From the IMG/VR virus record IMGVR_UViG_3300028914_000071, positions 1 through 64,000 of that record: a DNA stretch of 64,000 nt; one strand, given 5' to 3'. The notes under the pieces were generated by a model. The model did no database searches and was not told where the DNA came from. It worked only from the letters and a program-made list of their open reading frames with translations. The translations under genes were made by a program, and so were the position numbers. The stretch's first letter is position 1, and every line of letters starts with the position of its first letter. Shown one piece after another: positions 1 through 64,000 of this stretch. The DNA comes from a virus (Duplodnaviria > Caudoviricetes).

Positions 1-64
1 TCTTTACTTTTCCTTAAAACTGTGTTATAATATATATAGAAAATCAAGAAAGGAAGAAATAAAA

Positions 65-415
65 ATGGAAGATAAAATTTATATATTCGCAAGATATGAA
101 GACAACTGGGCAGACGAAATGGATATTGATAAGTGTGGAGCAACAGCTTTTACCAAAGAAGAATACGAAGAATTCCTTAAAGATATTGAAACTATTAAAA
201 ATTACACAGGAAAAGTAAGTTTTGGTATTGGCACTAATGAAAGCATGGAATACGATTGTGGAGAGGACTTTGTTAGTGCTCTTGATATTCAGATAATTTC
301 TAGGGTGGAATATAGTGTTCTTAAAAAGTTTGGTTTTGCTGAAGAAAACTCTGCTATTGATTTAGTTGATAGGGTAATGGAAAATATAGGGTGGTATATG
401 TCACATAAAGATTAA
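65..415 (+). CDS. hypothetical protein
   Basis: ORF after promoter and SD. Confidence 0.85.
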   Translation: MEDKIYIFARYEDNWADEMDIDKCGATAFTKEEYEEFLKDIETIKNYTGKVSFGIGTNESMEYDCGEDFVSALDIQIISRVEYSVLKKFGFAEENSAIDLVDRVMENIGWYMSHKD

Positions 416-453
416 AGGAGAATATAAAAGGCTAATAAGAAAGGAAACATATT

Positions 454-1590
454 ATGTTAAAGATTCAGAACTTTATAAATGAACATGAAAATTGGCGCGA
501 ACTCTTAACAGCAGCGCCATATAACTTAAAAATTGCTGAAGATGATGGCTTCGTTATCTTTAAGTATAATCAGATTGCTTCTGACTTTAACGAAGAAATC
601 TGTCAGGAGGCTCGTGGCCTTATTCTTGACTCTAGAGATAACTTCAAGGTAGTTAGAATGGCTTTTAAGAAGTTCTTCAACCTTGGTGAATCTCATGCCG
701 CAAAAATCAATTGGGATTCTGCTGTAGCAACAGAGAAGATAGATGGTTCTATTATGTCTGTATGGCATGCTCGCGGCAAGTGGCATTTAAGCACTAACGG
801 CACTATAGACGCTTTTAAGGCTCCACTTAACGGTGTCGGCCCATACAAGAACTTTGGTGAGTTATTCACTTCTGTAATGCCATTAGAAATCTTCGATGAA
901 GAACACTTCGGTAAGAATTGGGCGGACTTAAACCTCTGCTTTACTTTCGAGTTGGTTTCTCCTTACAATAAGATTGTTATAGACTATCCTGAAACAAAGG
1001 TATACTTACTTTCTATACGTGAGATGGACACACTTCACGAAATTAGTGGCGATGTAGTTAGAGCTTTTGGTAAAATTAATGGCTTCAACCTCCCACAGGA
1101 ATACAAGTTCAGAAACGAAAAGGAATTCTGTGAACTTGTAGAGTCTATGCCGGACGGTCACGAAGGTATCGTAGTACGTGATATGTATAATGAACGTGTA
1201 AAGATAAAGACAAAGAGCTACTTTGAACTTCACCGTATGGTTAACAATGGTGTTGTAACTGTGGCAAGAATGGTTGAGTTAATTCGTGTAAATGACCATG
1301 AGGAATTTCTCGCTTACTTCCCAGAGTACAAGCCAATGTTCGATAAGGTGGCAAAGCAGTTAAAGGATGTTGAAACTCTTGTTGAAAGTGTTGAAAACTA
1401 TGTTACTGCTTGGAAGGAAATTCGCGGCGAAGACCGTAAGGAATTTGCTACTAAGATAATAGAACTGACAAAGGATAACGTACCACCTGCTTTATTCTTT
1501 GCGGCTTGGGACAATAAGATTGATTCCTTTGTGGAAAAGTTAAGCACAGAAAAGTTCATTAAGATGTTTAATATAGGAGTAGACGCATGA
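454..1590 (+). CDS. ATP-dependent RNA ligase, T4 Rnl1-like
   Basis: Nucleotidyltransferase motifs TEKIDGS (I), FTFELVSP (III), EGIVV (IV), VKIK (V); 378 aa. Confidence 0.85.
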   Translation: MLKIQNFINEHENWRELLTAAPYNLKIAEDDGFVIFKYNQIASDFNEEICQEARGLILDSRDNFKVVRMAFKKFFNLGESHAAKINWDSAVATEKIDGSIMSVWHARGKWHLSTNGTIDAFKAPLNGVGPYKNFGELFTSVMPLEIFDEEHFGKNWADLNLCFTFELVSPYNKIVIDYPETKVYLLSIREMDTLHEISGDVVRAFGKINGFNLPQEYKFRNEKEFCELVESMPDGHEGIVVRDMYNERVKIKTKSYFELHRMVNNGVVTVARMVELIRVNDHEEFLAYFPEYKPMFDKVAKQLKDVETLVESVENYVTAWKEIRGEDRKEFATKIIELTKDNVPPALFFAAWDNKIDSFVEKLSTEKFIKMFNIGVDA

Positions 1591-1826
1591 GAAAGACAGA
1601 TTATTACATTTCGCTTATTTGTTCAACATTTCTTTTATCTCTTAAAACCCTTGGTATTCCTTTTATTATAGCCGGGATATGCTTCTTTATCTTCGGCTTT
1701 AAGGAATTTCCAATGTGGATTTGGTTTTTAAGTTATGGAATCTTTGAGAACTGGAAAAGCTGTAGGTCAGCATTGAATTTGATGTTGGCTGGAATGATTA
1801 GGATGGAAGATAAAGATGGAGAATGA
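1587..1826 (+). CDS. small membrane protein
   Basis: Hydrophobic ORF, ATGA overlap with ligase stop. Confidence 0.75.
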   Translation: MRKTDYYISLICSTFLLSLKTLGIPFIIAGICFFIFGFKEFPMWIWFLSYGIFENWKSCRSALNLMLAGMIRMEDKDGE

Positions 1827-2142
1827 AATCATATATGTAGAAGACCCCAGAATGATTGCTGATTATTGCCGCTGGAATATGGAAGAACAAGTGATGTTAG
1901 CCTATATTTGTGAAGAACTCAAAGAACTTGCCGGCAAGGGCGGTGGAGAAATAGCAACTAAAGCTAAAACAAACGCAGATATAAGAATGTTAATTGAAGA
2001 ATTTAACAAAAGAAATCTTAACAACAATACAATAGTTTTTGATTCGTGTGGAGGTTGTATTTATGACGGAAGAAGAGAAGATGATGGCTCGCTTAGGAAA
2101 AATGTTTTCCCAAGAGCCACGATATACACCAAGCGAGACTGA
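1816..2142 (+). CDS. hypothetical protein
   Basis: Coupled ORF in operon. Confidence 0.8.
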   Translation: MENEIIYVEDPRMIADYCRWNMEEQVMLAYICEELKELAGKGGGEIATKAKTNADIRMLIEEFNKRNLNNNTIVFDSCGGCIYDGRREDDGSLRKNVFPRATIYTKRD

Positions 2143-2262
2143 GGATAGTATTCGCGGCATGATAATTAATATGTTAGACCACTTGGAAAAATCTAACAAC
2201 ACTTTACAAAAACCTTAATCTATGTTATAATATATATAGAAAATCAGAAAGGAGTTAATAAT

Positions 2263-2568
2263 ATGATGTCATATGAAAACTTTAATATTTTTATGAATAA
2301 ACTTATCGACAAGATGGAATGTGCTGAGGAATTTTATGATAAGGTTGACAATGCTCTTGGCAATGGTACTTGTGAATTAATTATTGAGAATAGCGGTATT
2401 TATCTCGCAGTTCAGATTCTTGCTACAGCAGTTAATGATGCGGACGATTGGATTGAATACTTCTTCTATGAAGCAGACCGAAAGCCGTTCACCGCCACAG
2501 TTGATGAAAGAGAAATTATAATCGCAAACAACAAAGACCTTTATCAGTTAATTACGGGAGTGATTTGA
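2263..2568 (+). CDS. hypothetical protein
   Basis: ORF after promoter and SD. Confidence 0.85.
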   Translation: MMSYENFNIFMNKLIDKMECAEEFYDKVDNALGNGTCELIIENSGIYLAVQILATAVNDADDWIEYFFYEADRKPFTATVDEREIIIANNKDLYQLITGVI

Positions 2569-2724
2569 TGGAAGTTTATTTAGTTTACGGCTATGATAAC
2601 GAAGGATACAGAGTTCTGTTATCTATCGCGGCTTCAGAAGAAGTGGCAGACCGACTTATATCAGAATATAAGTACGACTATCACGACTGTTTTGCACAGA
2701 TGTGGAAAGTTAAGGAGTGAGATT

Positions 2725-3297
2725 GTGACTATAGGAATTGACATTGATAATGTTTTGGTAAACACTACAGAAAGTGTGCTGGAATATTTGAATGAACGAA
2801 CAGGGCTTAATCTTAAACTAGAGGACATTAAGACCTATAGCATTGAGGATTATGTTCCAAAGGAAAATAGATTGCTTGTTCCCGAAGCCTTTGAATCAAA
2901 GCATATGTGGAAAAAGGTTGATTTTATTGAGGGCGCAACGGCAGTAATAAGAAATTTGGTTAATGATGGTCATGAGATTTACTTTGCTACGGCTACTTTG
3001 CCGGAAAATCTTAAAAAGAAAATGAATCATCTTTCAAGGAATCTCGAATTTCTTGGACTCGATTACATCAAAAGCCACACAATATGTATCACCAACAAAC
3101 AGTTGCTTAGGTTTGATGTAATGATAGACGATTATCTTGGTAATCTTTGCGGCGAAAGAACATATGAATCTATTTGCCTAGATTATCCGTGGAATCAGCC
3201 TACGGATGAAACTGTAAATGATAAGCATTTTCATAGAGTATATAACTGGCACGAAGTTTACGTATATATAAGATTTTTATTGGACAAGGAGTATTAA
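2725..3297 (+). CDS. HAD-family 5'(3')-deoxyribonucleotidase-like protein
   Basis: IGIDIDNVL (DxD) and MIDDY motifs; GTG start after TAAGGAG (ORF track starts at 2593). Confidence 0.8.
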   Translation: MTIGIDIDNVLVNTTESVLEYLNERTGLNLKLEDIKTYSIEDYVPKENRLLVPEAFESKHMWKKVDFIEGATAVIRNLVNDGHEIYFATATLPENLKKKMNHLSRNLEFLGLDYIKSHTICITNKQLLRFDVMIDDYLGNLCGERTYESICLDYPWNQPTDETVNDKHFHRVYNWHEVYVYIRFLLDKEY

Positions 3298-3299
3298 TT

Positions 3300-3806
3300 A
3301 TGTTTGAATATAAGGGTAAGACTTATGAAGGCGCACAGGCATTACTTGATAATTATACCGAGCTTGATAAGAAATATTATGATTTTTGCGTTGACAAGGA
3401 ATTCAGAGAAAAGCATGATGAAGCTTGGGACGCTGTATTCGCATATTGGATGAAACTCCTTAGAGATGCTACAATTGGTATGAAAGATGTTCCGGAAGAT
3501 GACTATGATGAAGTTTATTACGGCTTACTTGATGAAATCAACATTTTAGTAAGATTTATTTTTGAGTCAGATTGTGCAACTGATTATGAAGTTACATACA
3601 GTGACATAGAAAAAGGCTACGAAGTCTGCACTTATTACTTTGAAGACTTTGCACCAAGCAATCTCGTTTTTGGTATTGAAGCTACTCGCTCTCCATATAA
3701 TGGCATTGAATTTGGTGGCGATGTAAAACCAACAGCATATGTTAAGGTGCCAGTAACAAAATATGAATATAGACCAATAGGTCATGGAAGTGATGAAAAT
3801 GAGTGA
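3300..3806 (+). CDS. hypothetical protein
   Basis: Coupled ORF. Confidence 0.8.
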   Translation: MFEYKGKTYEGAQALLDNYTELDKKYYDFCVDKEFREKHDEAWDAVFAYWMKLLRDATIGMKDVPEDDYDEVYYGLLDEINILVRFIFESDCATDYEVTYSDIEKGYEVCTYYFEDFAPSNLVFGIEATRSPYNGIEFGGDVKPTAYVKVPVTKYEYRPIGHGSDENE

Positions 3807-4281
3807 TGAAATTCGTATTCCAAAGGCTCTAAAGAGTGTGGATTATTACAAACACCTCAAAGAAAAGCTAAAGGAACAACAGTCTAAGATAGACTTGGCA
3901 AGGGCAGAAGCATACGAAATTCAAGGTGAAATAGAGTGTTTTCAGCAAGAGAAGTTACAATCTCTTGTTGGTAGATTCTTCAAAACTAAGGATAATGATG
4001 TGTTTGTGGTTACAGGAGTTCCTAAGCCAACTTACACTATGATTGATAAGCATTTCAACCCTTATCAGATACCTGTTTTAATAGCGACTTTTGCCGGTCC
4101 AAAAGAGAAGATTCTCGGTAAGGAAATATATATTGAAAGAGAAACTGTGTTTAGTAGGGCGGTTGATGCAGATGACCCCGAAGAAAAGTTTCTTAAAGAG
4201 TATGTTGAAATAACTAAGGCAGAGTTTCTTGCCGCGATAGTTAATAACTTAGAAGATATAGTTGATTCAATAGGAGAATGA
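3784..4281 (+). CDS. hypothetical protein
   Basis: Coupled ORF; start may be 3799. Confidence 0.8.
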   Translation: MEVMKMSDEIRIPKALKSVDYYKHLKEKLKEQQSKIDLARAEAYEIQGEIECFQQEKLQSLVGRFFKTKDNDVFVVTGVPKPTYTMIDKHFNPYQIPVLIATFAGPKEKILGKEIYIERETVFSRAVDADDPEEKFLKEYVEITKAEFLAAIVNNLEDIVDSIGE

Positions 4282-4646
4282 TTATGGCTAAATTGTTATA
4301 TAAACCTTTAGGCTCTATGGAGGGCAGACGTAGTGTTCAGTTATACAAAGAATATCTTAAGGTAAAAGGTAACTTTCCTATGTATAAAGTTGGTAGGATG
4401 CTTGCTTTTTTAAGCGTTTCAACTGCTACAGATGACATGGAACTTGTAAATAACTTTGTTGAAATGTGCGGCGGATTACTTAATGATAACCTTGGCGTAA
4501 TGGAAATACACATTGATGGTGATTTTAGCGACGCAGTTGTTGACTCCATTTTAGACTTTGCTGAATACTGGCTTGGTGATGTAATGGATTATATAGGTTT
4601 ATCTGACAATTCTATTATCTTTGGTGTAAAGCCTGAATTTATTTGA
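4278..4646 (+). CDS. hypothetical protein
   Basis: ATGA-coupled ORF. Confidence 0.8.
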   Translation: MIMAKLLYKPLGSMEGRRSVQLYKEYLKVKGNFPMYKVGRMLAFLSVSTATDDMELVNNFVEMCGGLLNDNLGVMEIHIDGDFSDAVVDSILDFAEYWLGDVMDYIGLSDNSIIFGVKPEFI

Positions 4647-4717
4647 GGGCTTTTAAAAATAAATTACATATTAGTATCGCGGCGAAAACCGTGAAATAAA
4701 AATCGAGGTGAATTTAA

Positions 4718-4966
4718 ATGAAGAAGATTGCACTTGCTGCACTTGTTGCTGTAATGGCAGTTGCTTGCTTCGCTTGCACCGCTCCTGGTTCTGAATCAAG
4801 CGATAAGGTAGAAGAAACAACTGTAGTATCTGAAACTGTTCTTGAAACAGAAGCAGAAACAACTGTTGAATCTACTGAAGCTGAAACAGAAGCAGTTACA
4901 ACAGAAGCTGAAACAGTTCTCGAAACAGAAGCAGAAGTATCTGAAACTGTTCTCGAAACAGAATAA
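4718..4966 (+). CDS. small lipoprotein with Glu/Thr-rich repeats
   Basis: MKK + hydrophobic signal ending FAC; ETVLETE repeats; SD GAGGTG. Confidence 0.75.
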   Translation: MKKIALAALVAVMAVACFACTAPGSESSDKVEETTVVSETVLETEAETTVESTEAETEAVTTEAETVLETEAEVSETVLETE

Positions 4967-5075
4967 TAGCCTAAGAAGGACAACTTTACTCAACTAAACC
5001 CCACGTGGAAGTGGTGAAACTCCCCGATTGGGATGGTATGGCATCCTAGGAGTGTTGGCTCCACCATACATATTT

Positions 5076-5148
5076 TGCGGCTTGGTGAAAATAGTTATCA
5101 CGTGTCCCTCATAAGGATAAGTTCGGGGTGCAAGTCCCCGAGCCGCGA
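5076..5148 (+). tRNA. tRNA-Met or Ile2 (CAT)
   Basis: Cloverleaf, anticodon arm TGTCC-CTCATAA-GGATA. Confidence 0.85.
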
Positions 5149-5163
5149 TTCGAGGTGTATTAT

Positions 5164-5334
5164 ATGAAACAAGACCTTATTGAAATTGAAGCATTTTGTC
5201 AAGTAGAGGGCTGCTGTTTTGGTTGCCCATATGAAGACGAATGTTTTGACCAATATCTCATGTATGGCTTTATGCACGCAAAGGATTGGATGGAACACTT
5301 TACCTGTATTTTCTATGCGGAAGGAGAAGTCTAA
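5164..5334 (+). CDS. small Cys-containing hypothetical protein
   Basis: ATG after GAGGTG; ORF-track start at 5128 lies inside the tRNA. Confidence 0.7.
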   Translation: MKQDLIEIEAFCQVEGCCFGCPYEDECFDQYLMYGFMHAKDWMEHFTCIFYAEGEV

Positions 5335-5417
5335 TTGGAAAAATTTATAAAATATTGACTTTTTCAAAAAATTGTGTTATAATATATATAGAAAGTTAAG
5401 AGAAAGGACTTGAAGAT

Positions 5418-6188
5418 ATGACACTTAAAGAAAAAGCAACAAGATTCCTCAACGATAAGGCATCTGACCTCTTTGAGATGCTCAGAACAACAGAGCTTAC
5501 TTATGATGCAGAACTTGGTTTTGTTGAAAAGTTACAGTTTGAAGAAGCTGGTTATCACCCAGTTTATGGTATGACAAAGGTTTGCTTTGTTTTTGATGAA
5601 TTTGTAATCAAGACAGGCTTTGACTACAAGGTTACATATCCATCAATCGGTGGTGGTGTTACAAAGAAGGTTGTAGACCTCGAAGATGCTTGCGAAACTG
5701 AATATCTTGCATACAGAAAGGCTGTTGAAGAAGGTCTTGATGAGTTCTTCTTTGAAACAGATTCTCTTGGTTATGGTATCTATGTTCAGGAAAAGTGCGA
5801 AGAATCACTTCAGGATGCTAGAGTTTCTAGAGATGAATTTGATTCTATTACAAAAGAGTATAACGAGTATGAAATGGAGTGTGCAATTGATGCTCTCGTG
5901 GGTTCTATCTCAAAAGAAGAAGCTGAGGTTGACATCGACGAGTATACAACAGTTGGTGATTCTGTAAGATACATCGACTCTTATCTTAAGGAAGACTGTG
6001 TAACAAACTTTCTTCAGACTTATGATAGTGATAGAATGGTTAGACTTGCAAGATTCCTCTTTAACTATGACATCACAGATATTCACGATGCAAACGTTGG
6101 TTTCGACAAGGTTGGTAAACTTAGAATTTTTGATTTTAGTGGTTTCTGCTCTTCTACAAGAGAGCTGGTGAAAGGAGTAAAGGCATGA
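5418..6188 (+). CDS. protein kinase-like fold protein
   Basis: FVIKTG, YVQEK, DIHDANVG and IFDFSG motifs in kinase order. Confidence 0.65.
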   Translation: MTLKEKATRFLNDKASDLFEMLRTTELTYDAELGFVEKLQFEEAGYHPVYGMTKVCFVFDEFVIKTGFDYKVTYPSIGGGVTKKVVDLEDACETEYLAYRKAVEEGLDEFFFETDSLGYGIYVQEKCEESLQDARVSRDEFDSITKEYNEYEMECAIDALVGSISKEEAEVDIDEYTTVGDSVRYIDSYLKEDCVTNFLQTYDSDRMVRLARFLFNYDITDIHDANVGFDKVGKLRIFDFSGFCSSTRELVKGVKA

Positions 6189-6553
6189 TTTGGTTGATTG
6201 TAACGGTTATTTCGCTTGTGGTGTTAATTGTTAGTTTTTTAAGGGATGAGCTTGAAGTGGCTGCTGTTTTTGCAGTTCTGTTATCTCTTGAAATTATAGT
6301 AGGGGCGTGTGTTAGATACGTTGAAACACCTTCTGATATGGATATAGAAGATATAACTGCCAGACTTGAATGTGATTCAGAATATCTTAATGTTCAGGCA
6401 TATATGGATGCTGTTAAGTATAATGAACGAGTTGAGTGTACACGTGAGCTTGGTGATTCTATATGGTTCGGCGCGATTGTTAAGAAGAGAGATAAACTGG
6501 CTGACCCAATACCTCTTGAAGGCTATAAAATTACCAAAAATTGTAAGGATTAA
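6185..6553 (+). CDS. membrane protein
   Basis: Two N-terminal hydrophobic segments. Confidence 0.8.
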   Translation: MIWLIVTVISLVVLIVSFLRDELEVAAVFAVLLSLEIIVGACVRYVETPSDMDIEDITARLECDSEYLNVQAYMDAVKYNERVECTRELGDSIWFGAIVKKRDKLADPIPLEGYKITKNCKD

Positions 6554-6616
6554 GTTTCTTAACTCTTTACAAAAACAGAAATCTATGTTATAATATATAT
6601 AGAAAATAAAGAAAGG

Positions 6617-7171
6617 ATGTTGTTTATGGGACAGGAATTAACAGTTACAATGCAGTTTAAAAATAGAAAAACCGGTGTAAAGTCAGAATTTCTTATGGCT
6701 TATTGGCGCAAAGGTTGGTCAATGACCGATGAAATTATAAGGTTCATCAATGATACCGCTAGTTCAGAAATTATTAGTGAAGACGAGCAGTCGTATATAC
6801 TTGAATCTAATTTTATTTACAGTTTAAAGGATTTTCTTTACGAGCAGTTAGGTGATACAGAGTCTTACTCCTTTAGTAATTCATTTTGGGGTTCGTACAC
6901 TTGTTATCAGCAGACAATTCGTCAGTTTAGAAATATAACAGCATGGATTCAGTTTTATGCAAATCGTTTTAATGTGCTTGATGAAATTGAAAATGCAACA
7001 GCAAGTGATGAACAGCCATGTTTTGATGGTTGTTTTGACCCAGACGCTCTTGGAGATATGTTTGTAGAGTATTCAGAAAGTGAAGCAAAAGATAAGGAAA
7101 AAGAATTTGTTTATATTTTACATCACCTTGGTGATTATGATATAACAATTGAAGTTCTTAACTCTTATTAA
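6617..7171 (+). CDS. hypothetical protein
   Basis: ORF after promoter and SD. Confidence 0.8.
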   Translation: MLFMGQELTVTMQFKNRKTGVKSEFLMAYWRKGWSMTDEIIRFINDTASSEIISEDEQSYILESNFIYSLKDFLYEQLGDTESYSFSNSFWGSYTCYQQTIRQFRNITAWIQFYANRFNVLDEIENATASDEQPCFDGCFDPDALGDMFVEYSESEAKDKEKEFVYILHHLGDYDITIEVLNSY

Positions 7172-7243
7172 TCTCTTTACAAAAACCGAAATCTATGGTA
7201 TAATAGATATAGAAAGTGAGAGAGAGAAATCTCTCACAAATAC

Positions 7244-7320
7244 TGGCCTGTGATGAAGCGGTCTAACATAGTAGCCTTTGACACTACCATTTTTCCTGGG
7301 TTCGAATCCCAGCGGGCCAA
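7244..7320 (+). tRNA. tRNA-Gln (TTG)
   Basis: Cloverleaf, loop CTTTGAC. Confidence 0.9.
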
Positions 7321-7352
7321 TCAAATTTTTAATTTAGAAAGGATTTTTAATT

Positions 7353-7751
7353 ATGGGTTATTACACAAGATTTTATATGGGAATTAGAGATAAAGAGGGT
7401 TATGTTAATGATGAACATAAACTTTATGATAAAATTGCTTGTAAGGTTTATAATGTTTGGGCAGGCACAGATATAACTGACTTTTCAGATGGTCAACTTG
7501 AAACCGCAAGAGAAACCCTTGAAGAGTTTTTCGAGGGTGAAAAAGAAGGCAAGTGGTATGAGCATGAGGAAGATATGAAAAAGATTTCCGCAGATTTTCC
7601 CGGCATTGACTTCGTTCTTGAAGGTCTTGGTGAAAGACGTGATGATTGGTGGATAAAGGTTTTTAGGGATGGCGAACTTGTTAGTGAGCATTATGCTGAA
7701 ATTATCGCTCCAAAGTGTCCAAAAATGTATTTTGCAAATCCGGATTTTTAA
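7353..7751 (+). CDS. hypothetical protein
   Basis: ORF with SD. Confidence 0.85.
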   Translation: MGYYTRFYMGIRDKEGYVNDEHKLYDKIACKVYNVWAGTDITDFSDGQLETARETLEEFFEGEKEGKWYEHEEDMKKISADFPGIDFVLEGLGERRDDWWIKVFRDGELVSEHYAEIIAPKCPKMYFANPDF

Positions 7752-7914
7752 AAAGTGAAACACTTTACAAAATCTGAAATTTATGTTATAATAAATATAG
7801 AAATTGAGAAAAGAGTATTTCAAAACATTTGTGAAACTTCGGTTCGATTCCGGGGTAGGTGCTCTAAGGAGCGAACTGCTGGTTGCAATATCAAAGTCAA
7901 TTTCTTAAAAATAT

Positions 7915-7986
7915 AGGCTTCTAGTTTAACGGTAGAATGGCTGCCTCCAAAGCAGAAAGATGTGGGTTCGAATCCTACGGGGCCTG
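7915..7986 (+). tRNA. tRNA-Trp (CCA)
   Basis: Cloverleaf, loop CTCCAAA. Confidence 0.9.
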
Positions 7987-8015
7987 TCCATAGAGGAGAT
8001 AACCTCTATAAAAGA

Positions 8016-8230
8016 ACCGTGTTTGTCAACTACACGTTAATATAAGTTGAAAATTGCGCCATCAGCACCACCCAATGTGGATGGACGTGGAAGTAATGGT
8101 CCACCCTGGCACCCAAATGATAGTAATATCATGTGTCAGGTAGCCGAGAGCATGAAGACAAGTTCTTCTCCGACAATCGGACGCACGGGAGAGCGAAACC
8201 ACACCCCTACCGGGAGGTTGCCCGGATAAT
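8016..8230 (+). ncRNA. unassigned structured RNA
   Basis: Stems CCTGGCAC/GTGTCAGG, ATGATA-GTAA-TATCAT and CCGGG/CCCGG between two tRNAs. Confidence 0.5.
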
Positions 8231-8318
8231 GCACAGGTGCCGAAGTGGTCATAACGGCGTAGACTTGAAATCTTCTGTGGCGGAAGCCCCGTGGGTTCGA
8301 ATCCCACCCTGTGCGCCA
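8231..8318 (+). tRNA. tRNA-Ser (TGA)
   Basis: Long variable arm, loop CTTGAAA, encoded CCA. Confidence 0.92.
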
Positions 8319-8323
8319 AATAA

Positions 8324-8398
8324 TTCCGCTTCGTCTAATTGGTAGGACGCCGCCCTCTGAAGGCGTGAATGGGAGTTCAACTCTCTCAGCGGAAACCA
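8324..8398 (+). tRNA. tRNA-Gln (CTG)
   Basis: Loop CTCTGAA, encoded CCA. Confidence 0.9.
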
Positions 8399-8402
8399 AA
8401 AT

Positions 8403-8475
8403 GCCGTTGTAGCCCAGTTAGTAGAGCGCGTGCCTGAAGAGCATGAGGTCGAAGGTGCGAATCCTTCCGGCGGCA
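8403..8475 (+). tRNA. tRNA-Phe (GAA)
   Basis: Loop CTGAAGA. Confidence 0.9.
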
Positions 8476-8481
8476 CTTAAT

Positions 8482-8554
8482 ACCCTTGTAAGCTAATTGG
8501 ATAAACTAAGGGTCTTCTACACCTTTTTTCTCAGTTCAAGCCTGAGCAAGGGTA
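8482..8554 (+). tRNA. tRNA-Arg (TCT)
   Basis: Loop CTTCTAC. Confidence 0.88.
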
Positions 8555-8602
8555 CTTAATTTATAATCTTCAGCCCGTTAGAAGTAAAATGGCGGGGCAC
8601 CT

Positions 8603-8692
8603 GGTCACATAAGCCTAATGGTAAGGCAGTTGTTTGCTAAACAATGAGTAATCGGCTATGCCGGTGTTTAGGTTCAAGTCCTAATGTGACCG
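8603..8692 (+). tRNA. tRNA-Ser (GCT)
   Basis: Long variable arm, loop TTGCTAA. Confidence 0.9.
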
Positions 8693-8701
8693 CTTAATAA
8701 T

Positions 8702-8777
8702 GACGGTATGGCGAAGTGGTTTAACGTGGCTGGCCGCAACCCAGTTATTTTCGTAGGTTCGAATCCTACTACCGCCT
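8702..8777 (+). tRNA. tRNA-Cys (GCA)
   Basis: Loop CCGCAAC, U73. Confidence 0.88.
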
Positions 8778-8780
8778 TAT

Positions 8781-8854
8781 GTGCCATTAGCTTAATTGGC
8801 TAAAGCAACTGACTCTTAATCAGAAGACTCTGGGTTCAAGTCCCAGATGGCGCA
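8781..8854 (+). tRNA. tRNA-Lys (CTT)
   Basis: Loop CTCTTAA. Confidence 0.9.
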
Positions 8855-8859
8855 CTTAA

Positions 8860-9030
8860 TGTATTTATGTTTCAAAGCTGCGACATGAGGTTCGTTGATT
8901 TTTGGCATAGTGCATTAACGTCCCTGTAAACGAGAACAGGCGCGAACATATTCAAACCTATGTGTTAAGGTGAAAGGTTAAGACTTGGCGGCAACCGAGA
9001 TAGTAGTAGCGCGCGCTACATTGCCTATAA
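8860..9030 (+). ncRNA. unassigned structured RNA
   Basis: Nested stems ACATGAGGTT/AACCTATGT, CGTTGAT/ATTAACG, CCTGT/ACAGG, CTTGG/CCGAG. Confidence 0.45.
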
Positions 9031-9032
9031 AT

Positions 9033-9106
9033 CGGCATGTGATGGAACTGGCATACGTGCTCGGCTAAGAACCGAGATTTTGTGGGTTCGAATCCCACCT
9101 TGCCGA
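9033..9106 (+). tRNA. tRNA-Leu (AAG), short variable region
   Basis: Stem CTCGG/CCGAG, loop CTAAGAA, A73, Leu-type D loop. Confidence 0.8.
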
Positions 9107-9109
9107 CTT

Positions 9110-16895: not shown

Positions 16896-17290
16896 GCAAA
16901 GGTAGACTTTTTTTAGTGGTTATAAATGGCCTTCCAATTAAATTAAATCGTAAACAAACAACAATCACCTTTCCTTGCTATGAAGAATTCTTCCCTCATG
17001 TATCCATGAGAGAGATTGAAGAAAAAGACAAACTTCCTAGAAAGCATAGATTTGTTACTTTTTTAATTGATGATGGAGTTTTAAATATAGACCACTTTAT
17101 GGGTTCTAAAAAAGAAGACTTTAGGGATGGAAAATTATATTGCTCATTTTATGTAAATGAAGTGGTAGGAAAGGCAACTAATTTAGACCATATCATCCCA
17201 GCAGAAACATTTCAGTTTCCGTTTGTAACGACTATGGAAAATATTATAGATGTTTTAAGTCAAATGTTACGTGCGAAAGAGGTAGAATAA
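16892..17290 (+). CDS. hypothetical protein
   Basis: Coupled ORF. Confidence 0.8.
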   Translation: MSKGRLFLVVINGLPIKLNRKQTTITFPCYEEFFPHVSMREIEEKDKLPRKHRFVTFLIDDGVLNIDHFMGSKKEDFRDGKLYCSFYVNEVVGKATNLDHIIPAETFQFPFVTTMENIIDVLSQMLRAKEVE

Positions 17291-17607
17291 TGGTAATATG
17301 TGCAAGTATTGAAAATGTAAATTGGGATTTTACTCAGGGAGAATCCGGCATGATTGATGTCTTTCTTAATAGCATAGAAGACATAAATTTCGACCCAAAC
17401 ACTATTATGGGAGAAATGCCTAAGAGCCGCGAAAACCGCTATGACTTTGAAATAGAGGGCGGCCCGAACGGTAGATTCTTTAGTGCTTGGGTCTATATAG
17501 ATGTTAATGATATAGATACAGATAATCTTGCCGGCACTTTTGAATGTTGTTTTAATGAAATCGCGGCGAAAGAAGACCCTGGTATTTGCGTGTATGTAAG
17601 GAGTTGA
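17290..17607 (+). CDS. hypothetical protein
   Basis: Coupled ORF. Confidence 0.8.
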   Translation: MVICASIENVNWDFTQGESGMIDVFLNSIEDINFDPNTIMGEMPKSRENRYDFEIEGGPNGRFFSAWVYIDVNDIDTDNLAGTFECCFNEIAAKEDPGICVYVRS

Positions 17608-17612
17608 TAATA

Positions 17613-18221
17613 ATGATTAATGCAAATTATGTAGTATATGAACGTGATTCTTATGGTGACTACGAAAAGGCCGGTGAATATGATAATTGGTATGCAGTAG
17701 TTGATGATTATTTAACATATAATGTCTTTCTTGAAGATATGTATAGAGCGGTTCTTGACCATGACGGCAACGAACAGTATCCATGTAGTAAGATTTTTAA
17801 CTACAACGATGTTGAATATTACTTTGATTTATACTGTAAAATGGTTCTTGGAAAGTTAATAGAAACAGGCAAGTTTTGTATGCCAGACAATAGCTTTTAT
17901 ATAGAGGTGGCAGAAGATTGTTATAAAATCGTTGTAAGAGCTGATATGGCAGAAGCTATTAGCGCCAATAAATTAAAGATATATTTACCTTGCGAGGTGA
18001 ATCTTGTTAAGACTCCTTTTGTAGAAGAACCTACGTACATTTTAGGACATGATAGTGTAAATGACCTTGTGAATTTTAGTTTCTATGGTGAAGTGTTCTT
18101 TACAGAAAGCCAATGGAAAGCATATGTTGATAAAGGTCTTTCAAATGCCGACATATTCGCGACAGTATTTGGTCAATTTCATGATAATTTTAAAGTTGAA
18201 TTTAGTGAGGAGAGATTATAA
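17613..18221 (+). CDS. acidic hypothetical protein (paralogue set)
   Basis: ATG after AAGGAG. Confidence 0.8.
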   Translation: MINANYVVYERDSYGDYEKAGEYDNWYAVVDDYLTYNVFLEDMYRAVLDHDGNEQYPCSKIFNYNDVEYYFDLYCKMVLGKLIETGKFCMPDNSFYIEVAEDCYKIVVRADMAEAISANKLKIYLPCEVNLVKTPFVEEPTYILGHDSVNDLVNFSFYGEVFFTESQWKAYVDKGLSNADIFATVFGQFHDNFKVEFSEERL

Positions 18222-18838
18222 TGAAATATATAGGAAAAGATGGCTATGGCAACATATATGATACAAAGGAAAAAATAAAAGATTATATCAAATCAGCAAC
18301 CTCTCTTATGAAAGCAAGAGAATACTTTGATAATGGTGGAGATTACGCCTTATCAATGGAGGCAGAAAATGCTTATGGCGAATATAGGGTGGCAGACGAA
18401 GATATGTCTATTGCAACATGGATGGAATATTTTGAAAAATACGTAAACGAAATGTATGAAAGGGGAGAGTGGGGACTTACTAAGTGTCGGGTATTTAAGA
18501 AAATGACCATATCAAATGCTAAAGCAACCATTATAAAAATAGGGCCTTCTTCTGTAATAAGACTTGATGATGTTGAAGACTCAATAGACCTGATAGTTGA
18601 AGATGTCTTTTTAACAGAAGAAGAAGTTGAATCTTGTGGCAAATGCCAAGGTACATTAGATATTCGCGGCAATTTTACTGGCTCTGCTTTAATAAATGAA
18701 GAAGTCTTTATAGAGAGTCTTAAAGAAACTGATTTAAAAAATATTTTCTCCCATGCGTATTTTGTAGAAGATAATTTACTTTATAGAGTTGCTTTTGCTT
18801 CATGGAAAAATAGAAAAACCAAGGAGGAAGAGGAATGA
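18221..18838 (+). CDS. acidic hypothetical protein (paralogue set)
   Basis: Coupled ORF. Confidence 0.8.
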   Translation: MKYIGKDGYGNIYDTKEKIKDYIKSATSLMKAREYFDNGGDYALSMEAENAYGEYRVADEDMSIATWMEYFEKYVNEMYERGEWGLTKCRVFKKMTISNAKATIIKIGPSSVIRLDDVEDSIDLIVEDVFLTEEEVESCGKCQGTLDIRGNFTGSALINEEVFIESLKETDLKNIFSHAYFVEDNLLYRVAFASWKNRKTKEEEE

Positions 18839-19437
18839 GAAATTTATATTTTACATATGAAAACCAGATTTTCGAGTCAGAAGAAGCTGTAAGACAGCAT
18901 ATAAAAACCCATGCCATATGGGAAGACGTAGCATCAAAACTGCATAAAGTCTACATTAGTGAAGATGACTATGGCAGAGAATATGAAGATGTAAGAACTG
19001 ATTTATCTATATTGGAAATGGAAAGTTGTTTTAAAGAATATGTAGACCGAATAATAGAACGAATAAAGTTGGGAGAGTCGGTTTATGGCATTGAGATGAA
19101 AGAAATAGGTCACAAGCTTACATTGTGGGATTCAGATGCATCAATCGAAAGTCCTGACTTTTTATCAATTACTGGCTGGGCGCAGATTCGCGAAGAAGAA
19201 ATCATTATAACTGGCAGCGAAGAAAAATATGATTATAAAATAATTCATGAGAAAGGAAAGCCTCTTTCCGACATTAACTTTACTGCATATGTTATATTTA
19301 CCGAGGAAGAATGGAATTGTATTAAAGAACATTCATTTCCTTGTCTAAGTTCTACTGAAATAATTTTTCGTGATAAATTTAATGATAATATAAAAGAAAA
19401 TGGTTTTGCCATAAATTTTGGTCAAAGGAAGGATTAA
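18835..19437 (+). CDS. acidic hypothetical protein (paralogue set)
   Basis: Coupled ORF. Confidence 0.8.
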   Translation: MRNLYFTYENQIFESEEAVRQHIKTHAIWEDVASKLHKVYISEDDYGREYEDVRTDLSILEMESCFKEYVDRIIERIKLGESVYGIEMKEIGHKLTLWDSDASIESPDFLSITGWAQIREEEIIITGSEEKYDYKIIHEKGKPLSDINFTAYVIFTEEEWNCIKEHSFPCLSSTEIIFRDKFNDNIKENGFAINFGQRKD

Positions 19438-19439
19438 TA

Positions 19440-20057
19440 ATGATAAAATACAAAATAGTTAAAATAACCAACAAAAACGAAGAGCTCCTTATAGAAAGTA
19501 ATATAGACGAAAGTGAACTTTTCAACTATGTTCGTAAGTACCTTCAGTTTAGAGAATTTATGGATTGGTACGATAACGAGCGTGATATTCCTTTAGAATA
19601 TGATACACTTACAATAGAAGACCTTGAAGACAATATGAATGACTGTATTCAGAGTCTTGTAAATAATGCAGTTGTTTGGGATATTGAGATTTATCTTGGC
19701 AATCATTATTTTGTAAAGAAATATGAGCAGAATGTTAGAGTGTTTGTTTCCTTAGAGGATTATGGTGATTTATCACCAGTTTGCGCTAAACCTGACGGTG
19801 AACACAAATTAATAATTCTAGATAATGCAGTCGTTCATAGCGGTGTGACTGAAAAACCAGTAGGCACAGTAAACTATGGAGTAGAAGTAAATGATTTTAG
19901 CTTCGATAGTTTTAAATTTTGCGGCGAAGTTGTAATAAGTGAAGCTCAGTACCTTAATTGCCTTGCAAAAGACAAGTCATTAGCAGATATAATGCTAGAG
20001 CACTTCAATGGTAAGGCACCGTTCGATATTGAGTTCGCAGAAAAGGAGGAAGAATAA
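19440..20057 (+). CDS. acidic hypothetical protein (paralogue set)
   Basis: Coupled ORF. Confidence 0.8.
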   Translation: MIKYKIVKITNKNEELLIESNIDESELFNYVRKYLQFREFMDWYDNERDIPLEYDTLTIEDLEDNMNDCIQSLVNNAVVWDIEIYLGNHYFVKKYEQNVRVFVSLEDYGDLSPVCAKPDGEHKLIILDNAVVHSGVTEKPVGTVNYGVEVNDFSFDSFKFCGEVVISEAQYLNCLAKDKSLADIMLEHFNGKAPFDIEFAEKEEE

Positions 20058-20545
20058 TGGAAATAGAAAATAAAGTATGGGTAGTAAGTGGAGAAGACTG
20101 GAATGATGAGAGAGGAACTCGTATTGTCATTGGTGTTTGTCCTACTGAAGAAGACGCTGAAAATATTAAACTTCGGTTTTTATACACATATGACGAGATA
20201 TGGATACAAGAATTTCCTATAAGAACTTGCGACAAACCTTTTGTCGTTTATAAAGGTCGTTTCAGGGCAGAGCTTCATCTTGTTGGTGAGAAACATTATG
20301 TTTTAGGTAAGATAGACTACGTAAAACAGGAAGGAGAACCTTTGTCTGGTGATTGTAACGTTAAAGAAAAATTTGAATTTTCCGTGGGCCATGTAATCAA
20401 AACTGATGGTCCAGAGGTTTATATAATATCGGGAGGATTTACTTCTATGGAAAAAGCTCCTACCGAAGGGGGAGCGGCAAAAGAATGGATTGCTCAAAAG
20501 GCTAATGAAAAAGGCCTTATCACATTAGAAAGTTCCGGATTTTAA
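20057..20545 (+). CDS. hypothetical protein
   Basis: Coupled ORF. Confidence 0.8.
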   Translation: MEIENKVWVVSGEDWNDERGTRIVIGVCPTEEDAENIKLRFLYTYDEIWIQEFPIRTCDKPFVVYKGRFRAELHLVGEKHYVLGKIDYVKQEGEPLSGDCNVKEKFEFSVGHVIKTDGPEVYIISGGFTSMEKAPTEGGAAKEWIAQKANEKGLITLESSGF

Positions 20546-20654
20546 AGATGAAGAAAGTTAAAAAGGTCTGCTGGAAATATCTGGTAGGCCTTTACTTTTT
20601 TTAAAAACTGTGTTATAATATATATAGAAAGTTAAGAGAGAGAGGAAAATAAAA

Positions 20655-20918
20655 ATGGTAATTAACTTCTATAGACTTTATGGCACAATTTTTTATTACT
20701 TTGACATAAAAGCTGATAACACAGTTTACTTCAGCAACACGGATGAAGACTTCAACAGAAAGCTTGATTATGCGGCTTATATCCCAGCCGAAACTCGCTT
20801 AACTGATAAAGAAGCGAGAGCGTGGTTTAAAGAACACTATCCAGATTGTGAAGTCCACAAAGTTGATAAACATTATCATACAGAACAGCATTACAAGGAA
20901 GACAGAATAGGCGACTAA
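20655..20918 (+). CDS. hypothetical protein
   Basis: ORF after promoter. Confidence 0.85.
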   Translation: MVINFYRLYGTIFYYFDIKADNTVYFSNTDEDFNRKLDYAAYIPAETRLTDKEARAWFKEHYPDCEVHKVDKHYHTEQHYKEDRIGD

Positions 20919-20934
20919 GAAAGGACGATTAACT

Positions 20935-21192
20935 ATGAAAAACTACAGACCAAAGTCATGGAGCGCACAGGCAAGATTCATGTGTGACCAGCAGATTGAA
21001 TACATCAACTACGGACACTGTTTCATTGAAGACTCTATGAGAATGTTCAGAAACTCTTACCGCAACCCGCTTATCGTTGGTAGAGCAGCAAAGAGATTCG
21101 GTAGAATGTTAAGAGCCGGCAAAATCAAGGAAAACAAGGAAGCATACATCAAGAACTATCCACTCGATGCAAAGGAGAGAGGTTTAATATGA
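20935..21192 (+). CDS. basic hypothetical protein
   Basis: SD; high-expression codon style. Confidence 0.85.
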   Translation: MKNYRPKSWSAQARFMCDQQIEYINYGHCFIEDSMRMFRNSYRNPLIVGRAAKRFGRMLRAGKIKENKEAYIKNYPLDAKERGLI

Positions 21193-21527
21193 CAAATATC
21201 GGAAATGATAAATACCTACATCTTGTAACTCGCCGCGATTACCTTGATGTTATATCAGATAAGGTTTCTCCGGATTTCGCGGCAGAGATAGAGGAAATGC
21301 TTGATGTAGCAGAACTCACAAAATCTCAACTCATTGATGAAATTGATAGCGATGCCGCTTTCTATGAAGCAGAAAATGAGGAAATGCGAAACACAATTGA
21401 CGACGCAAACTCAATGATTCAGCAGTTCCTTTACCCGATAGAAAAAGGCAAGAACCTTAATCGTCAGAAGACAATTCAGTTTCTCAACGACTTACTCAAA
21501 CTAATCGACATAAACAATTGGAAATAA
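21189..21527 (+). CDS. hypothetical protein
   Basis: Coupled ORF. Confidence 0.8.
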   Translation: MTNIGNDKYLHLVTRRDYLDVISDKVSPDFAAEIEEMLDVAELTKSQLIDEIDSDAAFYEAENEEMRNTIDDANSMIQQFLYPIEKGKNLNRQKTIQFLNDLLKLIDINNWK

Positions 21528-21539
21528 GGAGGGGTACAT

Positions 21540-21887
21540 ATGTATCTTGTACAGAAAATTTCAACATTCGAAGGTCTTGAAGTTATCAAGCCAAAGATTT
21601 TTAGTTCATATGTAAAGGCTCGCCGCGATTTACTCAGCAGACTTGGTGAGGTATTCATGGAAGCCTTTATAGATTCCGAACAGGACGAATACGGTAGCAG
21701 AGATATAAGAACCGGCTTTGAACTCTACTCTCAGTTTTATATCGAAGCTGGCACTGGTGCTTCTCTTTCATATATCCCGGCTGAGGAAAAGGAATTTAAG
21801 GAATATGGCGAGGAATTAAGCATTTACATTGGTGAAAACGCTCATGAATTTATTTCAATTAAAAGAATTGCTCAGGAGGATGAATAA
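21540..21887 (+). CDS. hypothetical protein
   Basis: SD AGGAGG. Confidence 0.85.
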   Translation: MYLVQKISTFEGLEVIKPKIFSSYVKARRDLLSRLGEVFMEAFIDSEQDEYGSRDIRTGFELYSQFYIEAGTGASLSYIPAEEKEFKEYGEELSIYIGENAHEFISIKRIAQEDE

Positions 21888-21888
21888 T

Positions 21889-22218
21889 ATGTATAAAGTA
21901 ATAAATACAGTAGATGACACATTTTCTTTCTATAGTGACCTTAGAGATTTTGTGGATGAACATATGACTATAGACGATGTTATTGAAAGCCTTGATGACA
22001 TCTATGAACCAGTAGACTTACCGATTGTCGGCAAAATGCATATATCAACCATCGTAAAGAACTTAGCTTCAGACGATGACTTAGATATGCTCTTAAACGA
22101 TGAAATTGATTATCGTACTGATGACCTTATCTACGAAATTGAACACTATGGCTCATGTGAGTGGGGTGACTACACAATCTTAGAAGTTGAGGAGGAAGAT
22201 AACTATGAAGAAGTATAA
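21889..22218 (+). CDS. acidic hypothetical protein
   Basis: ATG after GGAGG. Confidence 0.8.
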   Translation: MYKVINTVDDTFSFYSDLRDFVDEHMTIDDVIESLDDIYEPVDLPIVGKMHISTIVKNLASDDDLDMLLNDEIDYRTDDLIYEIEHYGSCEWGDYTILEVEEEDNYEEV

Positions 22219-22840
22219 GATATATAATGCAATTTGTGGACATAAGGCTACATGTCCACGTTCAGAAGCAAAAACCCTTGAAGAAGCTATGGAATATGTT
22301 GTTACCGTAAGTAAAAACAACATCATATTTGACAAGTTAGATGAAGTCTTATTTGATATTGAAGTTAATGACCAAATGGTTGCGGCGGCAAATTCTGAAA
22401 AGAACCAGTGGATTATTAACAAATGGCTTGAAGAAAAGAAGAATGGACTCATTGAAATGTATTTAAAGACCAATGGAGTTAATTTTCTTATAAACGACTT
22501 AATAGTTGAAGAGTGTGAGGAATATTACCTTTATCAAAATGGTAAGCTTGGAATGTCCGGTCCGTTTGAGGAAATATTTCATTATATTTACGATTATTGT
22601 CCTTATGAAGCTGCGGCAAGAGATTTTTTCAATTATCATGTTCGTGAAATACCTGTCTTTTTAGACGGAGAACTAGGCAATCTTCTTTTCCCTGATGACC
22701 ACTACACAACAGATTTCTCTGACAATATCTTCAATTATATCGAAGATAATCTTAAACATATAATTGATACCAATGGTTCAGCAATTTTTGCTGGCGTAGT
22801 TATTAGCGCTGAACCAATTGAAAATACCTTTAACCGCTAA
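22205..22840 (+). CDS. hypothetical protein
   Basis: ATG after GAGGAGG. Confidence 0.8.
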   Translation: MKKYKIYNAICGHKATCPRSEAKTLEEAMEYVVTVSKNNIIFDKLDEVLFDIEVNDQMVAAANSEKNQWIINKWLEEKKNGLIEMYLKTNGVNFLINDLIVEECEEYYLYQNGKLGMSGPFEEIFHYIYDYCPYEAAARDFFNYHVREIPVFLDGELGNLLFPDDHYTTDFSDNIFNYIEDNLKHIIDTNGSAIFAGVVISAEPIENTFNR

Positions 22841-22921
22841 TGGAAATATCTGGTAGGCATTGACTTTCACCTTAACTTGTGTTATAATATATATAGAAAA
22901 TCAAGAAAGGAAGAAATAAAA

Positions 22922-23152
22922 ATGGTAGAAGAAAGAGTATTTATATTTGATGACTTAGATAACAAGAAATTTTACAAACTCTCGTACCGGGGCATGATTG
23001 CAATGATTTTTGCGGCTGAACAGCTTGGCATTTGGTACAGAGTATCAGAAATAGTTAACGACAAAAAGGTTGAACGTTTCATGAAAGTAAACGGCGAAAC
23101 CATTGAAATGTACGACTCAAACGAAAACTTACTCGCTTCATCCAATGTCTAA
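22922..23152 (+). CDS. hypothetical protein
   Basis: ATG after promoter and SD. Confidence 0.8.
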   Translation: MVEERVFIFDDLDNKKFYKLSYRGMIAMIFAAEQLGIWYRVSEIVNDKKVERFMKVNGETIEMYDSNENLLASSNV

Positions 23153-23164
23153 GGAGGATTACAA

Positions 23165-23377
23165 ATGAAAGAATTTAAGATAACACTCACCACACCATCA
23201 AAGGCTGGCTTCTCTGATAACTATAAGCCGGACATCACAAAGACCTACTTCATGGGCGGCAACACTCTCCTTAATATCGAAGCTGCAAAACGTAACTTTG
23301 CAATGGAATTCGGAGTAGATGCAAGTAAAATTAACGTAGTTGATGTGTGGGAAGTAAACGAAAGCGAAAATGATTAA
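23165..23377 (+). CDS. hypothetical protein
   Basis: SD AAGGAGG. Confidence 0.85.
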   Translation: MKEFKITLTTPSKAGFSDNYKPDITKTYFMGGNTLLNIEAAKRNFAMEFGVDASKINVVDVWEVNESEND

Positions 23378-23389
23378 GGAGGAAAACTT

Positions 23390-23599
23390 ATGTACGTTGT
23401 AGAATTTTTAATTGATGAAACACCAGCAAAATTATTCAATACATTTGATGAAGCAAAGGATGCCGCAATTGGCTATCTTGACGAATATGGATTTGACGTT
23501 AACGCATTTGATATGCTCGATGAAACTGCTGATGACCCGACATTTGAGGGTTTTGCGGTTGAAGATGTTGTTCTTTGTTTCTATGCTGAACTTGCTTAA
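23390..23599 (+). CDS. acidic hypothetical protein
   Basis: SD AAGGAGG. Confidence 0.85.
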   Translation: MYVVEFLIDETPAKLFNTFDEAKDAAIGYLDEYGFDVNAFDMLDETADDPTFEGFAVEDVVLCFYAELA

Positions 23600-23612
23600 G
23601 GGGGGCTACTAC

Positions 23613-23834
23613 ATGACACTTGAAAGATTTTTCTATCACAAGATTTGCGGCAAAGGTTCACAGCCAGTTCTCTACGGAAAGAAAGTAGATGAGTTCCCAT
23701 CAATTGTAGATGCAAGAAACTTTATCTACGAAACCTACAAAACAAACTATTACATTGATGAATCAGACCCAATGGCTATCTCAATTACATCGTGTGATGG
23801 AGTTGCCGGCATAAGATGTTTCTTCAATATCTGA
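23613..23834 (+). CDS. hypothetical protein
   Basis: ATG after AAGGGGGG. Confidence 0.75.
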   Translation: MTLERFFYHKICGKGSQPVLYGKKVDEFPSIVDARNFIYETYKTNYYIDESDPMAISITSCDGVAGIRCFFNI

Positions 23835-23844
23835 GGTGAGTTGA

Positions 23845-24168
23845 ATGGCACTATTTCCAAACTAGAAAACAATCCAAATTCGCCGCACTCTTCCTCACGA
23901 AAACTTCATGGTAATAGATAGAACAAACTGGATTATCGCGGCGAAAAGGTTAACTTACTCCGCATTTAAACTATGGATGTTTTTGTGTTCCTATGGAACA
24001 AGAGATATGGCGATAGGCCCAGCATACATCAAACAATGTATCGGCATTTCGGAGTCCAGTTACCGAGATGCCATGAAAGAACTCGAAAAGTACGAATACA
24101 TTACCCAAGTTCAAAAGAGCACATATACCTTTAATGAATTTGGCAGACCAATGGAGGAAGATGAATGA
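23845..24168 (+). CDS. helix-turn-helix protein; one in-frame TAG at 23863
   Basis: ATG after GAGGTGA, MALFPN*KTIQ in frame with ORF-track 23908; HTH-like IKQCIGISESSYRDAMKEL. Confidence 0.7.
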
Positions 24169-25481
24169 TAGAACTTACAGAAAAAGAAAGATTTGAAGAA
24201 CAGGAAGACTATAATGCCCTCAACGAAAAACAGAAGCAGTTTTTTGATATGGCAATGAGCGGCAAGAATATGTTTATTACTGGCCCGGCTGGAACAGGAA
24301 AGACATTTCTTGTAAATCGCATAATCAAAGCATTTGAACGTCGCGGCAAGAGAACAATTGTTTGTGCTACCACTGGTGTTGCGGCAAGAAGTATAGGGGG
24401 GTTTACTCTCCATCACCAGTTTCATCTTTCCGTGACTGATGGCACAGCAACCAAGGACAATGATTGGTTAAAGGATACTGATAGCCTTGTGGTTGACGAA
24501 GCGTCTATGTTGGACTTCCTCTTATTCAATACAATAGGTAATGAAATTAAGGAGTTCAATCCAAATTGTCAGATTATCCTTATCGGTGACTTCTTCCAGT
24601 TGCCGCCTGTAGTAACTGATGAAACTATTAAGATTGCTGACCATCGCGGCTATTCACCAGAACTTGATAGAAGTCAGTTCCATTGCTTCCACTCACACAT
24701 CTGGAGAGATTTTAACTTCCAGACTTGCACTCTTACACAGGCAATGAGACAGGACGACCAGGCATTTAGTACCGCTCTCTACAATCTTAGCCGCAATACT
24801 CTTACATCAGATGACAAGGCTTATCTTGCACAGTCACAGAAAAATGCTCCTATGAAAGATGCAGTAATCCTTGCTTGTACAAACAAGGTTGTAAACGCTA
24901 TCAATTCACAGGAGCTTGATAAGATTGATTCACCGGAAAAGCTTTACAAGGCTCTTTATTGGGGCGAGTATGACAAGGAAATTCCTCGTATGCTTAAGTT
25001 AAAGGTTGGCGCAAGAGTTATGCTGACAATTAACAACCCAACAGATGGTTATTGTAATGGCGACATGGGACACATTACTCAGTTAAATATTACGGGGGTC
25101 AGAGTTAAGCTGGATAGCGGCGAAGAAGTTGATGTTCCTCAGTATGATTTTAAGACTCAGATTTTTGAAGACGGTGAAACTCAGACAATCGGGGGTATTA
25201 AGCAGTTACCACTTAAGTTAGCTTGGGCAATCACAGTACACAAATCTCAGGGTCAGACATTCGATAAGGTAAACTTCCTGTACGATAAAGGATTCTTTGA
25301 TGGCGCGAACGAAAACCGTACACTTCTTTACGTTGGTCTTAGCCGAGCACGTAAGATTGAGAATCTTTATCTCAGAATTAAAGGGGGTCTCCCACGCTTT
25401 AACAACGAAGCGGTTGCTGACTTCTACAACGGCAAATTTAAGACATACGAAAGCCGTTTCGACAATTTAATAGGTTTCTAA
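24165..25481 (+). CDS. Pif1/RecD-like SF1B helicase
   Basis: GPAGTGKT, VDEASM, GDFFQLPPV, LAWAITVHKSQGQT. Confidence 0.92.
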   Translation: MIELTEKERFEEQEDYNALNEKQKQFFDMAMSGKNMFITGPAGTGKTFLVNRIIKAFERRGKRTIVCATTGVAARSIGGFTLHHQFHLSVTDGTATKDNDWLKDTDSLVVDEASMLDFLLFNTIGNEIKEFNPNCQIILIGDFFQLPPVVTDETIKIADHRGYSPELDRSQFHCFHSHIWRDFNFQTCTLTQAMRQDDQAFSTALYNLSRNTLTSDDKAYLAQSQKNAPMKDAVILACTNKVVNAINSQELDKIDSPEKLYKALYWGEYDKEIPRMLKLKVGARVMLTINNPTDGYCNGDMGHITQLNITGVRVKLDSGEEVDVPQYDFKTQIFEDGETQTIGGIKQLPLKLAWAITVHKSQGQTFDKVNFLYDKGFFDGANENRTLLYVGLSRARKIENLYLRIKGGLPRFNNEAVADFYNGKFKTYESRFDNLIGF

Positions 25482-25482
25482 A

Positions 25483-25513
25483 ATGGCGGCTGGGTAGTAC
25501 ACCTGGCCGCTAT
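25483..25513 (+). terminator. terminator hairpin ending the + strand block
   Basis: ATGGCGGCTGGG/CCTGGCCGCTAT. Confidence 0.7.
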
Positions 25514-25603
25514 TTCTCTATAGGGGCGGTATTCGGGGATTTCGCGGCAAGAAATTTCACTGTGATTTCGCGGCGAAGTAACAGAGAAAGTAAAATAGCA
25601 CAT

Positions 25604-26340
25604 CCTTTTATACTATGAGCGAAGCGAATAGTATAAAAGGGGAGGCAGCGTGCGAGTGCGAAGCACGAGTTAGCTGTATATATTATATATATTGTGCGGG
25701 TTAAGTTTAATTTTGGTAGGGGGTAAGTAGTAGTAGTAAGTAGGGGTAGTAGTAGTAATAGATATATATTATATTGTGCGAGTTAAGTTAGTAGTAATAG
25801 TAAAAGTATTAGGGTAGTGGTAGTAGAGAGGATTAGAGTAGTAGTGGTAGTATAATTATTATATTATATATAGTGCGAGTTAGTTTAGCTAGTAGTAGTA
25901 GTAACGAGTAAGTAGTAGTAGTATAATTATATATATTATTATTATATATATTATATATTGTGCGAATTGCGTAGTAGTAGTAAGAAAGAAAGGGTAGTAG
26001 TAGTAGTAGTAATAATATAATTATATATAAATAGTGCGAATTGCGTAGCGAATTATGTAGTATTAGAAATCGCGGCGAAAGAAGGAGTAGTAGCAACCTA
26101 AACGGCGTAGCCGCAGAAATATTAGTAGTAGTAGTAGTAGTAAAAACCAACGTGGGTTTACTGTGCAAAACCGTAAAAACACGTTTTCTACCGTTACCCT
26201 CCGTATTCCCGAACGATTTTTGGCGAGTTTTGGAGAGTTAGTAAAAGTTGGATTATTTTTGCTAGCGAGCCCTAGCAGCAACAGGCATAGATAAGTATAA
26301 TTAATATATAATATATATATAGTGCAAATTAAGTTAGAAT
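25604..26340. repeat. low-complexity (TAG)n/AT tract with GCGAAGC hairpins
   Basis: 13-bp inverted repeat 25604-25640, GTGCGAAGCAC 25656-25666, many AGTAGTAGT runs, recurring AT(A/T)GTGCG. Confidence 0.8.
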
Positions 26341-27165
26341 TGGTAACGTGGGTTGACTATATTCCAAACCGTATTTCGCCCACATTTTTGGGCAATTTCT
26401 TATTTCCTACTGTATTCCCAAAATTAAAGAGAATAATTATTCCCATAACCAAACAATCCCTAGTAAATTCCAAATAATTTCCTGGAAATTCTCACAGTAA
26501 CATTATCTTTTTCTCTCAAATGGAAAATTTTTCCAGAACTGTAAAATTTTACCGTGGACCTTTTTAGGGTTTTTTTCTAAATGTAGATTTTATGTGCCGC
26601 GATTCAAATAAAAAATTTCGTGGCGCGAGATTAGCTGTGAAATTTCTATAAAAATAGTCAAAAATTTTACTAATTCAGTCGTTTTTTTTCTCATTTAAAA
26701 AGTAGAATTCCTTTACCCCTACTCAAAAAATTTTTGTCCGTCTTAGATGTAGCTCCTTTGTAGCTCATATAAGGCGGCTATTTTTATGCCCGGCCGACGC
26801 AGCTCCTTTGCAGCTCCTATAGGGACCCCATAAGCCCGGACCGGGGAGACCCCTACCCCGCCTGCCCGGATGGACGCCGATTTTATGGGGTTGGCGGACG
26901 ACATAGATGCGTGGCTTGGCGGCGCGAAAAAAATGTGGGCGGGATGCAGCTCCTTTGCAGCTCCTATAGAGTACGTAAATACGTGGTGTGGCGGGTGTGT
27001 TGGTAGAAGCATGGAAAAGTGGCAAATTATGGTAGGGTGGATTATTATGGTTGGAATGGAAGATTTTGTTAGAAATGGAAGAATGTGGTAAATTGCCCGG
27101 GCAATTCGCCAAAATTTACCAGTCAGATGGCAAAATAAAACCACTCCCGAAGGAGTGGCAATATT

Positions 27166-27429
27166 TTACATGGTAAGGTCTATTATGTCTTCACCTTCCA
27201 AATCATCCATGTCAGTAATTTCCTCAACGTCAAAACCGCAATCGTAAAGAAAGTTGTCAAAATCATCATCGGTGTAACCTTCTGAATATTCAACATCTAT
27301 ATACTCTGCGGCATAGTCATAAAGTCCTTCTGCCATATAAACGCAAACATCATCTTCACTATTTGCTTTAAAGTAGTATATATTGTCACAACCACAATAG
27401 CCGCAACTATATGTTCCCTTAAAATACAT
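27166..27429 (-). CDS. acidic hypothetical protein
   Basis: ORF before terminator. Confidence 0.8.
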   Translation of the reverse strand: MYFKGTYSCGYCGCDNIYYFKANSEDDVCVYMAEGLYDYAAEYIDVEYSEGYTDDDFDNFLYDCGFDVEEITDMDDLEGEDIIDLTM

Positions 27430-27956
27430 TAGTCCTCATTCCCTTCCTCTTCAATTTCAATACAGAAATCTGATTCCCAAAAACTGAAAGTAAAACAGCC
27501 ACCTTCTACCAAATCCTTACATTTTTCCAGTGCATCTTCAATTTCTTCCGCAACCGCATTGTCAATTTCTGATGCTAAATGACCGCTGTATTCTTCATGG
27601 TCATAATCATCCTCAATCATATCATACCACGGAAGGTCAAATTCATCTCCATTATCTTTACGTGCGCTAATACCGACATTTTGAATAAACCATTCAACCT
27701 TCGTATCACGGTCAACCTCTTTGGAAAGTGCCTGTGCTAACTGCCATAAGGTTGTAAAATAGTTGCCGTCATAGGTATAACCGACATAATGTTCAACATC
27801 AAAAAATCTGCCGCTATAAATGTCTTTACCGTTCATAAAAGCAAGTGTAACATCATTTACAAGTTTGTGAGAGAAAACCTTCCTTAATCCTTCATCTAAC
27901 TTGTCAAGGTTTGAATAAGTTTCAGCGCTACGGTCATTATAAATTACTTTGTACAT
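27429..27956 (-). CDS. acidic hypothetical protein
   Basis: Promoter, leader, SD. Confidence 0.85.
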   Translation of the reverse strand: MYKVIYNDRSAETYSNLDKLDEGLRKVFSHKLVNDVTLAFMNGKDIYSGRFFDVEHYVGYTYDGNYFTTLWQLAQALSKEVDRDTKVEWFIQNVGISARKDNGDEFDLPWYDMIEDDYDHEEYSGHLASEIDNAVAEEIEDALEKCKDLVEGGCFTFSFWESDFCIEIEEEGNED

Positions 27957-28159
27957 AATGGTAATTCCTTTCCGGTTTTTAGAACTTGAACCTGTTCATG
28001 TTTTGTTTTATCTTATGTATATATTATAACATAGAATATAGTGTTTGTCAATAGTTTTTCTAAAAAATTTTTTATGGTATTTAATGGCAAAGTGCCCGGG
28101 CGAAAAGGCAAAAATTACCATTTCTACCATAAAAGGGAACCGCCCCAAAGGGCGGGTAA

Positions 28160-28672
28160 TTAATGGCAAATAATTTTCAAATCGTTATATATTCCTATAT
28201 CTCCCGATGACATTAAGGAAAATTTATACATTACGGAATCAATGTACAAATTAACAAGATTGTCAGAATATTCATAGTTAAAGGTTGCGTGGTCATAATC
28301 TCGCTTTACTATGGTTCTCCAATTTATTCCAAGTGGATTGTCGTTCATATCCTTGGCATAAGTGGTACTTTCAAACCATTCTATTGCCATTTTAAATGTT
28401 AAATCTTGGTCAGTATAAAAAATTGCGTCCGTTAGTTCATCAAGTTCAAAAAGCTGTTCTTCAATACCTTCTATTTCATATTCTTTTACACAGCGTATAG
28501 CAAAGTTATCAAATGTTACTGCATGAGGGCGGTTGATGGTGTTTTCGACAATTTGTTTAGCGATTGCCATATCTTTGTTAGTAAGAAGTTCATTTATTCT
28601 TACTATTGCACCTCTTTTGGTATGTATCTTTTCATCCTCTTTTGTTACATAATTGTTAATTGTAAAATACAT
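28160..28672 (-). CDS. hypothetical protein
   Basis: ATG after GGGAGG. Confidence 0.8.
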   Translation of the reverse strand: MYFTINNYVTKEDEKIHTKRGAIVRINELLTNKDMAIAKQIVENTINRPHAVTFDNFAIRCVKEYEIEGIEEQLFELDELTDAIFYTDQDLTFKMAIEWFESTTYAKDMNDNPLGINWRTIVKRDYDHATFNYEYSDNLVNLYIDSVMYKFSLMSSGDIGIYNDLKIICH

Positions 28673-28674
28673 AA

Positions 28675-29046
28675 TTAGTCCTCCCATATTAAGTTGATGT
28701 GAAAATCATTTATGCCTACTGATGTAATTATCATTTCTTCATGTCTGTTATATGCTCTGTGTAATTCATCTATTAAATAGTTATCAACAAATGCATAAGC
28801 TGTATTGTATATTTCTTCCGAAAGTACGTGATTTTGATGCATAAGAAGTAAATCACCTAAGCGGAAACTACCAAGTATTTTATCTTCGTTGTTAATTTCT
28901 GCGACAAGACAAGGCATAGTAGGGGTTAAATAATACCAAGTTGCTATAATTCCTTCAGCATCACACTGACTTAAAATATAACCCACCATTTCTGTCAATG
29001 AACCTGTTTCAAAGTCATCACACTTAAATTTACAATTCTTTACCAT
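28675..29046 (-). CDS. hypothetical protein
   Basis: Promoter, leader, SD. Confidence 0.85.
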   Translation of the reverse strand: MVKNCKFKCDDFETGSLTEMVGYILSQCDAEGIIATWYYLTPTMPCLVAEINNEDKILGSFRLGDLLLMHQNHVLSEEIYNTAYAFVDNYLIDELHRAYNRHEEMIITSVGINDFHINLIWED

Positions 29047-29240
29047 ATGGTTATCCTTTCCGGTTTTTAGGAGTTATCACCTCTCCATCTATGTTTATAT
29101 TATACCATAGTTTATGATGTTTGTCAAGTGTTTTTCTAAAAAATTTTCGCCGCCAAAATATGGTAAACTGCCCGGGCGTTTCGCCAAAATTTTCCAGTTT
29201 TGGTATATAAAGAAACCGCCCTTTCGGGCGGCATAAATTA

Positions 29241-29633
29241 TCAATAATATCCTTCGAGTTCATCTTCTGACTTTTTGTCTGATATGCATTGACTTATATA
29301 ATATAAAAGACAAGAAAAATTACAATTTTCACTATCAATTGTAAATTTAGTGTCCCTTTTCCATTTAATTCCATTTATAAGTGTTATATTATGGAGAATA
29401 TCCTGTCCTTTGTCAAGGTCGAACATACCAATATCTCTCAAAATGGCATTTTCTTCCTCTAACTGTTCTATTCGCTTTTCTAATTGAATAGTCTTTTTAA
29501 AGAGTGCGGCAAGAACTTCCATTGTTTCCATTTTCTTACCGCTTTTATCATAAAAGCCTTCTTCCCAAAAACTTTTTCCGAGATATTCCATTTCTTCTGA
29601 TTCTATCCAGTCTTCTTCTATTATGCCTTCCAT
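29241..29633 (-). CDS. hypothetical protein
   Basis: ATG after GAGGTG. Confidence 0.8.
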   Translation of the reverse strand: MEGIIEEDWIESEEMEYLGKSFWEEGFYDKSGKKMETMEVLAALFKKTIQLEKRIEQLEEENAILRDIGMFDLDKGQDILHNITLINGIKWKRDTKFTIDSENCNFSCLLYYISQCISDKKSEDELEGYY

Positions 29634-29644
29634 ATTCTCCCACC

Positions 29645-30088
29645 TCACATTCTTAAAATCGCATTGAGTATGTCAAAGATTTCCTTTTCTGAGTATGCAC
29701 CTTTGCCCCATTCTTTTCTAATCTCTTCGTTATCGTCAAAGAGTATGCCTTCGCCTAAAGAGTGTTTAGGCGTGCCGTATGGTACAATAAGGATTTCATC
29801 CCATTCTACAGATGGCATATGTTTCCTGAGCCACTGGAGTTTGGCATCTTTTGTACGTCTGTCAAATTCCGGTGTACTTTCCTTTGAACACCATGAAACG
29901 ATTTTAAGAGTGAAATCTAAATCCTTCTGTAACTTATTGAGAAGTTTGGCAAGTCTTGACAGATTGAGCCTTGCCTTCGCATCTTTATAAGGTCGTACAG
30001 AATAATTTCTTAAATCTTCCAGCCAGCCCTCAACTTCATAAAAATTGTTAAGAGTGCCGTCCATGTCAAATACTATTTCTTTTTCCAT
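29645..30088 (-). CDS. HAD-superfamily nucleotidase-like hydrolase
   Basis: IVFDMDGTL and LFDDN motifs. Confidence 0.8.
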   Translation of the reverse strand: MEKEIVFDMDGTLNNFYEVEGWLEDLRNYSVRPYKDAKARLNLSRLAKLLNKLQKDLDFTLKIVSWCSKESTPEFDRRTKDAKLQWLRKHMPSVEWDEILIVPYGTPKHSLGEGILFDDNEEIRKEWGKGAYSEKEIFDILNAILRM

Positions 30089-30553
30089 AATTTAGTCCTT
30101 TCTTAGTCGATTGCCAAAATTCCGGCAATCATAGTTAAACCTATTAGTATTAAGGCGGTCATTTAATCCCTCCCTTACTGTAATTATATTATACCATATT
30201 TGCGGGCAGTTGTCAATAGTTTTTTAAAAATTTTTTCGCCGCGAAAATATGGTAGATATGGAAATTACTGGAAAAGTGCCCGGGCGTTTCGCCAATTTTT
30301 ACCAATTATGGAATATAAGAAAACCGCCCTTTCGGGCGGCGCTTTTATTCTTCTTCAAAGTCAGTGTCACTTCGCAACTCATTTAGTTCATGCCGTAAAG
30401 ATTCTATTTCTTTTGCCATAAAGTACAAAAGTGTAAACATAGTTTCGGGATTATGCTCTAAGTCATAATAATTTTCAAAAAATTCAAAACGACCATCCAT
30501 TTTTCTTTTCATCCTCTAATTTATCAATTAATTTATTTCTTCTATTCTTCTTA

Positions 30554-30922
30554 TTAACGGTAAAGAACTATAAATTCTTTTGGTGCTAAACCTTTATCAA
30601 ACAGTCTTACTGCCGCAGAAAAAATTTCCTCTTTAATATCAACAACTTTTTCACCATATTCTAACCTTTCGTTACAATAACCCTTATCAATGTAACCTGA
30701 GCGGTCAATATATGCAAAATCTTCACCATCATCGGAGTTAATAAGAACATTTTCAAGATAATGCCTATCCGTAAAGTGTTCAATACCTTTTTCCTCAAAA
30801 AAGTCATCCCAATCAAATATATTACGAGAATCTACATATTTACCATATCCCATTTCTTCCATTACCATAGATTCCCAATACCATATGCCTATAACGGGAT
30901 ATATTTCAAATCTTTTATCCAT
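30554..30922 (-). CDS. hypothetical protein
   Basis: SD AGGAGG. Confidence 0.85.
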   Translation of the reverse strand: MDKRFEIYPVIGIWYWESMVMEEMGYGKYVDSRNIFDWDDFFEEKGIEHFTDRHYLENVLINSDDGEDFAYIDRSGYIDKGYCNERLEYGEKVVDIKEEIFSAAVRLFDKGLAPKEFIVLYR

Positions 30923-30925
30923 AAC

Positions 30926-31165
30926 TTAATCCTCCTTTTTACCACTCTTAAAGAAACTACCAACAACTGCCAAAACAATTGCCCATAATGCCGCCTGTTT
31001 CCACGTCCATACGGCAATAATTCCCAACTTACAGAGTGACCACATAGCAAGTCCCACCATAAGAACTGTACAACCATAAGTAAGAGCAATGACAACTAAA
31101 ATAATTAAGCAACCAATAGCCATTTCTGTTCCAGTCATTTCCTTTTTCTTAAAATCTAATTTCAT
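30926..31165 (-). CDS. small membrane protein
   Basis: Hydrophobic ORF after leader. Confidence 0.8.
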   Translation of the reverse strand: MKLDFKKKEMTGTEMAIGCLIILVVIALTYGCTVLMVGLAMWSLCKLGIIAVWTWKQAALWAIVLAVVGSFFKSGKKED

Positions 31166-31279
31166 AGTAAAATCCTTTCCGGTTTTTAAGACTTATAACC
31201 TGTCTTTATCTTATGTATATATTATAGCACATAATCGCGGCAATGTCAATAGTTATTTTTGTTTTAAATCTTTTATCCA

Positions 31280-31504
31280 TTAAAAATCTTTTCCTTTCTT
31301 CCAAAGAATTGGCGAACCTAAGCCGGCACTTTGTATCATACAGTTATATTTTTCACTAACTGTATCATAGCAAGGACAATCGCCACAATCTTCCCAAGGA
31401 CCAAACTTACACATTAAATGCAAATTACGTTTTAAAATTTTAATCTGCTCCTGTAATTGTAAAATCGTTTCTGAATTAGCTTTCATAGGCACATCAGTTA
31501 TCAT
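31280..31504 (-). CDS. Cys-rich small protein
   Basis: CGDCPC motif; own promoter and leader. Confidence 0.8.
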   Translation of the reverse strand: MITDVPMKANSETILQLQEQIKILKRNLHLMCKFGPWEDCGDCPCYDTVSEKYNCMIQSAGLGSPILWKKGKDF

Positions 31505-31712
31505 GGTTAATTCCTTTCCGGTTTTATAGAGTTATAACCTCTCTTTATCTTATGTATATATTATAACATAGTTTTGCGGTAATGTCAATACCTTTTTAAA
31601 AAATTTTTTCTGCCATTAAATGCCAAAATGCCCGGGCGTTTCGCCAAAATTTTCCAGTTCTACCATAAAAATGGGGGCGGTAGCCTTCTTCCGAAAACTA
31701 CCGCCTTTACCA

Positions 31713-32438
31713 TTAAAATGGCAACCATCTTTGGTATCCAGTTTCTTCCACATATTGCTGGAATTTTTTCCAAGCACAAATGCACGACCATTCCTGTTTT
31801 TTACCAGATTTGAGAACCCATAACAAAATTTCATATTCTATCATAACATCGGCAAGTCCTGTATGTTCTTCCTCAAAATTGGCATATGCTTCGCCCTTCA
31901 AATATCGGTACACTATTTCAGCACCGTACTTATAATTACCTTTTTCTGACAAATAACCATGACGGTCACAAAATTCCAAATAGGAAGGATTTAACAGTCG
32001 AGTCTTTACTACTGCCGCCATGATGTCACGAATTTCCAGTCCTAACATTTCATACCTTGCACCAAATAACCTACTAAGTGCGGCATTATCGAAGGCAACG
32101 TTATAAGCATACATCTTTTTAATGTTGTACTTCTGAATATCAGATGTAAATAATATCCAAAAACTCTCAATGCTTATACATCTGTACTTCCTGTTTTTAG
32201 CAGAATTCTCATAATCCTCTAAAATATCTTTTGTGTTCTTTAAGTGCATTTCTTTACACAGACCAGTTTCGAGGGAATTTAACAGATTCTGCCAAACTGC
32301 ATAAGGTAATGCAATTGACCTTTTTTCGTAAATATTGCCGGCATTATCTGCCACAATATAACCAATATTGTACGGCAGACAAGTGGAATTTCCTTCCACG
32401 TCTAATACTATAAATTTTTCCTTTTTTCTTCCACGCAT
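31713..32438 (-). CDS. DEDDh 3'-5' exonuclease
   Basis: VLDVEG (ExoI), AYNVAFD (ExoII), HTGLAD (ExoIII). Confidence 0.82.
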   Translation of the reverse strand: MRGRKKEKFIVLDVEGNSTCLPYNIGYIVADNAGNIYEKRSIALPYAVWQNLLNSLETGLCKEMHLKNTKDILEDYENSAKNRKYRCISIESFWILFTSDIQKYNIKKMYAYNVAFDNAALSRLFGARYEMLGLEIRDIMAAVVKTRLLNPSYLEFCDRHGYLSEKGNYKYGAEIVYRYLKGEAYANFEEEHTGLADVMIEYEILLWVLKSGKKQEWSCICAWKKFQQYVEETGYQRWLPF

Positions 32439-32653
32439 TTTTTGGTATTCCTTTCCGGTTTTAACGACTTGTAACCTGTCGATTTATTATGTATATATTA
32501 TATCACATTTTGCGGCACTTGTCAAGAGATTTTTAAAAATATTATTTTTCCATAATTGGAAAATGCTGGAAAAGTGCCCGGGCATTTTGCCAAAATTTTC
32601 CAGTTTTGGATAAAAATAAAAGAGGGCTGAACCGAAGTTCAACCCTCGCTGGA

Positions 32654-33079
32654 TTAATTTGTCTTAGCTTCCTTTTTTGCCTTCGCCGCCGCTTTTTCCT
32701 TTTCTACCTTTTCTTTGTTCTTTTTGGCTTTTTCTTCCTTTTCCTTAGCTTCCTTCTCGTCTTCCTCTACCTTTTTCTGCCATACGCTACCCTCATATTC
32801 CCTGTCATATTCTGTAAAATACTTTTTGTTTGTCTGTCTGTCCTTATAGTCCTTGACAGTAGGGGAGAATGTTACGCACGCTTCAACGGTAAATCCTTCC
32901 TTTGTTTCAATTGTGAGAACAGCTACAGCTACCTCAGACTTGCCAACGATGGTAACATTTTCCTCACCGTACTTAGCCTTCATAGCTTCAACAACACTGT
33001 CAAAAGCTTCCACTCTGATAGCTTCCTTGATTTCACTGAGTTTGAAGTCCTTTTCCTTGATAGTTCTAAGTTCTGTCAT
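32654..33079 (-). CDS. hypothetical protein with Lys/Glu-rich tail
   Basis: Promoter, leader, terminator. Confidence 0.85.
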   Translation of the reverse strand: MTELRTIKEKDFKLSEIKEAIRVEAFDSVVEAMKAKYGEENVTIVGKSEVAVAVLTIETKEGFTVEACVTFSPTVKDYKDRQTNKKYFTEYDREYEGSVWQKKVEEDEKEAKEKEEKAKKNKEKVEKEKAAAKAKKEAKTN

Positions 33080-33329
33080 TTTAATTACTTCCTTCCGGTT
33101 TTAACGTCTTTACCTGACAATAATGATAATATGGTTTTTAGGTGTTTTCTTCCCTTCACCTTATGTATATATTATAGCACAACTTTGTGCTATTGTCAAT
33201 AGTTTTAGAAAAATTTTTTAAAAAAGTTTTTTATGGTAGAAATGGAAAAATCTGGAAAAGCGCCCGGGCGATTCGCCATAATTTTCCAGTAATGGTATAA
33301 AAGGAAACCGCCCCAAAGGGCGGCATAGA

Positions 33330-33536
33330 TTAATTATCGTATAAATCAAGTGCTTCAAGACTTGCTACATCACAATTATCATCAAGATACTCATATAGTT
33401 CTTTTTCTGTGCTTCCTGTATATGATTCACCTGTCAAATCTGCAATTGTTGACAAAACGTCTTTAAGTGCGGAGGAATATTCAGTGTATGCACAAGTGGA
33501 ACAACCCATAACGTTTACTATGTATATTTCTTTCAT
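33330..33536 (-). CDS. hypothetical protein
   Basis: ATG after AAGGAG. Confidence 0.75.
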   Translation of the reverse strand: MKEIYIVNVMGCSTCAYTEYSSALKDVLSTIADLTGESYTGSTEKELYEYLDDNCDVASLEALDLYDN

Positions 33537-33537
33537 T

Positions 33538-33933
33538 TTACGACTCCTTTTCTTCAAGAAACTCAATACACTTTTCCGCCCAAATAACCATACTTTTCTC
33601 ATGTTCTAAGTAATCTGCTATATGTTCTACATTATCATTCTCAGAAGTAACATACCATTCATATTTATATGGAATATCTAAACATTTAGCAAGAATACCA
33701 TAATCTGCATCCGTTTCGGTGAAATAGTCGTGGAAATACTTAACTAAATAGTTTCTTTCCTTTTCTGAAAGTCCTATTATTTTAAAGGGATAGCCACACT
33801 CAGCAATTAAATTTATTACCTCCTCTACCTCGTTAACTTTGTTTCCGGCAAGTACATCAAAATCGGGAATTTTATATTCAAGTATTTTGAAGTTTAAATT
33901 TATTGCATCGCCTTTACATATTTTAATATACAT
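33538..33933 (-). CDS. hypothetical protein
   Basis: Operon ORF. Confidence 0.8.
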   Translation of the reverse strand: MYIKICKGDAINLNFKILEYKIPDFDVLAGNKVNEVEEVINLIAECGYPFKIIGLSEKERNYLVKYFHDYFTETDADYGILAKCLDIPYKYEWYVTSENDNVEHIADYLEHEKSMVIWAEKCIEFLEEKES

Positions 33934-33937
33934 ACTA

Positions 33938-34153
33938 TTACCTCACATTCTGTACAAATACGGCAACATTAAGTGCCAAGAAAATTCCATTAATGATAGC
34001 TCCTGTAAGAACCTTATTTCTGGTAGAATCTACCAGCCCTATTGAACTTGACAGGATAAACATAGGTGCTGACCAATTACTACCAGCGTAGCACAGTCCA
34101 GCCGCCAAAGCACAGCTAAAAATCATGATGTAATCAATACTTCTTAGTTTCAT
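33938..34153 (-). CDS. small membrane protein
   Basis: Hydrophobic ORF after leader. Confidence 0.8.
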   Translation of the reverse strand: MKLRSIDYIMIFSCALAAGLCYAGSNWSAPMFILSSSIGLVDSTRNKVLTGAIINGIFLALNVAVFVQNVR

Positions 34154-34347
34154 GGTTAAAAGTCCTTCCGGTTTTATAGAGTTATAACCTCTCTTTATCT
34201 TATGTATATATTATACCATATTTGCGGCGAGTTGTCAAGGGGTTGACGAAAAATTTTTTATGGTATTTTATGGCAAAATGCCCGGGCACTTTGGAAGATT
34301 TTGGTAATAATGGGATAAAGAGAAACCACCCCGAAGGGTGGCATAAG

Positions 34348-34905
34348 TTACCATTTGATGTATAATGGATGGCAGAAATTTAACATACCGTCTAAGGTTT
34401 TTTCAGAATTATCAATTTTTGCTTTAAAACCATGATTTTGTAAATAAAGTTCTACATCTTTTACACAGTAATCTATAGGGAGGTCAAAGGTAAATTCACG
34501 GTTACCGTGTTTAGCTTCGGCTATAATTGCTTGTTCTATATATTTAAGCGTTTTTGAAATCTCCTTACGTCTTTTAAGTTCTTCTTTATCTTTTTTTAAT
34601 TGCTTTTTGTATTCTCCCTTATTAATTACTTTTTGTGCTTTTTCAAGTGTGGTTAGTTTACGTGGTTTAACCACCTCATAATCAAAAGGAAAATTTCCGA
34701 GTAACCAAATAAAAACAAAATGAGTTGTTACAAAGCGAGCAAATATAATAAATACCGCCAAATCTAACATATTATCAGTAAGTTCCATATTTCCAACTAT
34801 AACGGCAGTAATAGCGGTGAAAAATAAATTAAAAATCATTCCAAAACTAAAAAAAAGTTCAAGAGGTGAGTTGTTGTTAATTATTCCTTTTATCTTTTCA
34901 TTCAT
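34348..34905 (-). CDS. membrane-anchored hypothetical protein
   Basis: Two hydrophobic segments then basic domain. Confidence 0.8.
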   Translation of the reverse strand: MNEKIKGIINNNSPLELFFSFGMIFNLFFTAITAVIVGNMELTDNMLDLAVFIIFARFVTTHFVFIWLLGNFPFDYEVVKPRKLTTLEKAQKVINKGEYKKQLKKDKEELKRRKEISKTLKYIEQAIIAEAKHGNREFTFDLPIDYCVKDVELYLQNHGFKAKIDNSEKTLDGMLNFCHPLYIKW

Positions 34906-35097
34906 AATGGTATTCCTTTCCGGTTTTTAGGACTTATCACCTGTCCTTATGTTTATATTATATCATATTTCGCCGCACTTGTCAACTCTTTTCTAAAATT
35001 TTTTTATTTCCATATTCTACCAAAACGCCCGGGCGAAACGCCAAATTTTACCAATTTTACCACAATAGGAAAGCCGCCCATTTCTGAGCGGCAGTTT

Positions 35098-35463
35098 TCA
35101 TCCGATAAATCTGTATTTATTTGGTGTGTCTTTTATTATCTCAATAAATCCCGCATCCTGACAATTTCTTGCAATGGCGGTAAACTTTGACGAGTTCATC
35201 TTGAAGTCATATTCACTGGTAAGTTCTGACACTGTTGCCGAATACTGTACTAAGATTTCATCCATTGTGTACGCTTTTCCTACATCAAGCATACTGAAAA
35301 GTTTTCTGCCAATTTCTGTATTGGTGTTACGCTTTTCCTCGGAATTTTTTGCAGACCTTGCATTTTTACTGTTAACACTGGCAAGAAGTGCCTTCGCTTT
35401 ATCCGTGATTTCATCGCTAAGATTTGCGGCTATTACTGCGTTATAAAATTCTCTCTGTGTCAT
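35098..35463 (-). CDS. putative DNA-binding protein (paralogue of 37193-37513)
   Basis: MTQREFYN start; winged-helix-like C-terminus. Confidence 0.75.
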   Translation of the reverse strand: MTQREFYNAVIAANLSDEITDKAKALLASVNSKNARSAKNSEEKRNTNTEIGRKLFSMLDVGKAYTMDEILVQYSATVSELTSEYDFKMNSSKFTAIARNCQDAGFIEIIKDTPNKYRFIG

Positions 35464-35476
35464 GGTAATTTCCTCC

Positions 35477-36016
35477 TTATTCTACTACCGTTACTGCGCC
35501 ATCTGCAAAACGGTAAGTGTTTCCAGTATCAATGCTAAAAGCTACATAATTGTTTTTAAGACCTATACTCTTAATAGTGCCGATAAATTCATAGCGTGAA
35601 CCACTACTAATTGTAAATACATCATGTGGTTTGAGTTCAGACAGCTTTTTCTTGCTTATAAACTTAGGGCGCTCAATATGATTGTACTTAGCCCAAACCA
35701 CACCCAGTCCAATAAAGACCGCAAAATTATCCTTTTTGTTACAATAAGTTTCCACAAACTTACCATTGCGAGTATTGAGAAGACCTACTTTACGTGCCTT
35801 CTTGTTAACAGTAATCACATAATTACCAAAAGTAAAGCTGTCGGCGCCTTCGTCAGTGTAGTCGTGATGTTCAAAAGTTCTGTAAACTTCGGTCATCACA
35901 TCATTAAAATCCACTGGAAAACTTGCCTGACCACTATTTACCATTGCATTTGCCATACCAATGATAAATGAATGTGCCTGTGAGAGAGTCCAGTTTTCAA
36001 ATGTAAGATTTTCCAT
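35477..36016 (-). CDS. hypothetical protein (paralogue family)
   Basis: NTRNGK...DNFAVFIGLGVVWAKY. Confidence 0.8.
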   Translation of the reverse strand: MENLTFENWTLSQAHSFIIGMANAMVNSGQASFPVDFNDVMTEVYRTFEHHDYTDEGADSFTFGNYVITVNKKARKVGLLNTRNGKFVETYCNKKDNFAVFIGLGVVWAKYNHIERPKFISKKKLSELKPHDVFTISSGSRYEFIGTIKSIGLKNNYVAFSIDTGNTYRFADGAVTVVE

Positions 36017-36245
36017 AGTTAAAATTCCTTCCGGTTTTATAGACTTGTTACCTGTCTTTGTGTTTTGTTTTATCTTATGTATATATTATAGCATAGAATA
36101 AGGTACTTGTCAATAGTTTTTCTAAAATTTTTTAAAAATATTTTTATGGTAAAAACGGAAAAAGATGGAAAATCGCCCGGGCGTTTCGCCATAATTTACC
36201 ATTTATGGAATATGAAAATGCCGCCCATTTCTGAGCGGCACATTT

Positions 36246-36779
36246 TTACTGATTCATGTACTTTTTGTAAAGGTCGATAAAGATAACGTATACATTGTCC
36301 ATGGTAATTTTTTCCGGGTCGAGATGTTTGCAAGAAACTGATTTACCAGTTTTTGTATTTATGAGCATCACCGTAACACCGTCAAAGAGTTTGTTATTAA
36401 TTGTTATAATATAATCATTACGACCATATTTTCCGCCAAGTTCCTGTAATATACCATATCTTGTCACCTTAAGTTCGGCATAAAGTCGAGAACAAATAGT
36501 ATTAAATTTAAACTCAACCTTATCATGTTCAACACCGCCACCAACGAGTTCCAAAAACTTCTTCTTATACCAAAAAGTGGTTCTTACTGGCTTAGGACGT
36601 GGAATTTCCACCATTTGGTCGAAATCAAAAACTTTTAAATCACCGTTAGACTGGTTACAACCAACATAACCATTTACATCTTGGAATTTAGTTTTACCTA
36701 CAAAAAGGTAGTCATAAACACCTACACTAAAGAAATCACCATTGTTTAATGTTGATACAAGAACTTTTATTGTTTTCAT
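36246..36779 (-). CDS. hypothetical protein
   Basis: Coupled ORF; INTKTGK motif. Confidence 0.8.
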   Translation of the reverse strand: MKTIKVLVSTLNNGDFFSVGVYDYLFVGKTKFQDVNGYVGCNQSNGDLKVFDFDQMVEIPRPKPVRTTFWYKKKFLELVGGGVEHDKVEFKFNTICSRLYAELKVTRYGILQELGGKYGRNDYIITINNKLFDGVTVMLINTKTGKSVSCKHLDPEKITMDNVYVIFIDLYKKYMNQ

Positions 36780-36979
36780 TACTTTACCCTCCTTAATGTC
36801 ATATCACCAACGGAAACAGAATCAATGAACCCATTGCTAAAACGCTTTAATGGGCAGTAGGTTAACCATCTCTGTTCTTTATTCATTAAAGAAGTAAACA
36901 TTCTTACAGCTACATAGCTATGCGGTGAAGTGTAAGTATTTTCCGGCTTGCCGATAAATCTGATTTCATACTTTTCCAT
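36779..36979 (-). CDS. hypothetical protein
   Basis: Promoter, leader. Confidence 0.8.
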   Translation of the reverse strand: MEKYEIRFIGKPENTYTSPHSYVAVRMFTSLMNKEQRWLTYCPLKRFSNGFIDSVSVGDMTLRRVK

Positions 36980-37192
36980 ATTGGTATTCCTTTCCGGTTT
37001 TTAGGACTTATCACCTGTCCTTTACTGTAATTATATTATACCATACTTTGCGGCACTTGTCAACACTTTTCTGAAAAAATTTTTTGGTAGTTTATGGCAA
37101 ATTGCCCGGGCGTTTTGGAAAAATTTTCCAGTTCTACCATAATAAGAAAACCGCCCTCTTTCGAGAGCGGCTTCCAGTTTTTGCCGTGTTTA

Positions 37193-37513
37193 TTACTTTA
37201 CTTTTGTGTACTGCTTAGGTGTGCTGTCGTCTGAAATAACCTTATCCTTTAAGATTTCTCTAAGGATATAGCCAATCTTTGACGAGTTGTACTGACCGGC
37301 AAACATTGCCACAATATCTGCGTTAAGGTACTTCTTACCAGCTTCCATTTTGGCAAGAATTTCCTCACCGAGTGCAACATTAGCTTCACGCTTAGAATCC
37401 TTCGCCTTGTCCTCTTCCGCAAACTTAGCAAGATACTTGCCAGCAATTTCCTTAGCTTCTGCGCTGATAGATGCATTTGTAGCTACTTCGTTGTAAAATT
37501 CTCTAAGTGTCAT
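37193..37513 (-). CDS. putative DNA-binding protein
   Basis: MTLREFYN start. Confidence 0.8.
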   Translation of the reverse strand: MTLREFYNEVATNASISAEAKEIAGKYLAKFAEEDKAKDSKREANVALGEEILAKMEAGKKYLNADIVAMFAGQYNSSKIGYILREILKDKVISDDSTPKQYTKVK

Positions 37514-37780
37514 AATTTTTCTACCTTTCCGTTTTAACGTCTTGAACGTGACAATGAATATAAATAATGAATGATTTAAGGTTTTAGGTTTTTGTTTCCC
37601 TCAACCTTATGTATATATTATAGCATAGATTTATTAGAATGTCAATAGTTTTTCTAAAAAAATTTAAAAATTATTTTATGGTATAATTGGAAAAATTTGG
37701 CAAAGTGCCCGGGCATTTTGGTAGAAATTGCCATCTCAATGGTAAATGGAAAAGCCGCCCATTTCTGAGCGACTTTAGTT

Positions 37781-37930
37781 TTACTTTGTGAATCCCATGT
37801 CAATTTTTGCCTGTTTTCTCGCTTTTGCCCTTTCATTGAGGGCGGTGAGGTAAGCAATTGCCTCCTCCTTTGTTAGTATGTAATGTTTTCCCTTTTTGGT
37901 AACATGAAGTCCTTTTTTAATTTCTGCCAT
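37781..37930 (-). CDS. small basic protein (49 aa)
   Basis: ATG 2 nt after the upstream stop; ends before terminator. Confidence 0.6.
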   Translation of the reverse strand: MAEIKKGLHVTKKGKHYILTKEEAIAYLTALNERAKARKQAKIDMGFTK

Positions 37931-37932
37931 AA

Positions 37933-38421
37933 TTATTTCTCCCTTGTAAATACTGTTATTGTGCTAACCATTGTAACTTTGAATGTACCAACTTCTACCA
38001 GTCTATCCATGACTGTTCTGAACATATCTGCATTATAACCGAAATCTTCACGGTATCCGCCATGCTTTACCATTTCACCAAGTTCTGCCATGAGATGTGA
38101 CATAACGTATGCGCCGCCAACTTCTGTGTTTTTGAGAATAATATCCATATAATCCTCATACTGAGTTTTGCGGTGGTCATTTCTCTTAATGGTTGTCTTT
38201 TCACGCTTTACCATTTTTAAAGCTCTAAGAATATCATCAACACCTTCTTCAACCTCTTCAATGTCAGAAGTGTCCAGCTGTGCCATAGCTTCTGTAGCCG
38301 CATTAACAGCTGCAAGTGCTCTGCAAAGATTTTCCTTTACAGCTTCGTCATTAAATTCTACAGATGCTCTGTAGCCCATTGGTGAAAATCTTTCTGTTTC
38401 AACTAAAGTCTGTGTAAACAT
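37933..38421 (-). CDS. hypothetical protein
   Basis: Promoter, leader. Confidence 0.82.
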   Translation of the reverse strand: MFTQTLVETERFSPMGYRASVEFNDEAVKENLCRALAAVNAATEAMAQLDTSDIEEVEEGVDDILRALKMVKREKTTIKRNDHRKTQYEDYMDIILKNTEVGGAYVMSHLMAELGEMVKHGGYREDFGYNADMFRTVMDRLVEVGTFKVTMVSTITVFTREK

Positions 38422-38752
38422 ATTGGTAATTCCTTTCCGGTTTTAACGACTTGAACCTGTCGATAGTAAATTAGTTTTCTTAGGGTTTAGGTCGTTTCCC
38501 TTACCCTGTAATTATATTATATCATATAGGGGCGCATTTGTCAATAGTTTTTTTAAAATTTTTTAAAAATTATTTTATGGTAAATATGGAAGGATTTGGC
38601 AAAGCGCCCGGGCATTTTGGTAGAAATTACCATTTATGGATAAAAAAGAATGGACGGTATAAACCGTCCAAACTTTTAAGAAACAACCTACGGAGGTATG
38701 AAAATATTGGGATGGGACTTTTTGGTGGGAAATCCCTCAGAAACCCATAAGA

Positions 38753-39250
38753 TTAGAAATCTTCCTTAGTTGGTAAAAGTGAGTAAATTGTGCCGTAACG
38801 ATATACACGGTGAGTAATTACTTTACCCTCTTTTATAAGGCGGTCCATACATACAGTAACTATATGGTCATGCCCGTAGCACTGGTTATCAAATTTGGTA
38901 TCTTTTTTTGCGAAAGCCATGTTAGAGTTGGCAAAACTTGCTAAAAGATTCTTAGAATACCACTCACCCTCTTTCATATTTGCAAGGAACATTTTGGTGT
39001 ATTCTTCCAGATATGTTTCGTTTCTCTTGATTCTCTTTGCCTTCTTTGTAGCTGTCATAGCATCATGGCAGAATTCGGCAATATTGTCATAATCATCTTC
39101 ACTGATGTTCTTTAAGCTGTCAATAGCTTCTTTAAGAGCGCTGGTAACAGCTGGCAATGACTTCTTTGTTGACAGATAGTCTTCACTGTGAGAAAAAATT
39201 GCTTCAATGTTAAGTGACTTAAGTGTGTTTGGTGTAGAGTTTCTTTTCAT
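38753..39250 (-). CDS. hypothetical protein (similar layout to 37933-38421)
   Basis: Helical N-terminus, winged-helix-like C-terminus. Confidence 0.8.
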   Translation of the reverse strand: MKRNSTPNTLKSLNIEAIFSHSEDYLSTKKSLPAVTSALKEAIDSLKNISEDDYDNIAEFCHDAMTATKKAKRIKRNETYLEEYTKMFLANMKEGEWYSKNLLASFANSNMAFAKKDTKFDNQCYGHDHIVTVCMDRLIKEGKVITHRVYRYGTIYSLLPTKEDF

Positions 39251-39519
39251 GGTAATTAGTCCTTCCGGTTTTATAGTCTTGTTACCTGACTTTAGAATTA
39301 TTGTTTACTTAGGGCTTAGGTCGTTTCCCTTACCCTGTAATTATATTATAGCACATCTTAGTCTGTTTGTCAACACTTTTTTAAAAGTTTTTAAAAAATT
39401 TTTTTTCGCGGCGAAATATGGAAGAATTACCATTTTCTGGAAAACCGCCCGGGCGATTTGGTAAAATTTACCAATTCTACTATACAAAAGTGCCGCCCAT
39501 TTCTGAGCGGCAAAAAGTC

Positions 39520-39972
39520 TTAAATCATTACAAAAGCATCGGCTCTCATGATATTATATCCACCAGTTGTCTTATCGTCATCATAGATAATATCACCATT
39601 TTTATCCGGACCATTTGCAACATGGCGGTGAGCACCAAATCTGCCATAAGTTACAAATTCTTCTCCAATCTGAAGGTCTTCCGCTTTTATCCATTTTCCA
39701 TTGAAACATGGTGGAATTTGCTGGATTCCCATTGCTCTCAGCATTACCAGTGCTACACCAATTTCTTCATAAAATGTATCATTTGGATGCGTCTTAGCTT
39801 CCCAGCTTTTTACGCCACGACTGTTGACACGTACTAACGTAACAGTATTTGTCTTCCAGTTAGTGTAGCAGTCATAGTGAGTTGTCTTATAGTTCTTTGA
39901 AGCAAATTCTTCAAAAGCCGCACGAATTGCCTTGATAGCCGCATTAATGTCACGATAGTTAAAATTTTTCAT
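39520..39972 (-). CDS. hypothetical protein (paralogue family)
   Basis: HPNDTFYEEIGVAL. Confidence 0.82.
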   Translation of the reverse strand: MKNFNYRDINAAIKAIRAAFEEFASKNYKTTHYDCYTNWKTNTVTLVRVNSRGVKSWEAKTHPNDTFYEEIGVALVMLRAMGIQQIPPCFNGKWIKAEDLQIGEEFVTYGRFGAHRHVANGPDKNGDIIYDDDKTTGGYNIMRADAFVMI

Positions 39973-40315
39973 AGTAAAATCCTTTCCGGTTTTTAAGACT
40001 TATAACCTGTCTTTATCTTATGTATATATTATAGCATATCATAGCTCATTTGTCAAGCGTTTTTAAAAAATTTTTTCGCAGGATAGCTAATGGATGTAGC
40101 TCCCAGCTCTGCTCGTAGCTCCCATATATTCCATATATTCCCAGACTGCCATGATATGGGAGAGATGTAAGAATTTGGCGGCGAAATCAAGAATTGGAGA
40201 AATTGGTAAAATCTGGAAAATCGCCCGGGCATTTTTCCACAATTTTCCAGTAATACCATAAAAGGAAAACCGCCCATTTCTGAGCGGTCTTCCAAATGGA
40301 GGTATATATGGTCAA

Positions 40316-40648
40316 TTAGTGGATGATTTCTTCCTTAATATCCCACATCAGTGCGTCACGCACTCTGCGAAGTTTAGTCCATATGCAACCGGCGGTAAGT
40401 TCCAGTATATGGTCATCACCATCAAACCTTTCCAAACAATCAATAATCGGTTCATATGTTTTTCTGAATAAGTCGGCATAGTATTCAACCGCAAATGCCT
40501 TGTCTTTATATTCATCATAGTAGTCGGCAAGGTTGTCAATAGTTTCCCATGCGCTGTTGACATCATCAACTGTATGGTCATTGTTATCATTGATAACTGC
40601 TGACATAGCGGCAATAAGTCTATAAGCGTTTTTAAGATTAAGTGTCAT
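40316..40648 (-). CDS. hypothetical protein
   Basis: ATG after GAAAGGA. Confidence 0.8.
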   Translation of the reverse strand: MTLNLKNAYRLIAAMSAVINDNNDHTVDDVNSAWETIDNLADYYDEYKDKAFAVEYYADLFRKTYEPIIDCLERFDGDDHILELTAGCIWTKLRRVRDALMWDIKEEIIH

Positions 40649-40838
40649 AAAATCAAGTCCTTTCAAGTGGTTGTTTCCTTTACCCTGTAATTATATTATA
40701 TCACAACGGGGTGTAAAAGTCAATAGTTTTTTAAAAATTTTTTTATTGGATTTTTATGTAAATTTGCCCGGGCACTTTGCCAAAATTTTCCAGTAATGGT
40801 AATAAAAAGGTGCCGCCCATTTCTGAGCGGCAAAATGA

Positions 40839-41450
40839 TTAAAATGTAAGATTTGCTGGTGTAATGTCTAATTTAAATACACTGGAGTATGCGCCGTATG
40901 TTTTTGTTACCGTGCGTCTTAAATCAACTGTCATATTGTCATAAACATGACCACAAGTATAAGAATTACATGGTTCTGTCGCATCTACATTAGTTACCAT
41001 ATCTGCGATGACATTAAGTCCACAAACAATATAAGGTTTATCATTAAAGTCGATGAAAACGTCACCGCTTGCCAAGTTTTCCCAGTCTACGTACTTGCCA
41101 GTAAGTGGAATTTCACGGTGACTGTAACGTGCCCAAGCAAGTGCAAGCCCGTACTGTGCGTTAAACTTGTCTGATGGACTTAACTGCGCTTCCGCACGCT
41201 TGCCAGTTTTAATGTTGGTAATTACTGTCAGTCCTGTTGCTGTTGATGTTACCACGATGTTGCCGTAAATCTGACACACTCCGAGTTTATCGCTGGCATA
41301 GAGTTCCGGTTGACACCAGTTGTCAAAATTTACCTTGCCGCCATCCTTGTTGCTTACCCTGTCATATTCTGCCTGACAGAAACTGGTAAGACTTCTTACC
41401 ATGTCTACTACCCATGAGTTAACTGCTTTCTTAGTCTTTAAAATTTTCAT
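40839..41450 (-). CDS. hypothetical protein (paralogue family)
   Basis: TNIKTGK...SPSDKFNAQYGLALAWARY. Confidence 0.82.
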   Translation of the reverse strand: MKILKTKKAVNSWVVDMVRSLTSFCQAEYDRVSNKDGGKVNFDNWCQPELYASDKLGVCQIYGNIVVTSTATGLTVITNIKTGKRAEAQLSPSDKFNAQYGLALAWARYSHREIPLTGKYVDWENLASGDVFIDFNDKPYIVCGLNVIADMVTNVDATEPCNSYTCGHVYDNMTVDLRRTVTKTYGAYSSVFKLDITPANLTF

Positions 41451-41709
41451 AATCTTTAGTCCTTTCTGAATTGAGGTTGTTTCGTAAGGTGTTTCCCTTA
41501 CCCTGTAATTATATTATAGCACACTTTGCGGCGGTTGTCAACACTTTTTTAAAAGTTTTTAAAAAATTATTTTATGGTATATTTACCATTTTCTGGAAAA
41601 ACGCCCGGGCACTTTGCCAAAATTTTCCAGTAATGGTACAAAAGGAAAGTGCGGCAATTTCTCACCGCACTTCCAGTTTTATGGAAACAACCTTAGGAGT
41701 TAGATAATA

Positions 41710-42123
41710 TCAACCGTTATCCCTTATATTGTCAATTGTTCTTTCAATATCTTCCTTTTCTCTCATAAACCAATTAAGTTTTGCCTTGTAAGTTTTTTCC
41801 CATCCCTGTAAGCTTTTGAGAACTCCATTACGGAACTGATACCAGTATTCAGTTGTTTTAACCTCTGTATCACCCCAAACCATAATGTCATTTTTACATT
41901 CTTTGTGAAGTTCTAAGTCTTTTGTAAGAAATTCCCTGATATCTTCTGCGCTTCCAATTAACTGGAATGGAAATTCATTATCTGCGATTTCTGTTACTTT
42001 CTGCCAAAGTGGTGCATTTTCTCCGAGTTCACGCTGTCCGGCAAGGTTAAATCTGAATTCAAATTCTCTTTTAACGTCCATATCAATATACACAAGATTC
42101 ATAAACATAATACATTCCTCCAT
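41710..42123 (-). CDS. hypothetical protein
   Basis: Own promoter and terminator. Confidence 0.8.
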   Translation of the reverse strand: MEECIMFMNLVYIDMDVKREFEFRFNLAGQRELGENAPLWQKVTEIADNEFPFQLIGSAEDIREFLTKDLELHKECKNDIMVWGDTEVKTTEYWYQFRNGVLKSLQGWEKTYKAKLNWFMREKEDIERTIDNIRDNG

Positions 42124-42323
42124 AGTTTACAATTAGTTGTTGTTCTTTTCGTTTAGGGTTTTCTCTTACCCTGTAATTATATTATAGCACACTTTGCGGC
42201 GGTTGTCAACACTTTTTAAAAATTTTTTTATTGGATTTTTATGGAAAATCGCCCGGGCACTTTTCCAAAATTTACCATTTTTGGAATAAACGAAAAGAGC
42301 GGCAATAAATGCCGCCCAGTTTT

Positions 42324-42545
42324 TTACTGTGGATTCTTAACTATAAAATCTACGTCAACTATTTCTACCTCATCATTCGTTTCTAAGGTGTTAAGATGGT
42401 TTCCTTTTAATTCAAAAGCATTATTATCTTCATCAGAATAGTCAATTTTTACATATAACTTACCATAAAGTTTAAAATAAGTACCTATTTCAAGAACTCC
42501 AAAATTTTCCTTTTTTAAGATTGTTCTATCAATAATCTCTGCCAT
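42324..42545 (-). CDS. hypothetical protein (paralogue of 43139-43384)
   Basis: Similar size and motifs. Confidence 0.78.
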   Translation of the reverse strand: MAEIIDRTILKKENFGVLEIGTYFKLYGKLYVKIDYSDEDNNAFELKGNHLNTLETNDEVEIVDVDFIVKNPQ

Positions 42546-42972
42546 TTTCTACCACCGTTATCCTTTCTTCAATTGGGTTTACCACTAATGTTATTATTTC
42601 TGCCGTACCATCATTCATTCTGACAAGTAAATCGACATTTGACATTTCTGAGAACTTATTGTCATATCCCATAAGTTCCCACTCCATAACATTGTCGAGA
42701 TTGTAATTTTCTTCCACGATGCTATAGATTGTATTCTCGTCAATTGTCAACTCATTACCATATGTTTCATTTTCTGCATAACGCTTGTAAATGCTAAAAG
42801 CATCTACTGCATTTAATACACCATCACCATTGAAATCCAAGTGCTGGTAGTATTCTCCATTAACTGTGGCATCTGCCACTACACTGGCAATTTCTGGTGA
42901 GAACCATGAATTGTAATTATCTGCCGGCATAGTTAGTTGTAATGTTAATAACAAAAATATGTTTGATACCAT
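42529..42972 (-). CDS. secreted protein with dockerin/EF-hand-like motif
   Basis: Hydrophobic N-terminus; LDFNGDGVLNAVDA; ATG after AAGGAGG. Confidence 0.65.
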   Translation of the reverse strand: MVSNIFLLLTLQLTMPADNYNSWFSPEIASVVADATVNGEYYQHLDFNGDGVLNAVDAFSIYKRYAENETYGNELTIDENTIYSIVEENYNLDNVMEWELMGYDNKFSEMSNVDLLVRMNDGTAEIITLVVNPIEERITVVENGRDY

Positions 42973-43138
42973 ATTAGTAACCTCCTTTACTATATTTATT
43001 ATACCATAGTTTTGCGGCAATGTCAACACCTTTTTAAAAATTTTTATTTGGTAGTTTATGGAAAATCGCCCGGGCGAATTGGTAAAAAATGGTAATTATG
43101 GTATAAAATAATGAGCGGCTCGAAAGCCGCCCAAAATT

Positions 43139-43384
43139 TTACTTTTTGTGTGTTACCGTAAGTTCAACGTCTACAAGAATACATTCTGTATCACTCGGAA
43201 AACATTCAATTATACCGTCATTTAAACAGACGGCGTTATTATCATCATAAACATTAACATTCGTCCTTATAAAAATGGCGTCCTCATTGTCAAAGCGGCT
43301 GTCAACCACCTTAAAACACTCACCCGCTTCAATGTCAACGAATTCAACAACATCCGGTCTTCTTGTTTTATCAATTATTTTCAT
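43139..43384 (-). CDS. hypothetical protein
   Basis: SD GAGAGG. Confidence 0.8.
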   Translation of the reverse strand: MKIIDKTRRPDVVEFVDIEAGECFKVVDSRFDNEDAIFIRTNVNVYDDNNAVCLNDGIIECFPSDTECILVDVELTVTHKK

Positions 43385-43399
43385 GTTAAATACCTCTCT

Positions 43400-43588
43400 T
43401 TACTTATTTAATACTTCTTCTGCGTATTCCATTTCCTGACAGAAAATGCCGTATTCTGTTTCAAAATTATAATCCCACTTTACGTTAGCATCGAGTAAAT
43501 CATCCTTGTGACAACCGAATAATCTAACACATTCTTCCTCACTCAGGTTTTCACCGAGTAAAACCATAAATTCCTCTCTTGTTGGCAT
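43400..43588 (-). CDS. acidic hypothetical protein
   Basis: Promoter, SD. Confidence 0.75.
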   Translation of the reverse strand: MPTREEFMVLLGENLSEEECVRLFGCHKDDLLDANVKWDYNFETEYGIFCQEMEYAEEVLNK

Positions 43589-43830
43589 AATAAACCATTC
43601 CTTTCTACTATCGGGTTGTTTCTTTCCCCTTACCCTGTAATTATATTATACCATACTGACGGGTATTTGTCAACACTTTTTTAAAAATTTTTTATGGTAG
43701 GGTTGGAAATAGTTGGAAAATCGCCCGGGCAATTTGGTAAAACTTTCCAATTTTGCGGCAAAGAAAAAGGCTGGACTTTCGCCCAACCTTTTCCATTATA
43801 GAAACAACCTTGGAGGTGTGAAAATATCAA

Positions 43831-43929
43831 TTAACCAAACAGAATGTTAACTACTAAGATAATTAATCCTGTAAGTCCGGCACTCTGAGCAAATGCCTTT
43901 ACGTCAACAAAACTTCTATAATTCTTCAT
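43831..43929 (-). CDS. small membrane peptide (32 aa)
   Basis: ATG after AAGGAG; hydrophobic C-half. Confidence 0.5.
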   Translation of the reverse strand: MKNYRSFVDVKAFAQSAGLTGLIILVVNILFG

Positions 43930-43944
43930 TTCTAAAACTCCTTA

Positions 43945-44190
43945 TTACTTTAATTTAAACTGTGTAGTAAAAACTTCTCCGCACTCGTTACATCTATATA
44001 ACATAGTGCTGTCACCTCTAACCTCTATACATTTCCAATTGCCGCCACAACCTGTACAAATACCGTGGTTATATTTGGCAGTATCTTCCTTGTACTGACT
44101 ATAATCACCTACGAGAATTGCGGCAAGTACGCCAACAATTGCCAGTGATACTATTACCTCAATTACTGTTACACCCTTAAAATTTTTCAT
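43945..44190 (-). CDS. prepilin-like N-terminus fused to a Zn-ribbon
   Basis: KG|VTVIEVIVSLAIVGVLAAIL; CTGC...CNEC. Confidence 0.7.
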   Translation of the reverse strand: MKNFKGVTVIEVIVSLAIVGVLAAILVGDYSQYKEDTAKYNHGICTGCGGNWKCIEVRGDSTMLYRCNECGEVFTTQFKLK

Positions 44191-44398
44191 AAAATCAAGT
44201 CCTTTCTAATTGGTTGTTTCCCTTACCCTGTAATTATATTATACCATATAGGCGGTCATTTGTCAAGCACTTTTTAAAAAAATTTTTTATGGATTTTATT
44301 GGAAAAATGCCCGGGCGATTTTCCATAATTTACCATTTATACCACAAAAAAAGTGGCGGTACGAATACCGCCAAAGTTCTACCATATTTTTCTATTTA

Positions 44399-44692
44399 TC
44401 AGTCCATTATCCCTGCAACATTTGGTGTGTTTATTGCCTGATTTATCAGTGTAGCAGTACAAAGTAAAAGTTTTAACGAAAAATGTATTGCTTCACGAGT
44501 ATCTGTCGTAACTGCTGACTTTTCGCCGTCAGTAATTTTAATCGTTACTTCATTTGTCTTATCGTTCCAATCCACGATGTCAATAGTACCGTGGTTAATT
44601 CCTGTTAAATTATTATACTTTTTAACTGTTTCACAAATTTGCCTTGTGATTGGTCTTGTAAAGTCTACTTTTGTTACATCAAACATTGTCAA
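44399..44692 (-). CDS. hypothetical protein
   Basis: ORF with SD GGAGG. Confidence 0.75.
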   Translation of the reverse strand: MTMFDVTKVDFTRPITRQICETVKKYNNLTGINHGTIDIVDWNDKTNEVTIKITDGEKSAVTTDTREAIHFSLKLLLCTATLINQAINTPNVAGIMD

Positions 44693-44828
44693 TTACCTCC
44701 ATAAATACCTTAAATGCATTAAAACTTAAATACTCTTGATTTGTTAAGTTGTGTGTAATTACGTCAAAGAAACTAACTATAATCCACACTATGAATAATG
44801 CCGCAATGAAACCGAGTAACTTTTTCAT
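44679..44828 (-). CDS. small membrane protein (49 aa)
   Basis: MKKLLGFIAALFIVW after promoter and GGAGGTG. Confidence 0.65.
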   Translation of the reverse strand: MKKLLGFIAALFIVWIIVSFFDVITHNLTNQEYLSFNAFKVFMEVIDNV

Positions 44829-45102
44829 TGCTATCACCTCCGTTTCTATATATATTATAGCATACTATAGCTCATTTGTCAAGCGTTTTTGAAAAAATTT
44901 TTGCGGCAAACGTAGCTCCCTAGTCGTTCCATATTTACCATATTTTTCCGCCTGGACAATTTTGTAATATCTGGAAAACTGCCATACTATTTGGAAGAAA
45001 CTGGAAAATTGCCCGGGCACTTTTCCAAAAAATGGAAATTATGGGACAAACGGAAAACCGCCCACAATTGTGGACGGTCTTCCAAAATGAGGTATATATG
45101 GA

Positions 45103-45399
45103 TTATTTGATAATTTCATAAATTTTATTGTCAACCTGATAAAGTGTACCATCAATGGTACGATATACCACTGGATTATCCTCGTCATCAGTGTTATAGA
45201 ATGAGCAATCAGACTTGATGCCGCAAGCACTGAGGAGCATGAAAAACGTATGATATGAACATTTATAACCACTATCAAGGCAAAGCCACAGATAGAATGG
45301 AACGCCAGCCTTGATAAATCCCATAATTGTTTCCCAGTTTTTGCGAGTAAGAATAAGGTTGATAAGTTCACCGTTGAGTGTGTTGATAAAAGTAATCAT
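45103..45399 (-). CDS. hypothetical protein
   Basis: SD AGGAGG. Confidence 0.8.
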   Translation of the reverse strand: MITFINTLNGELINLILTRKNWETIMGFIKAGVPFYLWLCLDSGYKCSYHTFFMLLSACGIKSDCSFYNTDDEDNPVVYRTIDGTLYQVDNKIYEIIK

Positions 45400-45779
45400 A
45401 ATAAAATTCCTCCTAATAAATGGTTGTTGTTTCTTCTTAGTGGTCTTATCTCTTCCACTGTTATTATTATACCATAGTTCAATTCATTTGTCAACGCTTT
45501 TAGCTCACAAAAAATATGTGTTGAATTTGTGCAGGATGCACAGCTCCTTAGTCGTTCCATATTTACCAGCTTATCCCAGCTCCTTTATTGTTATATATTG
45601 GAAAAATGCCGTGCAAGCTGGTAAAAACTGGAAAATTGCCCGGGCCTCTTACTACAATATACCAATGGCATAAACTGGAAAAATGCCCGGGCATTTTTCC
45701 AAAATCTTCCATTTTTGGGGCGTGCGGAAGGGCTTCCACCTTTTGGCAGAAGCCCCTCTTTTATGGGAGAGATGGGAGA

Positions 45780-46211
45780 TTATTCCCACTCTCCTAATTC
45801 GTTACACTTTTTCCATGATTCGTAATCGGAGTAAAAATGTTCCATTTTCTTGTATCGTTCTACAATTCTGTCACATTCTGTCTTAACTTCCTCGAAATTA
45901 CCAATCACATTAAAAATTGGATTAACTTCAACTAAATTGTACTTATACCAACATTCACTCCATATTCCAGTAATTGGGTGATAACCCATTTCTTCGGAAA
46001 CCCTTGACAATTTTGTCTCAATTCTGCTATTAACTGCCATGTCTACCGGAACTTCCTCAATTTCCAGATAGAAGCCGTCCATGGTGGCTGTGGTAATCAT
46101 GTCACGGATAACCTCATCCGGCGTATCCTGACTGATTTCCCATCTCTTACCAACCTGAGTTTCCATTTTCTTCGCACCAATAACTGCTAATAAAACTACC
46201 ATTTTCTGCAT
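45780..46211 (-). CDS. hypothetical protein (paralogue of 47197-47631)
   Basis: Shared GIWSECWY / GMWSECWY and YESWKK. Confidence 0.82.
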   Translation of the reverse strand: MQKMVVLLAVIGAKKMETQVGKRWEISQDTPDEVIRDMITTATMDGFYLEIEEVPVDMAVNSRIETKLSRVSEEMGYHPITGIWSECWYKYNLVEVNPIFNVIGNFEEVKTECDRIVERYKKMEHFYSDYESWKKCNELGEWE

Positions 46212-46364
46212 AATAATTACCTCCATAGATATACCATTTGTTTCCTGTGAGGGTTCTTATCTCCCTCAACCTTATGTATACATTATACTGCTGCAATGTG
46301 ATAGAATTATGATAGTTTGGTGAAAACTGTGTGAAAACATATTTTACCATTATCAAATCTTGCG

Positions 46365-46475
46365 GTTAAATATTGTTACATTTTGCGCCGTCATATTGAC
46401 GTTAAATATTGTTACATTTTGCGCCGTCATATTGACGTTAAATATTGTTACATAATATCATCGTCATTTTGACGA
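46365..46475. repeat. 36-bp tandem repeat (2.4 copies) with CGTCA-N3-TGACG palindromes
   Basis: GTTAAATATTGTTACATTTTGCGCCGTCATATTGAC at 46365 and 46401, partial at 46437. Confidence 0.9.
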
Positions 46476-46614
46476 AACATTTACTACCATGATTACCAAA
46501 ATATGGAAAACTGCCCGGGCATTTTGGTATAATATGGTAATAATGGGGTATAAAGTAAGGGCGACCGAAATCGCCCAAACTTAGGAAACAACCTATCAAA
46601 TTAACTACACTTTA

Positions 46615-46824
46615 TCAAACATGGAGGAATTTGTAAAGTGTATCCAAAATGTCGTTTATTTCTCTTTTGTTGACAAACGGGGAAATAGTTTCCAGACCAC
46701 CCTGTTCACAAACACGGCAAAGTCTGACACTACCGTTGGCATATTCTAACTTATAATTTTTGCCAGTTTTTCTGGAAATGTTTGCCACCTTAACATCTAA
46801 TATCATTTTTGTTACTCTTGCCAT
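46615..46824 (-). CDS. basic hypothetical protein
   Basis: Promoter, SD. Confidence 0.78.
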   Translation of the reverse strand: MARVTKMILDVKVANISRKTGKNYKLEYANGSVRLCRVCEQGGLETISPFVNKREINDILDTLYKFLHV

Positions 46825-47196
46825 AATATACCTCTTTCCGAGCGTTACGCTCTTTGTTTCTATGATTATATTATACCACGGATTGCGGCGAAAGTCAAGT
46901 AAAAAAATCAGTGTTGAATTTGTGCATATTGCACAGCTCCCTAATCATCCATTTTTACCATAATTTACCATCCAGTCGTAGCTCCTTTTCCTTCCATATT
47001 TACCATATTTTACCACCAAAATATTTTTAACATATATTGGAAAACTGCCATACAAGTTGGTATAATATGGAAATTTGCCCGGGCATTTTTCCAGTATTTA
47101 CCATTTCGATGGCGCATGGGATTATATGGTAACTGAGTGAAATTTTAGTGGAACTCCCACCTTTTGGTAGGAGCCCCACATTTTGGGGAATTTGGA

Positions 47197-47631
47197 TTAT
47201 TCTTCCTCTTCACCCTCTCTATGGATTTTCTTCCATGATTCGTAAGTATGGTATTCATTTTCCATTTCTTTGATTAAATCGGTAAGTCTGTCAATTTCTG
47301 ACTGTACATCCGACACATCACCAATCAGACCAAGTTTTTCATCAACTACCACAAGATTGTTTTCATACCAACATTCGCTCCACATACCAGTTACTGGGCG
47401 GAAACCCATTTCTGTGGCAACTGCTGACATTAAATCTATAATGCGGTAACCAATGGTAAAGTCGCAAGGAATTTCCTCAACATCCAGAAAATAACCAGCC
47501 TGGGCAGCACTGGAAATCATGTCCTTAATATCCTTAATTGGAGTTTCAAGGGTGATTTCCCAAGTATTGACAGCCTGAGTTTCCTGTCCCTTTGCGCAAA
47601 GAATAGCCAGTGTGATTACAAATTTTTCCAT
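47197..47631 (-). CDS. hypothetical protein
   Basis: SD AGGAGG. Confidence 0.82.
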   Translation of the reverse strand: MEKFVITLAILCAKGQETQAVNTWEITLETPIKDIKDMISSAAQAGYFLDVEEIPCDFTIGYRIIDLMSAVATEMGFRPVTGMWSECWYENNLVVVDEKLGLIGDVSDVQSEIDRLTDLIKEMENEYHTYESWKKIHREGEEEE

Positions 47632-48176
47632 AATAATGTCCTCCTAAAAATTGGGTTTGGGTTGTTTCTTCTTAGTGGTCTTATCTCTTCCACTGTTATT
47701 ATTATACCATATCCCGCCGCAGATGTCAAGTAAAAAAAACAGTGTTGAAACTGTGCAATATGCACAAAGTCAGGAAATCACAGTTCTCTCATATTTTTCC
47801 ATGTTGTGGTTTTACAGTTTTCCCAGCTTCTCCCATTGTAAAATTTCCCCTATTTCTGACATAAAAACCCAGCTCCATCTTCTTCCTTTTTTAACAAATT
47901 TTACCATCGGAACGTAGCTCCCTGTTCGTTCCATATATACCAAAATTTTCCACCGAAAGACATTTGTTATATTATGACATATATTATACGATTTGTCAGA
48001 CCTGTAAAAATCTGGAAAATCGCCCGGGCATTTTTCCATATATTTCCAAATTGCCCGTGCATTTTACCATATTTTTCCATGGAAAATTTTTCCTCGCTCG
48101 GCAATTTGTTATATTTTACCAATTCTATAATACCAGAAAATGGAAGCCTTGCTTTTGACAAGACTTCCAAATTTTA

Positions 48177-48374
48177 TCAATAATCGTAATCACTGGAATA
48201 AATGTCCCATCTTGGTTCAATTTCCATTAATCTGGTAGTTACGGTATAATCTGACTCATCTTGTATTTTTCCTCTTTTTCTGTAAAGATTTAACAGTGGT
48301 TCCACATCTTCCTCATAATAGCAACGAATTGGAAACCATTCCCCTTTAATTCTAATTTCCCAAACTCTTGACAT
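48177..48374 (-). CDS. hypothetical protein
   Basis: ATG after GAAAGGA. Confidence 0.72.
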   Translation of the reverse strand: MSRVWEIRIKGEWFPIRCYYEEDVEPLLNLYRKRGKIQDESDYTVTTRLMEIEPRWDIYSSDYDY

Positions 48375-48441
48375 ATATACCATTCCTTTCTAATTTATGG
48401 GCGGAACTCCCATTTCTGAGAGTTCCCTTCCCAATTACCAC

Positions 48442-48822
48442 TTATTCCATGTAATCCAATTTCTCCCAAAGTTCCTCGGTTTCCCTTGCCATTCTCTTTA
48501 AGAAATGGCGAAGACCGTCAATTTCCCAAATCATTCCAAGGGAATCGTTGGTAACTATAACATCCCACATTTTCCATTCTTCAGGAGCATGAACGATAAA
48601 ATCCATTTTCTGTGCAACCTTAACAAAGTTGGCAAGACCTTCCTCGTCCATTTCCACAATCTGGAAGCTGCGGTCATTTGCCGTTTTAATGGCATCTTCT
48701 ACCACTTCCTGAGAAGTAGTGCCTGAAATGGCAAACTCTGCCACCTTGCCGTATTCGTCGTAGTCGTAGTTTCCATCTCTGTCAAAAACTTCCTTGTCTG
48801 CGTAAACCTTAAATCTGAACAT
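48442..48822 (-). CDS. hypothetical protein
   Basis: SD AGGAGG, promoter. Confidence 0.82.
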   Translation of the reverse strand: MFRFKVYADKEVFDRDGNYDYDEYGKVAEFAISGTTSQEVVEDAIKTANDRSFQIVEMDEEGLANFVKVAQKMDFIVHAPEEWKMWDVIVTNDSLGMIWEIDGLRHFLKRMARETEELWEKLDYME

Positions 48823-48999
48823 AATTATAGACCTCCTATTGGTAGTTGTTTCCTTGAGGAGTTTACCTCCTCCTTACATTATCTATTATACACCATTACA
48901 AGGGATTTGTCAACACTTTTACCTACCAAAGATTACGGGTATATTTTGTTTAAAATGCACAAAGAGTTTTCAACACAAGTTATTATCATTTTTACAAAA

Positions 49000-49155
49000 A
49001 TTTTCCTTACCATTTTTCTTACATTTATTGTATAAATTTCCCTTACCATTTTTCTTACATTTATTGTATAAATTTTCCACGGTACTGTTTTTACTTTTAT
49101 GTAAAATTTTTCCACGGTACTTTATTTTACATTTTTGTCAAAAGTTTCCACGGTG
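49000..49155. repeat. tandem 36-bp repeat and TTCCACGGT x3
   Basis: CCTTACCATTTTTCTTACATTTATTGTATAAATTT twice. Confidence 0.8.
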
Positions 49156-49476
49156 ACTGCCATTGGCAACGGATTAACATTTTTACCAAAATCTGGAAAA
49201 TCGCCCGGGCAACTTTCCATATATTACCAAAAGATTTATTTTACCATTTCGCGGCAAGATTGTAAAAATTTTACAAATAAACATTTTTCTCCATTATTAT
49301 TTAATTATAATAATTATAACATAATCTTTTATAATTGTAAATATCTTCATTTTAATACCATAAAATGTTTTCACATAACTTTCACAAAACTATCACATTT
49401 CTATCACATAAGAATAGTATAATAAAGACAATGAAAACAACAACCCACTCGGGCAATTTGGAAAGGAATGGTATTT

Positions 49477-49938
49477 ATGAATATCTACAAAGAAATGGAA
49501 AAAAATGAGTATCTGGCAAGATATAGAAAACTTGTCTATACTAAGCATCAAATCTATGGTTTTCCTTTTGAGGGAAATATTTACACCTATTTTACTGAAG
49601 ATGAATATTTTGACTACTATCTTAACACAAACTCCGAAACTAAAACAAAAACTCTTGACTGGCGACCAACTAAGAAGTCAATCAACAGAATGTTAGAAAA
49701 AGCGACAATTCTTTGTACTGAAGAAGAATTTAAAGCAAAATATTGCTATAGTAACAACGGAAGAACATTAGAACGCTTACTGTATGAAAAGTTACTTAAT
49801 CAGACTTATGTTCCTGATACAATACGATTTGACCAAGGCGCAGACATTACGATAGATAATGTACCATATAGTGTAAAATATCTTCGTGGTAGACTATCTG
49901 ATGAAAAAACTATAGAAACTGCAGAAAATGACAAATAA
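49477..49938 (+). CDS. possible PD-(D/E)XK nuclease-like protein
   Basis: NNGRTLE...GADITID...YSVKY; own promoter and terminator; lone + strand gene. Confidence 0.5.
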   Translation: MNIYKEMEKNEYLARYRKLVYTKHQIYGFPFEGNIYTYFTEDEYFDYYLNTNSETKTKTLDWRPTKKSINRMLEKATILCTEEEFKAKYCYSNNGRTLERLLYEKLLNQTYVPDTIRFDQGADITIDNVPYSVKYLRGRLSDEKTIETAENDK

Positions 49939-50168
49939 TTTAACTTCTCGTCGCCAAGAGATTGGCGGCGACCTTTTTATGTTATAACTGTTATATTATG
50001 GTAATCGCGGCGAAATTACCAAAAACCTTAACTATTTACTTTTTTGGAAATGTATGGTATAATAATTACAGAAAGTAAAAAATACCAAAGTAATGCTGCT
50101 GTAGGAAAATTTTCCAAAAATAGACAGCTTACATATTTTTCCATTTTTGGAAAATTTTTCCACCATTT

Positions 50169-50420
50169 GCAGCTCCCATCTTCTTCCATAATTACCAAAT
50201 TTTACCAGTGGAATGTAGCTCCCATCTTCTTCTATAAATGGTAAAATTTGGCAAACGCAGCTCCCATCTTCTTCCATAAATGGAAAATTTTACCACCGGA
50301 ACGTAGCTCCCATCTTCTTCCATAAATGGTAAAATTTGGAAGCGCAGCTCCCATATCCTTACATATATGGAAAATTATGGCAAACGCAGCTCCTAGAACC
50401 TTCCATTTATGGAAAATTCT
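50169..50420. repeat. six 41-46-bp direct repeats G(C/T)AGCTCCCATCTTCTTCCATAAATGG
   Basis: Direct inspection; last two copies degenerate. Confidence 0.88.
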
Positions 50421-50730
50421 GGAGGAAACTGGAAAAATCTGGAAAATCGCCCGGGCAATTTTCCAAGATTTTCCATGGTAAATACTGGAAAATTGCCCGA
50501 CCCGGAAAATTTTTCCATGGAAGAAATTGGAAAATATGTCAGAATTTTCCATGGTAAATTTTACCAAAAAATGTGAAAAATTTACAGAGCTGGAAAAATT
50601 TTCCATAACTGTCAAAAACTGGAAAAATAATGAATAATTTTCCATTGGAAAATTTTTACAGAAAATGTCAGAATTTTCCATGGAAAAATCCGGCAGAAAA
50701 TGGTAAATTTTTCCATGGAAAAGGCTGGAA

Positions 50731-50947
50731 AATTGAACTCCATAAAATTCCAATTGAACTGGAAAAAACGGAAATTGAACTTCCGGAATTACCAATTGAA
50801 CTGGAAAAAACGGAAATTGAACTGGAATTTTTCGGAATTGAACTTTTACCGGAATTACCATTTTGAACTGGAAAAAACGGAAAAAGTTCAATTCATAATT
50901 TTTCCAAATTGAACTTAAAATTGAACTCAACACTTTTGGTTCAATTT
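50731..50947. repeat. AATTGAACT iteron-like repeats
   Basis: Copies at 50731, 50752, 50773, 50794, 50815, 50836 (exact 21-bp period) plus further direct and inverted copies. Confidence 0.88.
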
Positions 50948-51179
50948 GTTGATTATTAAACACTTGTATTTTAAAGTGTCGTTTATGCAACACTTAAATG
51001 ATTAAGTGTCTATTATCTATGATACAAATAAAATACAAATTATTTACACAACATAAACCGAAAAAATGTTGATTTATAATAGAATGAATAATTATGCGTA
51101 AAATGCATATTTATTCAATTTATCCCGTGAAAAATAATCAACACAAATCAAATAAATGTTGATGTTTTTATATATGCTT

Positions 51180-51283
51180 TTAAAACGTTCTGTAATGCGT
51201 TTTAAGGCGTGTGTATTTTTACCCTATAGTTTATACTACTAACATATCAGACGGCGCTTAAAACGCATTACAGAACGTTTTAA
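51180..51283. repeat. perfect 27-bp inverted repeat with 50-bp spacer
   Basis: TTAAAACGTTCTGTAATGCGTTTTAAG at 51180-51206; reverse complement at 51257-51283. Confidence 0.92.
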
Positions 51284-51336
51284 GGGCATTTAAAAACGGA
51301 TTTAAAAATATATCAGTAATCAGAAAAAGATAAATA

Positions 51337-51386
51337 AAAAATCCGTTTTGATTTTTCGGTATTAAACCAAATCAAAACGGATTTTT
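51337..51386. repeat. 18-bp inverted repeat
   Basis: AAAAATCCGTTTTGATTT / AAATCAAAACGGATTTTT. Confidence 0.85.
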
Positions 51387-51405
51387 AAAACCTGCTATTT
51401 AAATT

Positions 51406-51693
51406 TTAGACTTTTAAATTATAAATTGTGACTCTAACCTTGATGTTATTTTCTTTGTTTATTATAGTTTCGGTATAGTCTTCAAATGTAAAGCGCTTAT
51501 AAATATAACCTCTTAAAACACATCTTTTTCCGATGTTGTTAATATCAATTTCAAGTTTTCCAGTATACTTGTTAGGAATCATTCTGTTTTCACCGACGTG
51601 GATGTGTTTTGAAGGGTTCTTAGTGTTGATAAAATCAATAGTTTCGTGGATGTCATCACCGCAAAAAAAAGATGTTAAAATGGCTTTAATCAT
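51406..51693 (-). CDS. hypothetical protein
   Basis: ATG after GAGGT. Confidence 0.75.
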   Translation of the reverse strand: MIKAILTSFFCGDDIHETIDFINTKNPSKHIHVGENRMIPNKYTGKLEIDINNIGKRCVLRGYIYKRFTFEDYTETIINKENNIKVRVTIYNLKV

Positions 51694-51787
51694 AATAAAT
51701 ACCTCTTTCTTTTAATTGGTTTTTCAAGTGCTATTCAGAACGAATAACACTTGAAAAACGCTTGTTTTCGTTGTTTATGAGTAATTA

Positions 51788-52312
51788 TTAAAACATGTAT
51801 GTGTTATAAAGTTCTTTGATTTTTTCGGAATTTTCAAGTAAAATTGATGCATTATCAAAATACTTAATCTGATATTCCTTAAAATCACCGTTTTCGGAAT
51901 GTTTGATATTGTTATCATGCCACTCCAGTCCGTTATACTCAAATATCATTTTTTCACTTGCTTTTCCGTTATTGGCAAGTTCTTTTGAGTATGCTTTAAA
52001 TGTTTCCAGTGTACCGATTTTTATATCGTTTTCTGTATTCCATTTTTTAATATCTTTCACGCCTAACCTTAAACGTAAACACGGTATACCGTCTGATGAA
52101 AAACCACTGTAAAGTGCTAAGTGTTCATCGTTAAAGTTCATCTCATGCATGAAAACATCGGTTTTTGTTGTGTAAACAATAAGCATTTTCTGTGAGTAAA
52201 GTTCAGAAAAATAAGCGTCTAAGTATTTTCCGATATACTCAGTATTTTCGTTTGTGCGTTCATTGTTTCTGAATTTAATTTTAAATTCAGACGTTTTAAA
52301 AATTATATCCAT
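51788..52312 (-). CDS. hypothetical protein
   Basis: ATG after GGAGG. Confidence 0.8.
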   Translation of the reverse strand: MDIIFKTSEFKIKFRNNERTNENTEYIGKYLDAYFSELYSQKMLIVYTTKTDVFMHEMNFNDEHLALYSGFSSDGIPCLRLRLGVKDIKKWNTENDIKIGTLETFKAYSKELANNGKASEKMIFEYNGLEWHDNNIKHSENGDFKEYQIKYFDNASILLENSEKIKELYNTYMF

Positions 52313-52654
52313 ATTAACCTCCGTCTGTGTTTTTACAACCTTATCACCCGTTTTCGTGTTGTGTATTAAATTTTCTAAATCTATAATACCACATTAAAAA
52401 TATAATTGCAATACCTTTTTTAAAATCCGAACTGTTAAAGTTTTACCGATTTATCCCATATGTATGCATTAATATCGCGCCGGTTTTGTTTTGTCTACTT
52501 TTTTAACGTACTCGGGGGTATGTTTGACAAAATGCCCAGAAAAATCCAAAAGGGCTGCGCCCGGTAGCAAATCCCACACACAAAAAATTTTTAAACTCGA
52601 AGGAAAAATCCTATCCCACATTTTTAACCCTAACCCTAAAAGGAGGTCATTTAT

Positions 52655-53722
52655 ATGTATAACCTAAACACTAATCTATCCGAACGTATCGAAGCCGTTC
52701 GTACAAATCCCCCAACCACTATGGCCCAAGCTGAACAAGCAGCCAATTATCTTCTCTACGGCAAAGATTCAACTGGCCTTTCAGCCGTAGACCGCAAACT
52801 CGTTTCTCTAAAACCAAAACACGACTACTCAAAAAACACCCCTTTATCCCTAGACGAATTAACCGATTCCCCTACATTTATAGAAACACCATCGACATTC
52901 TCTCGTACAAAATATCGTGTCCCAAAACCATCTTTTAGCCGCGATGACCCGTAGAACGCCAATCTCCCTAACATTAACGACCTATGGCACTCAATTGACG
53001 CTGTATAGGCCGTACTCGAAAAAACTGACCCAACCTCAAAAAAATACTATGAGTTTAAGCACCTATTAGTTGAACTCCGCAAGGACCAATACCTGCTTCG
53101 CGACCAAGTAAAATCTCCTATTACCAAAAAACCAGACCACGCTTCAGCATGGGAGCCGTCAGTTTCTTCTCTCGATACCTGGCCTTTAAGTAACTCTATC
53201 CCCGGGGTTTTAGAAAACCCATTTCATAATGGGGTAGTGGTAGATATACCTCTCGACCCGCCACGTAATACTATCGACATGACGAACTGGAAGCACATTG
53301 CGCAAATTGGTTTTGGGTATTGGGAATTAAGGGATGAAAACAAGCCCCTAATTGACCAATTTGATAAGTATGTGAAAATGGCCGGTTTTAGTGAGCAACA
53401 AACTATTATTTGGGATGGGAAGTTGGCCGGCAAATCGAACCTTGAAATTTTAGATGATTTGGAGGCCCACGGCTATTCTCACGCCCCAAATTATATTAGT
53501 ACCATTTGGACCACTTGTTGTAAAAAGGTAGCGGCTTAGGCAGACCTAGTTTATGATGAATGGTGTTGTAAGGATTGGGATAAGGCTTGGAAGAAATGTA
53601 GTTGTTGTGGGGAATGGAAGATGAGGGATAAGAGATTGTGGCACAAGAAGAAAAAGAATGTGGATGGATGGAATGGTATTTGTAAGGATTGTGTGGAGAA
53701 GAAAAAGGAAGAAAAGAAGTAA
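52655..53722 (+). CDS. putative DNA-binding protein with HTH-like region and C-terminal Cys4 Zn finger; 3 in-frame TAG
   Basis: Open to TAA 53720 when TAG 52952, 53006, 53537 are read through; KCSCCG...ICKDC; SD AAGGAGG. Confidence 0.75.
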
Positions 53723-53825
53723 GACCCCTGTTGGCTTCGCCAACAGGCCCCACCGGGGGTCAAAAATAATTTCGCCGCGAAAGTAGTACCTAAAATCGCG
53801 GCTATATAGTAAAGGAGTGATTTAA

Positions 53826-54089
53826 ATGGAAAAGGAATTAATGGAACTAATGGTAAACGGATTTAAGATGTCCGACATCATTGGTCTTGCGAAATACGTG
53901 GGTATTGAGGGTAATGAGTTACAGGATTTAGTTAGTAAGGTTTTTATGTAGGAAACAGATGCCATATAGAACCTTATTGTTGAGACTGTATTTAGATTTA
54001 CCTTAATGAATAGGATGCAGAAAAGAAAGACCATGAAGATGTGCCGCGATATTGCAGCAGCAAACCAGGAAGTGGCAGACAATGGCTAA
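53826..54089 (+). CDS. hypothetical protein; 2 in-frame TAG
   Basis: ATG after AAGGAG; TAA overlaps the next gene start. Confidence 0.7.
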
Positions 54090-55005
54090 GAAATGTTGTA
54101 TTTGTAAAGAGGAATTGTCGGTGGCAAAATTTATTGCCACTAACAATCCTTTACTTGGCGGCTCATTACCTATTTGCCGCGATTGTATTTAGTCATACTT
54201 AAGTAAGAATAAGGATAATGAATGGAATGCCGCTAACAAACTCTGCCAGCTGGCAGACATCCCCTTTATACCTGAAGAATTTGCAAAGGTTTGGAAAGTA
54301 GACAGATGCGATGCCTTTGGTACATACGCTTCAATTTTCCGCCAAAAACAATATGAGGATTTAAGTTGGAAACAATATCAAGACTTATATATGGAACTGG
54401 AAGAAAGAGACAAATTGACTTAGGTTATCCCGGCTCTAGATGAGGATAAAAGAATTGAGCGTAAGGCTATATGGGGTCCTCAGTACGATGATGAATAGCT
54501 GGAATATTTGGATAATTTGTACTCTGGTATTCAGTCTTCTGTTAACATTGCTAATAAAATGCACGAAGACCAAATTAAGAAAGCTTGTAAGTTAGCTTTA
54601 ATAATGGAAGAAAAGCTAAGGGCCGGGGTCGAAATTGATAAGGATTTAAAAGCCTATGATACCTTATGTAAAAGTGCCGGCATTACTACTACCGAAATTA
54701 AGGACGGTAACGATTTTAACAGTTGGGGCGAAATTTGCGCCTATCTGGAGAAATTAGGATTTAAGCCTAACTATGCTAGGGGTGCTAATAACGATGAAGT
54801 TGATAAGTCCTTACGTATCATGCAGTATCAGGCTAGATACTTATATGTAAATGAGACTGGTATTGCCGACGAAATCAAAGAACGTATCGAAGCTCTTAAG
54901 GCTGCAGATAGACTTACAAATAGTGGCTTTGACTGGGATGAATACCAAGAAGCTGCCGCACAATTCGACGATATGGATGAAGAAGACTTTAAGGTTGAGG
55001 TGTAA
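54082..55005 (+). CDS. Zn-finger protein upstream of terminase (possible small terminase); 3 in-frame TAG
   Basis: CCIC...CRDC; TAG at 54190, 54421, 54496; role inferred from position. Confidence 0.7.
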
Positions 55006-55008
55006 GGT

Positions 55009-56847
55009 ATGTTAACTGTAGACTCACTTAAGATACTAACAAGGGGTATAAATAAGGATACAACTACTAAATTTTATCGCGGCGATATTTAGCTAGAAAA
55101 AGGCGCAAAAGTCGATAAGAATAAGGTTGATAAGAATTTAGACCTCTATAAAAACTACATGGAATATTTCATTAACTATCCTGATAAGTTTGTTGACCTA
55201 CTTATACCTGTTGAATCAAAGTTTAGACTTAAATTTTTCCAGCGTATGTTCTTAAGAGCATGTATTAGGTACGGACGAGTTCTTACAATAGCTCCCCGTG
55301 CCGCCGGTAAATCTTTTATTTGTATTTTGGCTTTATTGCTGATTTGTATTTTTAGACCAAAATGTACAGCGTTTATTTGTTCGCCTGGTAAAGCCCAGTC
55401 TGCAAAAATCGCACAGTAGAAACTTGGTCAGTTATTCGATATGCTGCCAATGTTAAAAGCTGAAATTGCTGTTGAAAACTATGGTACTGACTATATTAAA
55501 CTTTTATTCCGTAACAAGTCTTCTTTCGTAGTTGTTACACCTCTTAACAGTTCAAGAGGACAGCGTGCTAATATAGGTATCATAGATGAGTTCCGTGACC
55601 ACGACCCTACGGATATTGCCGAAATTATCTTGCCACTCTTAAACGTTGATAGGCCTATGATAAACGGTGATAAGAATGAAGAAGAGCCACAACAGGTACA
55701 GCTTTGGATTTCATCTGCTTCGGAAAAGAATACATTCTGTTATGATAAGACTATTGAGTTATTTGAGCAGTAGATTATTAACCCAAGTTCTACTTTCTGT
55801 TTTAGTTTTGACTATAGAATACCAGTATTAACAGGACTTTTATCTAAAGCTTACTTAAACGAATTAAAGACATCATCTACTTTTGATAGCTTAGGTTTTG
55901 CAAAGGAATATATGTCACGATTTGTTGGTACTTCAGAAGATGCATGGTTTGACTTTACTAAGCTAGAACAGGCTCGTAGAGTTGTTAACCCTGAAAATGT
56001 TGCTACATATTCGCGCGAAAGCGATAAAGACTGCTTTTATATACTCTCAACCGACTTGGCGCGAAAAGGCTGCCAATCTGTTTGTACTGTATTAAAGGTC
56101 TATCCAAGCAATGAAACTTTTAGAATGAAACTGGTAAATATCTACATTTTAGGTAGGACAGAAAGCGAGAAAGACTTTACACTTCAGGTAATCGAACAGA
56201 AACGTCTTATCGCTCAATATAATCCAAGAGCTTGCGTAATAGATATTAACGGTGTCGGTGCTCCATTTGGTGACTTAATGATTAAGGAAACTTATGATAG
56301 TAGAACCGGCATGACTTATCCACCTTACGGCTTTATGAATAGGGAAGAATACTTACCTTTACAGCCGCGTGGATGTGAAAAGATACTTTATGGTATTAAG
56401 GCTAATGCTCAGATAAATAGCGATATGCACTCTATGCTATATTCAAAGATTTATTCGGGTCAGTTAAAGTTCTTAATCTCAGAACAGCAAGCTAAGAATA
56501 AACTTATTTCTACAATTAAAGGAGCTAGAATGTCTCCGGAAGAATAGAACAAACGTTTACAGCCGCACATTTTAACTACTATCCTTTTAAAAGAAATACT
56601 CAATTTAAAGATTCGCGCGACAGGTGTAAGTAACCAAATCGCAGTAGAACAAATCAATACTAGAGTATTAAAGGATAAATTCTCCGCCCTTGAAATGGGT
56701 GTGTATTATGTTGTTTAGCTTGAACAGGAAAACTTAGCTAAACGTAGAAATCGCGGCTTAGGTAATGGTTCTGCCGGACGTAGTTTAGTATTCGCTTCTC
56801 GTGGTAGGGGCGGTTGTGGAGGCAATAAAAATAGAAGAAGGAGGTGA
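55009..56847 (+). CDS. terL: terminase large subunit (612 aa); 5 in-frame TAG
   Basis: Walker A APRAAGKS, Walker B GIIDE, nuclease ILSTDLA and KDKFSALE; TAG at 55090, 55417, 55771, 56545, 56716. Confidence 0.9.
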
Positions 56848-56852
56848 TAAGG

Positions 56853-58403
56853 TTGGATTTAAATAAAGGACCAGAGTTAAGTCTGGACGCTAAGTAGCTT
56901 GAAGAATTAAGAGGAAAAAGAACTGATATATTCAAAAGCGTTATCAGAGATATGATTGCTAAAAATGATGCCGCCTATGAAAAGCTTAAAGGCAGAGAAT
57001 CAACTAAAAGACATTTATCTCATGAATATACCCCGGAAGAAATTGATAGAATCGTTAAAGAAGGTACAGCAATAGAGAAATGTAAATTATCAAGACACTT
57101 CTTTGATATAAGCGGTTTATATAAAAGAATTATCATTCACTACTCAACTTTCTTAACTTATTCATGGCTTCTTATCCCTCATGCAAAAGGTTTTAAAGGC
57201 AAGCTTTCTGAAAAGACTAATCAAAAGTCTTATTACGAAGCCGCAGAGTTCTGCTCGAATTTTGACATAGAAGATAAATGTACAAAGTTCGCAACAAGAG
57301 TATTAGTTGATGGCGGCTATTATGGTATTATCCATGATAATCCGGAAGGTATTGCAATACAGACACTACCTTTTGAATATTGCCGCAGCAGATTTAAAAA
57401 TCGGCAAGACGTTGATGTTATTGAATTCGACCTAAGATTTTTCGATAAAGAAATTAGTGACGATAAACTTCGCCGCGAAATTTTGAAAGCATATCCTACT
57501 GAGGTACAGAAAGGATATAAGAAATATAAGAGGGAGGGTCAAAATGCTGACCCGTGGATGTTTATTTCTGAAAAGGTTGGTATTTACTTCTGCTATATAA
57601 AAGAAACACCATTCTTCTTAGATTTAATTCCTCTGATTGATGACTTAGAAGATTACAGGGACATCAACAAACAAAGAAACTTACTTTCACTAAAGAGAAT
57701 CGTAACACAAGAAATTCCACACGATGGTCTTAACTTACTTTTTGAGCCAGATGAAGCACTTGAAATTCACGAGGGTGTAGTTGAAATGCTTTCTGAAAGC
57801 CCGGATACTGATGTTATTACATCTTATGGTAAGGTTGGTTTATTAGACCTTAGCGGCGAGCAGGCAGATAGAACTGACGTTGAATAGGCTCAACAATTAG
57901 TCTATGATGCCGCTGGTGTATCAAAGGAACTCTTTAGTGCGTCAACACCATCAGGCTTAGAAATGTCTCTTAATAATGACTTATCTATGATGATGATTTT
58001 AGGTAGACAACTTGCTCATTTCTTTAGTGTTCTCATGAACAATAAATTTGGAAATAAGAAAATATCTTTTAATTTTGTAATACTTCCTGTAAGTTACTAC
58101 AATATAGAAGAATACACATCAAAAGCCAAAGACTTAGCAGCGTTTGGTTATGTATTTCTTACTCCGGTTGCGGCTTCGGGTGTTAACCAAGTTAATCTTA
58201 GTGACCTTAAGAGTTTAGAAAATGATGTGCTTGATTTAGACGAAGTGCTTAAACCTCTCCAGTCTGCGTATACACAGTCCGGTAAAACAAACGCCGTTAC
58301 TGCTTAGGCTACGAAGGATGCTAATAAATCTGCTACTGCAAGCTCTTCAAGTTCATCGGAAAGTAAGACAACGACTAGCGAGACAAGCAAACAATCAAAT
58401 TAA
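56853..58403 (+). CDS. portal protein (516 aa); 3 in-frame TAG
   Basis: TTG after GAGGTG; follows terL; TAG at 56895, 57885, 58305; product inferred from position and size. Confidence 0.78.
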
Positions 58404-58423
58404 AAAGGTGGTGAGAATAAAAC

Positions 58424-59743
58424 ATGAGCGTGAAAATTCCTAGAGAAATAGAAGTATCTCTTTATTCCAAACCGGAAAAAGTGACCGCTACACTGTCAAA
58501 ATGCAGAGGACGCTTTTTTTATAGAGGAATGAATCGAAATCGTACATATATAACGGACGACTTTGCGAGACAACTTATTGAGTCTTTACCTTATGCTCCA
58601 ATTAAAGGTATTTTTAATATGGATGAATTAGATTTTGAAGACCATGGTTACACAAATTCGGACGGTAAGATTTATGGTATTGTTCCTGAGAATCCAAACT
58701 TTGCGTGGGAAAAACACATAGACAAAGATGGAATAGAGAGAGAATACGCATGTTCTGACGTTATTCTTTTTACTGCCCTCTATCCAGAAGCCAGTTTAAT
58801 TCCTAGCAAACCTCAATCAATGGAAATTTATTCTAAAGACCTTGAAGGAGAGTGGATGATTTCTGAGGAAGACGGAGAACCGTATTTCCTTTTTAAAAAG
58901 GGAAGACTACTTGGCTTATAGGTACTTGGTGACGAAGTTGAGCCGTGTTTTGAAGGAGCGGCTTTCTTCGAACTGAGAAAAAGAGCCAGAGACTTATATC
59001 ACTATTTTGAGGAGGAGAGTAAGAAGATGGAAAATGAAAACAAAGTTCCAGTTGAAAACACTGTAACTCCTGAAGCTCCAGCAGTTACAGAAACACCAAC
59101 AACTGAAAATACAGTAGCTACACCAGAAGCACCAGCAGCAACTGAAACACCAGTTGTAGAGCCGGAAGCTCCAGTAGAAAATACAGTAGTTACACCAGAA
59201 GCTCCTGCTGAAGAACCAGCGGTTGCAACACCAGAAGCTCCTGTTGAAGATTTCGCGGCTAAGTATGAAGCACTTGTTGCTGAATTTGAAACTGCTAAGA
59301 CAGATTTCGCCGCAAAAATGGAAGAATTAAATTCTAAGCTTGCAGAAGCTGAAGAAAAGATTAATTCATTCTCTACAACAATCGAGGAAAAAGAAGCTGA
59401 AATTGTTAGACTCAATTCAGCACTTTCCGACATAAATAATGAAAAGTCAGATTTAGAGTCTTATAAGAAGACTGTAGAAACAGAAGAAAAGAACAAAATA
59501 ATTGATGAATTCTCAGCTAGTCTCTCAGCAGAGCAGATTGCAGAATTTACCGAAAAAATGGCTGATTATTCTGTAGAAGACTTTAGAAAAGAGTTATGCT
59601 TCGCAGCATATAGCTCAGGTGCTACATTCGGCAAGACAGAAGAACCAACACTCATTTATAAGAATGAAGGTTCAAAGGGTGAAATTGATGCCGTATGTGC
59701 CCTTATTGAAAATCACATGAAAAAAGAAGGAGGTAATAAATAA
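58424..59743 (+). CDS. prohead protease/scaffold protein (439 aa); 1 in-frame TAG
   Basis: LLGL*VLGDEVEPCFEG read-through at 58919; PEAP-repeat and coiled-coil scaffold-like half. Confidence 0.75.
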
Positions 59744-60483
59744 TGGCACTTGTAAAATTTGACAGAGGCCTCTTCCGTAATGGTAAGAAAGCTTCAGGTA
59801 ACAACTACGGTCAGATTGAACCAAACCAGGTATGGTTCACTAGAGCCGGCATGGTAGAAGCACAGTGTGCTCTCGACCCTAATTTTTATTCAGACGAAAA
59901 GGTTGGTCCTTACGTAAACGCAGTAGATACAGCTGGTGCTGCTACAGGTAATAAGATTGTAGCACAGAATGGTGCTTGTGTTCTTGTTAACAAGCCAAAC
60001 TCACTTGTTACTGTACCTACAAAGGCTCTTTCAGACCTCGGACTTCCACTCGGTATGATTTATACATCAGAACAGATGTACGATGAAAGAGAAAACAACA
60101 GAAGAAAGTTCTGCTCAACAACAAAGGATTTCCTTCCAAGAGTAGGCTATCTCCAGAGAGGTATGAGAATCACAACTAACACAGTTGCTTGGGACACAAC
60201 AACTTCAATCACAACAACTGACCTTGATAGCAATATCACACTTGACCTTTCAGCTTGCACATCTACAGATGATTCATACTACGTAGTAGCTAACCTTAAG
60301 AGATTCATCGAATCAGGTACAGCAACTCCAGTATATGCAGCAGTTGTTGAAGGTTCAGATGGTGAACTTGTAATTGGTTATGACATCACAGGTAACGACG
60401 CACTCGGCGGCGTAGTAGCACAGCTTGTTGCTGTATACGACAACGCAGACAGAACATGCTCATTCATGTTCGAGATTCTTTAA
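59743..60483 (+). CDS. virion head protein (decoration/minor capsid candidate)
   Basis: Between scaffold and major capsid gene; high-expression codon bias. Confidence 0.6.
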   Translation: MALVKFDRGLFRNGKKASGNNYGQIEPNQVWFTRAGMVEAQCALDPNFYSDEKVGPYVNAVDTAGAATGNKIVAQNGACVLVNKPNSLVTVPTKALSDLGLPLGMIYTSEQMYDERENNRRKFCSTTKDFLPRVGYLQRGMRITTNTVAWDTTTSITTTDLDSNITLDLSACTSTDDSYYVVANLKRFIESGTATPVYAAVVEGSDGELVIGYDITGNDALGGVVAQLVAVYDNADRTCSFMFEIL

Positions 60484-60502
60484 TAAGGAGAGGTGATAAT
60501 TA

Positions 60503-61675
60503 ATGGATAAGAACGCAATCAAAACACTTTATATCCATGCACTTAGAGGTACTTCTCCAGATGTAACAAAGTACAGTGCTACAGATGTAAAGGGCACAAT
60601 CGTAGACGAATTTAATAAGCTCTGCGCAACAAGAAAAGATTATGAAGAAAACAAATACACAATCTTCCAGATTATGCAGGAATCATTCGATGAAGTTCTT
60701 CCTAAGTACGTTGGAGATGCTTTCGGTGTATTTGCTGAATACAAGACAGTAGGACTTAACCAGAAGTACACATTCAAGGTTAAGAGAGGACGTATGCGTG
60801 CAAAGACATTCATTACAGAAGTAGGTCTTTCAGGTGTATACGAAGCCTTCAGACTTGACCACGACTACTTCGAAGTTGGAGGCAAGGCTTTCGGTGGCGC
60901 TGCTTACATTGACTTCGAAAGACTCCGTTCAGGTGATGAAGACATCACAGAACCTTTCAACCTTTTAATGGAAGGTCTTCAGGAAGCTATCAACAGAGAA
61001 ATCGCTAAGGCTCTTATCGCTACAGTTCAGAACTCTGATATGCCAATTGCTAACAAGGTTGCTACAAACGGCTTTGACCCAGCTTCAATGATGAGACTTA
61101 TCACAATTGCTAAGACATATGGCGGCGGTTCAGCAGTAATCCTTGCTACACCAGAATGGGTAGCTGAAATGGGTCCTGATGCAATCGGTATGCCAATCCT
61201 CGCTAACCCAGCTTCAAACGCTGGTTATGCTACACCAGTTTACTCACCAAAGGATATTAACGATATTGCTAATGGTGGTTTCGTAACAACATTCAGAGGT
61301 ACACCAATCGTTCAGCTTCCACAGTCATTCGTTGACGAAAACAACGATATGTACCAGATTCCATCACAGTACGCATTTGTAATGCCAGCTAACATGGGCG
61401 AAAAGATTGTTAAGGTTGTATTCGAAGGCGAAACACAGATTGATGACTTCAAGAACAGAGACCGTTCAATCGAACTTGAAGTTTACAAGAGATTCGGCGT
61501 TGCAATTCTTACAACAAACAACTGGTGTGTATACGAAAACCTCGACCTTGCATCTAACCCATGCATTATCGACGTTAACAACCTCGGCTTCGTTAACCAC
61601 CCACACAAACTTGGCAAGGTTAATGTTGGTCAGGGAACTGATTACGCAGACCCATCAAAGATTAATACACTTTAA
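60503..61675 (+). CDS. major capsid protein
   Basis: 390 aa, head-module position, strong codon bias, followed by a terminator. Confidence 0.75.
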   Translation: MDKNAIKTLYIHALRGTSPDVTKYSATDVKGTIVDEFNKLCATRKDYEENKYTIFQIMQESFDEVLPKYVGDAFGVFAEYKTVGLNQKYTFKVKRGRMRAKTFITEVGLSGVYEAFRLDHDYFEVGGKAFGGAAYIDFERLRSGDEDITEPFNLLMEGLQEAINREIAKALIATVQNSDMPIANKVATNGFDPASMMRLITIAKTYGGGSAVILATPEWVAEMGPDAIGMPILANPASNAGYATPVYSPKDINDIANGGFVTTFRGTPIVQLPQSFVDENNDMYQIPSQYAFVMPANMGEKIVKVVFEGETQIDDFKNRDRSIELEVYKRFGVAILTTNNWCVYENLDLASNPCIIDVNNLGFVNHPHKLGKVNVGQGTDYADPSKINTL

Positions 61676-61701
61676 TCTTAAAAATCGAATACATAGTAAA
61701 G

Positions 61702-61737
61702 AAAAGGTGAGTGAGAGATTTCTCACCACCTTTCTTT
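61702..61737 (+). terminator. intrinsic terminator after capsid gene
   Basis: AAAAGGTGAG..CTCACCACCTTT hairpin plus T tract. Confidence 0.7.
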
Positions 61738-61771
61738 ATATATTTAAAAGGAGTTTAAAGGAGGAATTTAA

Positions 61772-62326
61772 ATGTTACAGAGTACAACAAGAATGGTAAG
61801 ACTTAGAAACACAACAGACAAGACAGTAGTGGTTGTAGACCCTATTAATAATCTTAGAAGGGAATTCCCAAGAAAGAACGTAGTTCAGGAAATTCCATTT
61901 GATATGGTTGCACAGCTTTTATTCCAGACAGGTTTTAGAAATATGATTGAATCTGGTATGCTTTTTATTGACAGTATGGAAGATAAGATAGACCTTGGTC
62001 TTGAAGAACCAGACACAACAATTCCAACAAATATTGTTGTTTTCTCAGATGAAGAAAAGGTTCAGCTTTTAACTACTGCATCAATCCCAGATTTCGTTGA
62101 AAGACTTTCTCATGTTACTTATGAAGAAGCAGCAGAACTTGTAAAATTCGCGGCGAAAAATGATATTTATAATCCGGAAAAATCAGATATTCTTAAAGAA
62201 ATTACAGGCCTTGACACTGTAGCTATGATTGCTAAGAAGAGAGCCTTTGAAGAAGCTGATAAGAGAGCCGCATCAGCAAGAGAGGACAGAGAACCGGAAG
62301 GTGTATTTAAACCAACAAGAAGATAA
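61772..62326 (+). CDS. hypothetical head-module protein
   Basis: SD GGAGG. Confidence 0.8.
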   Translation: MLQSTTRMVRLRNTTDKTVVVVDPINNLRREFPRKNVVQEIPFDMVAQLLFQTGFRNMIESGMLFIDSMEDKIDLGLEEPDTTIPTNIVVFSDEEKVQLLTTASIPDFVERLSHVTYEEAAELVKFAAKNDIYNPEKSDILKEITGLDTVAMIAKKRAFEEADKRAASAREDREPEGVFKPTRR

Positions 62327-62339
62327 TGAGGTGAGATAA

Positions 62340-62816
62340 TTGACAACTTTGATGGATGTTTATGGCGTTTTTCTATCAAAGGTCAACGAAGATGAATGGT
62401 CACATTGTTATTCAAAGGAAGAACTTGAATGGTTCATAAAAGACTGGAGAGCTTTCTTAGATTAGGCTCTCCCTTATTTTAAGTTCCCAAGATGCAAACT
62501 TGATATTGATGAAGCTAATCAGTGCTTTGTTGATGATAGTATAGGAAATGCAGAAATTCAAGTTATCGCAACTTTTATGAAACAGCAATGGCTCAAAAGA
62601 ACCGTTGACAGTTGGGAAAACATTAAGACACAATATGATGAAGCAGACTTCTCACAGGCTAATCTTTTAAAGACATTTATTCAGTTAAAGGATTAGGTTT
62701 GTAAAGAAGCTTTAGACTTAGAGAGAACATACTATCGTTCAGTCAATAAGTCTCCTTTTAAATATAGACAATTAGCGGGAGGCGGCGGAAAGAATGGACG
62801 AAAAATACGTAGATAA
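62340..62816 (+). CDS. putative head-tail connector (158 aa); 2 in-frame TAG; absent from ORF track
   Basis: TTG after GAGGTG; TAG at 62463 and 62694; TAA at 62814. Confidence 0.72.
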
Positions 62817-63060
62817 GTATAAGGAAACCCTTAAGAATCGTTTATACGGTTTACTCTGCGAAAGAGAAAAAGATGGGTCATGGGAAACTTTTCTCGATAA
62901 TATCCTTATAGATTTAAATAACTTTGAAAACAAGAAAAAGAGTTTTGATTACTATGTATTATATTCTAAATTAGCATCTTGCCGCTTTGTTTCGTATAAA
63001 TATTATAGAAAAATAATTTTCGAGTGCATGAATATCATTGATAGGATTGATGTGCTATGA
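62794..63060 (+). CDS. hypothetical virion-module protein
   Basis: Overlapping operon ORF. Confidence 0.75.
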   Translation: MDEKYVDKYKETLKNRLYGLLCEREKDGSWETFLDNILIDLNNFENKKKSFDYYVLYSKLASCRFVSYKYYRKIIFECMNIIDRIDVL

Positions 63061-63797
63061 GTAATTATTTTGAAGATGTTTATTTAAAAAGAATGAATAA
63101 AGATGGCACAAATATACAGGAAAGAGTGAGAACCATGAAAGAACGTGAGTTTGATAAGCTGTTTATTCAGAAAACAAAATATCGCGCCGTAATTTATGGT
63201 ATAAACGATGAAGAGGTAGAAATCCCTTGTTCTGTATAGCCGTCAAAGTGGACACAAGATAAAATAGTTTCTAACATCTTAGTTCCTTTAAAGTTTTCGC
63301 GCCAAAAGACGGGAGATATATTTAAGGTTTACCAAAAAAACAAAGATGTAGAATATAATAAACTATGGTTGGTTGTTTATGTTAGTGATGATATTACACA
63401 CGGCTACCAATCTTATGAAGCTATAGAACTTGATACAACTATTGTCATACCAAATCAGTATGGCGAAACTCTTTATACTATCCCGGCAAAAATAGTTAGT
63501 GAACAATCTGTTTTTGTTTAGGATAAGATAATGTCATACGGAGCAGTATCCTATAGAGAACCACTTGCTCATAGAAAGTTTATGACATAGAATTTTGACT
63601 TCCTTAAGAAAGATATGTATTTTACATATGAAGGAAGAGGATGGAAAATATCTGGTAATGACGATTTAAGTATTAAAAACGTAGCAATTCTTTCATTTGA
63701 AGAAACGCTCGTTTCGCCGCCAGAGCCAAATTCATCGAGAGATATTTTGGTAGGAGAAGAAGACAACTTCTTCTTGAATCACGAGAACAAGAGGTGA
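63057..63797 (+). CDS. putative neck/head-closure protein (246 aa); 3 in-frame TAG
   Basis: Joins ORF-track fragments 63057-63239 and 63615-63797 in one frame. Confidence 0.72.
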
Positions 63798-63802
63798 TTA
63801 AC

Positions 63803-64000
63803 ATGGAAGAATCAAAAGTTAATTATGGTCAAGAGTTTGGCAAGAACTTAATTAAAATAGCTAAAAGCCTACTTAAAAACCAAAATCTTTTAAAACTCTT
63901 AGTTAACACCGATGTTGACCCACTAGGGGCTCAGCATAAAGACATAGAAAATCCTATGAAGGATATATTTGGTAAACAGATACGTGTAGTACCATTAGTC
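63803..64000 (+). CDS. virion-module protein, truncated by window end
   Basis: ATG after GAGGTG; open to the window end. Confidence 0.7.
   Translation, partial: MEESKVNYGQEFGKNLIKIAKSLLKNQNLLKLLVNTDVDPLGAQHKDIENPMKDIFGKQIRVVPLV

What the first reader, a model, noticed from the sequence alone, without database searches (positions are those of the whole stretch)
27095..50460. 23-kb cassette-like array: self-contained gene units separated by about 29 GCCCGGGC-centred palindromic linkers
Seen: a repeated unit of TTGACA-N17-TATAAT promoter, 1-3 small genes, a GC hairpin terminator and a 100-150 bp linker. Each linker has TGG(A/T/C)AAA and TTT(T/A/G)CCA boxes arranged symmetrically about GCCCGGGC (e.g. 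TGGAAAAATGCCCGGGCGATTTTCCA at 44.3 kb). Spacing is mostly 0.5-1.2 kb, and I saw no copy outside this region. Cargo includes paralogues, membrane peptides, and pilin-like and dockerin-like genes. Inference, three options: (a) recombination sites of an integron-like or accordion system that shuffles host-takeover genes; (b) a centromere-like or nucleoprotein array; (c) staged DNA-entry or insulator signals. No recombinase is visible in this window.
Basis: partly seen in the sequence, partly recalled or inferred. Interest (0 to 1): 0.88.

Follow-up and report, generated by a model that had tools for sequence, protein, structure and literature searches.

The report
Phage early-gene cassettes with dyad linkers
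A 23-kb block of a large rumen phage holds about 28 small early-gene units, each ending in the same terminator, palindrome and perfect promoter linker; relatives show the units are shuffled at these linkers, much as in T4-type phages, but the palindrome itself is a new, unexplained control element.

Summary
There are 29 exact GCCCGGGC copies in window 27095-50456 and none elsewhere in the 77.5-kb contig (0.11 expected by chance). The genes lie on the minus strand.

Each linker reads:
- a rho-independent terminator, then about 38 nt;
- TGGnA-N5-TGGnA, the GCCCGGGC core, then TnCCA-N5-TnCCA;
- an A/T tract;
- a perfect TTGACA-N17-TATAAT promoter with TG.

The core-to-promoter distance falls in steps of about 10 bp.

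Three relatives carry the same array: two complete ~180-kb genomes and one fragment. Cassettes are lost, duplicated, replaced and reordered between them, while the flanks stay collinear. Crossovers fall inside linkers at several positions: the core, an arm, or the terminator. The complete relative encodes no integrase, resolvase, RecA, ParB or AbrB.

Best reading: these are PeSL-like regulatory cassettes of a host-takeover-type early region, shuffled by homologous recombination between linkers. They carry an added dyad that looks like a protein-binding operator. Its boxes match the published AbrB bipartite TGGNA motif, but the binding protein is unknown. An integron-like mechanism is not supported.

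One relative has GGCCGGCC cores in its divergent blocks. The same scan noted this stretch once more (e1-5889980). I rate it a new variant of a known kind.

The parts
27095..50456 (-). Array of about 28 early-gene cassettes (1-4 small ORFs each, nearly all without a known family) separated by 29 dyad linkers
33171..33324 (-). Representative complete linker: terminator 33324-33307, TGGnA boxes, core 33269-33262, TnCCA boxes, A/T tract, -35 at 33199, -10 ending at 33171
27095..27102 (.). Dyad core GCCCGGGC, the last one downstream; followed by a promoter-less run of TnCCA boxes
28094..28101 (.). dyad core
29170..29177 (.). dyad core
30278..30285 (.). dyad core
31630..31637 (.). dyad core
32576..32583 (.). 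dyad core
33262..33269 (.). dyad core
34280..34287 (.). dyad core
35027..35034 (.). dyad core
36175..36182 (.). Dyad core; the crossover of junction J1 against relative G002 maps to about 13 bp containing it
37104..37111 (.). dyad core (second parent of junction J1)
37707..37714 (.). dyad core
38606..38613 (.). dyad core
39447..39454 (.). dyad core
40223..40230 (.). dyad core; promoter displaced by an inserted GGAGCTRC module
40766..40773 (.). dyad core
41603..41610 (.). dyad core
42251..42258 (.). dyad core
43068..43075 (.). dyad core
43723..43730 (.). dyad core
45011..45018 (.). dyad core; promoter displaced by a GGAGCTRC module
45638..45645 (.). Dyad core with box-like sequence on its plus-strand left (promoter) side only; 47 bp from the next core
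45685..45692 (.). dyad core (its inner arms are a perfect palindrome)
46513..46520 (.). dyad core
47077..47084 (.). dyad core
48022..48029 (.). dyad core
49203..49210 (.). dyad core
50449..50456 (.). Dyad core, the first one upstream, inside the repeat hub
26756..26971 (-). Cluster of five GGAGCTRC motifs just beyond the downstream end of the array
50169..50400 (-). Six GGAGCTRC repeats spaced 41-46 bp apart at the upstream end of the array
50050..50950 (.). Non-coding hub dense in TGGNA/TNCCA boxes (22 bipartite motifs in 900 bp) and AATTGAACT repeats; it differs between relatives
49477..49938 (+). P0001, 153 aa; the only plus-strand gene in the array; paralogue of P0002
51788..52312 (-). P0002, 174 aa; same family as P0001; lies on the other side of the hub

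Best explanation
The array is the early, host-takeover-type region of a ~180-kb phage from the rumen. Its host is probably a low-GC Firmicute.

What each linker does:
- It is a composite regulatory cassette. An intrinsic terminator ends the upstream unit.
- A fixed 38 nt later comes a dyad of four phased TGGnA/TnCCA boxes around the invariant 8-bp core GCCCGGGC.
- An A/T-rich UP-like tract and a perfect extended -10 sigma-A promoter then start the next unit.
- So the host RNA polymerase expresses about 25 independent small operons immediately after infection.

The dyad (inferred): it is most likely an operator or nucleation site for an oligomeric DNA-binding protein. That protein binds on one face of the helix upstream of every early promoter and, in this genome, at high density in the neighbouring origin-like hub. 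It would switch all early operons together, through shut-off or host-state gating, probably with DNA bending. The protein is unidentified. The boxes match the AbrB-type bipartite TGGNA motif.

Recombination (shown by comparison): the ~150-200-bp linkers are 70-80% alike, so they also serve as portable homology. Recombination between them deletes, duplicates, replaces and moves whole cassettes. This keeps each gene attached to its own promoter and terminator, as PeSL elements do in T4-type phages.
For: Architecture and chance:
- Searches give the layout and the chance expectation.
- The terminator-to-core distance is 37-40 nt.
- The core-to-(-35) distance falls in classes 40-42, 48-51, 60-62 and 71-73 nt, i.e. 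whole helical turns.

The dyad as a binding site:
- In a logo of 138 unique linkers from W, G001-G003 and three further metagenome loci, T, G, G and A of each box are near-invariant and the 4th base is free.
- Boxes occupy fixed positions (-19, -9, +12, +22) in 86-100% of 112 unique linkers from the four genomes, in either orientation.
- This equals the published AbrB high-affinity consensus: bipartite TGGNA with a 4-5 bp AT-rich spacer, in any orientation (PMC3738160).
- Bipartite motifs number 115 in the array, 22 in the hub and 10 in the other 53 kb. About 4 are expected in the array.
- The core is identical in 29, 31 and 29 copies of W, G001 and G003, genomes only 72-85% identical.
- Arms are not self-complementary in single copies. 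That fits protein recognition rather than a hairpin.

Shuffling:
- Blocks 97% identical alternate with replaced blocks in G002.
- Crossovers map inside linkers.
- Linker-to-linker identity is 68-82% over 150-260 bp.

Cargo: almost all gene products have no known family.

Precedents:
- PeSL elements (PMC2839356, PMC4122927).
- The SPO1 host-takeover module (PMC6873191).
- phi29, a lytic phage that carries host Spo0A sites at its early promoters and origins (PMC2731898).
Against: - No binding protein is identified. The complete relative has no AbrB/MazE, ParB, integrase, resolvase or RecA match.
- The MAG in which one relative was binned has no AbrB/MazE hit either. That bin is incomplete and the host link is weak.
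- Perfect consensus promoters with UP-like tracts need no activator.
- A site centred near -80 to -110 does not overlap RNA polymerase, so simple occlusion is unlikely.
- G002 carries both GCCCGGGC and GGCCGGCC/GGCCGGTC cores in one array. This is awkward for a strictly core-specific protein.
- The TGGNA-dense hub is weak or absent in relatives: 9-11 bipartite motifs in G001 and G003, 2 in G002.
- A wedge-model calculation predicts an intrinsic bend peaking at the core (parameters recalled from memory). Part of the conservation could therefore be structural rather than protein-specific.
Confidence: 0.6

Rival explanations
1. Programmed, core-directed recombination: 'an integron without an integrase'. 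A sequence-specific nuclease or recombinase cuts or pairs the GSCCGGSC core, and repair moves cassettes. The paralogues P0001/P0002 that flank the hub would be the enzyme.
For: - One crossover (J1) maps to about 13 bp containing the core. J5 and J6 lie within 20-40 bp of it.
- Hybrid cores GCCCGGCC occur in G002 and G003. A core at 45638 has box-like sequence on one side only, and closely spaced core pairs occur (45638/45685 in W; 6661/6692 in G001).
- The P0001 family has invariant G95, E99, D123 and K134 in an alpha-beta-beta-beta layout.
- There are weak HMM hits to DUF4143. I recall this as a PD-(D/E)XK clan member.
- Language-model features lie near type II endonucleases ThaI (0.90) and SmaI (0.88). 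SmaI cuts CCCGGG, the centre of the core (from my own knowledge).
Against: - Other crossovers lie in the terminator or at its edge.
- P0001 has no HMM match to SmaI and no fold match in the PDB.
- The complete relative has no N4/N6 or C5 methyltransferase to protect 30 own sites.
- G002 has the array but lacks P0001.
- A P0001 homologue sits in another phage's early array where only one of 15 promoter-upstream regions holds a GCCCGGGC and no TGGNA dyad is seen.
- There is no tyrosine or serine recombinase.
- The dyads do not fold like attC sites.
Confidence: 0.1
2. There is no dedicated protein. The dyad is intrinsically curved DNA: phased A-tracts and T-tracts around a GC core that bends the opposite way. 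This wraps upstream DNA around RNA polymerase and boosts the early promoters.
For: - Box periodicity is about 10 bp, and the core-to-promoter distance is quantised in helical turns.
- The wedge model predicts about 30 degrees per 41 bp at the core, against a mean of 14.6.
Against: - Curvature does not need an exact 8-mer, yet the core is invariant. Its only variants are near-palindromes that keep CCGG.
- The conserved letters are T, G, G and A of each box rather than the A-tract length.
- Boxes work in either orientation at the same position.
- The curvature parameters were recalled from memory.
Confidence: 0.15
3. Insulator or entry ratchet. A protein bound at each dyad blocks read-through polymerases or supercoil diffusion between very strong tandem units. 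Alternatively, the co-oriented promoter-terminator relay pulls the genome into the cell from the hub end.
For: - The dyad sits at a fixed distance just behind every terminator.
- All units point the same way, away from the hub.
- Both ends of the array carry special repeat clusters.
Against: Nothing in the sequence requires this reading.
Confidence: 0.1
4. Centromere-like or membrane-tethering array bound by a host ParB/Noc-type protein.
For: The core shares CCCGGG with the Bacillus Noc-binding site ATTTCCCGGGAAAT, as I recall it. There are many sites spread over 23 kb.
Against: - The phage has no ParB_N domain.
- The flanks of the core differ from the Noc site.
- The only bacterial record with more than two pattern hits was the phage contig itself.
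- The host is unknown.
Confidence: 0.04

Closest known systems
PeSL (promoter-early stem-loop) mobile regulatory cassettes of T4-type phages (Arbiol et al. 2010, PMC2839356; Comeau et al. 2014, PMC4122927)
   Same: - A composite of a terminator stem-loop and a consensus early promoter is repeated between small genes of unknown family in a hyperplastic region.
- Related phages differ by insertion, deletion and replacement of units bounded by these elements.
- Crossovers occur at varying points inside the element, consistent with homologous recombination.
   Different: - The phage lineage and host differ: a large TAG-recoded phage of a probable Firmicute, not a T4-like myovirus of Gram-negative bacteria.
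- There is one contiguous 23-kb array of 29-31 elements rather than scattered clusters.
- An extra ~50-bp dyad with an invariant 8-bp GC palindrome and phased TGGNA boxes lies between terminator and promoter. PeSLs lack this.
- Mini-circles were not tested here.
Host-takeover module of Bacillus phage SPO1 (PMC6873191 and Stewart et al. 1998, cited there)
   Same: A block of small early genes arranged in many short operons, each with a strong sigma-A promoter and ribosome-binding site. Most products are of unknown function and are presumed to subvert the host.
   Different: - About twice as long, with more operons.
- No detectable protein homology.
- SPO1's module lies in the terminal redundancy; the ends of this phage are unknown.
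- No conserved dyad is described in what I read about SPO1.
Host-regulator and histone-like protein sites in phage phi29 (Spo0A boxes, parS, p6; PMC2731898)
   Same: A lytic Firmicute phage carries arrays of short binding sites both at its early promoters and at its replication origins. One DNA-binding protein can thereby gate early transcription and replication together.
   Different: - The motifs differ (TGTCGAA in phi29, TGGNA plus GCCCGGGC here).
- phi29 has a few sites, not about 30 identical modules.
- Binding is shown for phi29 and only inferred here.
AbrB binding sites of Bacillus subtilis (Chumsakul et al. 2013, PMC3738160)
   Same: Bipartite TGGNA with a 4-5 bp AT-rich spacer, in direct or inverted orientation, with several motifs in a row over 27-80 bp.
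   Different: - No AbrB-domain protein was found in the phage or in the putative host bin.
- AbrB sites have no GC core.
- The motif has low information content, so the match is a lead only.
Integron cassette arrays (attC sites and the IntI integrase)
   Same: A tandem array of small, mostly unknown genes separated by imperfect palindromic repeats, with cassette content varying between relatives.
   Different: - No integrase is encoded.
- Each cassette has its own promoter and terminator.
- Crossovers are not at one fixed point.
- The repeats do not fold as attC hairpins.

Membership tests
PeSL-type mobile regulatory cassette | Composite element: a terminator stem-loop next to a consensus early sigma-70-type promoter | tested here: met
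   definition from PMC2839356
PeSL-type mobile regulatory cassette | Repeated in a hyperplastic region between small genes of unknown family | tested here: met
   Of 30 array and hub-flanking proteins scanned (26 from the array), only N_methyl, NT5C and a few unnamed PHROGs were hit. 26 of 73 protein families occur in one genome only.
PeSL-type mobile regulatory cassette | Relatives differ by indels or replacements bounded by the elements, with crossovers inside them | tested here: met
PeSL-type mobile regulatory cassette | Excised mini-circles carrying one chimeric element | not testable with these tools
Integron | IntI tyrosine recombinase encoded next to the array | tested here: not met
   No Phage_integrase match in the window's contig or in the complete relative G001; no resolvase either.
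Integron | Promoterless cassettes read from one common promoter | tested here: not met
   22 perfect promoters and about 22 terminators, one pair per cassette.
Integron | attC sites that fold as single-stranded hairpins, with crossover at one fixed position | tested here: not met
   Arms are 13/22 complementary, mean folding energy is about -6.5 kcal/mol, and the best fold is often not the dyad. Crossovers fall at the core, an arm and the terminator.
ParB/parS or Noc/NBS array | ParB-family (ParB_N) protein available | tested here: not met
   No match in G000, G001 or G002. The host was not testable.
ParB/parS or Noc/NBS array | 16-bp palindrome matching parS or NBS | not tested
   Only the central CCCGGG is shared with the NBS as I recall it. 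No model of the site was run.
AbrB-type operator | Bipartite TGGNA with a 4-5 bp AT-rich spacer, any orientation, often multiple | tested here: met
   compared with the definition in PMC3738160
AbrB-type operator | A protein with the AbrB/SpoVT swapped-hairpin domain present in phage or host | tested here: inconclusive
   None in the phage genomes. None in MAG G003, but that bin is incomplete and its link to the phage rests on binning only.
AbrB-type operator | Demonstrated binding | not testable with these tools
   Needs EMSA or footprinting.
SPO1-type host-takeover module | Cluster of small early genes in many operons with strong sigma-A promoters | tested here: met
   description in PMC6873191
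SPO1-type host-takeover module | Location in the long terminal redundancy | not testable with these tools
   No read depth or read starts were available. G001's 127-bp end repeat looks like an assembly overlap.
PD-(D/E)XK / type II restriction endonuclease (for P0001/P0002) | Recognisable nuclease fold or family match | tested here: inconclusive
   E...D...(S/Q)xK motif. AF2 model at pLDDT 96. Best PDB match Z 3.4. No Pfam hit to SmaI. Only language-model leads at 0.88-0.90.

The most novel reading that the evidence does not exclude
The dyads are loading sites of one sequence-specific protein that coats the whole 23-kb early region and the hub as a master switch for about 25 consensus promoters. 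In addition, the GSCCGGSC core is a programmed break or crossover point cut by the SmaI-like paralogues P0001/P0002. The phage would then carry a self-shuffling library of host-takeover genes whose core sequence co-evolves between lineages (GCCCGGGC versus GGCCGGCC).
Probability: 0.1. Interest if true: 0.9.

Novelty: new variant of a known kind. Interest (0 to 1): 0.6.

Why it matters
If the reading holds, modular shuffling through promoter-terminator cassettes is not limited to T4-type phages of Gram-negative hosts. It would also be a general way for large phages of Firmicutes to exchange host-takeover genes while keeping each gene expressible.

The added dyad gives a clean handle on how such a phage controls some 25 perfect promoters at once. 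It is a short, invariant, easily mutated element that can be used directly as bait to fish out its binding protein.

The two core variants in one natural mosaic genome offer a ready-made specificity test.

The array is also a compact catalogue of about 45 early proteins per genome, nearly all without a known family. At least 73 families occur across the four genomes, and these proteins probably act on a rumen bacterium.

Tried and rejected
Relatives and literature
- Close phage relatives in GenBank: none found by DNA search. The nearest capsid-like protein is 35-47% identical.
- Phass-1: its first 50 kb shows no such array.
- A full-text search for GCCCGGGC returned only primers.

P0001 family
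- Foldseek against the PDB gave nothing below E 0.08.
- VIA-align wide gave a best Z of 3.4.
- A profile search against PDB sequences found nothing.
- Pfam at E up to 10 gave no restriction-enzyme family apart from a weak DUF4143 hit.
- The SmaI HMM found no match in either genome.

Family searches in the phage genomes, all empty
- Methyltransferases PF01555 and PF00145.
- ParB_N, AbrB/MazE, integrase, resolvase and RecA.

Other attempts
- AbrB/MazE in the putative host bin: empty.
- The palindrome TTTCGCSGCGAAA and the GCCGCAAA in promoter spacers are not specific to the array. I dropped them as part of the element.
- The Spo0A-box likeness (TGNCGAA) holds for at most 16 of 138 inner boxes, those with G at that position. 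I dropped it.
- A first arm-asymmetry score was too lenient and told nothing.
- A bacterial host regulon with the same extended motif: the only bacterial record with more than two hits was the phage contig itself.

Full report
**1. Observation**

GCCCGGGC occurs 29 times in the window, all between 27095 and 50456. Dinucleotide-preserving shuffles give 0.11. The whole 77,508-bp contig has no further copy, and 29 of its 30 CCCGGG sites are these cores.

Reading all 29 sites on the minus strand shows one repeated layout:
- a G+C-rich hairpin with a T run;
- two or three TGG(A/T)AAA-type boxes;
- the core;
- two to four TTTnCCA-type boxes;
- an A/T tract;
- TTGACA-N17-TATAAT;
- a conserved leader of two types;
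- 1-4 small ORFs.

The scan tool independently lists 22 perfect 12/12 promoters, every one with TG before the -10 and every one on the minus strand. It also lists 39 terminator-like sites against 12.7 expected.

About ten linkers at the right end and at 27095 and 40223 have no promoter close to the core. At least five of them (40223, 45011, 45638/45685, 47077) still have a consensus or near-consensus promoter 130-170 bp away, behind an inserted module that carries GGAGCTRC.

**2. What the genome is**

The window carries 23 tRNA genes, an Rnl1-type RNA ligase, a Ro/TROVE protein, a Dda/Pif1-type helicase and a portal-like protein. Its capsid-like protein is nearest to gut phage Phass-1 ('Caudoviricetes code 15 clade'), to 140-kb Enterococcus phages and to Tsamsa-like Bacillus phages.

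Pattern scans found relatives with the same linkers:
- G001 is a complete 180,579-bp record with 31 cores in one array.
- G002 is a 47.9-kb fragment, 97-99% identical in shared blocks.
- G003 is a 180,054-bp contig binned into a yak-rumen 'Eubacterium sp.' MAG, with 29 GCCCGGGC cores plus one GCCCGGCC.
- Several shorter metagenome contigs also carry them.

The feature is therefore real and conserved in a clade of rumen phages. The 1.7-Mb MAG has a single GSCCGGSC outside the phage contig.

**3. Anatomy of the linker**

Distances:
- From the end of the terminator stem to the core is 37-40 nt wherever a perfect stem was found.
- From the core to the -35 the distance falls into classes of 40-42, 48-51, 60-62 and 71-73 nt. 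These are steps of one helical turn, made by adding further boxes.

Box composition and position:
- The logo was built from 138 unique linkers of W, G001-G003 and three further metagenome loci. In each box T, G, G and the fifth-position A are near-invariant, while the fourth base is free.
- Boxes start at -19, -9, +12 and +22 relative to the core start in 98, 93, about 100 and 86% of 112 unique linkers. The pentamer can be TGGnA or TnCCA at the same place.

The element is thus [TGGnA-N5-TGGnA]-N4-GCCCGGGC-N4-[TnCCA-N5-TnCCA].

Individual copies are only 13/22 self-complementary. They fold weakly as single strands, often not as the dyad hairpin. The symmetry is that of a binding-site consensus, not of a conserved hairpin.

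A wedge-model calculation predicts a bend peaking at the core. The parameters were recalled from memory, so I give this little weight.

**4. Comparison of cassette content**

I called ORFs in the four arrays and clustered them. The flanks are collinear at 82-85% identity. Inside the array:
- cassette [13 14 15] is absent from G003;
- cassette [24] sits in different places in different genomes;
- W has [17 18][19 20][17] where the other three have [17 18][17][17][19 20] (G002 with an extra cassette [62] between the two [17] copies);
- [5 6] and the cassette with gene 9 are in opposite order in G001, and fused in G003;
- families 17 and 18 have 2-3 copies;
- 26 of 73 families occur in one genome only.

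Some changes lie inside a cassette, for example gene 3 replaced by gene 45 next to the conserved gene 4.

In G002, blocks 97% identical to the window alternate with blocks of 67-92% identity.

**5. Where the crossovers are**

With the near-identical pair W/G002:
- Junction J1 switches from one parental linker to the other between position -1 and +5 of the core, about 13 bp.
- J5 and J6 switch 20-40 bp to the promoter side of the core.
- J4 switches in the terminator.
- J7 is an insertion in a leader.

The loss of [13 14 15] in G003 switches at the outer edge of the terminator.

Linkers cross-match at 68-82% over 150-260 bp. That gives enough homology for recombination.

**6. A second core**

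In G002 the divergent blocks carry GGCCGGCC (about nine copies) or GGCCGGTC (about five copies, read on either strand), with one hybrid GCCCGGCC. The flanking boxes are unchanged.
- The central CCGG never varies.
- The change at positions 2 and 7 is symmetrical.
- No other record with several GGCCGGCC-type linkers was found.

This argues that the core is selected as a palindrome and evolves in concert within a lineage. It also shows that two core types can coexist in one genome.

**7. Candidate trans-acting factors**

The complete relative has no ParB_N, AbrB/MazE, tyrosine or serine recombinase, RecA, or N4/N6 or C5 DNA methyltransferase.

The box pattern equals the published AbrB consensus (PMC3738160). 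Bipartite motifs number 115 in the array and 22 in the 900-bp hub, against 10 in the remaining 53 kb. However, the putative host bin gave no AbrB-domain hit, and the hub is box-poor in relatives.

My checks on them:
- I confirm they are paralogues (hhalign probability 97.7%).
- They belong to a family of about 150-aa phage proteins with invariant G, E, D and K.
- The AlphaFold model is confident (pLDDT 96) but matches no solved fold.
- A language-model search places the family near the type II endonucleases ThaI and SmaI at 0.88-0.90. This is a lead only.
- HMMs do not support it.
- G002 lacks the gene.
- A homologue lies in another phage's early array. Only one of its 15 promoter-upstream regions holds a GCCCGGGC, and no TGGNA dyad is seen.

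**8. Interpretation**

Shown:
- The architecture, its conservation, its restriction to the array, the quantised geometry, and cassette-level variation with breakpoints in the linkers.

Inferred:
- The array is the immediate-early, host-takeover-type region. This rests on perfect sigma-A promoters, small genes of unknown family, and the analogy with SPO1 (PMC6873191).
- The linkers act like PeSLs, both as regulatory units and as portable homology (PMC2839356, PMC4122927).
- The dyad is a protein-binding operator or nucleation site acting on one helical face. The analogy is with phi29, where host and phage DNA-binding proteins have sites at early promoters and at origins (PMC2731898).

Not supported: an integron-like mechanism or a ParB centromere.

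Not testable here: physical genome ends, transcription, circles, and binding.

**9. Verdict**

This is a new variant of a known kind: PeSL-like cassettes in a new phage lineage, with an added, unexplained and highly conserved dyad. I score interest at 0.6.

Noticed in passing
window 25600-26350: About 750 bp of non-coding low-complexity DNA between the helicase gene and the array. Runs of CTA trinucleotides alternate with ATATA tracts and a repeated CGCAC(A/T)ATAT word. The G003 contig is broken near this point. It could be a physical genome end or the boundary of a long terminal repeat.
   Followed up: partly
window 26756-26971, 40103-40122, 44919-47921, 50176-50393 (minus strand): The motif (G)GGAGCT(A/G)C was found on the minus strand only (21 copies, 19 of them in or beside the array). 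It clusters at both ends of the array and in the linkers whose promoter is displaced. Its function is unknown.
   Followed up: partly
window 50050-51400: Origin-like non-coding hub: TGGAAAATTTTCCA palindromes, AATTGAACT repeats, an AT-rich stretch and long inverted repeats. It is largely different in G001 and G003, and replaced in G002.
   Followed up: partly
window 49477-49938 (+) and 51788-52312 (-): Paralogous ~150-aa proteins of a phage family with invariant G, E, D and K. The AlphaFold model is very confident, yet there is no match to any solved fold or Pfam family. This may be a new fold or a very divergent nuclease.
   Followed up: yes
window 27966-44300, leaders downstream of each -10: Two conserved 5' leader types follow the promoters: ATATATACATAAGATAAAG... 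with a small hairpin, and ATATAATTACAGGGTAAGGGAA.... Another first-stage note flagged the first type as a possible cis-regulatory RNA.
   Followed up: no
window 32516-43018, promoter spacers: About eight of the perfect promoters carry GCCGCAAA in the spacer just after the -35. This could be a half-operator, but the word is not specific to the array.
   Followed up: partly
G002 (L113/L114) 14032-26555: Alternative linker cores GGCCGGCC and GGCCGGTC and a hybrid GCCCGGCC, confined to the blocks that are divergent from the window. These are signs of recombination with an unsampled sister lineage.
   Followed up: yes
window 52655-63797; L246; OQ749652.1: There are signs that this phage group reads TAG as an amino acid. 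A P0001 homologue translates only with TAG=Q, and the nearest named phage is filed in the 'code 15 clade'. This agrees with another first-stage note on in-frame TAGs in the late genes.
   Followed up: no
window 43945-44190 (-): An 81-aa early protein with a type IV prepilin N-terminal methylation motif (PF07963, E 2.4e-6) and a weak C-terminal zinc-finger-like match.
   Followed up: partly
window 454-16166: An RNA ligase, 23 tRNA genes and a Ro/TROVE protein lie together upstream of the array. Other first-stage notes describe Y-RNA-like and large non-coding RNAs there.
   Followed up: no

Follow-up and report, generated by a model that had tools for sequence, protein, structure and literature searches.

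A recurrent leader with a predicted mini-pseudoknot flush against the Shine-Dalgarno sequence of putative early-gene cassettes in an uncultured cattle-gut phage

Fourteen copies of a leader of about 30 bases recur in the 64,000-nt stretch of phage DNA analysed here (the window), each placed between a consensus promoter and the start codon of a gene cassette. As judged from covariation, the leader is an H-type pseudoknot, in which the loop sequence GGU(U) of a 4-bp hairpin is predicted to pair with the ACC of a downstream AAAACC box. We propose that the repeats are the 5’ leaders of early-gene cassettes, and they may well constitute a constitutive, portable module acting in cis on message stability and translation. 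The motif is uncatalogued and, on the sequence evidence, probably protects and boosts early messages.

The source phage is an uncultured phage of the bovine gut with a genome of roughly 180 kb, of which the available record, a 77.5-kb fragment, covers about 43%. It has no close cultured relative, the best match of its helicase being at most 35% identical. Each cassette consists of the intrinsic terminator of the prior unit, a GCCCGGGC palindrome, an A/T tract, the promoter, the leader and one to three ORFan genes, and a profile search detected no Pfam domains in the encoded proteins. The promoter is of a perfect sigma-70 type (TTGACA-17-TGnTATAAT), and 12.5 kb of the window contain 15 such perfect promoters and at least 14 terminators. 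The promoters of the leader-bearing cassettes 1 to 14, all on the minus strand, map to 28023-28051 (12 of 12 consensus matches), 29099-29127 (likewise 12 of 12, with the extended -10), 31221-31249, 31560-31588, 32497-32525, 33171-33199, 34210-34238, 34957-34985, 36085-36113, 37035-37063, 37617-37645, 38516-38544, 39345-39373 and 40028-40056. The leader element is present in 14 of the approximately 27 cassettes with this promoter type and the carriers form one contiguous block, which points to several classes of leader sharing a promoter type in this phage. The cassettes shuffle, since contigs from other cattle-gut samples have different cassettes joined near the promoter. A single contiguous block of 14 among about 27 cassettes would also fit a separately regulated class.

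All 14 leaders proposed in the initial annotation were found on the minus strand between 27966 and 40012; the coordinates given here open with the 5’ arm of P1, the first helix, and extend to the end of the Shine-Dalgarno sequence (SD). Leader 1 (27966-27997; ATG at 27956) combines the P1 stem GAAC/GUUC and the loop AGGUUCAA with the box AAAACC and the SD, and leader 2 (29054-29086; ATG 29046) has GGAG/CUCC and the loop AGGUGAUAA. Leaders 3 (31173-31205; ATG 31165; loop AGGUUAUAA) and 14 (39980-40012; ATG 39972) are identical and carry AGAC/GUCU, a stem also present in leader 9 (36026-36057; ATG 36016), where the loop is AGGUAACAA. AGAG/CUCU is found in leaders 4 (31512-31544; ATG 31504) and 7 (34163-34194; ATG 34153), CGAC/GUCG in leaders 5 (32449-32481; ATG 32438) and 12 (38431-38462; ATG 38421), GGAC/GUCC in leaders 8 (34914-34946; ATG 34905; just 10 nt past the -10 box) and 10 (36988-37020; ATG 36979), and AGUC/GACU in leader 13 (39260-39291; ATG 39250). 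The stem UGUC/GACG, which includes a U.G pair, is shared by leader 6 (33090-33119; ATG 33079; loop AGGUAAA) and the variant leader 11 (37523-37553; ATG 37513), which has the loop ACGUUCAA, the box AAAACGG and a C-G instead of a G-C pair in the second helix (P2). Leaders 6, 12 and 13 are long and contain an extra 5’ hairpin. Leader 5 lies upstream of a 241-aa gene that served as the search anchor for relatives. As annotated, 13 copies have the loop AGGU(N1-3)AA and one has ACGUUCAA, so that the consensus over the 14 leaders consists of the loop A(G/C)GU..AA and the box AAAAC(C)GG with the SD. Allowing up to 2 mismatches, box plus SD matched 17 times in the window versus 2.7 expected, and the 13 matches with 0 or 1 mismatch were all leaders.

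The eight stem sequences listed above had been reported previously and were confirmed, with all four pairs formed in 14 of 14 copies. Each of the four P1 pairs is changed on both sides among the window copies, and RNAalifold recovered the same hairpin. When hairpin and second-helix pairs were scored together, none of 500 shuffles matched the observed covariation score or the observed fraction of cells that pair, and pairing fell from 94% to 25-47% once the 3’ partners were displaced by 1-3 columns. Across the window and its relatives, 64 distinct elements showed 98.4% P1 pairing, and 41 elements from other metagenomes, retrieved with a pattern that left three of the four P1 pairs free, showed 97.5%. 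The 61 distinct elements with an AAAAC(C/G) box use 13 different stems, and 60 of them are fully paired. A stem-free control pattern of loop plus box gave 80 chance matches in IMG/VR, none of which had four of four stem pairs. By itself the hairpin is predicted to contribute just -0.8 to -3.0 kcal/mol, which implies that extra stabilisation is needed.

The predicted pseudoknot core spans about 28 nt and comprises the 4 bp of free sequence in P1, a single A as L1, P2 formed by GGU(U) and (A)ACC, an L2 of one to three nucleotides followed by AA, and an L3 of two variable nucleotides followed by AAA. Immediately after the P2 3’ strand comes GGAAAGGA, the complement of the 16S rRNA 3’ terminus; relatives have AGAAAGG in this place, and the 16S rRNA of a MAG holding a related contig ends in CCUCCUUUCU. 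In the 61 elements, loop position 2 and box position 6 form G-C in 53, C-G in 4, U.G in 1 and A.C in 3 cases (the latter with AAGG-type loops in a shifted register), counts that overstate the independent events, put at roughly five to seven, because many copies are paralogues. Only two changes separate leader 11 from the hairpin of its paralogue, G to C in the loop and a deleted C in the box. At a relative locus (L114), whose copy of the 241-aa gene is about 50% identical to that of the window, one P2 pair is A-U in 7, G-C in 5 and C-G in 2 of 15 distinct copies, with 1 outlier, and none of 500 shuffles reached the observed score. Two of these copies are identical over 41 nt save at both positions of this pair. 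At a further relative locus (L120) P2 is GCGG/CCGC. Permutation of the boxes among 33 distinct loop/box types gave a mean pairing score of 5.74 +/- 0.26 versus 7.45 observed, a value reached in 0 of 10000 permutations. Since loop and box change together, the motif is best described as a pseudoknot and not as a free AGGU loop next to an unusual SD. P2 is only 3-4 bp long, and in some relatives, with AAAACAG boxes or with AAGGA loops paired to ACCAG, it is reduced to 2 bp or fewer. Unpaired positions are conserved as well: 60 of the 61 elements have A as L1, 58 close the loop with AA, and L3 is rich in A. All lineages keep the A of L1, the AA at the end of the loop and the A-run. These conserved bases fit the A-minor/triplex pattern typical of H-type knots (PMC11625349). 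The pairing of loop and box did not figure in the initial annotation.

That annotation had interpreted the repeats as an RNA structure on the mRNA strand that binds one translational regulator or acts as a ribosome standby element. The first part is upheld. The conserved loop pairs with the AAAACC box and can be explained without a regulator, though a trans-acting regulator or a standby role may exist. A reading without a pseudoknot is improbable. It would reduce the element to a small hairpin in which the AGGU loop itself is recognised, either by a CsrA-like protein or as a ribosome standby or SD-like site, and would make the AAAACC box a separate translational enhancer. Such a reading would account for the AGGUGAU loops of copies 2, 8 and 10, which are complementary to the AUCACCU of the MAG 16S rRNA, and for the short and weak P2 of some relatives. 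However, an unvarying partner, whether rRNA or protein, should keep the loop from changing, and the loop varies jointly with the box: this lineage has G-C, C-G and U.G pairs, L114 has A-U, G-C and C-G, and L120 has GCGG/CCGC. Moreover, the AGAUG loops at L114 do not resemble an SD. The previously suggested analogy to CsrA is likewise weak. Most loops contain GGU (49 of 61) and few GGA (4 of 61), GGA being found in the SD, and the L114 loops lack GG altogether. No PF02599 match was detected in the window’s phage record or in a complete relative of about 180 kb, and neither of the two encodes CsrA or RegA.

The earlier claim of an RNA structure rather than a DNA operator is borne out by the covarying stems, the U.G pairs and the spacing. 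Two copies contain U.G pairs, which the opposite strand would turn into C.A. The distance from P1 to the A-run and SD is invariant, in agreement with the near-fixed SD distance noted before, with exactly 2 nt between the P1 3’ arm and the A-run in every copy, whereas the distance from P1 to the -10 box varies from 10 to 68 nt. The predicted 5’ tails ahead of P1 reach up to about 60 nt, and the knot is often not 5’-terminal. That the repeats are a DNA-level feature or hitch-hiker, such as a recombination or operator site in a mobile promoter cassette or the remnant of a recent duplication, is very unlikely, even though the cassettes do shuffle and copies 3 and 14 are identical. The stems vary freely with pairing kept, the U.G pairs function on the mRNA strand only, the anchoring is to the SD and not to the promoter, and the element is retained with compensatory changes in relatives at about 50% protein identity.

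A more serious but still doubtful alternative is that the pseudoknot serves as operator for a phage or host RNA-binding protein that switches the early-gene block post-transcriptionally. In phage T4, RegA and the gene 32 protein act on their leaders. The gene 32 leader contains a pseudoknot that lies far upstream of the start and serves as nucleation site in the autoregulation of this one gene, and many early messages share one signal for RegA near the ribosome-binding site, the RegA sites being unstructured. A trans-acting factor would be compatible with the contiguous block of carriers among cassettes with the same promoter, with the conservation in all lineages of A in L1, of AA at the end of the loop and of the A-run, and with the position just upstream of the SD, a place bound by translational repressors. 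Against this, no homologous protein was found here: the window’s phage record and the complete relative of about 180 kb contain no CsrA or RegA homologue, and the cassette proteins are without Pfam domains. Furthermore, the conserved unpaired bases are those expected for tertiary contacts in an H-type knot, orthologous genes in other lineages have plain hairpins, and P2 differs between relatives, with three versions in one genome, which is awkward for recognition of a sequence and compatible with recognition of a shape.

The leader also shares its architecture with the preQ1-I riboswitch (RF00522), an H-type aptamer of about 30 nt with a P1 of 4-5 bp, a loop-to-tail P2, an A-rich L3 and the SD at its 3’ edge (PMC11625349). 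Nevertheless, a very small metabolite-sensing riboswitch of this fold that tunes early-gene translation is a most improbable explanation. PreQ1-I aptamers invariably have a specificity cytosine immediately before the 3’ strand of P1, as AC or UC (PMC11625349), which is replaced by AA in the leaders (58 of 61 elements), and the U or UU of L1 is replaced by a single A (60 of 61). The PreQ1 covariance model gave no match at E<=10 in 27900-40400 and none at the gathering score in the whole window, where Rfam 15 detected only tRNAs and ROOL elsewhere and no match on any leader. P2 of the leader stops just short of the SD, leaving the SD core outside the helix instead of burying it. QueC and TGT genes are absent from the window’s phage record and the complete relative of about 180 kb, copies of the element number about 15 per genome and precede unrelated genes, here 14 unrelated ORFans, and no conserved alternative fold was seen.

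Several phage systems resemble the leaders in part. The SAS/ESAS elements of Cluster K mycobacteriophages are asymmetric conserved sequences including the SD, repeated just ahead of many non-structural gene starts and kept across relatives before differing gene families, and their function is unknown (PMC3203893). They differ in sequence and host phylum, and SAS is not tied to a repeated promoter; the 13-nt SAS consensus 3-7 bp before the start codon does not occur in the leaders, which makes the resemblance purely functional. For the inverted repeats of ESAS the authors found no RNA-type compensation (PMC3203893), whereas both leader helices covary. PeSL cassettes of T4-type phages combine a repeated terminator and a near-consensus sigma-70 early promoter before ORFans in plastic regions and are implicated in modular shuffling (PMC2839356, PMC4122927). 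This arrangement, including the shuffling boundaries, matches the cassettes but not the leader fold: the PeSL stem-loop is the upstream terminator and the leader element lies in the predicted transcript downstream of the promoter, PeSL phages infect Gram-negative hosts with no pseudoknot described, and a helicase at most 35% identical to cultured phages does not place our phage in the T4-type lineage. The SPO1 host-takeover module, from a large Firmicute phage, is comparable in that its small early genes are clustered and equipped with strong promoters and strong ribosome-binding sites, but no shared structured leader was reported (PMC6873191) and there is no sequence relationship. Among the Bacillus mRNA stabilisers referenced in PMC3997798, which act through 5’-region stem-loops and ribosome binding, the aprE 5’ stem-loop with its RBS, STAB-SD and the SP82 polypurine element are examples of Firmicutes messages protected by leader structure or ribosome binding. 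The plain-hairpin leaders of related phages look similar to this class, in which simple hairpins or SD-like tracts sit at the 5’ end, in contrast to an SD-positioned pseudoknot often far from it.

The cis-acting module that we favour would operate on the mRNA by compacting the A-rich leader into a knot that abuts the SD, so that the SD and the AUG are kept open whichever ORF lies behind. The helix of SD and anti-SD could stack on P2, and the knot would hinder 5’ decay enzymes, the expected outcome being strong early expression independent of context. More speculatively, the SD-abutting mini-pseudoknot might be a new kind of translation-initiation signal in which the 16S 3’ end stacks on a preformed helix; we regard as rather unlikely such a portable device for ribosome recruitment and insulation, possibly switched by a phage factor or a small ligand to time a host-takeover regulon. 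The orthologues of one gene are preceded by the pseudoknot leader in some lineages and by a plain strong hairpin abutting AGAAAGGA in others, and this exchange suggests that the leader modules are interchangeable and generic.

The leaders of 14 minus-strand early genes (27966-40012) share a hairpin, P1, of four base pairs. The eight stem sequences reported for it in the initial annotation were correct; 56 of 56 base pairs form in the 14 leaders, each of the four pairs is varied on both sides, and a fifth pair is present in 4 of the 14 copies. RNAalifold predicted the same hairpin. In a control scoring the pairs of P1 and of the second helix P2 jointly, the covariation score of the observed leaders was reached by 0 of 500 shuffles, and sliding the partner strand destroyed the pairing. 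The covarying stems agree with the earlier proposal of an RNA structure rather than a DNA operator, as do two copies carrying a U.G pair; because this would be a C.A mismatch on the opposite strand, the sense RNA is the selected molecule.

A covariance model built from the hairpin only was searched against 360 kb comprising the window and its relatives, which were reached via a conserved 241-aa cassette protein. This search yielded 64 distinct elements with P1 98.4% paired, and 13 different stems occurred among the 61 distinct elements of the window's lineage. Scanning metagenomes with a pattern in which three of the P1 pairs were unconstrained brought in 41 more elements, all from other samples, with P1 97.5% paired. 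As a negative control, a loop-plus-box pattern with a free stem gave 80 chance matches in IMG/VR, with 0 fully paired stems. The hairpin alone is marginal (-0.8 to -3.0 kcal/mol), so the fold would require a further helix as well as conserved tertiary bases.

The hairpin and its loop were described accurately at the outset, but the loop had been read as free and its pairing with the downstream box, P2, was missed. At positions 2-4 the loop reads GGU (often GGUU), the complement of ACC (AACC) in this box. In the variant copy at 37523-37553 the loop is ACGU and one box C is lost, which turns the terminal G-C pair into C-G; in a near-identical phage, the paralogue of this copy combines that hairpin with a normal loop and box. 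The terminal P2 pair in the 41 metagenome-scan elements is G-C in 37, C-G in 3 and unpaired in 1. Across the 61 lineage elements, loop position 2 and box position 6 form G-C (53), C-G (4), U.G (1) or A.C (3), the last being AAGG-type loops with a shifted register.

More distant lineages keep the architecture with other P2 sequences. In the related phage locus L114, whose 241-aa protein is about 50% identical to that of the window, loops AGAUG, AGGUG and GGCUG accompany boxes CAU, CAC and CAG, and one P2 pair is A-U in 7 copies, G-C in 5 and C-G in 2, with 1 outlier. Two L114 copies are identical over 41 nt apart from exactly the two covarying P2 positions. L116 and L123, two further relatives, combine AUGU with AACGG, including a U.G pair, while a fourth, L120, combines GCGG with CCGC. 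When boxes were permuted among 33 distinct loop/box types parsed from the covariance-model alignment, the observed complementarity of 7.45 was reached by 0 of 10000 permutations (5.74 +/- 0.26). Around position 5700 of L123, a GAG/CUC pairing competes with a stronger alternative hairpin and, being ambiguous, was left out of the counts. As the copies are paralogues, the data correspond to roughly five to seven independent compensatory events, not dozens, and in some relatives P2 has only 2 bp or is missing (boxes AAAACAG; AAGGA loops with ACCAG).

The element as a whole spans about 28 nt, with a P1 of 4 bp and a P2 of 3-4 bp. Its connecting loops are a single A in L1 (60 of 61 elements), one to three free bases and then AA in L2 (58 of 61), and two variable bases and then AAA in L3. 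Judged from sequence, this layout is that of small H-type pseudoknots, in which L3 adenines line the minor groove of P1 (PMC11625349). The -10 box and P1 are separated by 10 to 68 nt, P1 and the A-run always by 2 nt, and GGAAAGGA directly follows the 3' strand of P2 with no gap. In relatives AGAAAGG or AGAAAUGGAG stands at this place; all three are complements of the 16S 3' terminus, and the 16S of a metagenome-assembled genome (MAG) holding a related contig ends in CCUCCUUUCU. Since the distance to the Shine-Dalgarno (SD) sequence is fixed and that to the promoter variable, the element is part of the translation-initiation region rather than of the promoter. A second leader module on the minus strand is a promoter-proximal hairpin with a purine-rich, AAGGGAAAC-like loop, found in four long pseudoknot leaders (33140-33165, 37580-37612, 38485-38512 and 39315-39341) and in many cassettes without pseudoknot, among them leaders at 40.7-44.3 kb; comparable 5' hairpins, with AAGGAAA loops, occur in relatives.

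The early genes are organized in about 27 short minus-strand cassettes between roughly 27 and 50 kb of the window, each consisting of an intrinsic terminator, the palindrome GCCCGGGC, an A/T tract, a perfect TTGACA-17-TGnTATAAT promoter, the leader, and one to three small genes. Knot leaders lie behind 14 of 15 promoters at 28.0-40.1 kb and are restricted to one contiguous half of the cassettes with this promoter. For the proteins behind the 14 leaders, Pfam returned no domain and PHROGs hardly any match, none of them informative; this fits early "host-takeover" ORFans as in SPO1 (PMC6873191). One contig of the sole RNA run, which is of low depth, consists of contigs only and may contain DNA, crosses a promoter (32330-32827), representing either read-through transcription or DNA.

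GCCCGGGC occurs at 29 sites between 27095 and 50456 (e.g. 32576-32583) compared to 0.11 expected, one per early cassette. Each copy is the core of an extended, imperfectly palindromic sequence (CTGGAAAA..GCCCGGGC..TTTTCCAG) that lies after the terminator and before the A/T tract of the following promoter. The site may act as the operator of a dimeric regulator or in recombination; L114 and L116 have a different box at its position. In other bovine-gut DNA runs, contigs pass from one cassette into a different one near the promoter, at the A/T tract or in the -35 region (window 30235/37083, 36133/37638, 31609/32578 and others). Related strains may accordingly differ in the order or set of their cassettes through PeSL-like shuffling, with the caveat that a joint at a repeat in a metagenome can be an artefact of assembly. 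PeSL cassettes of T4-type phages shuffle likewise (PMC2839356, PMC4122927). Identical promoter-proximal and leader sequence precedes different genes at 31161-31249 and 39968-40056, which indicates that the regulatory unit alone was recently duplicated or converted.

We favour a role of the pseudoknot as a constitutive cis-acting module. The A-rich leader would fold into a knot flush with the SD, leaving SD and AUG free regardless of the downstream ORF and impeding 5' decay, and the SD:anti-SD helix may stack on P2. A generic role is suggested by orthologues of one gene: depending on the lineage, their leaders form the knot or a simple strong hairpin directly adjoining AGAAAGGA, and in a few lineages they are unstructured. 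It is also suggested by Bacillus, where 5' structure together with ribosome binding is an established mRNA stabiliser according to references in PMC3997798, and by the shuffling of cassettes, which a self-folding leader would make plug-and-play. Confinement of the knot to one half of the same-promoter cassettes and its frequent location far from the predicted 5' end argue against such a module or for a regulated class.

If the class is regulated, the leader may be a protein operator, which this confinement would favour and which we nevertheless consider rather improbable; RegA had no match in the phage, a weak negative given that the control for this search matched nowhere. The covariation of loop and box contradicts a free loop of SD-like or CsrA type, as does the absence of CsrA from the phage; the CsrA analogy of the initial annotation is weak. 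A riboswitch is unlikely: the fold is similar to the preQ1-I aptamer, but the element stands outside that family, the specificity C and the L1 U residues of preQ1-I both being A here. Moreover, the leaders had no Rfam match at gathering score or E<=10, queuosine genes (QueC, TGT) were not found in the phage, and the SD is not sequestered; a conserved alternative fold hiding it was rejected, since pairing with the SD is possible only for arms of the GUCC type. Anti-termination (nut/put-like) was likewise rejected because it is the distance to the SD, not that to the promoter, that stays constant.

Structured 5' leaders and H-type knots adjoining the SD are already known. A leader pseudoknot repeated across the early genes of a phage was not described in the literature searched. 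The element is well suited as a candidate new RNA family. In genomic behaviour it resembles the SAS/ESAS of Cluster K mycobacteriophages, conserved SD-containing sequences of unknown function before many non-structural genes; unlike for these, RNA pairing is supported for the knot leader (PMC3203893). If correct, this natural RNA fold is new, very small (about 28 nt) and absent from Rfam, is present in about 15 copies per genome, and covaries unusually cleanly for so short an element. Its position is exactly that at which the ribosome lands on the earliest-expressed genes of a large gut phage, and it would therefore offer a simple testable system for how SD-adjacent structure relates to ribosome recruitment and mRNA survival in Firmicutes. 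The constitutive module would also account for reliable expression of any gene newly acquired by shuffling promoter cassettes, and might serve synthetic biology as a compact insulating leader; were a factor or ligand bound instead, the leaders would define a post-transcriptional regulon of host-takeover genes.

The virus record is 77.5 kb long, the window being its first 64 kb, and about 43% complete (CheckV); the 180.6-kb genome of a relative with an 89% identical helicase is complete and bears direct terminal repeats. No cultured relative exceeded 35% identity in the helicase, no GenBank phage matched the leader region by megablast, and DNA of the phage is present in bovine-gut metagenomes of several studies. 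The plus-strand part of the window holds 23 tRNA genes (5075-13914) and a full-length ROOL RNA (9119-9702, 293 bits). A second, plus-strand promoter family (2203-22888) drives the tRNA and replication side, with short, unstructured leaders and its own conserved start region of TTGACTTT or TTTACAAAAA, then TATGTTATAAT, then ATATATAGAAA. In related contigs a BrxL-like protein (BREX Lon-type ATPase) adjoins the cassette block (L120:15848-17263, L123:20211-20759); L120, which sits within the 2.2-Mb MAG GCA_001899395.1, also has a DNA methylase gene near the BrxL-like gene.
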